Shown here one piece after another: positions 1 through 28,614 of a stretch of DNA of 28,614 nucleotides. The DNA is taken from the IMG/VR virus record IMGVR_UViG_3300042568_000774, one strand, 5' to 3'. The first letter of the stretch is position 1, and each line of letters begins with the position of its first letter. The stretch comes from a virus (Duplodnaviria; Heunggongvirae; Uroviricota; Caudoviricetes). The translations under genes and the position numbers were made by a program. The notes below the pieces were generated by a model. It was not told the DNA's origin. It saw nothing but the letters and a program-made list of their open reading frames with translations, and did not search any database.

Positions 1-21
1 ACCCTGATTGTTTTACTCTCC
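1..21 (-). tRNA. Probable 5' end of a tRNA gene truncated by the window edge
   Basis: Minus strand GGAGAGT-AAAA-CAATCAGGGT resembles the start of the tRNA-Tyr here (GGGTAGT-AAAA-GTCG); it lies at array spacing; anticodon not visible. Confidence 0.35.
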
Positions 22-23
22 AT

Positions 24-91
24 TTTGTAGGATATCGCTTAACCTACGATGTTGATATCATTACACACCTTCGATATTACTATCAGCGATT
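24..91 (-). ncRNA. Candidate structured RNA between tRNA-Arg and the truncated tRNA
   Basis: Stems ATATC/GATAT and GTAGG/CCTAC; the loop hexamer AGCGAT (39-34) is complementary to 5' ATCGCT (90-85). Confidence 0.3.
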
Positions 92-97
92 TTTTTG

Positions 98-169
98 TGT
101 CTCCAGCAGGATTCGAGCCCACATCTTCAAGTCCGTAGCCTGACGTTCTATCCGTTGAACTATGGAGAC
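98..169 (-). tRNA. tRNA-Arg(ACG)
   Basis: Acceptor GTCTCCA/TGGAGAC; anticodon arm TCAGG-CTACGGA-CTTGA; T-loop CTCGAAT. Confidence 0.92.
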
Positions 170-176
170 ATTTTTG

Positions 177-249
177 GGTGACTAAGGAGAATCGAACTCC
201 CATTTACAGAACCACAATCTATCGTGTTAACCGTTACACTATAGCCACC
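177..249 (-). tRNA. tRNA-His(GTG) with encoded G-1:C73
   Basis: G-GTGGCTA/TAGTCAC-C acceptor; anticodon loop TTGTGGT; GTTCGATTC T-arm. Confidence 0.95.
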
Positions 250-256
250 ATATATT

Positions 257-796
257 TTATAAGTTAATAAGTCCGTCGTGTATTTCACAATGACAATTAG
301 AACAAACTAACATACACTTATCAACCTCATCTTTTAATTTATCAAACGATAAACTTTTACCACTAATACTAAAATCTTTCTCTTCAGGGTTAATATGATG
401 AAATTCAAGTGCCCGTTCACATTTATAATATCCACATAATTCACAAGAACCCCCTTTATATTGAATTAACTTTTGTTTAGTTCTTTTTCTCCAATTTATA
501 ACTGATTCAGATGATGTTATTTTTTTTGTAGGTTTTTTAGTTACAACATATTTTAATATTGTTTCAACCGACCTACCTGTCATTTTTCTAACTTTTTTAA
601 CTGAACCTAATTCATCATATAGTTCTTGTAATTTTTTCTTATCATCATCCGATAATCTATCTGAAAAACCACCAACTTTATTTTTAGTACAATGATATGA
701 GATAGTTGATAAAGCACAACCTAAAATTTTTTTAATTTCTTTATACGATTTACCTTCATTTCTTAAAGAAATTATTTGTTCCGAATACCTTTCCAT
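257..796 (-). CDS. HNH homing-type endonuclease with N-terminal HTH-like region
   Basis: C-terminal CELCG...LEFHH...CMLVCSNCHCEIH; N-terminal LRNEGKSYKEIKKILGCALSTISYH is HTH-like. Confidence 0.85.
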   Translation of the reverse strand: MERYSEQIISLRNEGKSYKEIKKILGCALSTISYHCTKNKVGGFSDRLSDDDKKKLQELYDELGSVKKVRKMTGRSVETILKYVVTKKPTKKITSSESVINWRKRTKQKLIQYKGGSCELCGYYKCERALEFHHINPEEKDFSISGKSLSFDKLKDEVDKCMLVCSNCHCEIHDGLINL

Positions 797-847
797 AAAT
801 TAACTTTTTTTGTTAATAATAAATATGTTAATTTTCGAAAAAATTCG

Positions 848-933
848 CTGACGGGGTGGGATTCGAACCCACGATGGAATATTTTCACCGGATTAACAGT
901 CCGGACCGTTCGACCAACTACGGCAACCCGTCA
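848..933 (-). tRNA. tRNA-Asn(GTT) with an unusual 15-nt variable region
   Basis: TGACGGG/CCCGTCA-G acceptor; CCGGA-CTGTTAA-TCCGG anticodon arm; GTGGG-TTCGAAT-CCCAC T-arm; variable region TGAAAATATTCCATC. Confidence 0.85.
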
Positions 934-937
934 ATAT

Positions 938-1010
938 TTACCCCACTTCACCGGGTTAATGGACCGGCTGCCATATGGGAGTGGGGGTTTCCTGTTATTT
1001 CAGGACTCCG
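938..1010 (-). ncRNA. Candidate structured RNA between tRNA-Phe and tRNA-Asn
   Basis: CCTG/CAGG hairpin, then a CCCCACT/AGTGGGG stem enclosing a CCGG/CCGG hairpin; GC-rich against the AT background. Confidence 0.4.
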
Positions 1011-1083
1011 TGGTTCCCCAGAGAATCGAACTCTATCCTCAAGATTTTCAGTCTTGCGTGCAGACCACTTACACAAGAGAACC
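1011..1083 (-). tRNA. tRNA-Phe(GAA)
   Basis: GGTTCTC/GGGAACC-A acceptor; CAAGA-CTGAAAA-TCTTG anticodon arm; GTTCGATTC T-arm. Confidence 0.93.
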
Positions 1084-1087
1084 AAGT

Positions 1088-1228
1088 AATGATAATGTTG
1101 GAGTACCCATCTCGCTCCAATCTTAACTGCTTATTCGTAGTTTTACGGTGCACCGGCAGGGGGTGTGTGAATTCTTTGACCTATCTTGGATTGTCGACAT
1201 CCGAGAGATAGAGAAGACCATTATCATT
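1088..1228 (-). ncRNA. Candidate 141-nt multi-stem RNA between tRNA-Tyr and tRNA-Phe
   Basis: Perfect 10-bp closing stem AATGATAATG/CATTATCATT; inner stems CTATCT/AGATAG, GGAT/ATCC, CTGC/GCAG and TTGGAG/CTCCAA. Confidence 0.55.
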
Positions 1229-1229
1229 G

Positions 1230-1310
1230 TGGGCAGTAGTGGACTCGAACCACTCCCAAAAGGACCAGATTTACAGTCTGGCTGCCGTATCCGAACGACT
1301 TTTACTACCC
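1230..1310 (-). tRNA. tRNA-Tyr(GTA)
   Basis: GGGTAGT/ACTGCCC-A acceptor; CCAGA-CTGTAAA-TCTGG anticodon arm; 10-nt variable arm; AAAA connector in place of U8-N9. Confidence 0.88.
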
Positions 1311-1366
1311 AATTTTTTGTATTGCTCAAATTTAAGACATTTTACTGCTCAAATTTTAGATTTTTG

Positions 1367-1437
1367 TACCTCGAGAGGGAATTGAACCCCCACCATTTGT
1401 ATGTAAGACAAATACGCTCCCATTACGCCATCGAGGC
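1367..1437 (-). tRNA. tRNA-Val(TAC)
   Basis: GCCTCGA/TCGAGGT-A acceptor; TTTGT-CTTACAT-ACAAA anticodon arm; GGTTCAATTCC T-arm. Confidence 0.9.
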
Positions 1438-1491
1438 AAATATATGTTTAGATTCCTCCCACCCTCAAACATATAAACTGAGTGCTGTTCG

Positions 1492-1560
1492 TACCGAGAA
1501 ATGGTATCGAGCCATTCTAGAAATAGATATGAGCCATCTCCGGTCACCTGACCCCTCGGC
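1492..1560 (-). tRNA. Atypical tRNA with CAT anticodon (Met or Ile2)
   Basis: GCCGAGG/TCTCGGT-A acceptor; mini D-arm GGTC-AGGT-GACC; GATGG-CTCATAT-CTATT anticodon arm; AATGG-CTCGATA-CCATT T-arm. Confidence 0.7.
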
Positions 1561-1565
1561 ATTTT

Positions 1566-1610
1566 GGTGGACATAGATTCATCATCTATTTTTGGGTTTC
1601 CACCGAACCC
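1566..1610 (-). ncRNA. H-type pseudoknot between tRNA-Cys and tRNA-CAT
   Basis: S1 GGGTT/AACCC; S2 GGTGGA/TCCACC; L1 is 1 nt, L2 is 0; L3 is an A-run plus an ATAGAT/ATCTAT hairpin. Confidence 0.5.
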
Positions 1611-1614
1611 GTTG

Positions 1615-1686
1615 AGGTGATAGTAGGAATCGAACCCACCTAACTGAGTTTGCAATCCAGTGCCTAAACCAATCGACCATATCACC
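1615..1686 (-). tRNA. tRNA-Cys(GCA)
   Basis: GGTGATA/TATCACC-T acceptor (U73); anticodon loop TTGCAAA; GGTTCGATTCC T-arm. Confidence 0.92.
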
Positions 1687-1693
1687 ATTTTTG

Positions 1694-1765
1694 TTACCCC
1701 TGAGAGAATCGAACTCCCCCCGCATGGACCAAAACCATGTGTACTAACCGATATACGAAGGGGCA
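1694..1765 (-). tRNA. tRNA-Gln(TTG)
   Basis: TGCCCCT/AGGGGTA-A acceptor; CATGG-TTTTGGT-CCATG anticodon arm; GTTCGATTC T-arm. Confidence 0.92.
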
Positions 1766-1774
1766 AAATATTTT

Positions 1775-1862
1775 TTAGTTAAAGAACGATTACCACAATT
1801 ACGTTCGCCCCGGACTCTCTCCGGACATTCTTTTTTGGGTGTGGATTAAACTATTTAACTAA
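1775..1862 (-). ncRNA. Candidate 88-nt structured RNA between tRNA-Ser and tRNA-Gln
   Basis: Perfect 9-bp closing stem TTAGTTAAA/TTTAACTAA; hairpins CCGGA/TCCGG and GAACG/CGTTC; loop TGTGG is complementary to upstream CCACA. Confidence 0.5.
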
Positions 1863-1866
1863 CCCG

Positions 1867-1948
1867 CGGAAGAGACAGGATTCGAACCTGCAACCCATTA
1901 CGAGCGACGGTTTTCAAGACCGCTCGACAACCAACTGTCCACTCTTCC
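1867..1948 (-). tRNA. tRNA-Ser(TGA)
   Basis: GGAAGAG/CTCTTCC-G acceptor; GCGGT-CTTGAAA-ACCGT anticodon arm; long variable arm; GGTTCGAATCC T-arm. Confidence 0.93.
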
Positions 1949-1995
1949 ATTTTCTTACCAATATTTCAAATAACTTATCCTTTATTTTGACGGGA

Positions 1996-2003
1996 CAAAG
2001 GTA
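1996..2003 (-). promoter_or_regulatory. Bacteroidota-type -7 box (TACCTTTG) upstream of the tRNA array
   Basis: Matches TAnnTTTG; TTG lies about 19 nt upstream (2023-2025); box is about 47 nt before tRNA-Ser. Confidence 0.65.
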
Positions 2004-2034
2004 ATCCTTTTTTTTTAACTTCCAATTTTTTGAC

Positions 2035-2070
2035 AAAAAAAAATCCTGAACTTTTTGAGTTCAGGATTTT
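2035..2070 (-). terminator. Intrinsic terminator
   Basis: AAAATCCTGAACT/AGTTCAGGATTTT 13-bp stem with a T-tract on the minus strand. Confidence 0.8.
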
Positions 2071-2093
2071 ATCTTATATTATTGGTTTAATCT

Positions 2094-2216
2094 TTAGTAT
2101 AAAATTAAATCACTTAATAAATCAGCTGAACTTGTATGCGAGATACGCGGATACGAACAATTACTAAATTGTTGGTTCCAAATCGAGACATTCATATGTT
2201 TATTAGTGTTTTTCAT
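2094..2216 (-). CDS. 40-aa small ORF (MKNTNKHMNVSIWNQQFSNCSYPRISHTSSADLLSDLILY)
   Basis: Translated by hand; TAAGTTTG box upstream (2263-2270), A-rich initiation region, terminator just downstream. Confidence 0.45.
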   Translation of the reverse strand: MKNTNKHMNVSIWNQQFSNCSYPRISHTSSADLLSDLILY

Positions 2217-2262
2217 TTTTCTTTTTTTTGTGGTATTTCTACCTTGTTCTTAATAACTATTA

Positions 2263-2270
2263 CAAACTTA
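2263..2270 (-). promoter_or_regulatory. TAnnTTTG box (TAAGTTTG)
   Basis: Motif match in an intergenic AT-rich region upstream of the small ORF. Confidence 0.5.
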
Positions 2271-2309
2271 CAAAAAGTTTATCAAAAGTCAAATATTTTT
2301 TTATTTTTT

Positions 2310-2567
2310 TTATATTAATCTTTTTGCAATCTCAATTATTGTATTTTCATCCTCGCTAGATAAGAGTAATCGGGACTTCATTATCTTACTAATAATATTT
2401 GCCCACTCCTCGTCTAATAGATTGTGGTGATTAGGGGATGTAACTGGCTCACCATCTAAATACCCTTCATCAACAAGGATATTAATTAATTCTGTAATTT
2501 CTCTAGGTGAACAATTATCAACGTATTCACTCGGGTCAATGTCAACATAGGTGCTAAAATCTGGCAT
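2310..2567 (-). CDS. Hypothetical protein
   Basis: 85-aa ORF tightly packed behind 2571..2834. Confidence 0.8.
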   Translation of the reverse strand: MPDFSTYVDIDPSEYVDNCSPREITELINILVDEGYLDGEPVTSPNHHNLLDEEWANIISKIMKSRLLLSSEDENTIIEIAKRLI

Positions 2568-2570
2568 AAT

Positions 2571-2834
2571 TTATAAATTTTCTAATCTGTTAATAATTTT
2601 TGTTACGGAAACTTTTGAGTTCCAACCTGAAACATCTTCACCATCTTCAAATGGTACAAATTTACCAAGAGTTTTGTAGAATGCTGCGACTTCAAATGAA
2701 GTTTTTCCATTTCCATATAACCCCGGACCTCCAACCACGGAAACTTCAATATCGTTTCCTAAATCTAATCTGGCCATAACACAACCTCTACCTAATGGGT
2801 GCGGTTTAAATACTAAATCATCAAATGTTTTCAT
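2571..2834 (-). CDS. Hypothetical protein (start revised to MKTFDD)
   Basis: ATG at 2834 is 4 nt after the TACTTTTG box (2839-2846); the track start at 2852 runs through that box. Confidence 0.8.
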   Translation of the reverse strand: MKTFDDLVFKPHPLGRGCVMARLDLGNDIEVSVVGGPGLYGNGKTSFEVAAFYKTLGKFVPFEDGEDVSGWNSKVSVTKIINRLENL

Positions 2835-2864
2835 TGGACAAAAGTAATACAAATTATTTAATTA

Positions 2865-4010
2865 TCAAAAATATAATCCACCTTTTTTTCTTTTTTTCAT
2901 ATAAACTTCGTCAAATTGTTTTCTTTGATTAGTCATAGAATCTTTTTTAAGTTCGGTTAACTGATTACGATAGTTTGGAACAAGTTCTTTAAGGGGTTTA
3001 CTATCTTTTTTAGGTGGTATATAAATGGATTTATTTTGTATTATTTTATTAATAACACTATAATCAACATTATCAGTTGGTTCTTTTTTATTCAATAAAG
3101 AATTAATTAAATTTATACTCTTTGTTTTGTCAACAACAACCGGTTTTTCAACAATGGTAGGTTGAACAACCACAGGTTTTTTAGATAATCTTGGTTTTGG
3201 AGCGGTTAATCGAGATATTAATTCAACACTTTCTTTTGGTTTACCATAATTAGGTGTGTATGTTACACCATCTTCATTAACTATTATTACTTTTTCATAT
3301 TTTGGTAATTTATAAACATATCCCGCAACTTTACTTTGCAAAGTTTTATCACCAAATGAATTTGTACTTGAATATGATTGGTTATCATGCCATGTGTAGA
3401 TATAAGTAACTTGGTCCAAATAATAAAAATGTTCATTTCCGGCCATTTCTAACATAGGGATTCCGGCACCAATATCACATCCGGCTTTAAAATATTCACC
3501 TTCAAACATTAAATGTTCTTCTTTTATCATTCTAAATAAAAATGCTCGATAGGTTCTCATGTGTGAGAAATTCCATGATTTAATTCTTGCTTTATCAGCA
3601 TTAAATTTACCATAATTCCCTACAACACCATTTTTATCCATCCATTTTGAACCACAAATCCATATGTTTTCATTTGTATAAATTTTATTAATTAAACCTA
3701 AAACAAAGTTATCACTTAGTTGGTCATCACCATCAATTTCAATAATAACATCATCCCAATCAATATCCGGATTATTATTGATGACATCAATAAAATTTTT
3801 TGTTTTATATTTTTTTTCGGTGTTTTTAATTAATATAAATCTTTCATCACCATCAATCGCCTCAAGGGCAACTTCATAAGAATTGTCGGTCGAAACATCA
3901 TCAACTATATAAGCAACAAACTCACTATAATATTGATTTTTTATTGACTTAATACAGTCTGCTACATATTTTTCAGAATTCCAAAAGGTGGATACAATAA
4001 TTAATTTCAT
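2865..4010 (-). CDS. GT2-family glycosyltransferase with a long basic low-complexity C-terminal tail
   Basis: IIVSTFWNSEKYVADCIKSI...IVDDVSTDNS...IEIDGDD GT-A motifs. Confidence 0.88.
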   Translation of the reverse strand: MKLIIVSTFWNSEKYVADCIKSIKNQYYSEFVAYIVDDVSTDNSYEVALEAIDGDERFILIKNTEKKYKTKNFIDVINNNPDIDWDDVIIEIDGDDQLSDNFVLGLINKIYTNENIWICGSKWMDKNGVVGNYGKFNADKARIKSWNFSHMRTYRAFLFRMIKEEHLMFEGEYFKAGCDIGAGIPMLEMAGNEHFYYLDQVTYIYTWHDNQSYSSTNSFGDKTLQSKVAGYVYKLPKYEKVIIVNEDGVTYTPNYGKPKESVELISRLTAPKPRLSKKPVVVQPTIVEKPVVVDKTKSINLINSLLNKKEPTDNVDYSVINKIIQNKSIYIPPKKDSKPLKELVPNYRNQLTELKKDSMTNQRKQFDEVYMKKRKKGGLYF

Positions 4011-4025
4011 AAAAAGAAAGGTTCA

Positions 4026-4039
4026 ATATTTATAAATAC
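4026..4039. promoter_or_regulatory. Palindromic TATTTATAAATA giving RTATTTAT on both strands (putative bidirectional late promoter)
   Basis: 12-bp perfect palindrome at 4027-4038 between divergent GT genes; the same motif precedes many other genes. Confidence 0.5.
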
Positions 4040-4076
4040 ATCAAATACACTATTTTAATACTATATACTAAATAAT

Positions 4077-4646
4077 ATGTCTGAAATTACATTTATTAAA
4101 CCTAAAGGAAGAGTTTTTCATATGATTCCTTGGAATTCTGATAAAAATATTGGTAAATCATATAATGAATTAATGTCAATGGTTAAAACTAATGATTGGA
4201 TTTGTTTCTTAGACGGAGATGCGGTTCATACATCTCATTTTTTTGGTAAACGAATCGAAGAGGTTATTGATTCTAACCCTGAATATTCTTTATTTACCTG
4301 TGTAACCAATAGAGTTAATTGCCAATACCAAATTGCACCTAATGTTGACGTTAAAACAAACGACCAAGAATATCATAGAAATTTTGGTGACCGTATTTGG
4401 GAATTATATGGAAATCAAGTTATGGATGTAACAAAAAATATGGAATTAAGTGGCGTTTTTATTGCAATCAAAAAATCTGTATGGGAAAAAGTTGGTGGTT
4501 TTAAAGAAGATAAAATGTTAACTATTGATAACGATATTCACAGAAAAATTAGATTAATTAATGAGAAAGTTGGATTAATGAAAGGAATATATGTTCAACA
4601 TTGGTATCGTGGAGGAATAAAAGAAAATAAACAACACTTACTATAA
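4077..4646 (+). CDS. GT-A fold glycosyltransferase-like protein
   Basis: DWICFLDGD (DxD) and LSGVFIAIKKSVWEKVGGF motifs typical of GT2-like proteins. Confidence 0.8.
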   Translation: MSEITFIKPKGRVFHMIPWNSDKNIGKSYNELMSMVKTNDWICFLDGDAVHTSHFFGKRIEEVIDSNPEYSLFTCVTNRVNCQYQIAPNVDVKTNDQEYHRNFGDRIWELYGNQVMDVTKNMELSGVFIAIKKSVWEKVGGFKEDKMLTIDNDIHRKIRLINEKVGLMKGIYVQHWYRGGIKENKQHLL

Positions 4647-5386
4647 TGTATTTAATTCATAAACAAGGAGGTTACTTTAATTCAATCTCAAAAATGGTTG
4701 AGGAGGTTTTAGGTGAACCTTGTAAACACACATCAAACCCAAACGAAACGGGTACTTGGGTTTTATTCTTTACATCATTCTTATCAGGATTTTACAAAGC
4801 AATTAAAGGTGATTATATTGTAGTTCAAACAGAACCCCTTGAAAGAACCTTTAATCGATATCCGGAATACAAAATAATGTGTGAAAACGCAACAAAAGTT
4901 TTAGATTATTCTAAAAATTTTGAAATTCGTTATTCAAATAACTATAGAGTTGAATATGAAGAATCTAAAGAAATTGATGTACTTTTTTACGGAGTATTAA
5001 GTCCTAGACGAAAAGAAATATTAGATAAAATATCAGTACCAAATAAAGTTATTCTTCATACATCACCTCCTGTTGTTGGTGCTGATTTGTGGAAATTAAT
5101 TAATAATAGTAAAATAGTTTTATTGGTTAATACTCACGATAGTTCTCAAGAATTTGATTGGATAAGATTAACTCCATTATTATCAAATAAAGTTTTTGTT
5201 ATAATGGAAAAAAATGCCGATGAAAAATATGATTATTTAACTAAACATATCGCAATGGGGCATTATGATTATATCCCAACATTAATCAAACATTTTTTAA
5301 AAAATCCGTTAGGTAGAGCACAATGGTCGGATAAAGGGTTTGATTATATAAGACAACATAAAACAAAAATTATTGAAAATGATTAA
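4646..5386 (+). CDS. Glycosyltransferase-like protein (GT-B/CgeB-like C-terminal half)
   Basis: IDVLFYGVLSPRRKEIL...INNSKIVL...IRLTPLLSNKVFVIME pattern. Confidence 0.6.
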   Translation: MYLIHKQGGYFNSISKMVEEVLGEPCKHTSNPNETGTWVLFFTSFLSGFYKAIKGDYIVVQTEPLERTFNRYPEYKIMCENATKVLDYSKNFEIRYSNNYRVEYEESKEIDVLFYGVLSPRRKEILDKISVPNKVILHTSPPVVGADLWKLINNSKIVLLVNTHDSSQEFDWIRLTPLLSNKVFVIMEKNADEKYDYLTKHIAMGHYDYIPTLIKHFLKNPLGRAQWSDKGFDYIRQHKTKIIEND

Positions 5387-6152
5387 AACTAATTTTTTTA
5401 CCGCCTGTAATGGGATATATAAAGAATTTATACCTCTTTTCATATTATCACATTTATACTACAATGAAGATTGTTTCGTTGAAATAGGTGTTGATACAAT
5501 GTTAAAACCCGAAATTTTAAAAAGTTTACAAGTGTTAAATAAATTCTATCCTGATAAATTTAGTATTCACGTAATTGATTTTGGACCAATTAAAGTTAAT
5601 AACCAAAAATACAGTTCAATACCTAATACCATTAGATTTTTTACGCCGCCTAAAAACAAAAGTAAATACGTTTACATATCAGATATTGACATTATTTGTC
5701 TTCAGAAAGAATTAACTGACATTCACATAAATGATATGGAAAAATTAAATTTACCATACTCAAATATTGTTAGACCAGTTAAAGACCAATCCCACCCTCA
5801 TCGTAGATTAAGTGGGCTACATTTCACAACTTATGATAGTTACTATCCAATACCAAATTACGATGATTTATGCCAAAGAGGGTTGTTACAACATGATGAA
5901 GTATTTTTATATGAATTAGTTAAAAAACGTTATCCTAATTTTAATATGGAAAATACATATAGACCTGTTCACGGTATTCACGTATCTCCAAATAGAAATC
6001 CTACAGGTACTATGAATTGGGGTATGCCAAATTGGAAAAACCAATGGTTTGAATTTAGAAACTCTAATGAGTTTAAGGAACTTGAACCAACTTTAAGTAA
6101 AATGATTAAAGAAAAAATACAAATAATCGAAGATTTTTATAATAATGGATAA
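5373..6152 (+). CDS. Putative glycosyltransferase-like protein
   Basis: YVYISDIDII DxD-type motif; translationally coupled within the GT operon. Confidence 0.5.
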   Translation: MKMIKTNFFTACNGIYKEFIPLFILSHLYYNEDCFVEIGVDTMLKPEILKSLQVLNKFYPDKFSIHVIDFGPIKVNNQKYSSIPNTIRFFTPPKNKSKYVYISDIDIICLQKELTDIHINDMEKLNLPYSNIVRPVKDQSHPHRRLSGLHFTTYDSYYPIPNYDDLCQRGLLQHDEVFLYELVKKRYPNFNMENTYRPVHGIHVSPNRNPTGTMNWGMPNWKNQWFEFRNSNEFKELEPTLSKMIKEKIQIIEDFYNNG

Positions 6153-6849
6153 TTTAGAGTATAAGAAACCTAAAATAATTGTTTATAGTGTTAACACCGG
6201 AGGATATGATGAATTAAGGTCTCCTGATGTGTATGACCCAAACATTAGATATATTTTATTTACGGATAATAAGTATTTCAAATCCGATGTTTGGGAAATT
6301 AACCACATCGACTTTGTTGATAGTAAGTTAGACAATAGAAGAAAGGCCAGATATATTAAAATAAACCCACATTTAGTTTTACCTAATCACGATATTAGTA
6401 TATGGGTGGACCATTGTTATAAACCTAAATTTAATAACGCCGAAGAATTTTTAAAAGAAATTGGTTTTTTCAACAATAACATTATGTCATATAAACACGA
6501 TGTTAGACAATGTATATATTCAGAATCCGAAGAAGTTAAACAACAAAGATTAGATTATGATAATATTGTTAATTCTCAAATGTCTAGATATAGAATTGAG
6601 GGATTTCCTCGTAATTATGGTTTATTTGATAGTGGATTCACTATTAGAAAATATAATAAAGTAGTTAACGAATTTAATGATATTTGGTGGAGTGAAGTAA
6701 AAAACTTTAGTGCTAGAGACCAATTATCTCAAGTTTACTCATCTTGGAAATCAGGTATAGATATAAAACCAATACCGGTTGGTTCATCAATTTATTCAAA
6801 TAAATATTTAAATCCAAAAATTAAACATCCAAGAAAATGGTTGATATAA
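6145..6849 (+). CDS. DUF616 (TOD1/MUCI70-like) glycosyltransferase-like protein
   Basis: IVYSVNTGGYDEL, YILFTD, K.NPH.VLP, SIWVD and RDQLS motifs. Confidence 0.8.
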   Translation: MDNLEYKKPKIIVYSVNTGGYDELRSPDVYDPNIRYILFTDNKYFKSDVWEINHIDFVDSKLDNRRKARYIKINPHLVLPNHDISIWVDHCYKPKFNNAEEFLKEIGFFNNNIMSYKHDVRQCIYSESEEVKQQRLDYDNIVNSQMSRYRIEGFPRNYGLFDSGFTIRKYNKVVNEFNDIWWSEVKNFSARDQLSQVYSSWKSGIDIKPIPVGSSIYSNKYLNPKIKHPRKWLI

Positions 6850-7421
6850 TCGCGGTAACATACGGTCAAAATGAAATATTAAAATGTTTCATAAATTCAA
6901 TTAGAGCACAAACGAGTAATAATTGGAGATTAGTTATTATTCATGATGGCCCAAATCCAATATTACGTAAAGACCTTAGAGATAATGGTTATTTAAGTTC
7001 AAATAGAATTAGTTTTATTGAACATCCGGTAAGAACCGAAAATTATGGTCATTTATTACGTAAATGGTCATTAGAAAATGTAATTAAAAATGAATATGTA
7101 TTATTAACTAATGGTGATAATTACTATACACCAAATATGATTGAAGAAGTAAGTAAAAGAACTGAAGATTTAATATATTTTGATTTAATTCATTCTCATA
7201 AAACACCATTTAATAGTAATGGTTCTACTTACGGATTAATGAATAGTCAATTAGTTAGTTCTAAAGTTGATATGGGTAATGTTGTTATTAAAAGTGAATT
7301 GGCTAAAAAAGTAGGTTTTAATTCCGTGGCATTTAATGCTGACTGGATTTACTTTACTGAAGTTTTAAAATTATCCCCAAGTATTTTTAAAATAGACAAA
7401 GTATTATTCGTACATAACTAA
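6837..7421 (+). CDS. GT2-family glycosyltransferase
   Basis: IIAVTY...WRLVIIHDG...YVLLTNGDNYY...ADW. Confidence 0.8.
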   Translation: MVDIIAVTYGQNEILKCFINSIRAQTSNNWRLVIIHDGPNPILRKDLRDNGYLSSNRISFIEHPVRTENYGHLLRKWSLENVIKNEYVLLTNGDNYYTPNMIEEVSKRTEDLIYFDLIHSHKTPFNSNGSTYGLMNSQLVSSKVDMGNVVIKSELAKKVGFNSVAFNADWIYFTEVLKLSPSIFKIDKVLFVHN

Positions 7422-7426
7422 AAAAC

Positions 7427-7452
7427 AAAAAGATGTCTCACGACATCTTTTT
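7427..7452. terminator. Bidirectional intrinsic terminator
   Basis: AAAAAGATGTC-TCAC-GACATCTTTTT between convergent operons. Confidence 0.8.
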
Positions 7453-7520
7453 GCTAGATTTGGAATTTTCCCCTTTCTTTTAGTTGGTTAATCCCATTCG
7501 GATTCTACTCCGAAGGTGCT

Positions 7521-9104
7521 TTAATTAGACATAGCTTTTTCACGAATCTCATCGTGAGCATTTTCTAATTTTTCAGTTATGCCATTTAACAATGGACATA
7601 ATATTTTTGTGATATCACTTTCAAGTTTGTTTAAAAAGTCATTTCCATTAACATAATCAAATAGATTGTTTCTTACCATATCATATAATCCACCATCTAA
7701 ATCATTGTCTTTTTCTAATTTTCCAACACTTCCATCAATGATTGATTTTGAAATAGATTTTGTTAAATAACTACAATCTAATAATTTCTCAATATCATTT
7801 ATTTTAATATCGTCAATTGAACTTATGATAGATTTACTCATCCATCCATCAGGATGTAATGGGGTTAATTTAGATACTAACCATTCACCCATATATTCTT
7901 TGAACGTGTCGAATATAGAATCGTGGTCTTCTTTATCAAAGAACCCTTTTAACGTATCAAAAAATTGTTCTTGGATAATGTGTTTACTAAACCCTTGAGA
8001 ATTTAAATAAATTGATTCTGTCAAGATATCATTAAATAATCTTTTTTGCTGTGGTTTTGTGTTTATAATAGGTGATTCAACTATGATTGACGCTCTATTT
8101 TTAATGATTTTTGATTCCGCCGAATATGTTCTTAATTTTTCATTTTTAACTTTATTTAAATTTTCTTTAATAACATTTTTAATAGTTAAATCAGTTGATT
8201 CATTAAGACCTATAATATATGGACTAGGCGCTTTAAGATATTTAGTTTTACCCGCTAAAATTCTAAACACTTGTCTTTTATTAATTTTCTTATTTAAAAA
8301 TCCGTAAGGTGACAATTTACTTTTTACTGATGCCGTTTCTCCTTCTGTAAAACCTTGGAAACTATCAAATTGACCTGAACCATCACATTTAACTAATTGT
8401 TGTCTAAACTCTCTTAATTGTGGAATTGGTGTTGTTTCAACTTGAGCGTTATATTGTAACGCCGCTCCAAGATATTGACCTAAAATTGTTCTACAACCTT
8501 CAGCATCTAATTTAATTCCTCCGACAACACCCGCTTGTAAATCTTTAGTTTTACCTTTTGGTAAATATATCATTACATTTTTCCATCCTTTATCTCTGTC
8601 TAATGCAGGGACTTGTGAAAATTGAGTTGTTAAAATATCATTATCAGGTAATGAATTCTCATCAGTTATAACTAGTTTTGTCACATCAGGATAAGTAGAT
8701 GTTAATAAATCATTCCATTGTTTAAAAATATTTGACACGGCACCTTTATCAACATAAGATTGTAAGTTAGCCGTTACATTTTTTAGTGTTTTCGTCAATG
8801 TTTCTTTATCTAATTTTGAGTCAATACCAAATGTTGATAATAATGGATTATTAGTGATTGCCTCACACACCCAATATCTTTTTTCTTTAGTTTTCATGTT
8901 TTGTGCCGTCATGTCAGCATAAAACACAATATCTTCACCTTTACTATTTTTTCCATAATAAATGCTCTTACCGGCAATTTTACCAAATTGACCATTACTT
9001 AACCATTGTGGAAAACATCCGGCTTGTAATGCTTTATACAACTTATCTCTATCATTGTTGGTAGGTTGTGTTGCTTGTTCTTTTAAAATTCTATTAAGTT
9101 TCAT
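7521..9104 (-). CDS. Hypothetical, probable virion-associated protein (527 aa)
   Basis: MKLNRILKEQ leader; several internal [IL]xE sites (LNES, IKEN, LTES, IQEQ); last gene of the minus-strand block. Confidence 0.75.
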   Translation of the reverse strand: MKLNRILKEQATQPTNNDRDKLYKALQAGCFPQWLSNGQFGKIAGKSIYYGKNSKGEDIVFYADMTAQNMKTKEKRYWVCEAITNNPLLSTFGIDSKLDKETLTKTLKNVTANLQSYVDKGAVSNIFKQWNDLLTSTYPDVTKLVITDENSLPDNDILTTQFSQVPALDRDKGWKNVMIYLPKGKTKDLQAGVVGGIKLDAEGCRTILGQYLGAALQYNAQVETTPIPQLREFRQQLVKCDGSGQFDSFQGFTEGETASVKSKLSPYGFLNKKINKRQVFRILAGKTKYLKAPSPYIIGLNESTDLTIKNVIKENLNKVKNEKLRTYSAESKIIKNRASIIVESPIINTKPQQKRLFNDILTESIYLNSQGFSKHIIQEQFFDTLKGFFDKEDHDSIFDTFKEYMGEWLVSKLTPLHPDGWMSKSIISSIDDIKINDIEKLLDCSYLTKSISKSIIDGSVGKLEKDNDLDGGLYDMVRNNLFDYVNGNDFLNKLESDITKILCPLLNGITEKLENAHDEIREKAMSN

Positions 9105-9122
9105 TTTAACTGTGTTTTTATA

Positions 9123-9734
9123 TTATTTCCAATCGTCTACAGACCCCGGATTAACTGCCGGAGTTGTATCAGGTGTTATTGTAGTTTCAGGTTTATCTTC
9201 CGGAGTTATAGTTTCATCATCTTTAGTTTTTGGAGTTATTGATTTATTCTCACCATCAGTCGGTGTTGGAGGTTGTTTAGCAAATTTAGTTCTAATTGCA
9301 TCTCCAATAGCGTCTAAAGTTAATTTTCCTATTTTACCATCAGCACCATCTTTATTAGGCCCTGATGAACCTAGTTTGGCCTTATATTTTGTTATTAATA
9401 AATTTTGTAATTTCTTAACAGTATCTTCATAACTTAAAGAAACTTCAGGTGTTGCCGTAGCAGCTGTTGCCGGAGCCGCTGTTGCCGGAGCCGCTGTTGC
9501 CGGAGCCGATGTTGCCGGAGCCGCTGTTGTCGGAGCCGCTGTTGCCTGTGTTGCTAAATCCGATGGTAAGGTTACACCCATTTTTTTACCATATTTATTT
9601 ATCAAATCGCCGGCCTCTTCTTGTTCAAAAATAACTTTAGTATTTTCTTCAAGTGTTTTCTTATTATCATAATTCATCATAAGAAGAATTCTCTTCAAAG
9701 ATTCATTACCCTCATTTAAACTATATTTTTCCAT
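9123..9734 (-). CDS. Leader + ATAAP-repeat linker + peptidoglycan-binding (PG_binding_1-like) protein
   Basis: VKKLQNLL...G...DGKIGKLTLDAI motif; Ala/Thr/Pro repeats. Confidence 0.7.
   Translation of the reverse strand: MEKYSLNEGNESLKRILLMMNYDNKKTLEENTKVIFEQEEAGDLINKYGKKMGVTLPSDLATQATAAPTTAAPATSAPATAAPATAAPATAATATPEVSLSYEDTVKKLQNLLITKYKAKLGSSGPNKDGADGKIGKLTLDAIGDAIRTKFAKQPPTPTDGENKSITPKTKDDETITPEDKPETTITPDTTPAVNPGSVDDWK
9451..9546. repeat. 15-bp tandem repeat GTTGCCGGAGCCGCT (5 copies plus degenerate flanks) encoding (T)AAPAT
   Basis: Units start at 9466, 9481, 9496, 9511 and 9526; degenerate unit at 9451 and partial unit at 9541. Confidence 0.95.
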
Positions 9735-9735
9735 C

Positions 9736-10509
9736 TTATTGTCTTATTGTTTGTTGTGACGCAATTTGTTTTAATTGTTCTTCGGCATTAGGGGTTTGAA
9801 TTCCTGCTAGTTTTAATTGATTTACCGATTGTACTTTTGGTTGTTCCTCATCACTTAATAATTTTATTAATTTTTCTAACGATTGAATATCAAAAGAACC
9901 TGTTTCAGGTAATCCCGCACTTTGTTGAATTTCTTTACTTTGACTCTGTAATTGTTCAACACTTGCATTTGCACTACCCGGTTTTAACTTTTCTAATTTG
10001 GCAATTGATGTTGTATAATTACATTTAGTTAAATTAAATATTTTTTTATTCTTAACGTTTTGAGCAAACCATTCCTCGCCAACTTTACCATAAATATAGT
10101 TTTTATCACCAGGGTTTTTAATATTTAATGTAAGACCTGCTGGTGGAGTTTTTAATGGTAAACACTTTTCGTTAGTTTTTACGTTAGTTTTACTTGAAGA
10201 CTCTCTTTTTTCAGGAGTATCATCAAAAATACTTATAACATTTCCTTCTTCATCTACAAGATTATAATGTTCCTTTTTTAATTTCTTAACAATTGCTGGG
10301 CTAGCAAACTTTAACCATTCACCACTAAATTTCCCATCTTCATCCATTCTTTTAAAAACCAACAAATTATCACTTAACCCAATTTGATAAATGGGTTGTT
10401 TTTTAGTATCAGGGTCAACTTCACCCTTAATTTGTTTGATTGGGTATTTATCGGTATTAGTTGGTGTATAGTCCTCTAAAATTAATCTTCTCATATTTAT
10501 ATTTTTCAT
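9736..10509 (-). CDS. Hypothetical virion-associated protein with partial PG-binding-like C-terminal motif
   Basis: RRLILED leader; IQQSAGLPETGSFD resembles the FQ..GL..TG..D half of PG_binding_1. Confidence 0.65.
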   Translation of the reverse strand: MKNINMRRLILEDYTPTNTDKYPIKQIKGEVDPDTKKQPIYQIGLSDNLLVFKRMDEDGKFSGEWLKFASPAIVKKLKKEHYNLVDEEGNVISIFDDTPEKRESSSKTNVKTNEKCLPLKTPPAGLTLNIKNPGDKNYIYGKVGEEWFAQNVKNKKIFNLTKCNYTTSIAKLEKLKPGSANASVEQLQSQSKEIQQSAGLPETGSFDIQSLEKLIKLLSDEEQPKVQSVNQLKLAGIQTPNAEEQLKQIASQQTIRQ

Positions 10510-10511
10510 TA

Positions 10512-11816
10512 CTAAAATTCGTCTTTATCAACTTGTTTATAAATAATTTCATCATCAGGTGAAATTTCATAATCTTTTTTAATTATTTCTTGGTCTTTCT
10601 TAATTACCTTACTATAATCCCATCCTTTACCTGAAATAAAACGAGCCTTATCATCAGTATCAATAATTATTACATTGTTTTCACATTTCCAAGTACCATT
10701 CATAATTTCTCCACTTTCATGTTCATAACTAAATTTTGAATTTTTATAAAAGTTTAAAATATCTAAACCGTTTGATGACTTAAATGAAACTTTACTATCC
10801 GAATTTTTTGGTAAAGCCTCACCAAACCCACGAATACAAGGGTAATCTTTAACCCAAGAAGGTTCGTTAACAGATGATTGATTTTTATTACAATTTTTTA
10901 ATTCATTAGGGTATTCTTTATTTAATATATCAACAGACCTTTTATATTTTAGATTATCATTAATATTAAACTCTTTACAAGTACTAACATTCTTGGTATA
11001 CCATTTACATTCTATAACCTTAAATACGTATTTTTTACTACCTGTTGGGTCTTTTAACCAACCATTAGTATTACAAGAAGAATTTGAATTTCCATTGTTT
11101 TCCTCTTTTCTCCAATCATTCCACCATTTTTTGGCGTCCTCACCAATGTCGTGAAACCATTCACCGGCTTTATTAATTAATGATGGAACACCAATTTTAA
11201 TGTCTTCCCAAAAACTAGTATCGTCTTTGTCTTTTAATTTTTTCTGTAATTCACTATCGGTTACTTTTTTTAACCATTTTTTATTTTTTCCACGATAAAC
11301 TTCACCATCCTCAGTTGTTATTACAACATCATTATCATCACAAACATAATCACCACTAATACGTTTACCACTTTTAAAAATATAAAGAAAGTCTCCATTT
11401 TTAGAGAAATACCATTTATCACCTTTATCATTGATATAAACAACTTTGTTTGGGTCTGTAGTACCACTTAAACTTTTAACTCCATTTTTTACACAATCCG
11501 GAGTCCAAGAAGGTAATTCAGTTGTTGGTTGGGGGTCGTTACCCGTTGTACTATTACTACTACAATATGATAAATTTTTAGCCCAACCTAAATCACACGC
11601 GTATGTTTGATAAAATGATTTAATTGTCCAATCTGATGAAATAATATTATTTGTTTTAGCTCTTTTAAACGTTTCATTAGTTTGAGATTCATCTTGAAAT
11701 CGTATTTTAACCCAAGTCTTTAAATTAGGATAAGCGTTGTTAAACACGTCTAACTTTCCTAAAGACTTAGCCTTTGCTTTCATTTTTATATATAATTGTT
11801 CTCTATCTAAAGCCAT
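10512..11816 (-). CDS. Hypothetical protein with a duplicated Cys/Trp domain
   Basis: Two PSW...C...G[DT][YW].C...[VI][VI]I.T.D...W modules; ends in TAG. Confidence 0.75.
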   Translation of the reverse strand: MALDREQLYIKMKAKAKSLGKLDVFNNAYPNLKTWVKIRFQDESQTNETFKRAKTNNIISSDWTIKSFYQTYACDLGWAKNLSYCSSNSTTGNDPQPTTELPSWTPDCVKNGVKSLSGTTDPNKVVYINDKGDKWYFSKNGDFLYIFKSGKRISGDYVCDDNDVVITTEDGEVYRGKNKKWLKKVTDSELQKKLKDKDDTSFWEDIKIGVPSLINKAGEWFHDIGEDAKKWWNDWRKEENNGNSNSSCNTNGWLKDPTGSKKYVFKVIECKWYTKNVSTCKEFNINDNLKYKRSVDILNKEYPNELKNCNKNQSSVNEPSWVKDYPCIRGFGEALPKNSDSKVSFKSSNGLDILNFYKNSKFSYEHESGEIMNGTWKCENNVIIIDTDDKARFISGKGWDYSKVIKKDQEIIKKDYEISPDDEIIYKQVDKDEF

Positions 11817-11818
11817 AA

Positions 11819-13495
11819 TTAAAATCCTGATTCGTCAGCTGTTTTTATTTTTTCCGGAGTTATAATTGTATCATTATCGACCGGAGCCGGTATTGGTAAA
11901 TTTTCAAGAGAATCCACTTTTCTTTTGAAATCCTCGTCTAATTTATTTTTTAAAGAATCTAACTTTTGTTTAGAATCATCTATAATTGGTTTAACTTTTT
12001 TAATTACTTCTTCACCATCTTCTTTATCTAGTTTTGTTTCAGGATTTGCTAACCATAATATCATATCTTTAATTCCAACAATAACATTATCCGCAAATCC
12101 AGGTATAAGACTTTCCCAAGTATTGAATTGTTCGTAAGCGTATTGTAAATAAACTTTTAAAACGGTTTCTAACTCTACTTTAGCATCTTTGTATTTTTTC
12201 TTATATTCGTTAATTTGTTCATCTGTCTCTAAACCAAGTGCCTTATAATAATTTTTATTATAATTTTTTGATAAAGTTTGTACCCACCCCAAATCTTCAA
12301 AAAAATACCAATCTTCAACAATTTTAGCAAAAACATCAACAGCCAATTCTAAACCAGCAATTATTAAGTTTATTCTAACATATACCGTTGCGTATTCTGC
12401 AATATATTTTTTTGCCGCGGCACTTTTTCCCGCTTTTTTAATATATTCACCCCAAGCTGATGGGACTAATGTCGACCCATACCAAAAATCAGCCTTTAAT
12501 TCACCAAACTTAGTAGAATGGTCACCCTTTAAATCCATATTTTTAAGCCTTACTAAATCACCCCACATTTCTGATTTACTACCGTATTTCTTTTCAACCC
12601 TTTTTTTATTTGCGTAAGTGATGTCTTTCATTTGTGACCAAAATTTACTTATTCTATCATTAAAAGTCCCATACTCTTTCTGAAATTCCTTTTCAAAGGC
12701 ACCGGTTGCTAATTTTTTGGCTCTACCATATCCATTTAAATTTTCTTTATCTAATCTTTTTTTAACGCTAGGAGGTACATTTTTTGATATCCAATCATTT
12801 ATTTTATCAAAATTATCCCTTCTCATTTTTGTTAATTTTTCAAAATTTAATGAAATTTGTTTTTTATAATTTGCAATATTTGTAGAACCAGTATCAATAC
12901 TAAGTTGTTTAATTAATTCCAAAGTTTCATTTAATAATGTTTCTTCAGATTTAAACATACTTTTAACTGAATCAAAAAAACTATAAAAAGGTTTTGCCCA
13001 ATTTTTACCATGAACCTTTTCCAACCATTTAACCTGATTAGATGTAATTCCTCCTAATTCTGTAAATGTTTTATCTAATGCTTTTTTAGTTTTAGCCCAT
13101 TTAGTACCAGCTCTTCTCATTTTATTAAGAACTGCGTTCATATAACCTTCTGTTTGTGCATCAATTGGATTATTTCTTCTTGTTTTTGCGGCTTTTATTG
13201 CTCGTTCAAGTTCCGCAATTGTTTTAACACCGTTTGGTGTTTTTATAAAATTTGAAAATTTTAATTTAATTGCATTGTCCGATGCGTCATCAATTTCCCC
13301 CTTGATAAATCGTCTAATTAACGCTCTTTCTTCTGTAGTTACTGCTTTTAACGAACCCCTAACGAGTGCGTTAAATATTGTAGCAATAGTTTCATTTGTT
13401 GGACCTTCTAAAAGTATATTAACTTCTTCAGTAATTACAGGTAAACCCATATTACTTCTTATTTGATTAATTTCTAATATTAATTTATTTTCCAT
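11819..13495 (-). CDS. Large basic helical protein, possible ejection protein
   Basis: 558 aa; LILE...ITEE...LLEG leader; one hydrophobic segment (VYVRINLIIAGLELAVDVFAKIV). Confidence 0.7.
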   Translation of the reverse strand: MENKLILEINQIRSNMGLPVITEEVNILLEGPTNETIATIFNALVRGSLKAVTTEERALIRRFIKGEIDDASDNAIKLKFSNFIKTPNGVKTIAELERAIKAAKTRRNNPIDAQTEGYMNAVLNKMRRAGTKWAKTKKALDKTFTELGGITSNQVKWLEKVHGKNWAKPFYSFFDSVKSMFKSEETLLNETLELIKQLSIDTGSTNIANYKKQISLNFEKLTKMRRDNFDKINDWISKNVPPSVKKRLDKENLNGYGRAKKLATGAFEKEFQKEYGTFNDRISKFWSQMKDITYANKKRVEKKYGSKSEMWGDLVRLKNMDLKGDHSTKFGELKADFWYGSTLVPSAWGEYIKKAGKSAAAKKYIAEYATVYVRINLIIAGLELAVDVFAKIVEDWYFFEDLGWVQTLSKNYNKNYYKALGLETDEQINEYKKKYKDAKVELETVLKVYLQYAYEQFNTWESLIPGFADNVIVGIKDMILWLANPETKLDKEDGEEVIKKVKPIIDDSKQKLDSLKNKLDEDFKRKVDSLENLPIPAPVDNDTIITPEKIKTADESGF

Positions 13496-13501
13496 TTTTA
13501 T

Positions 13502-14683
13502 TTATTTTATCATTTTAACTTCCAAACCTTTAGTTAAGTCCACAGGGGAATACTTAACACCATCAATTATATAATACTGAGGATACATTTTGTTATTTTT
13601 TTTAACCATAATAATTTTAAACGTTTTTGGTTTAAAAGCAGACTTAAACAATTTAGGGTTTTCATCTAATATGGTGTTAAGTAAATCTTTATCTGTAAAA
13701 TTTTCCAAATCACTTGATACTAATGCTGAATCTTTTTCTGGATTACTTTCAAAAAATTTAGCAATAGCATCACTTTTTGATTCAAACCATTTCACTAATT
13801 TATATGTTCCAGCACCTGAGACTCCCGCTAATGATAGTCTTAGTGGGTTTACAACAGTTTTAACCGCTTTACTTGGGGTTTTCCACAACTCAATTGCTTT
13901 GGTTATTTCAGAATATTTTTTATCAACCCAACTTCCTAATTCTTTAGGTAATCCATCAGTTTTTGGTTTAAATTTTTCAAGAAAAGATACAAATTTTTTC
14001 ATAAAATTAGGGCCGAATTTTTCTATCAATAATTTAAACATTTTACTAGCGGATTTAAGAGTGGCTTTACCTAATTTAAAAATTCCTTGCCCCAATAAAA
14101 TAGCTCCAATGTCTACAATAAGATTTTGAAACCCAATATTTGTTGTAAAATGAAACTTAAACCATTCCCATAATTGTTTACTATATAATCCAGTAATCGA
14201 AGGATTTGGAATCATTGTGACCGGGTACTCAGGCATTTTAGGCCCATTATTATCCCAATCTCTCACCATCATATAAGCGTCATTAATAATAATTGCACCA
14301 TCTAAAATCATAAACAATATTGGTGCACCGATTTCGGCACCCGCAATAGATAACACAACTTGTAATGTTGCTCCTTCAGGTGTGAAAAAAAATTCACGTA
14401 CTTCTAACAACCATTCTGAAAATGTTTTAGAATCTATTTTTTTAGTCATTTTTGGAAACGTGGCTGTTGATATTTTTTTACCATCCGGACCTCTAAATGA
14501 AACCGCTGTTTTATCTACATATTTACGAGTATTATTTTCAAACTCATCATTTTTAAGTTTTTTAATATCTTGGTCTGTAAATTTTTTCTGTTCCGATAAT
14601 GTTTTTGTCGAATCATAACGCATCATAAGAAGTACTCTATTTAAAGCATCATTCCCTTCGGTTATAGTATAAGTTGAATTCAT
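13502..14683 (-). CDS. Membrane-segment protein, possible ejection protein (start revised to MNSTYT)
   Basis: ATG 14683 is 5 nt after ATATTTAT; the track start overlaps the upstream gene; hydrophobic LQVVLSIAGAEIGAPILFMILDGAIII segment. Confidence 0.75.
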   Translation of the reverse strand: MNSTYTITEGNDALNRVLLMMRYDSTKTLSEQKKFTDQDIKKLKNDEFENNTRKYVDKTAVSFRGPDGKKISTATFPKMTKKIDSKTFSEWLLEVREFFFTPEGATLQVVLSIAGAEIGAPILFMILDGAIIINDAYMMVRDWDNNGPKMPEYPVTMIPNPSITGLYSKQLWEWFKFHFTTNIGFQNLIVDIGAILLGQGIFKLGKATLKSASKMFKLLIEKFGPNFMKKFVSFLEKFKPKTDGLPKELGSWVDKKYSEITKAIELWKTPSKAVKTVVNPLRLSLAGVSGAGTYKLVKWFESKSDAIAKFFESNPEKDSALVSSDLENFTDKDLLNTILDENPKLFKSAFKPKTFKIIMVKKNNKMYPQYYIIDGVKYSPVDLTKGLEVKMIK

Positions 14684-14714
14684 AGTTAATAAATATCGGT
14701 GAATTATTTTTTTT

Positions 14715-14972
14715 TTAAGGTACCGGATTTGCGTGACCTCTTGTAAGACCTGTCTCCCATTTTTCACCGGCTAAACCTAATTTATTGGCTTTACCTCTTG
14801 TTAATCCGGTTTCCCACTTTCTACCGGTGTTTGTAGTTGTTCCACCACCACCTCCACCAGCAGCGGGTGCCGCAGCGGCAGGAGATTCTTCTTGTTCACC
14901 AAGTTCTTCATTTGAATCACTCGTTGTATATCTCTTCATTAAACTAATTATGTGGTCAATATCTGTTCTCAT
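14715..14972 (-). CDS. 85-aa protein with two KWETGLTRGxAN repeats
   Basis: Repeat is conserved at protein level with synonymous DNA differences; ATATTTAT 6 nt upstream. Confidence 0.8.
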   Translation of the reverse strand: MRTDIDHIISLMKRYTTSDSNEELGEQEESPAAAAPAAGGGGGGTTTNTGRKWETGLTRGKANKLGLAGEKWETGLTRGHANPVP

Positions 14973-15008
14973 ATGTTGATAAATATTTTTTGTTTTGGAA
15001 AAAAGTTG

Positions 15009-15016
15009 TATATTTG
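15009..15016 (+). promoter_or_regulatory. TAnnTTTG box (TATATTTG)
   Basis: 19 nt upstream of the lipoprotein ATG. Confidence 0.6.
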
Positions 15017-15035
15017 TAAAATAAAACCATAATAT

Positions 15036-15548
15036 ATGAAAAAAATAATTTTAATTGTAGTATTATTACTAACATTAGTGTCCTGTGAGGTCTATGACCA
15101 ACCAAAAACCTTGAGTTTAAGTGGAGAATACATTATAGACAGAATTACCCGTACATCAACGGAAAATACGTCAGGAACACAACAATTGGTTGTCTATCAA
15201 CCGGGTGACACCTTTATTAGTAATACCGAATCATTTCCAATGGATATGATTGTTGTTGGAGCAACAAGATGGCATTTTGATTATAGTGTAATCTCATTTA
15301 GCCCAATTGGGTTAAACAATGGTCAGGTGTTATGGCAATATCAATATTTTTATCACATATATAATGATTGGTATTATACTGATTTAGGATATATTGAATT
15401 TGAATTGAATAACGGGACAAAAAGGATGTTTAAAATTGTCAATGACTCTATGGAGAGTTTGACTCTTAGAACCACCGGACAATGGCCTGACGGACCATAT
15501 GGTCCTAACACAAACATAACCTTACATCTAACACGAGTTGGACCATAA
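15036..15548 (+). CDS. Lipoprotein, lipocalin-like beta-rich
   Basis: MKK + hydrophobic core + LVSC lipobox (Cys17); LSGEYII start resembles lipocalin-like folds. Confidence 0.8.
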   Translation: MKKIILIVVLLLTLVSCEVYDQPKTLSLSGEYIIDRITRTSTENTSGTQQLVVYQPGDTFISNTESFPMDMIVVGATRWHFDYSVISFSPIGLNNGQVLWQYQYFYHIYNDWYYTDLGYIEFELNNGTKRMFKIVNDSMESLTLRTTGQWPDGPYGPNTNITLHLTRVGP

Positions 15549-15552
15549 TAAA

Positions 15553-15575
15553 AAACCCACCTAATTGGTGGGTTT
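15553..15575. terminator. Bidirectional terminator
   Basis: AAACCCACC-TAATT-GGTGGGTTT between convergent genes. Confidence 0.75.
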
Positions 15576-15580
15576 GTGTT

Positions 15581-15892
15581 TTAAAATAATTGAGCTTCAG
15601 GTAATTTTTTTGGATAGATTAAGTAATACTCATTTAAAAATGATACAATCTCGTCCTCATCTAATTCTTCTTCTTCAAAATCATCGAACATATCTTCAAA
15701 TTCTTCATCATCATCGTCATAAAAATCTTCTTTAAAATTGTTTGATATATTATAACCAAAAGTTTCTATTTCTTCAAGAACTATTTGGTCTGTTCTTATT
15801 TCATCATCATTATCCGTTAGAATTCGGAATGTGACTTCCAACATGTGTGATGTTTCATTTATGTAATAAGATACTAATTCTTTAATTTCCAT
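15581..15892 (-). CDS. Acidic hypothetical protein
   Basis: 103 aa with a D/E-rich tract. Confidence 0.8.
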   Translation of the reverse strand: MEIKELVSYYINETSHMLEVTFRILTDNDDEIRTDQIVLEEIETFGYNISNNFKEDFYDDDDEEFEDMFDDFEEEELDEDEIVSFLNEYYLIYPKKLPEAQLF

Positions 15893-15954
15893 TATCGTTT
15901 AATTTAACATTGTTTATTACAAAGAAATATCACAATTTTTCTAAAAGTCCAGAA

Positions 15955-16527
15955 TTAATTATATTTTTTTAATCTTTTGAACATATCTAAAGATTCATTA
16001 ATCTTGTTAATTATCTCTTCTTTTTCTTCTTCTTCGATTTCATTTTCCTCATCACCTAAATCCATTAAATCGTCAAGATTCATTTCAAATTCATCATCTT
16101 CACACATTTCAAATTCATCATCGGATACATATTCATCGTCAACATCTACCGTACCATTAGGTAAATCATATTCACCATCACCAATCATATCCAATTGTTC
16201 TTCCACTTCTTCAAAACTTTCTTCCGGTGCGTATTCAGTACCAGCAGAAATATACCCTTCATTATACTCTTCTTCTTCATCAGAGAATAATCCGGTACTT
16301 TTACCATCATGTTTCATCTCATTGATGTTCATGTTCTTATAAGCGGTTACAACACCTTTATTATTAACTGTAAGACCTTCTTTATCGTTAGCGAAGTCTT
16401 GAGTGTATAATGGTTGTTCATTTGACGGTTTAATATAACTTGTTAAGTATCCATCATAAACTTCTTTATGTTGGTCAAGGATGTTATTTTTTTCCTCGTT
16501 TGTCATTTTAAAAAAATATGAGTTCAT
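15955..16527 (-). CDS. Highly acidic hypothetical protein (scaffold-like composition)
   Basis: EEKNNILDQH leader; D/E-rich body; INKINESLDMFKRL tail. Confidence 0.75.
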   Translation of the reverse strand: MNSYFFKMTNEEKNNILDQHKEVYDGYLTSYIKPSNEQPLYTQDFANDKEGLTVNNKGVVTAYKNMNINEMKHDGKSTGLFSDEEEEYNEGYISAGTEYAPEESFEEVEEQLDMIGDGEYDLPNGTVDVDDEYVSDDEFEMCEDDEFEMNLDDLMDLGDEENEIEEEEKEEIINKINESLDMFKRLKKYN

Positions 16528-16542
16528 ATTGTTTGTTTTGTA

Positions 16543-17070
16543 TTAAGCAATACCTGTTGTAGTATCTGTTGATTGATTATTCATTGCAAAAGCCGCTTTT
16601 GGTACCATAATACCACTTGAATTTTTAGTACAAAATTGTGTAGTTAATGTTTGGACCAATTCAGGATTAAAAAATTTATCTGTTTCAGAAAGTTTATCTT
16701 CAATAAAAAACTCAAGGAACGGTTGCCCACATTTAAATGTAACTACACCCATTCTATCTGATAATTCGATTCGAACACCCTTTACACCATTATTACTCAT
16801 TTTTTCAACAGGACCACTAACAACCGGTTGAGATGTTAATGTTGGGTCATCATAGATATTAATTATTGTACCAACTTTAAGTTCTTTAATAGGTTGTGGT
16901 GGTGCTACCCTTTGGTTTTGTGATGGTCTATTTGGTCGTGTTGGAGTAGGTGTTCGACGTGTTCCACCTAATAGTGGATTTTGTTCAGAAATTATATTCT
17001 TTTTAGCTGAGTGCATCTCTAAAATTCTATTTTTCTCATCTTGAGAAATATCATTAAATAAATTTTTCAT
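16543..17070 (-). CDS. Hypothetical virion-associated protein
   Basis: DEKNRILEMH...IISEQ leader; ATATTTAT at 17089-17096. Confidence 0.75.
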   Translation of the reverse strand: MKNLFNDISQDEKNRILEMHSAKKNIISEQNPLLGGTRRTPTPTRPNRPSQNQRVAPPQPIKELKVGTIINIYDDPTLTSQPVVSGPVEKMSNNGVKGVRIELSDRMGVVTFKCGQPFLEFFIEDKLSETDKFFNPELVQTLTTQFCTKNSSGIMVPKAAFAMNNQSTDTTTGIA

Positions 17071-17105
17071 ATTAATTTGTTTTTATATATAAATATGTTT
17101 ATGTA

Positions 17106-17687
17106 TTATAAAAGGGTATATGTTTGAATAATCTTGGTTGATAACCTCTGTAGGTATCTGTTTATACTAGACATATCTTCTTCAATCCCCTTATCATTTA
17201 AATAGTTTATAACCCCGTTAATCATTTCTGCTTGAGCTTGGTCAGAGTGTTCCAACATTTCTTCAAACGCGTCTTCATTAGGAACATCTTTGTATTTAAA
17301 TTCGTGTTTAATTCTATCACTACCCATATATAGGTATGGACCGGCACCATACATATTTGTTATACCGGAAGCTCTAACCATTAATAGGTATTTTTTTAAA
17401 AATTTAATGTTAAAATATTTGAACAAATCAATATTGTCCATAATAAATTTATCTCTATCTTCAGTGATTTTTTTCTTAACTTTAAATCTTTCTTCTTTAT
17501 CCCACATATCTGTGTCAGACAATAACGCTAATTTACTACCATTATCCCATTCAACACCATATTGTACGTCACCGAATACCTTATCAACACTATATACCGT
17601 CCCGTGAGTACCATCAGGTACAGAACTTTCTCCTGACATATGTAATAAAATTATTCTATCACCTTTTTTTAATTCCGGATTAATCAT
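17106..17687 (-). CDS. DUF4314-like N-terminal domain fused to a DUF5049-like domain
   Basis: GDRIILLHM...GTHGTV..VD...VEWDNGSKLAL; VRASGITNMY. Confidence 0.6.
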   Translation of the reverse strand: MINPELKKGDRIILLHMSGESSVPDGTHGTVYSVDKVFGDVQYGVEWDNGSKLALLSDTDMWDKEERFKVKKKITEDRDKFIMDNIDLFKYFNIKFLKKYLLMVRASGITNMYGAGPYLYMGSDRIKHEFKYKDVPNEDAFEEMLEHSDQAQAEMINGVINYLNDKGIEEDMSSINRYLQRLSTKIIQTYTLL

Positions 17688-17737
17688 ATTTAATAAAATT
17701 ATTTAACAATAAATATATTTAAAGTATTTATTATTGT

Positions 17738-18367
17738 ATGAAAACCACATTATTAATAAATGAAAGTCAAAAAAGAATAATTCTTAAAGAATCTATTGTT
17801 GACAATATTAGAAAATCCATTGAGGAAGGATACGAATACACTGCAAAAGTATTGTCTGATGTAAAGAAAGATTATGGACTTAATCTTGAGTTTCTTATAA
17901 CTTGGGGTGCTAGTATTGGAGGATTCATCGCACCTATTGGGGAGTTTATTCAAGGTAGATACCCTGAAATATCTGAGGTTGAATTAAGTTTAATATTAAC
18001 AGGTATTATTTCGATACATTATTTGGACAACAAAAAAGAGATTGAAAAAATATTACAAAAAATTAAAGAGGATGGTTTATCCGACGCATTTAAACTTGGG
18101 TTAAAAAAATCAAACGAATTAAAAGATACTTTGTTTAAATTTTTAGAAAGTTTAAACATCACATTCTTTAAAGTATCAAAAATGATGTCATACGCATTTA
18201 TCGTACCAATTTTACTTATGTTATTCAATATGGTTAAAAGTCATGAAATAAATGTTTCTGACGCAAAAGAAATCGCATTGAGAATTGTTGGTAGCGGTAT
18301 CGTTAGTTTATCAGGAATTGTTGTAAGAGATTTAATAACAAAACTTATTAAAAGATTTAAAGATTAA
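17738..18367 (+). CDS. Hypothetical membrane protein with leader
   Basis: LLINESQKRIILKES leader; several hydrophobic segments; GTATTTAT at 17724-17731. Confidence 0.75.
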   Translation: MKTTLLINESQKRIILKESIVDNIRKSIEEGYEYTAKVLSDVKKDYGLNLEFLITWGASIGGFIAPIGEFIQGRYPEISEVELSLILTGIISIHYLDNKKEIEKILQKIKEDGLSDAFKLGLKKSNELKDTLFKFLESLNITFFKVSKMMSYAFIVPILLMLFNMVKSHEINVSDAKEIALRIVGSGIVSLSGIVVRDLITKLIKRFKD

Positions 18368-19146
18368 TAATCTCCGGAAATAAAATCACATAATTTACTT
18401 GAAAATGTTGAATGATTGGTATAGTTAAAATCTTCAATTTCTGTATCACCGATGTTTCTAATGTTTGCGTAGGTATGGGTCCATATCTCACAATCGGCTA
18501 AATCCATATACTGAGTGATTTCATCCCAAACAATCCCATCTAACGGACTTCTAAGATTATCATCTTCACTTATATAACCAACAATAGTTTCTGCAAGGTC
18601 TTTAGGTATATTCTCTAATGGTTTATTATCAACTAATACTTGATTACAATATACGGAAACATTTGTGGTAATACCATCATCAATATACATGTCGGAAACT
18701 TCAACATTAATATTTAATTTTAATTCTTTTCTTTTCCCTTCACAGAAGAAGTGTGTAGATATTTGTTTTGGAGTATTTTCTTCAATATCTTTTGATACTT
18801 TCTTAATAAATGACTGAGGGATATCTCCACCGTATCTATTTATTTTTTCACCATTATAATAAATGTCCTTAACTTTATTAAAAAAATCTTTCCAATCAAG
18901 ACCAACCATTTCACACCCATCTTGTACTATGTGTGTTGATTTACAATGGAAAAAATCCCACAAATAAGGTATGTCCGATTGTTTTGAGGTAATTTCTAAG
19001 TCATAATGGATTTCAGGGTAAGATTGTTGCCCTTTAATTTTTTTAAAAACATCAACATTAACAAATTTAAATCTAAACGCACCAGAGGTATGAGTTAATC
19101 GGATTAGATATGATATAACACCTTTTATTTGAGTATTATTAGCCAT
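18364..19146 (-). CDS. Hypothetical protein
   Basis: 260-aa ORF coupled to the upstream gene. Confidence 0.75.
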   Translation of the reverse strand: MANNTQIKGVISYLIRLTHTSGAFRFKFVNVDVFKKIKGQQSYPEIHYDLEITSKQSDIPYLWDFFHCKSTHIVQDGCEMVGLDWKDFFNKVKDIYYNGEKINRYGGDIPQSFIKKVSKDIEENTPKQISTHFFCEGKRKELKLNINVEVSDMYIDDGITTNVSVYCNQVLVDNKPLENIPKDLAETIVGYISEDDNLRSPLDGIVWDEITQYMDLADCEIWTHTYANIRNIGDTEIEDFNYTNHSTFSSKLCDFISGDY

Positions 19147-20098
19147 TAATAATTATTTGTATCACTTTATCCACTTCATTGTCATTCATTTGGTGAATTT
19201 CTTTATGGTCTTCAAACCAATCTCTAACCACATCATTAAATGGTAATTTTCTTAATTTTGCGATACGTCTAAAACCGGCTCTTTGAGCTTTTATTTCGCG
19301 TGGTTGAGTATAATATTTAAAAGAATTTTTTGTTGGAGTTTTAGTTTTACGTTCCCCTCTATAATCCTGATATAAGTGTTCTAATTCGTGAGCGACTATT
19401 TCATTCAACTCACCAATTATATTATAAAAATCATTCTTTAATGTTTTAGGGTTGATTATTACTAAAATTTGAATCACATCATTATCTGTGGTTTGTCCAT
19501 TCATTTTATATTTTGGAGCGTCATTATCAATTTTAACAAATAAATCTACATTAAACCCAAAAGGTAAATTAATAAATTGATATTCTGAACCATCTTCAAC
19601 ATCGGGTAATCTAAAATCACCAGCTTTAGTATTTTTTAAAACATTAACAATATCTCTTACAACAGTTCTAATGGCTAATCTACTCATTCTTGATTCATTT
19701 ATTGGTTTTGGAACATCAAATGTTAAACTATCAATTGTTGTTCTAATATCTCCATCAAAGATACGTAAAAAATTAGTCATCGCCAAATTTAATTCTGAAT
19801 AGAATTTATATAATCTATTTTCAAAACTTTTAGCAATCATTTTACCTTGTTCATTGTCTTCAGGTGTAAATAGTAATTGACTAAATCTATCATTTAGTCC
19901 TGTGATAACAACATTTAATAAAGCGTAATCATACTCCTCACCAACGCTAGTCATTTTTTTATAACCATTAATTTTAAATTTATAATCTATATCCGAATTC
20001 ATTGATTCCGGTAAATCATTAATTATTTGACCTTTAAACTTAAATGTTCGGGTTGATAATAGTTTATTAATTCTATTTAGTTGTTTTTCTGTTAACAT
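19139..20098 (-). CDS. HExxH zincin-like protein (start revised to MLTEKQ)
   Basis: AHELEH plus downstream YYTQPREIKA; ATG 20098 is 4 nt after GTATTTAT. Confidence 0.7.
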   Translation of the reverse strand: MLTEKQLNRINKLLSTRTFKFKGQIINDLPESMNSDIDYKFKINGYKKMTSVGEEYDYALLNVVITGLNDRFSQLLFTPEDNEQGKMIAKSFENRLYKFYSELNLAMTNFLRIFDGDIRTTIDSLTFDVPKPINESRMSRLAIRTVVRDIVNVLKNTKAGDFRLPDVEDGSEYQFINLPFGFNVDLFVKIDNDAPKYKMNGQTTDNDVIQILVIINPKTLKNDFYNIIGELNEIVAHELEHLYQDYRGERKTKTPTKNSFKYYTQPREIKAQRAGFRRIAKLRKLPFNDVVRDWFEDHKEIHQMNDNEVDKVIQIIING

Positions 20099-20163
20099 AT
20101 CTATAAATACTTTAATAATCAATTAATGTTTTTTTTGTTTATAATTTTACTTATATTTCAAAT

Positions 20164-20568
20164 ATGGAATTATTAAACACACACCCAATTAAAAAATCCG
20201 ACTTGGGATTTCACGGAAATCTTTTTGGTGGGAAATTACTCGCGTGGATTGACGCTGCCGCTGCGGGATATTCAATGCAATTATGTGACACACCAAGAAT
20301 GGTCACAGTAGCTATTGATAAATGTTTTTTTGAAAAACCTGCAAGAGAAGGTCAATTAATTAAAATCTATGGTGAACCATCTTTAATAGGAACAACATCT
20401 GTTACTTTATATATGGAAGCCAGAGCACATAATGTTTATACCGGTAATCAGGTTATTGTTTTAAGAACAAATATAAAATTTGTTATGATTGATGAAGGGG
20501 GAAACCCAATTCCAATTGGTGATAAGGGTAGAAAAAAAATACAAACCTTAATTGACTCTAAAATTTAA
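20164..20568 (+). CDS. Acyl-CoA thioesterase (hotdog fold, YciA-like)
   Basis: DLGFHGNLFGGKLLAWIDAAA...VTVAID...F..P motifs. Confidence 0.9.
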   Translation: MELLNTHPIKKSDLGFHGNLFGGKLLAWIDAAAAGYSMQLCDTPRMVTVAIDKCFFEKPAREGQLIKIYGEPSLIGTTSVTLYMEARAHNVYTGNQVIVLRTNIKFVMIDEGGNPIPIGDKGRKKIQTLIDSKI

Positions 20569-20572
20569 TCAT

Positions 20573-20722
20573 ATGGAATGTTACGAAAAATTATTAGAAT
20601 GGGTTGAGGAAGAACAAAATAAGTTCCCTGATGGCGATTTTGAAATATCACAATTAGTCGCTTACTCAACATTAGAGTTAGTTAAACGAAAAATAATAGA
20701 ATTAAAGGATGAAGAATTATAG
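20573..20722 (+). CDS. 49-aa small ORF (MECYEKLLEWVEEEQ...)
   Basis: Translated by hand; starts 4 nt after the thioesterase stop and fills the gap. Confidence 0.55.
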   Translation: MECYEKLLEWVEEEQNKFPDGDFEISQLVAYSTLELVKRKIIELKDEEL

Positions 20723-20758
20723 TTATCCTTATATTTATAGTATAAAAACATTTCTGTT

Positions 20759-21271
20759 ATGAAAAAAATACAAATAAACGAAAACGAACTTCGTAAATCA
20801 GTTAGAAAACATTTGTTGGAACAATCTGAAACCGGAGCAAAAGATAATAGAGAAGAAAAACAAAGATGTGTTGCTGGAAATGTAATGCCACTAGACGAAC
20901 TTGTTGGTCCTTCTGATAACTTTAGTGATTACGCATCAGGTGTTTTAAAACGTGATGGTGGTATTAACGGAATGGTTGATACATTAGATATGTTAAGAAC
21001 ATTACGTTTACATTCAAACATTAAAGATAATGGTGAACATTTATCTTATAATTTAATGAATCACTTAAACAAATTTAGAAATAAAAATTTCCACGACGAA
21101 ACAAATAATGGTTGTATTAAAGCCATGGATAAAGTAATTGAACTTTATAAAGAGAACGAACACGGGGAAGATTTAGTTAAAGACATTGAAAAAGTGTTGG
21201 CGCACAAAGACCCATCTCCAAGAGCGAAAGAATATCTGAAAAGATGTTTGGTATTAGTTAAGGAGAAATAA
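20759..21271 (+). CDS. Hypothetical virion-associated protein
   Basis: MKKIQINENELRKSVRKHLLEQ leader; ATATTTAT at 20731-20738. Confidence 0.8.
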   Translation: MKKIQINENELRKSVRKHLLEQSETGAKDNREEKQRCVAGNVMPLDELVGPSDNFSDYASGVLKRDGGINGMVDTLDMLRTLRLHSNIKDNGEHLSYNLMNHLNKFRNKNFHDETNNGCIKAMDKVIELYKENEHGEDLVKDIEKVLAHKDPSPRAKEYLKRCLVLVKEK

Positions 21272-21324
21272 TATACCCCGTCATTGGGGACGTTTAGGAC
21301 CGTTATCAGTGATGGTAACAAATT

Positions 21325-21356
21325 AAAGGGGAGATTCGCTATCATCCCCTTTTTTA
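21325..21356 (+). terminator. Intrinsic terminator
   Basis: AAAGGGGA/TCCCCTTT stem followed by a T-tract. Confidence 0.7.
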
Positions 21357-21407
21357 TTTTTTCAGATATTTATAATTGAGTAAATAAACGATTAAAACCT
21401 TAACAAA

Positions 21408-21542
21408 ATGACTAAACCTAAATCAGGTTCATCTTCAAGTACTAAAATTTCTTTTAACAAGAAAAAAGTTTCCGGTAAACACAGAAAATCAAGAAACAAA
21501 CACGACAGGTCTGAAAAGAACTACAGGGGTCAAGGACGTTAA
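21408..21542 (+). CDS. 44-aa highly basic microprotein ending YRGQGR
   Basis: MTKPKSGSSSSTKISFNKKKVSGKHRKSRNKHDRSEKNYRGQGR, translated by hand; ATATTTAT at 21366-21373. Confidence 0.7.
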   Translation: MTKPKSGSSSSTKISFNKKKVSGKHRKSRNKHDRSEKNYRGQGR

Positions 21543-21571
21543 TTTACCATAAATTATTAAAACTAAAAATT

Positions 21572-21844
21572 ATGGGTTTTTTCTCAAGCATTTATGGGGG
21601 AATTAAAGGATTGTTCACTGACGAACATGGTGTAGTATCATCAAAAAGATTTGTTGGTATTCTATGTGCAATAACACTTTGTATTACTATGTATCACAAT
21701 AGTTTCTCAACAGTTGACGTTGCACCGGCACCTTATTTAGTAGACGCGGTTGCATTATTAGCTTTTGGTTGTTTAGGATTATCTTCAGTAGATAAATTCA
21801 CTGCAACAAAGAAAAAAGTTAAAGACGCTACAAGTCAAGAGTAA
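21572..21844 (+). CDS. Small two-TM membrane protein, holin-like
   Basis: SSKR followed by two hydrophobic helices and a basic tail. Confidence 0.6.
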   Translation: MGFFSSIYGGIKGLFTDEHGVVSSKRFVGILCAITLCITMYHNSFSTVDVAPAPYLVDAVALLAFGCLGLSSVDKFTATKKKVKDATSQE

Positions 21845-21849
21845 AAATT

Positions 21850-21875
21850 ACCCCCCTTTAACGAGGGGGTTTTTT
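21850..21875. terminator. Bidirectional terminator
   Basis: CCCCCT-TTAACG-AGGGGG plus T-tract between convergent genes. Confidence 0.7.
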
Positions 21876-22110
21876 ATTGATTATTAAGGAAATCTAATTC
21901 ATCGGTAGTTAATGATTTTACACCGGACTTATTTATTTTGTCTAATAAATCATCAACATTATATTCATTAATTACTTCAATTCGCTCATTGATTTCACTA
22001 TCATCATCAAATAACTCATCAAATAACTCCAATAATTTTTCACGCATTTCCTTATCGTATAATTTTGGTCTAAATATTTTTTTGAACATCGTTAAAGCTT
22101 CTTTTTTCAT
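21874..22110 (-). CDS. Hypothetical protein with DUF6576-like C-terminus
   Basis: VDDLLDKINKSGVKSLTTDELDFL; TACTTTTG box at 22127-22134. Confidence 0.65.
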   Translation of the reverse strand: MKKEALTMFKKIFRPKLYDKEMREKLLELFDELFDDDSEINERIEVINEYNVDDLLDKINKSGVKSLTTDELDFLNNQ

Positions 22111-22170
22111 ATCTAATTATTTTATACAAAAGTAATCATTAATATAATACCAACCAAATAAATTATTACT

Positions 22171-22737
22171 TTATTTTAAGTATTCCAACAATTTTTCTTT
22201 AACACCTGATTGTTTGATTCCTTCATTATCTCTTGGTGTATGAACAAAGTTAGATAAACCCCACTTTTGTTCCAAACCATTTGATTCCAAACCTAATGTT
22301 AAATCATCAATACAAACCCAATGTGTAATTTCAGGGTGGTCGGTTAAATATTGTTTAACCTCTAAACATCTTTGTTGTTCATATTTTGCATTTCGATTCC
22401 ATTCGTATTCGTCAGGACTATCACAATCAAAATAACGTTTGGTAACACCGATTGGTTTTTTGACGATTCCTTCTGAAAGGTAATATTCACCAAGTTCTTC
22501 TAAATTGGCATATAATCTCCAATCGGAAGACACAACGATTTCTGCTCCGGTTTCTTCTAATACCTGATTCAATACCTTGATTGCCTTTTTGTCAAAATAA
22601 TCAAAACGATATTTCACCTCAACATCAGGGTCATTCATCACCAAAGATATTTTATCTTTTTTTCGTTTATTAGCACGACTCCCCCAATTATTCGCCAAAC
22701 AGATAACACCATCGTTATCCAAAAATATTACTTTCAT
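22171..22737 (-). CDS. HAD-family phosphatase (HAD_SAK_2 / Swiss Army Knife RNA-repair type)
   Basis: VIFLDNDGV, IVVSSDWR and WVCIDD motifs. Confidence 0.85.
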   Translation of the reverse strand: MKVIFLDNDGVICLANNWGSRANKRKKDKISLVMNDPDVEVKYRFDYFDKKAIKVLNQVLEETGAEIVVSSDWRLYANLEELGEYYLSEGIVKKPIGVTKRYFDCDSPDEYEWNRNAKYEQQRCLEVKQYLTDHPEITHWVCIDDLTLGLESNGLEQKWGLSNFVHTPRDNEGIKQSGVKEKLLEYLK

Positions 22738-22907
22738 ATTCTTATTTCAAAATTAAAATCGTCTTCATCATCCTCATCTTCTTCCTCCTCTTCCGGTTCA
22801 TTTGCCTCAAGTATTTTTGAGACACTTAAATTGTATAGGACATCCCCCAAGCTATCCTGTGATAGGATATACTTTCTAATTTCATCAATTGTAAATGTGT
22901 TTTGCAT
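22734..22907 (-). CDS. Small acidic hypothetical protein (start revised to MQNTF)
   Basis: The revised start removes a long overlap with 22909..23166; ATGA-coupled to the HAD gene. Confidence 0.6.
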   Translation of the reverse strand: MQNTFTIDEIRKYILSQDSLGDVLYNLSVSKILEANEPEEEEEDEDDEDDFNFEIRI

Positions 22908-22908
22908 C

Positions 22909-23166
22909 TTATATATAGGTATTAACTTTATACGCTTCGTAATCATATAGATTCGCTGAGTAATGTGAATATTTTGGGTCAACCAAATATTGGATAATAT
23001 TACCCGTCTTCAGATTCTTACTTTCCCAAATGTATTGACCGGTTTCATTTAATGTTGGTAATGTTGTTACCTCACATTTAATACCAACACCCAACTCATA
23101 TTCATAATGAATATCACCAACTTTAATCTCCTCAACTATTACGTTTCCTTTTGTGTATGTTTTCAT
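22909..23166 (-). CDS. Hypothetical protein
   Basis: 85-aa ORF in a packed operon. Confidence 0.75.
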   Translation of the reverse strand: MKTYTKGNVIVEEIKVGDIHYEYELGVGIKCEVTTLPTLNETGQYIWESKNLKTGNIIQYLVDPKYSHYSANLYDYEAYKVNTYI

Positions 23167-23305
23167 ATTCTATACAATGTTTACAATTATTTTTTTCTTT
23201 TTCTGATTGGTGGATTATCTTGTTGTTAGTACAATACCACTTCTTTTCGTAGGGGTGAAAATTCTCCCATTTATCATAATACCCCGGATTCCACCCATTA
23301 TCCAT
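23132..23305 (-). CDS. 57-aa Cys/His-containing small ORF
   Basis: MDNGWNPGYY...WYC...H...CKHC, translated by hand; start overlaps the upstream stop; 35-nt overlap with the next gene. Confidence 0.45.
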   Translation of the reverse strand: MDNGWNPGYYDKWENFHPYEKKWYCTNNKIIHQSEKEKNNCKHCIEYENIHKRKRNS

Positions 23306-23495
23306 TTAATATTCTTTTTATAACCGGAACAATACATTTGTGAGTATCATTAGGTTCGTCAATAATATATTTGGTGTTAAAATCCTCCTTTGTTAATTCA
23401 ACTAAATTAACCTTATCTTTATTCATTTCAAATCCATATAAGGTTTTGAACTTATCACCATTGTTTTCTATTTGAACTGAAAATCTATTTTCCAT
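23298..23495 (-). CDS. Hypothetical protein
   Basis: 65-aa ORF, coupled at both ends. Confidence 0.65.
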   Translation of the reverse strand: MENRFSVQIENNGDKFKTLYGFEMNKDKVNLVELTKEDFNTKYIIDEPNDTHKCIVPVIKRILNG

Positions 23496-23697
23496 CTTTT
23501 ATTTTTTTTATACCTCCCCACTTTAACATATTGTTTATTCTATTTTCTAAAGTAATAAAATCTCCTATCTCCAAACAGTAGTTGAGTTGTTTTAGTTGAA
23601 ATTCTCTGCTACTATTAACACTTGTTTCGTCCCAATACTCTGTGTCTAATTCGTATTTTTGATTTCTGTATATAATGGTGTATTGATTATCTTCCAT
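23485..23697 (-). CDS. Hypothetical protein (start revised to MEDNQ)
   Basis: ATG 23697 overlaps the stop of the 23687..23824 small ORF. Confidence 0.65.
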   Translation of the reverse strand: MEDNQYTIIYRNQKYELDTEYWDETSVNSSREFQLKQLNYCLEIGDFITLENRINNMLKWGGIKKIKDGK

Positions 23698-23824
23698 CTT
23701 TTTTCTTTGGTATTTCGTAATTTTCCTCCAACCATTCAAATAATTCGTGGGGTAAAATACACGGGTAAAAATCTATAAAATCAAATAAGATTTCTTCCCA
23801 ATCGTTTTCATTATTTTCCGGCAT
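23687..23824 (-). CDS. 45-aa small ORF (MPENNENDWEEILFDF...)
   Basis: Translated by hand; TAATG-coupled to the upstream gene. Confidence 0.6.
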   Translation of the reverse strand: MPENNENDWEEILFDFIDFYPCILPHELFEWLEENYEIPKKKDGR

Positions 23825-24570
23825 TATTCTTTGTTTAATTGTTCAATAATATATTGAATACCTTTTTCAGTTAATTTATAACCATCCGGAAATTCTCCGT
23901 GACCATTATCCGTCATTCGTAAATGGAGGGGGTTAATTAAACTTAAACCTTGTAGAACTTTATGTTGAAGGATTACTCTTTTAACTCCTTCTCTTTTCTC
24001 ATCATTAAAGACATCTTCAAATTTGATTTCTCGGGATTCATCATATAACCCCAATTCTTCATCAGATTTCATCATATCAATTAGATGTTGTTTTTGTTCT
24101 TCTTTTGTTGTGATTATTTTGTATTTCCAAACACATTTAGAATGATTCTGACCTAAATCATTTGGGTCAACTTGTCTTCCCATAGGGTTAAAGAGTCCAT
24201 AAACAACCTCAACTTTAATACAAGTTGGATTCTCCACAAACCATTGAAGGAAATCCTCACCAATCGGATGAACACCATCTTTAATCAATTCCGGGTCAGT
24301 CGTCATAAGGATTTTCTTCCAATCTCTTCTATCAACCAAACCTTGAGCATTAACCAACTTTGGGGTTGCTTTAATCACCTCAATTCCATCGGTAATATAT
24401 TCGTCTCTAACAAATTTACTATCAGTAGTAATATACATATACTCATTGGAACACTTGGTACATTCGTTACTATTGGGTGTTGATATATTATCAAACCTCA
24501 ATTTATTGGAATCCAAGTCCCTCCACAATCTACTCTCATTTGGAGTGGGTATTAAAAATATATTTTTCAT
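23824..24570 (-). CDS. Hypothetical phage protein
   Basis: 248-aa ORF beginning MKNIFLIPT..SRLW. Confidence 0.8.
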   Translation of the reverse strand: MKNIFLIPTPNESRLWRDLDSNKLRFDNISTPNSNECTKCSNEYMYITTDSKFVRDEYITDGIEVIKATPKLVNAQGLVDRRDWKKILMTTDPELIKDGVHPIGEDFLQWFVENPTCIKVEVVYGLFNPMGRQVDPNDLGQNHSKCVWKYKIITTKEEQKQHLIDMMKSDEELGLYDESREIKFEDVFNDEKREGVKRVILQHKVLQGLSLINPLHLRMTDNGHGEFPDGYKLTEKGIQYIIEQLNKE

Positions 24571-24574
24571 AATC

Positions 24575-24748
24575 TTATTTTTTTGATTCTTCCAAATAAA
24601 TCATATATTCATCTTCAGAGTATTTCCCGGAAAGTTTTCCCGCCTCATAACCAATCTGAAAATTATTATACAAATGTTCACATCCAATACGCTCCACAAT
24701 CATCTGCGTGGATTTGTTTTTTACAACGATAAATTTTGATTTTGCCAT
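24575..24748 (-). CDS. 57-aa small ORF (MAKSKFIVVKNKST...)
   Basis: Translated by hand; TATCTTTG box at 24765-24772; first gene of the operon. Confidence 0.6.
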   Translation of the reverse strand: MAKSKFIVVKNKSTQMIVERIGCEHLYNNFQIGYEAGKLSGKYSEDEYMIYLEESKK

Positions 24749-24775
24749 ATAAATTTATTTTAGACAAAGATAAAC

Positions 24776-24806
24776 AAAAAATCCCAATAAAAAAATTATT
24801 GGGATT
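24776..24806 (-). terminator. Intrinsic terminator after dnaK
   Basis: AATCCCAATAA/TTATTGGGATT 11-bp stem with a minus-strand T-tract. Confidence 0.7.
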
Positions 24807-24828
24807 AAAAAAACATTATTGTAAAATG

Positions 24829-26685
24829 TTATTCAGATTTAACTTCTTCAAATTCAACATCTGAAGCATTTATATCTGTTTCACTTTCATTTACACTATT
24901 GTATAAATCCTGAGTGATGGTTTGGAACTTTTGGGTTAGTTCTTCCATAAGTGTTTTACAACTTTCAACATCTTTATTAGAATGTGATTCTTTCAATTTA
25001 TCAAGAATAGTTGTTATTTCTGTTTTTTGTTCTTCAGAAATCTTATCCTCTAAATCAGTTAAAGATTTACTTGTTTGGAAAATTAAATTGTCCGCCGAGT
25101 TTAATGTGTCAACATCTTCTCTAACTTTTTTGTCCGCCTCAGCATTTTCTTCAGCTTCAGCCTTCATTTTCTCAATCTCTTCTTTAGATAAACCTGAAGA
25201 AGCCTCAATTCTAATTGATTGTGTTTTGTTTGTGGCTTTATCAACCGCAGAAACATTAATAATACCATTCGCATCAATATCAAAGACCACTTCAATTTGT
25301 GGAACTCCTCTCATTGCTGGTGGTAATCCATCTAAATGGAATCTACCAATTGTTCTGTTGTCTTTCGCCATTGGTCTCTCTCCTTGTAAGACGTGGATTT
25401 CAACTGAAGGTTGGTTATCAACAGCTGTTGAGAATACCTGTGATTTTTTGGTTGGGATTGTTGTGTTTGCTTCAATTAAACGAGTCAATACACCACCCAT
25501 TGTTTCAATACCCAAAGATAATGGTGTTACGTCTAATAACAACACGTCTTTTACATCACCAGCTAATACTCCCCCTTGAATAGCGGCCCCTAAAGCAACT
25601 ACCTCATCCGGATTCACACCTTTTGATGGTTCTTTACCGAAGAACTCTTTTACCGCGTTTTGAATAGCAGGTATTCTTGTTGTACCACCAACTAAAATAA
25701 CCTCGTCAATATCACCAACTTTCAATTTAGCATTTTTCAACGCTGATTTACAAGGTGCGATAGTTCGTTTGATTAAGTCGTCAGCAAGTTGTTCAAACTT
25801 AGCTCTTGTTAAAGTTTTAACCAAGTGTTTTGGTCCGGTTGCGTCAGCAGTTAAATAAGGTAAGTTAATCTCGGTTTGAGATGATGAAGATAATTCAACC
25901 TTCGCTTTCTCAGCACCTTCTCTTAACCTTTGTAACGCCATCGCATCTTGAGAAATATCAATTCCATTCTCGTTTTTGAACTCCTCAACTAAATAATCAA
26001 TGATTACTCGGTCAAAGTCGTCCCCTCCTAAGTGTGTGTCACCATCGGTAGATAATACCTCAAATACACCACCACCTAAATCCAATACGGATACGTCGTG
26101 AGTTCCCCCACCGCAGTCAAATACTACGATTTTACTATCCCCTTTTTTGTCAAGACCATATGCAAGAGCCGCCGCGGTTGGTTCGTTGATAATACGACGA
26201 ACATTTAATCCGGCAATTTCACCCGCCTCTTTTGTAGCCTGACGTTGGGCATCGTTAAAGTAAGCCGGTACGGTAATAACCGCATCAGTTACTGATTCAC
26301 CTAAATAATCTTCAGCAGTTTGTTTCATCTTTTGTAAGATGATAGCCGATAATTCTTGTGGTGAATATTTTCTATCGTCAATTTCAACTCTTGGTTGAGA
26401 ACCTTCTTTTACAACAGAGTAAGGCACTTTCCCAATTTCAGTTTTACTTTCGTCATAGGTTGACCCCATAAAACGTTTGATAGAAGAAATGGTTTTAGTC
26501 GGATTGGTTACCGCTTGTCTTTTTGCTGGGTCACCAACTTTTCTTTCTGATTCGTTGATGAATCCAATGATTGAAGGTGTTGTTCTTTTTCCTTCTGAAT
26601 TTGCTATTACAACAGGTTCGTTACCCTCCATTACGGATACACACGAGTTAGTTGTTCCTAAGTCAATTCCAATAATTTTTCCCAT
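24829..26685 (-). CDS. dnaK: Hsp70 chaperone DnaK
   Basis: [61 protein letters not shown] and [14 protein letters not shown] motifs; 618 aa. Confidence 0.98.
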
Positions 26686-26761
26686 AGTTTTAATAAGTTT
26701 TGTTTAAGTATATAATTTTATTTTCAATGTGTCAAGCACAACCCAAATATTATCAAAATTA

Positions 26762-26814
26762 TGCCAAAATAAAAAACCTGACATAATTACACGATAAACT
26801 GACAAATTGTCAGG
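26762..26814. promoter_or_regulatory. TG(A/C)CA repeats with inverted repeat CTGACA-AAT-TGTCAG
   Basis: TGCCA at 26762, CCTGACA at 26777, CTGACA at 26799 and TGTCAGG at 26808, in the dnaK divergent intergenic region. Confidence 0.5.
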
Positions 26815-26845
26815 TAAATAAAGTTGTGGTAGTCAAATAAAGTGT

Positions 26846-26853
26846 TATCTTTG
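26846..26853 (+). promoter_or_regulatory. TAnnTTTG box (TATCTTTG)
   Basis: 4 nt upstream of ATG 26858. Confidence 0.65.
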
Positions 26854-26857
26854 CCGT

Positions 26858-27235
26858 ATGAAATTATTTTTAGACGATAACAGACAACCTTACGATGTAT
26901 TTAAGAACACTATTGACCCAATTTATGAAAATAATAATGAATGGTCAATAGTAAAAAACTATGAAGAATTTGTGAACATCATATTAGAGTCAGGATTACC
27001 CGAAGTAATCTCATTTGACCACGATTTATCTCAAAACCATTATTTACCGGAAAATCAATCTAATATCGATTATAATACCATAAAAGATAAAACCGGTTAT
27101 GATGCGGCGTTATGGTTGGTTGGGTATTGTAGAATGAATAATGTTGAATTACCTACGATTAAGGTTCACTCGGCTAATCCTGAAGGTAAGAAGAATATTG
27201 AAAGAGTGTTACATCTCACTAACGAAAGCTCGTAA
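26858..27235 (+). CDS. Cyclic-phosphate processing receiver-domain protein (cREC-like)
   Basis: LFLDD.R, ISFDHDL, KTGYD and VHSANPEG motifs. Confidence 0.8.
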   Translation: MKLFLDDNRQPYDVFKNTIDPIYENNNEWSIVKNYEEFVNIILESGLPEVISFDHDLSQNHYLPENQSNIDYNTIKDKTGYDAALWLVGYCRMNNVELPTIKVHSANPEGKKNIERVLHLTNESS

Positions 27236-27790
27236 TTTAACCTTATCCCAATTTTTAAGGTCCTCACCATTATCACCAAGTTTCAATGTGGACATTACTC
27301 TATGCCATCCCTCAACCATTTCGTATTTACCATCTTTATGTTTGATTACGATTATTGGTTCGTTCTTACCCGTTGGGGTGGCTAGTTTTCTTTGAACATC
27401 CATTCTCTCTTTATCATTTTTCACCATATAAGCGTCGATATCACCAAAATTTCTTTCAATAAATGCGTTTATGGTATTTTCAGTAAAATCTTCAGGATTA
27501 ACCTCAATAATTCTTAATTTCCAATCACCATTTAAATAATCATAAATCATCTTACCCAAAAAAGGAATTGGGTCTCCGTGATATTGTGACATAATTGTTT
27601 TAAAACTTTCATCGTCACCACATAAAACATTAGTTGTGAATTCTTTTAAAATATATTCAGGTGCGTTTGGAAATTCTTTCTTAAGTCGATTATAAAATGA
27701 TTTACACACCGAAGACGTTGGTTTGAATAACGGAATTGATTGGATATCCTCCAATAATTTATATTGTCTTTCTGTTATTATAATTCTCAT
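27209..27790 (-). CDS. ParB/Sulfiredoxin-like domain protein with leader
   Basis: EPIIVIKHKDGKYEMVEGWHR resembles the ParB-N PI.V...DG.HR motif; MRIIITERQYKLLED leader. Confidence 0.65.
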   Translation of the reverse strand: MRIIITERQYKLLEDIQSIPLFKPTSSVCKSFYNRLKKEFPNAPEYILKEFTTNVLCGDDESFKTIMSQYHGDPIPFLGKMIYDYLNGDWKLRIIEVNPEDFTENTINAFIERNFGDIDAYMVKNDKERMDVQRKLATPTGKNEPIIVIKHKDGKYEMVEGWHRVMSTLKLGDNGEDLKNWDKVKLRAFVSEM

Positions 27791-27791
27791 A

Positions 27792-28613
27792 TTATTCAGG
27801 ATTTAACGAATATAATCTAATGAAATTTCTTCTTAACTTTTCACCCATCTTATTTATTGTCGGTTGGAAATATTTCATTAAATCCAAGATATTTTTGGTG
27901 TTCATTATTTTTTTATTCAAAGGATTGTTGTAACCCGTCTTTTTACTAAATTCATAGTAAGCAATAAAATACGTGTGAAGAGTTTCTAAAAGGGTGTTTT
28001 GCTCTTCTTGAGGTAAATCCTCAATAAGTTCCAAGATGTATTCATAATAATTGTTAGCATCAAAGTTAATCATACCTTGGCAATATTGCCAATATTTGGT
28101 AGTTTTAAATTGTTCAAACGGCATTCTTAATCTTTTACTATACGCTTCTTGAGACATCGCTCTTACTTCATAAGGTTCAGACATATACAATAAAGATAAA
28201 AATTGTTTCCACACAGAAAGGACTTCTTCATTTAATCCGGTGTCAAACATCTCAAAAGGTTTTTTCATAAATGATAATGTGGTATCCAAACCTTTTTCAC
28301 CTTTTAACGCTCTGTTGTAATACTCATACATGTGATTAAACTCATGTAATACCGCATCCCTAAAATCATACAACATCTCATTGATATCGTCAAAATCTTT
28401 GTTTAAAATAAATTGGAATTCAAAACTTGCAACTAATGACATGTGAATTTCATCGGAAAAGTTTTTAGGTAGGTATTTACTTGGTTCTTTTATGTAAGAA
28501 CCATTATCAATCATATCGGCGTAAGCTAAAACTTGGAATCCTTCAGGTATTGGATTTTCATCCAATCTCTCAAAAGAGAATTTAATAATAATCTCTTCAA
28601 TCGGAAGTTCAAT
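27792..28613 (-). CDS. HExxH zincin-like protein, 5' partial (runs off the window)
   Basis: LHEFNH plus downstream SEPYEVRA; the frame stays open upstream of the track's TTG to the window edge (IELPIEEIIIKFSFERLDENP). Confidence 0.75.
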   Translation of the reverse strand: MELPIEEIIIKFSFERLDENPIPEGFQVLAYADMIDNGSYIKEPSKYLPKNFSDEIHMSLVASFEFQFILNKDFDDINEMLYDFRDAVLHEFNHMYEYYNRALKGEKGLDTTLSFMKKPFEMFDTGLNEEVLSVWKQFLSLLYMSEPYEVRAMSQEAYSKRLRMPFEQFKTTKYWQYCQGMINFDANNYYEYILELIEDLPQEEQNTLLETLHTYFIAYYEFSKKTGYNNPLNKKIMNTKNILDLMKYFQPTINKMGEKLRRNFIRLYSLNPE

Positions 28614-28614
28614 A

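Follow-up and report, generated by a model that had tools for sequence, protein, structure and literature searches.

Conserved structured RNAs, three of them with predicted pseudoknots, between the tRNA genes of a phage array

Comparison with related arrays confirmed that four of the five spacers flagged in a phage tRNA array by a first-pass annotation (S1, S3a, S5 and S6) are, as judged by conservation and covariation, structured RNAs, and the predicted pseudoknots of S6, S3a and S1 were shown by covariation. That annotation had proposed an ncRNA cassette within the array, made up of various folded RNAs with pseudoknots, and the proposal was upheld in relatives for these four elements. The data indicate that one operon carries at least four further RNA families that are uncatalogued. 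We consider it probable that S1, S3a, S5, S6 and perhaps S9 are single-copy small-RNA genes occupying tRNA slots, which would be released by tRNA enzymes and act in trans, and that a large, uncultured Bacteroidota-type phage transcribes the array as a single minus-strand unit; this is a single judgement on the explanation as a whole. The window referred to below is the whole stretch of DNA analysed (28,614 nt).

Layout of the array

All tRNAs of the array were on the minus strand (nine called by ARAGORN, eight by Rfam), so the array RNAs must be read from right to left and are listed in that order. G-U pairs in the covariation tables occurred only in the minus-strand sense, which fixes the strand of the folded RNAs as minus.

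2040..2070, minus: terminator hairpin of the upstream gene, a 13-14 bp stem followed by a T run
1866..1948, minus: tRNA-Ser(UGA), first gene of the array (ARAGORN/Rfam)
1776..1865, minus: S1, pseudoknotted RNA of about 90 nt with two covarying subtypes
1693..1765, minus: tRNA-Gln(UUG) (ARAGORN/Rfam)
1614..1686, minus: tRNA-Cys(GCA) (ARAGORN/Rfam)
1566..1610, minus: S3a, 45-nt H-type pseudoknot with covariation
about 1491..1560, minus: atypical tRNA-like gene with anticodon CAU, called by ARAGORN -ps90 as tRNA-Met(cat) at 1568-1491
1438..1490, minus: S3c, variable hairpin shared with one relative only
1366..1437, minus: tRNA-Val(UAC) (ARAGORN/Rfam)
1311..1365, minus: S4, AT-rich linker of about 23-nt tandem units (…AAAUUUGAGCAGUAAA…)
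1229..1310, minus: tRNA-Tyr(GUA), class II (ARAGORN)
about 1088..1228, minus: S5, 141-nt four-way-junction RNA, in 104 of 191 loci
1010..1083, minus: tRNA-Phe(GAA) (ARAGORN/Rfam)
about 941..1009, minus: S6, 69-nt H-type pseudoknot, found in 191 loci
847..933, minus: 87-nt tRNA with anticodon GUU and a long variable arm (ARAGORN/Rfam)
257..796, minus: HTH-HNH homing-endonuclease gene, inserted into the array
97..248, minus: tRNA-His(GUG) and tRNA-Arg(ACG) (ARAGORN/Rfam)
25..96, minus: S9, weakly supported element
1..24, minus: 5' part of an atypical tRNA-Ser(GCU)-like gene that is truncated at the window edge, read by eye from the full L001 copy (14391 onward)

The sequence flanking the terminator at 2040..2070 was kept in the closest relative (L001), and we infer that the tRNA/ncRNA operon starts downstream of this terminator, with a putative promoter within about 2035-1949. 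The operon represents many kilobases of untranslated RNA, and related arrays held 20-30 tRNAs each, with one copy of each element. None of the array tRNAs had an encoded CCA, and the tRNA with anticodon GUU at 847..933 was 85% identical to 'tRNA-OTHER' of Cellulophaga phage phi4:1. As first annotated, the flagged spacers were GC-richer (S6, 0.51; S5, 0.43; S3a, 0.42; S1, 0.37; S9, 0.33) than the window average (0.31). When positions 1-2400 of the window were searched with Rfam 15, at the gathering threshold and at E ≤ 10, the array gave tRNAs only, together with weak terminator matches; the elements matched no catalogued RNA family. The spacers of the region had no match in 50,697 phage records, among which no cultured relative was found.

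The gap between tRNA-Cys and tRNA-Val (1613-1438, 176 nt) was composite. The flagged element at 1566-1610 proved sound and corresponds to S3a, and the rest of the gap consisted of an atypical tRNA(CAU), which the annotation had missed, followed by a variable hairpin. The anticodon stem of the tRNA(CAU)-like gene is 8 bp long and carries the loop CUCAUAU; a T arm is present and the D arm is tiny. The gene gave no Rfam call, even at E ≤ 10, and its homologue in a relative (L033) was called by ARAGORN at the default threshold. The single homologue of the hairpin S3c was 72% identical, with its stem end compensated. A match to the Bacteroidota promoter motif within S3c (1469-1437) was rejected: the last base of its -7 box is already the first of tRNA-Val, so that it cannot serve that gene. 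S4, which is no folded RNA, could act as an internal promoter; it was present in 22 other loci and unrecognisable in the closest relative (L001), and this lack of conservation served as a control.

Comparative evidence for the folds

S6 was near-invariant and was seen in at least 191 viral and metagenome contigs, a figure to be read with the knowledge that loci were gathered by exact match to S6 words, which inflates S6 conservation and biases the arrays sampled. Its helix H1 (GGAGU:ACUCC) encloses a loop holding an optional hairpin, H2; the pseudoknot helix H3 (CCCCC:GGGG), an invariant joiner (CAUAUGGCAG) and a hairpin H4 with the loop UCCRUUAAN, followed by UGAAG, complete the fold. Full compensatory swaps (GAAGU:ACUUC; GUCCU:AGGAC; ACACU:AGUGU) preserved both H1 and H3, pairing was retained in 92.6% of cells in relatives, compared to 34-63% with the partners slid, and 8 pairs had changed on both sides. 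The half of S6 lying outside the search pattern had an identity of 0.83, relative to 0.62 for tRNA-Phe at the same loci, which indicates that selection on S6 is stronger than on this neighbouring tRNA. The S6 pattern gave 0 exact matches in 185,579 prokaryote genomes. A small ORF inside S6 (AUG...UGA, 8 codons) was rejected because the compensatory stem changes alter its residues.

S3a combines a helix P1 (GGGUU:AACCC) with a pseudoknot (GGUGGA:UCCACC) and, in loop 3, a hairpin with a covarying stem and a conserved UGAUGA loop. Its pairing in relatives reached 97.7% (28-51% with partners slid), and 9 of its 17 pairs had changed on both sides, three of them within the pseudoknot. For S5, 25 of 40 pairs had changed on both sides, with 92.9% pairing in relatives compared to 32-46% with partners slid. 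In this RNA a long arm ends in the palindrome GUCGAC, an invariant loop, and a UGC:GCA stem encloses an inner hairpin; the 3' hairpin stacks on the closing stem, and its GGGU loop lies opposite an ACCC that is likewise invariant. A further pairing annotated for S5, between the loop CGAGA and an upstream UCUCG, was abandoned, as the upstream word was not conserved.

In S1, P1 (GGGU:ACCC) is accompanied by pairing of the 3' end with the P1 loop (UAGUUAAA:UUUAACUA) and by two hairpins, and an invariant CCAC is faced by the invariant loop UAAUUGUGGUAAU. Subtype B had P1 flipped to ACCC:GGGU, with the pseudoknot and both hairpins compensated; this covariation was read directly from the sequences, as the two subtypes are offset by one alignment column. 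Of the two perfect 9-10 bp closing stems originally described, the one in S5 was found as such (10 bp), and that in S1 is a genuine 8-bp pairing that forms a pseudoknot. Of the three elements for which the annotation had proposed upstream pairing of the 3'-most hairpin loop, S1 has a pseudoknot shown by covariation, the S5 pairing (ACCC:GGGU) had a single compensatory case and the S9 pairing varied by a single one-sided change (G-C to G-U). S9, which had been flagged at 24-91, has a 5' strand (A7-UCGC) that is conserved, then a variable stretch and, on its 3' side, the hairpin GUAGG-UUAAGCGAUAU-CCUAC, the loop of which is able to pair back to that 5' strand; in divergent relatives it was conserved at its ends only, and its fold is poorly supported.

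On these comparative data the folds of S6, S3a and S5 are judged to be real. In all three, loops and joiners were invariant while stems covaried, which argues for selection rather than decay. The annotation had also suggested that the elements should fold better than shuffled sequences, and this was not borne out: on the transcribed strand, single-sequence minimum free energies gave z-scores of about -1.0 to -1.3 (not significant), and values were slightly better on the wrong strand. Single-sequence folding energy is no useful test here and, taken alone, would have refuted the finding. The two words noted as shared between elements, CACACCC and CCCAAAAA...ATGTCC, had differing structural roles, were lost in divergent copies and are coincidental; shared words were dismissed as evidence of homology between S1, S3a and S5. 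A gapped pattern anchored in the tRNAs (Tyr ... Phe) gave 0 matches in viral contigs because the tRNAs diverge too fast.

Gene-like behaviour and possible roles

The elements behave like genes, with one copy per locus (S6, 191 matches in 191 loci; S5, 104 in 104; S3a, 42 in 42) and a position that is independent of the flanking tRNAs. S5, S6 and S3a were internal, and their order and position differed between arrays. The tRNA upstream of S6 was Phe in 99 cases, Asn in 19 and Gly in 3; S5 followed Tyr (31), Glu (11) or Val (11) and preceded Phe (46) or Val (9). Each element starts directly after N73-C74 of the preceding tRNA and ends a few A/U-rich bases before the next. An upstream tRNA end lay within 3 nt in 121 of 141 contexts for S6, 36 of 39 for S3a, 53 of 82 for S5 and all 21 unique contexts for S1. 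Between 20 and 35% of S5 and S6 contexts had no directly adjoining tRNA call at the default threshold; where such S6 contexts were read by eye, an atypical tRNA-like 3' end was present, and every S6 copy read in this way was preceded by a tRNA-like 3' end and began directly after N73-C74. This C74 is generic, occurring in 94% of the tRNAs in these arrays, and array tRNAs without any element showed the same C74 and A-rich trailer. Precise abutment to a tRNA 3' end would also be expected of a cis-acting processing element or a ribozyme.

In the explanation that we favour, the tRNA-maturing enzymes would release the elements at the same time: an RNase Z-like 3' endonuclease would cut the upstream tRNA and RNase P the downstream one, and the products would be discrete RNAs of 45-145 nt. 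Each RNA would have its two ends locked in a closing stem or pseudoknot and should therefore resist exonucleases. The last hairpin of S5 and S1 is predicted to stack on the closing helix as a tRNA T arm does on the acceptor stem, so that these two RNAs may themselves be recognised by tRNA-processing enzymes. Once freed, the RNAs would work in trans, their conserved partner being a protein of host or phage or else an RNA machine. That loops and joiners hardly vary argues for a specific molecular partner and against a function as simple spacers. S5 may self-assemble through its invariant palindromic GUCGAC loop, and RNAcofold of an S5 dimer yielded trivial full-length swapping that was uninformative on this point.

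It is unlikely that the elements are instead cis-acting devices for tRNA maturation, a role that would suit the exact junction with the upstream tRNA 3' end in nearly all copies, the invariant joiner nucleotides and the absence of encoded CCA, as in tRNAs linked to theta ribozymes (PMC10879173). Their helix order, P1-P2-P1'-P4-P2', is that of HDV minus P3, and the window encodes a cyclic-phosphate-processing (cREC) and an RNA-repair (HAD_SAK_2) domain. RNA-repair genes are, however, common in tRNA-rich phages for other reasons, each 20-30-tRNA array has a single copy of an element while its other tRNAs have the same trailer without one, and the upstream tRNA differs between copies. The annotation had already judged that the elements do not fit the HDV/theta topology, and our fit by hand agreed, as P3/L3/P1.1 and a conserved J4/2 cytosine were absent. 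In S6 and S3a the 5' strand of P2 runs directly into the 3' strand of P1; the sole extra hairpin of S6 precedes P2 and is absent in two loci (L071 and L183). The joiner equivalent to J4/2 is an invariant UGAAG in S6 (with one UCAAG variant) and U/C then G/A in S3a, i.e. without a conserved C. Neither HDV-family nor other ribozyme models in Rfam matched positions 1-2400 at E ≤ 10; pistol, hammerhead, twister and hatchet ribozymes were considered and set aside for want of Rfam matches, the helix order of pistol also being a misfit on reading. We regard it as quite improbable that S6, S3a and S1 represent a new class of tRNA-3'-end-linked catalytic pseudoknots that cut or mark the adjoining tRNA end, with a fold (H-type with an embedded hairpin) that would be distinct from HDV/theta and from every known self-cleaving class.

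Very unlikely, in our judgement, is a cis-acting antitermination or insulator function like that of put or EAR, which would spare RNA polymerase both Rho and intrinsic termination as it crosses a long operon that is untranslated and rich in hairpins. In favour of this reading, the operon is many kilobases of untranslated RNA, and S1 immediately follows the first tRNA, past both the terminator and the putative promoter. S1 alone is promoter-proximal, however, and the varied internal positions and orders of the movable S5, S6 and S3a do not suit this role; nor do the immediate tRNA processing, which would untether the elements from the polymerase, the lack of likeness to the put or EAR Rfam models, and the presence of several unrelated families in one operon, which antitermination does not need. 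Most improbable is a reading of the elements as decayed or highly derived tRNAs, or as neutral leftovers of homing-endonuclease-driven shuffling that have no function of their own: although one 'spacer' does contain a tRNA(CAU)-like gene, S5 has a cloverleaf topology (closing stem and three arms), T4 rnaC retains a T arm and an HNH gene lies within the array, neither ARAGORN -ps70 nor Rfam at E ≤ 10 found a tRNA in S1, S3a, S5, S6 or S9, conservation exceeded that of a real tRNA (S6 compared to tRNA-Phe), and the covariation of stems around invariant loops and joiners largely refutes a decayed-tRNA reading for S1, S3a, S5 and S6.

Since T4 it has been known that small stable RNAs occur in phage tRNA clusters; their function, to our knowledge, is still unsolved. 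GOLLD and ROOL illustrate that an RNA encoded by a phage next to a tRNA island can be an elaborate machine. S6 appears more conserved than the adjoining tRNA across at least 191 contigs and was undetected in the cellular genomes searched. The RNAs described here are defined, small (45-145 nt) and synthesisable, which opens them to structural study, to assays for ribozyme activity and to the pull-down of partners. Annotators of phage tRNA arrays should treat the gaps as genes, not as spacers.

Comparison with known systems

The T4 species 1 and 2 RNAs (rnaC and rnaD; 119-139 nt) resemble the S elements in being small RNAs encoded on the tRNA strand of a phage tRNA cluster; we know of no function for them. 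The precedent drawn from T4 species C and D in the first-pass annotation was apt, in that the layout is the same: rnaD lies 1 nt past tRNA-Arg and rnaC 6 nt past rnaD, and the homing endonuclease segB lies inside the cluster. Comparison with rnaC and rnaD by blastn gave only chance words of 7-9 nt (E > 0.4). Unlike the T4 RNAs, the S elements are pseudoknots and comprise at least four unrelated families scattered between tRNAs, whereas rnaC and rnaD lie at the cluster end; rnaC keeps a canonical T arm, which S1, S3a, S5 and S6 do not have.

Theta ribozymes are compact pseudoknots that adjoin the 3' end of CCA-less tRNAs, of some tRNAs only, in Bacteroidota-type phages (PMC10879173). The S elements are similarly placed, with a 5' end at most 1 nt from the tRNA 3' end in the S6 copies read, but they differ from theta ribozymes in the core features and Rfam HDV-family match described above as absent, and they come from environmental metagenomes rather than gut samples. 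GOLLD and ROOL have been reported near phage tRNA islands, and both self-assemble (PMC12286853). Together with freshwater-1 (RF02032, RF03087 and RF02979), they are, like the S elements, orphan structured phage RNAs near or inside tRNA islands, and GOLLD and freshwater-1 matched elsewhere in related arrays that carry S5 and S6. Their sequences and folds are different and the window has no match to any of the three; S1, S3a, S5 and S6 are far smaller than GOLLD or ROOL and directly adjoin tRNA ends. The self-assembly of GOLLD and ROOL can be set beside the invariant self-complementary loop of S5.

In the preQ1-II type, loop 3 of an H-type pseudoknot contains a hairpin. S6 and S3a share this topology (stem 1, a stem 2 formed by the stem-1 loop and the 3' strand, and a loop-3 hairpin) but not its conserved nucleotides, and they have no downstream ORF or Shine-Dalgarno sequence; preQ1-II, SAM-II and similar riboswitch pseudoknots gave no Rfam match, and tRNAs, not ORFs, follow the elements within a few nt. 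The E. coli 3'ETS-leuZ sponge is a functional RNA freed from a tRNA precursor by the tRNA-processing machinery, and is short, largely unstructured and located at the operon end. Compared to this sponge, the S elements are phage-borne, multi-helix pseudoknots with invariant cores.

Array layout and phage context

Every tRNA gene in the array (nine called by ARAGORN, eight by Rfam) lies on the minus strand, so the transcript reads from ~1950 down to 1 and continues past the window edge. The upstream gene ends at a strong terminator hairpin (2070-2040), which makes the array a separate transcription unit.

Features of the tRNA array in transcript order; S1 to S9 denote spacers between tRNA genes.
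1948-1866 (-): tRNA-Ser
1865-1766 (-): S1
1765-1614 (-): tRNA-Gln, tRNA-Cys
1613-1438 (-): S3 (composite)
1437-1366 (-): tRNA-Val
1365-1311 (-): S4 (AT-rich linker)
1310-1229 (-): tRNA-Tyr
1228-1084 (-): S5
1083-1010 (-): tRNA-Phe
1009-934 (-): S6
933-847 (-): odd 87-nt tRNA(GUU)
796-257 (-): HTH-HNH homing-endonuclease gene
248-97 (-): tRNA-His, tRNA-Arg
96-25 (-): S9
24-1 (-): further atypical tRNA, initial 24 nt

On manual reading, tRNA-Tyr was class II and tRNA-His carried an encoded G-1. A Bacteroidota-type promoter word was enriched in the window (9 observed vs 2.9 expected), and DNA matches to the array tRNAs came from Cellulophaga phages only. Together these features indicate that the source is a large Bacteroidota phage.

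Outside the array, the window carries a glycosyltransferase cluster, a full-length Hsp70/DnaK gene (24829-26685, -; Pfam E 1e-258), RNA-repair-type domains and numerous orphan proteins. A HAD_SAK_2 domain ('Swiss army knife' RNA repair) occurs in the protein encoded at 22171-22737 (-), and a cREC_REC receiver domain, of the cyclic-phosphate-processing kind, in that at 26858-27235 (+); both are functions in RNA-end healing, and the phage also has a large tRNA/ncRNA operon. The HTH + HNH homing-endonuclease gene (257-796, -) interrupts the array; at the DNA level, its HNH part is related to sequences in jumbo phages of Yersinia, Klebsiella, Prevotella (Lak) and Bacteroides. The tRNA(GUU) (847-933, -) combines an Asn anticodon with a class-II-like body of 87 nt and a 15-nt variable arm, and shares 85% identity with a gene labelled 'tRNA-OTHER' in Cellulophaga phages phi4:1.

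Conservation and covariation of the spacer elements

The first-pass annotation had read the spacers as a cassette of folded ncRNAs that should fold better than dinucleotide shuffles. Single-sequence folding did not bear this out, the MFE on the transcribed strand being only 1.0-1.3 sd better than shuffles; we consider comparative evidence, not folding energy, decisive for placing the spacer RNAs beyond chance. Four relatives were fetched via the adjacent glycosyltransferase as protein anchor and others by exact matches to S6 and S1 words, so that sampling is biased to arrays retaining those words. In the closest relative (84% protein identity), S1, the initial 120 nt of S3, S5 and S6 were clearly conserved, and S4 had no recognisable counterpart in the same operon, which provides an internal control for neutral divergence. 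The conservation and covariation expected by the first-pass annotation were seen for S6, S5 and S3a (the first element of S3) and, as flipped or compensated stems, for S1. The shuffle control of pair counts ignores relatedness; sliding the partner positions was the more telling control.

A 21-base word from the S6 core matched 65 viral contigs, and a word taken from the remaining half hit 67 viral contigs plus at least 118 metagenome contigs; none of the genomes of 185,579 prokaryote species contained it. Across 30 diverse copies, 92.6% of cells were paired (34-63% when slid) and 8 pairs had changed on both sides. The fold comprises helix H1 (GGAGU:ACUCC, with variants GAAGU:ACUUC and GAGGU:ACCUC), an optional hairpin H2 within its loop, a pseudoknot H3 (CCCCC:GGGG, with variants GUCCU:AGGAC and ACACU:AGUGU) and a hairpin H4, with essentially invariant joiners CAUAUGGCAG and UGAAG. 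The half outside the search word had a mean identity of 0.83, compared with 0.62 for the adjacent tRNA-Phe. A tRNA-like 3' end directly preceded S6 in every copy read by eye, and default ARAGORN placed S6 ≤3 nt from a tRNA end in 121 of 141 distinct contexts (upstream tRNA Phe in 99, Asn in 19, Gly in 3); the downstream tRNA varied (His, Lys or Ile).

S5 occurred in 104 of the 191 loci carrying S6, as a single copy in each, between upstream tRNA-Tyr, -Glu or -Val and downstream tRNA-Phe, -Val or -Asp. Forty pairs were supported in 37 diverse copies (92.9% paired vs 32-46% slid), 25 of them changed on both sides. S5 consists of a closing stem, a UGC:GCA stem with an inner hairpin, a long arm whose GUCGAC loop is invariant and self-complementary, and a 3' hairpin whose 3' strand continues gaplessly into the closing stem. 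The putative loop pairing GGGU:ACCC of S5 is plausible at most, since it is invariant except in one compensated copy. In S9, pairing of the loop with the 5' strand is possible, the sole change there being G-C to G-U; divergent relatives kept only the 5' strand and 3' hairpin of S9, with the middle replaced.

S1 directly followed a tRNA in 21 of 21 distinct contexts and fell into two subtypes, with the first stem GGGU:ACCC in one and flipped to ACCC:GGGU in the other. Between subtypes, pairing of the first-stem loop with the 3' end changed from UAGUUAAA:UUUAACUA to UAUCAA:UUGAUA or CAUCAA:UUGAUG, and both hairpins showed compensatory changes. Two long loops carrying CCAC and GUGG were identical across subtypes and likely form a second pseudoknot.

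S3a (1610-1566), preceded by tRNA-Gln, -Cys, -Gly or -Asp, folds as an H-type pseudoknot. Its loop 3 contains a hairpin with a covarying stem and a conserved UGAUGA loop. S3a was 97.7% paired (28-51% slid), and 9 of 17 pairs had changed on both sides, 3 of them within the pseudoknot. The first-pass annotation had missed the next gene in S3, an atypical tRNA(CAU) (1568-1491, -) with an 8-bp anticodon stem, the loop CUCAUAU, a minimal D arm (4-nt D loop) and a T arm. Neither default ARAGORN nor Rfam called this gene; ARAGORN reported tRNA-Met at a slightly relaxed threshold, and did so by default for the homologue in a related contig (L033). The final 53 nt of S3 form a poorly conserved hairpin.

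The S4 linker (1311-1365, -), like its counterparts in 22 other loci, contains 2-4 tandem units of ~23 nt (…UCUUAAAUUUGAGCAGUAAA…). Unit junctions read TTTG…TAAATTTG and resemble Bacteroidota -33/-7 promoter boxes with a short spacer, so the linker may be an internal promoter. In the closest relative, manual reading found an atypical tRNA-Phe(GAA) (L001:12877-12950) whose T loop reads AGCGUAA; ARAGORN missed it, and a further spacer of ~145 nt follows.

Probable origin and role of the elements

The elements are structured RNAs encoded on the tRNA strand; they are conserved, present in single copy and independent of position, and they abut tRNA ends, which upholds the core of the first-pass reading. 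The C that precedes an element belongs to the tRNA flank: C74, then mostly AA, followed 94% of 1,318 distinct tRNA calls in the fetched arrays and an encoded CCA followed none, which suggests a shared 3'-processing signal.

We think it probable that maturation of the adjoining tRNAs also releases these tRNA-slot RNAs through shared cuts, that helices enclosing both ends would let them persist, and that their action would be in trans, on a conserved partner. For S5 and S1, the terminal hairpin is predicted to stack on the closing helix, like a T arm on an acceptor stem, and RNase P or RNase Z could thus act on them directly. The main rival, that the elements are cis-acting tRNA-end processing elements and possibly a new ribozyme, would account for the exact junction with the tRNA end, but is unlikely because each array has one copy, the upstream tRNA varies and no known catalytic core is present. 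Antitermination RNAs are a still less probable explanation, and decayed tRNAs or junk the least credible of all.

Relation to known RNAs

No Rfam 15 family matched the elements at E≤10, in keeping with their proposed novelty, and none was called as a tRNA even with the ARAGORN threshold set very lax. Their helix order resembles that of HDV minus P3/L3/P1.1; an HDV/theta identity was rejected, as the first-pass annotation had concluded, because P3/L3/P1.1 are absent and UGAAG or variable sequence occupies the site of the catalytic C (cf. PMC10879173). Rfam detected GOLLD and freshwater-1 RNAs inside the tRNA arrays of S5- and S6-bearing phages (related contigs L008:7072-7506, L033:8418-8479, L003:17892-17954 and L008:9263-9325). 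GOLLD and ROOL have been reported to occur near phage tRNA islands and to self-assemble (PMC12286853). Although the elements have no sequence in common with T4 rnaC or rnaD, the suggested T4 precedent holds for layout: the T4 cluster runs tRNA-Arg, 1 nt, rnaD, 6 nt, rnaC, and likewise contains a homing endonuclease, segB.

Follow-up and report, generated by a model that had tools for sequence, protein, structure and literature searches.

Exchangeable N-terminal leaders ending in L/I-x-E on unrelated proteins of a T4-like phage: candidate capsid-loading propeptides

At least five proteins encoded in the window, the whole 28,614-nucleotide stretch of phage DNA analysed here, carry genuine tags, which are N-terminal and modular, show protein-level selection and have L/I-x-E as their boundary. 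The tags come in several sequence classes, each of which is predicted to form a short amphipathic helix followed by hydrophobic-x-Glu (h-x-E) with Gln, Asn or Asp behind it. From the comparative analysis, we favour the interpretation that the leaders are exchangeable propeptide tags that would load accessory proteins into the capsid, as the capsid-targeting sequence (CTS) of T4 does. The source phage is of an uncultured, AT-rich, T4-like type of about 300 kb, Flavobacterium or Bacteroidota type. The window lies outside the head module, and the data on the protease and the major capsid protein (MCP) come from relatives. The reference was a complete related genome of 318 kb (G001), which is T4-like by its MCP, portal and protease.

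N-terminal leaders in the window

The original prediction listed about twelve shared leaders. Each of these N-termini was found at its start coordinate. The ATG starts at 14683 and 20098 are preferred over longer GTG or TTG frames, because an RTATTTAT box lies 4–5 nt upstream of each and the homologues start there. The leaders are 9–37 residues long, and the L/I-x-E end is present in 11 of the 12, the exception being 16527. They have a hydrophobic core with flanking basic residues and no signal-peptide-like hydrophobic stretch; hydrophobic segments are present in several of the cargos. The bodies are unrelated, as predicted: no BLAST similarity at E<0.01 was found among those of the twelve proteins.

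Leader profiles were run against the whole window translated in six frames (24,609 residues). Five of the twelve N-termini are demonstrable leader-family members, those of class E marginally (↓ marks the predicted cleavage site):

14591..14683, minus strand: class D leader of 31 aa, ending K-T-L-S-E↓Q, on the 393-aa protein 13502-14683 (profile E 1e-15)
9624..9734, minus strand: class D leader on the 203-aa protein 9123-9734 (profile E 3e-14)
27749..27790, minus strand: class A leader of 14 aa, MRIIITE..LLE↓D, on the ParB/Srx-like protein 27209-27790 (profile E 2e-6)
16984..17070, minus strand: class E leader of 29 aa, ..EKNRILEMH..I-I-S-E↓Q, on protein 16543-17070 (profile E 0.011)
16456..16527, minus strand: class E-like N-terminus, ..EEKNNILDQH.., on the acidic protein 15955-16527 (profile E 0.012)

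The other seven were undetected by the class profiles and are statistically inseparable from background by this measure; 9104, 10509, 13495, 17738, 20098 and 20759 gave E>1 with every class profile. The scan with leader HMMs thus recovered class D, class A and, marginally, class E.

Classes D, A and E

When the profile was built from the leaders of other organisms only, it matched 14683 and 9734 (E 1e-15 and 3e-14) and nothing else in the six-frame window. The two leaders share 15 identities across a 23-residue core, which bears out the sub-family proposed for them. The 9734 leader has two sites in succession, T-L-E-E↓N and I-F-E↓Q, and then a Thr/Ala/Pro linker. Its similarity in G001 is confined to the leader of an unrelated 558-aa protein, and the label "PG-binding" given to 9734 was not confirmed by Pfam. 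The 14683 leader has 48 leader homologues, some with unrelated bodies, and its E31 is invariant among 110 sequences; the terminal Glu likewise does not vary across 110 aligned leaders of classes D and G. The index of the metagenome collection lists the 14683 protein in 126 blocks.

Against 1.84 billion representatives, the class D profile matched 619 metagenome protein clusters at E≤1e-3. About 145 of the best 150 matches lie at the true N-terminus, on proteins of 34–767 aa. P3 is Leu or Ile and P1' is Asn or Gln in 146 of 146 matches, and a second h-x-E-Q follows within 14 residues in half of them. No class D or G leader was found among 50,697 GenBank phage records.

The class A profile that matches 27790 was built from G001. 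Among the homologues of 27790, three leader classes are found fused to the same ParB/Srx-like body at one point, and every leader class on this body ends in L-x-E. The leader extends unpacked from the body in the AF2 model (pLDDT<50 for residues 1–24, about 90 for the body). The body had been called a ParB-like enzyme. The Foldseek top matches, all of them sulfiredoxin, ParB-N, Noc or PadC, are consistent with this label but weak (E 0.01–0.3), and no Pfam match was found for the body; the protein is ParB-like in PHROG (E 4e-5), and E-G-W-H-R, a motif of the G-x-H-R type, is invariant in 33 homologues.

The class E profile was built from three seeds. The 17070 leader is 97% identical to that of its G001 orthologue, whereas the body behind it is only 13–23% identical. 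The N-terminus of 16527 has no clear L/I-x-E end and is 97% conserved in G001. Both proteins share EKN.IL..H, as had been noticed, but the profile support for this second sub-family is marginal (E about 0.01).

The claim of a modular tag is therefore upheld by four properties: a strictly N-terminal position, exchange of classes on one body, swaps of bodies behind a kept leader, and an invariant L/I-x-E boundary.

Shared N-termini in the related genome

The loose [I/L]-x-E motif did not perform beyond chance as a leader criterion, either in the window or in G001, and the count that was based on it was overstated. In the window, 18 of 41 N-termini contain it, versus 28% of interior 25-residue windows, and it is present in 28–31% of any window of 25–35 residues. 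Its N-terminal enrichment in G001 (OR 1.67) is the same as that of the [IL]-x-K control. Tighter motifs were clearly enriched at the N-termini of G001, with OR 3.2 (p 2e-10) for [ILVM]-x-E-[QN] and OR 5.5 for hh-x-E-[QN], and the controls with Asp or Lys at P1 were flat in the same test.

When 30-mers of G001 were compared in pairs, 105 N-terminal pairs scored ≥40, versus 12 interior and 30 C-terminal pairs, and the bodies were unrelated in 89 of the 105 N-terminal pairs. Roughly 40–50 genes per genome are tagged. Helices resembling the leaders are also found at internal positions in P0086, P0110 and P0116, and at the C-terminus of G001 204321-205685.

Predicted capsid targeting

A Peptidase_S77 (gp21-type) protease is encoded in G001 (84 bits). 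Of 16 large contigs with leaders, 15 encode it, as do all five that are ≥90% complete; since the contigs with leaders all seem to belong to one phage clade, this co-occurrence is confounded by descent. Sites similar to those of the leaders are present in the propeptide region of the MCP: the mature N-terminus of T4 gp23 aligns near residue 45 of the G001 MCP, just past L-R-E↓N, and the MCP sites L-Y-E-N-Q and I-N-E↓A are common to G001 and phage immuto. Since unrelated, putatively late proteins have interchangeable N-terminal peptides ending in a head-protease site, these peptides are probably capsid-loading tags. Each indirect line examined agrees with capsid targeting, namely the protease of the relatives, the MCP sites, the shared promoter box and the hypervariable locus. 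In the mechanism that we propose, the tagged proteins would be made late alongside the head proteins, and the tag would dock each protein onto the scaffold core of the assembling prohead. The gp21-type (Peptidase_S77) prohead protease would then cleave after the Glu, and the released cargo would remain in the head and go into the host with the DNA.

A broader version of this proposal is put forward more tentatively. A multi-class peptide address code may load about 40–50 proteins (about 1 gene in 8) into the heads of ~300-kb Bacteroidota T4-like phages, with membrane-active, ParB/Srx-like and HExxH cargo, which would amount to an arsenal of injected effectors comparable in scale to a secretion system. 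How many copies of a cargo are loaded, where they go or whether they are cut into more than one piece could depend on the leader class and on tandem sites and internal copies.

Several observations count against capsid targeting. The number of tagged genes per genome is far above T4's handful, and hydrophobic segments, as in several of the cargos, are unusual for soluble internal proteins. The 16527 N-terminus has no clear L/I-x-E end, and no sequence similarity to the T4 CTS could be detected.

The tags may instead be real but hold another address, such as the DnaK chaperone, tail or baseplate assembly, docking for membrane or export, or a signal for regulated degradation, with the Glu as part of a binding motif. 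We consider this rather unlikely, and it is the likeliest of the alternatives. A full DnaK is encoded both in the window and in G001, the leader cores are hydrophobic with basic flanks, and some cargos have hydrophobic segments. The internal and C-terminal leader-like helices imply that a free N-terminus is not required. However, such an address leaves unexplained why every class ends in L/I-x-E plus a small polar residue, why a second site often follows, and why the site has a disordered linker behind it; the lack of a signal-peptide-like stretch in the leaders also speaks against it.

If the tags act as in T4, sequence alone would be enough to list the proteins injected with the DNA by a large phage group that is uncultured and common in the environment. 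Injected proteins meet host defences first, and new anti-defence and takeover functions would therefore best be sought among the hypervariable tagged genes. The tags would also offer ready handles for packaging foreign proteins into Bacteroidota phage capsids.

Weak and candidate leaders

The remaining leaders of the window, one of which (14972) is a further member absent from the original list, are as follows:

9078..9104, minus strand: short leader MKLNRILKE↓Q on the 527-aa protein 7521-9104 (class profiles negative)
10474..10509, minus strand: short candidate leader of 12 aa, ..RRLILE↓D, on protein 9736-10509 (motif only, profiles E>1)
13427..13495, minus strand: candidate leader ..EINQIRSNMGL..V-I-T-E↓E on the 558-aa protein 11819-13495 (profile not significant)
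14895..14972, minus strand: candidate leader ..IDHIISLMKRY..L-G-E↓Q on the 85-aa protein 14715-14972 (from sequence)
17738..17791, plus strand: candidate leader ..LINESQKRIILKE↓S on the membrane-type protein 17738-18367 (motif only, profiles E>1)
20057..20098, minus strand: candidate leader MLTE↓KQLNRINKLL on the HExxH protein 19139-20098 (motif only)
20759..20821, plus strand: class B-like candidate leader of 21 aa, ..ELRKSVRKHLLE↓Q, on protein 20759-21271 (E 2, four-seed profile)

These leaders bear on the question of over-counting: two or three clear sub-families may be true, and the other short leaders may be chance in a proteome rich in Ile, Leu, Lys and Glu, with N-termini rich in Lys and Ile. 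The high background of [IL]-x-E, its N-terminal excess equal to that of the Lys control, and the E>1 of six listed leaders with the class profiles agree with this explanation. It fails to account for the 9104 protein: 100 of 100 homologues, with identities as low as 31%, retain I/L-K-E-Q, and 100 of 100 full-length homologues over the same range have [IL]-x-E-[QED] in their first 24 residues. Furthermore, the same box precedes weak and strong leaders, and every gene in the equivalent G001 operon begins with h-x-E-[QN]. Over-counting to this extent is thus judged unlikely.

The 10509 gene sits within the leader operon, and no homologue of its protein was found in G001. By eye, the 13495 leader is similar to those of classes C and G, and it can be aligned in A1. 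The 14972 gene has an RTATTTAT box at 14979-14986 and is conserved in G001. The box of 17738 is at 17724-17731, and its protein has two hydrophobic segments. In the case of 20098, 4 nt separate the ATG from the box (20103-20110), and the label "zincin" was unconfirmed by Pfam, its basis being HExxH and weak Atlas leads only. The 20759 leader shows likeness to G001 class B leaders, with a box at 20731-20738.

Operon, promoter box and codon use

The leader operon is the following:

7521..14696, minus strand: six-gene operon from 14683 to 7521, with gene gaps of 2–18 nt and a single RTATTTAT box at 14689-14696

Its first gene is 13502-14683. In comparison with G001, the flanks are syntenic and the inner bodies are unrelated, which makes this a hypervariable locus, and each counterpart gene in the G001 operon also begins with a leader ending in h-x-E-[QN]. 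The box also lies upstream of scaffold, protease and tail genes, and from the genes downstream of it we infer a putative late-type promoter. It heads seven leader-gene units in the window, weak and strong leaders alike, among them 17070 (17089-17096). The suggested co-occurrence of leaders and RTATTTAT was confirmed, with the box at 20 of 50 leader genes versus 61 of 362 (p 4e-4).

Synonymous codon variation in the leaders is near the genome-wide level (0.64 versus 0.54 expected), which indicates that selection acts on the peptide. It is thus very improbable that the conserved feature lies in the nucleotides, as a 5' coding signal for leaderless mRNAs or as recombination patches for cassettes, with no role for the peptide. 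Leaderless mRNAs are implied by a box 4–6 nt from many ATGs; A-ending codons are somewhat favoured at codons 3–6, and bodies are exchanged directly after the leader. Against these points, several synonymous codons encode the conserved Leu, Thr, Ile, Gln and Tyr residues, with frequencies near those of the genome as a whole, the residue type is conserved over 20–36 residues across 619 clusters, and the profile matches the leader only in frame and at N-termini.

Although one short peptide on many unrelated proteins is the pattern of RiPP leaders too, a RiPP-like recognition tag for a modifying enzyme with many substrates is hardly credible, given a Radical_SAM domain in 0 of 5 complete leader-bearing genomes (control search, 14 of 14 reference genomes) and multiple unrelated leader classes instead of one.

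Comparison with known systems

The concept of such a tag is known from T4; the scale, the number of tag classes and the lineage are new. In T4, gp21 cleaves after L/I-x-E, and ten residues are enough for targeting (PMC9026906). Diverse T4 internal proteins have only a CTS in common (PMC3012670). This short N-terminal peptide is found on the unrelated, fast-evolving internal proteins IPI, IPII and IPIII and is removed by gp21, as are the propeptides of Alt, gp24, gp67 and gp68 (PMC9026906, PMC3012670). The present leaders are like the T4 CTS in ending with L/I-x-E and in the presence of a gp21-family (Peptidase_S77) protease in the clade, and the leader operon, like the loci of the T4 internal proteins, varies strongly between relatives. 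In sequence, by eye, the leaders and the T4 CTS are alike only in the M-K start and the h-x-E end, and a peptide of ten residues is too short for homology to be tested.

The differences are also clear. T4 has one 10-residue tag on a handful of genes, whereas the present phages have several distinct classes, 7 to about 36 residues long, on about 40–50 genes per genome. P1' is Asn, Gln or Asp in the present leaders and mostly a small residue in T4. Tandem and internal copies are unlike the T4 CTS, and cleavage and packaging are predicted here.

In the giant phages phiKZ, 201phi2-1 and SPN3US, propeptides of head and of inner-body or ejection proteins are cut by gp21-related proteases (gp175, gp245), at sites that are reported with small residues before the Glu (S/A/G-x-E). 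Such propeptides are long and form no shared swappable tag, and MCP, portal and protease place the present phages among the T4-like ones. Tens of head proteins in these giant phages have N-terminal propeptides that are cut after Glu, with several redundant sites each (PMC9026906, PMC7411985). Capsid targeting is also discussed for the head proteome of phage P1 (PMC9024508). The Dar proteins of P1 use protein-specific N-terminal packaging signals and adaptor proteins, with no shared tag family ending in a protease site. In encapsulins, whose shells have the HK97 fold, a short terminal cargo-loading peptide suffices to load diverse cargo; these peptides are mostly C-terminal and uncleaved, whereas the present leaders are N-terminal and predicted to be cleaved.

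Shared N-terminal leaders in G001

The original prediction held that about twelve unrelated proteins of the window begin with leaders ending in [I/L]-x-E. All of the N-termini quoted for them were found in the window sequence. The motif itself, defined so loosely, is uninformative. It occurs near the start in 18 of 41 window N-termini versus 28% of interior windows, and its N-terminal excess in the relative G001 (OR 1.67) was equalled by an [IL]-x-K control. G001 is an IMG/VR contig of 318,164 bp (CheckV 100% complete), which is syntenic with the window (88366-114550 against 2310-26685) and shows 76% identity to it in the 9104 protein.

N-terminal sharing among the proteins of G001 is a genuine phenomenon. 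When 30-residue segments of 294 G001 proteins were compared all against all (score at least 40), 105 pairs were N-terminal, 12 interior and 30 C-terminal, and the bodies were unrelated in 89 of the 105 N-terminal pairs. The leaders fall into several classes.

Leader classes and their patterns
Class A: MKIIITE-Q-Y..L
Class B: ..LTESEL..IVKRVMSEQ
Class C/D/G: E..L.R..LLM.YD..KTLSE-N/Q and ..NMKYLLGY...VISEQ
Class E: ..EEKNRI..H
Class F: MK.LIRRILRE

These classes are united by how they end: Gln or Asn comes after a hydrophobic-x-Glu. N-termini are enriched in [ILVM]-x-E-[QN], with OR 3.2 (p 2e-10), and more strongly in hh-x-E-[QN] (OR 5.5); Asp or Lys at P1 shows no N-terminal enrichment. Inside the cargo bodies, any depletion of [LI]-x-E-[NQ] is weak (20 observed versus 26.8 expected, z -1.2).

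Leaders in the window

Leader profiles built without window sequences were run against the entire window, translated in six frames. The proposed sub-family of 14683 and 9734 was recovered as class D (E 1e-15 and 3e-14), and 27790 was assigned to class A (E 2e-6). The pair 17070 and 16527 matched class E, but only marginally (E about 0.01 each), and the whole-window scan returned no further leader. At 9104, 10509, 13495, 17738, 20098 and 20759 the profiles cannot separate leaders from noise; class F (MKxLIRKILKE) and MKEQIR-type profiles run over the window gave no match on 9104 or 10509. Because the scan matched only five, five of the twelve claimed leaders are demonstrable and the other seven rest on context.

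That context is a tight operon of six genes, from 14683 to 7521, with a single RTATTTAT box ahead. The following region was observed within otherwise syntenic DNA.

9123-14683, window, versus 95206-100862, G001 (loci L012/L013): hypervariable cassette

The genes flanking the cassette are 76-90% identical between the window and G001, and inside it lie four or five genes with nothing in common between the two phages but their leaders. Every replacement gene in the G001 operon starts with a leader ending in h-x-E-[QN]. For the 9104 protein, [IL]-x-E-[QED] lies within the first 24 residues in all 100 full-length homologues, at identities down to 31%, as IKEQ in 80 and LKEQ in 15. Chance does inflate the count when the motif is defined as at first, but it is unlikely to account for this operon-wide pattern.

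Modularity and selection

The broad class D/G leader profile (A1) matched 619 clusters out of 1.84 billion representatives. Among the best 150 of them, about 145 match at the true start, on proteins of 34-767 residues. The Glu is invariant (n=110 aligned), and in all 146 cases L/I stands at P3 and N/Q at P1', a result partly forced by the anchor pattern. In half of these leaders a second h-x-E-Q follows within 14 residues. No Pfam family matches the class D/G leader, and the few cargos annotated by Pfam carry PG_binding_1, DUF6861, annexin or glycine zipper. The exact 14683 protein is indexed by 126 metagenome-collection blocks, and 17 of 17 contigs read carry it. Lake samples JGI 3300042567, 3300042929 and 3300042465 contain this phage.

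Homologues of 27790 bear a class A leader, a class F leader (short or long form) or an MKEQIR..YL.E leader on one body, and the junction always lies immediately ahead of the S-I-P-I-Y-K with which this well-conserved body begins. In the AF2 model of the 27790 protein the leader forms an unpacked extension, pLDDT being below 50 at residues 1-24 and near 90 in the body. Between the 17070 leader and that of its G001 counterpart, identity is 97% as far as I-I-S-E-Q and drops to 13-23% in the swapped body beyond. Selection acts on the leader peptide; the same-codon rate at conserved leader positions is 0.64 versus 0.54 expected, close to genome usage.

Further copies of the leader helix were seen away from the N-terminus.

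P0086, P0110 and P0116 (class G-tagged proteins), residues about 210-285: second, internal whole-leader copy (..NEELN.MKY.LGYQRG.VISEQ) between two domains
204321-205685, G001 (locus L018): N-terminal leader plus leader-like C-terminal helix at residues 434-452 (profile E 9e-4)

The internal copies suggest that polyprotein-like processing may occur. The two-ended arrangement recalls T4 Alt, a protein that loses residues from both termini by trimming.

Probable capsid targeting and alternative functions

The best reading of the leaders, resting on circumstantial evidence but on balance a probable one, is that they are putative capsid-targeting tags that would be cut by the prohead protease. T4 gp21 cleaves after L/I-x-E, a ten-residue CTS is enough for loading into the prohead core, and the T-even internal proteins are diverse, with the CTS alone conserved (PMC9026906, PMC3012670). 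The head module of G001 is of the T4 type, with a Portal_T4 portal, a Peptidase_S77 protease, an acidic putative scaffold and a Gp23-family MCP. Peptidase_S77 is present in G001, in 15 of the 16 leader-bearing contigs that reach 100 kb or more, and in 5 of 5 near-complete ones, a co-occurrence confounded by common descent. The G001 MCP has an L-R-E|N site close to the aligned mature T4 gp23 N-terminus, and it has the L-Y-E-N-Q and I-N-E|A sites of this region in common with Flavobacterium phage immuto, which together with a Microcystis phage is the capsid-nearest cultured relative. A class E-tagged gene directly follows the capsid gene of G001.

The RTATTTAT box is over-represented ahead of leader genes (p 4e-4), and seven leader-gene units of the window begin with it. 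It also precedes scaffold, protease, tail-sheath-like and baseplate genes.

4026-4039, 14689-14696, 20103-20110 and others, window: RTATTTAT boxes
17106-17687 (-), window: DUF4314 protein located among the tagged genes, behind an RTATTTAT box of its own, yet without a leader

Genome-wide in G001 and in the window, the spacing from box to ATG has two preferences, 4-6 nt (mostly at tagged small genes) and 13-21 nt (mostly at structural genes), the shorter one implying possible leaderless mRNAs.

Phage vB_FspM_immuto has shared N-termini related to the leaders (MKKQILSEQF..AGIITESQ twice; MENFDLKKFLVENKL..KILKEN three times). Its small tagged genes adjoin the S77 protease and start with helices ending in h-x-E (gp071, locus L025, 16659-17741, and neighbours). 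One of them contains ..HFIAE|A, which matches the end of the T4 CTS.

Mimicry of the scaffold by the leaders was also considered.

41145-42695, G001 (locus L024): putative scaffold gene, C-terminal tail (..FLRMKDLMSKLK) leader-like by eye
43090-43815, G001 (locus L024): S77 protease gene, C-terminal tail (..SLDLMKKLNDYLG, conserved in 11 relatives) leader-like by eye

The similarity was by eye only. The class C/D/G profile gave no match at E<=5 on either tail, and scaffold mimicry is therefore unsupported.

The tags might instead address another destination, such as a chaperone, the tail, the membrane or degradation. The internal and C-terminal copies of the leader helix and the hydrophobic cargos slightly favour such a destination, but it leaves the invariant protease-type boundary unexplained, and we consider it unlikely. 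A nucleotide-level feature is disfavoured because synonymous codons vary at conserved leader positions. A RiPP-like recognition tag is likewise disfavoured, since a radical-SAM domain was absent from all five complete genomes searched.

Comparison with known systems

The leaders resemble the T4 CTS in where they sit, in ending with L/I-x-E, in the cognate protease that their phages encode and in the diversity and hypervariability of their cargo, with no evident sequence homology. In contrast to T4, the present phages have several leader classes, leaders up to 36 residues long, tandem or internal sites and about 40-50 tagged genes per genome. Among 50,697 phage records, tblastn with the class D/G leaders yielded nothing but one match at chance level, and leader strings looked for in the full text of the literature turned up nothing relevant. 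In the literature searched, a multi-class leader system was not found described, nor was a virion proteome paper found for Flavobacterium phage immuto.

Cargo and neighbouring genes

The cargo proteins gave almost no matches to Pfam and PHROGs. No PG-binding domain was detected in 9734 itself, the supposed PG-binding protein; of 110 other proteins with class D tags, 5 carry PG_binding_1. The HExxH protein named as a zincin gave only weak M78 and SprT leads in an Atlas search, and for the ParB-like 27790 a fold search returned only sulfiredoxin, ParB-N and Noc folds, all as weak matches.

Orphan genes are densely packed in the window (G+C about 30%), and a 4HBT thioesterase is annotated there besides the following.

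22171-22737 (-): HAD_SAK_2 protein
26858-27235 (+): cREC_REC receiver-like protein
24829-26685 (-): full-length phage-encoded DnaK (Hsp70, 860 bits)

The first two lie a few kb apart and bear domain names from RNA-repair 'Swiss Army Knife' systems, with no other system parts in view. The DnaK is 93% identical to the G001 copy, and its closest database relatives are uncultured phages of 480-735 kb.
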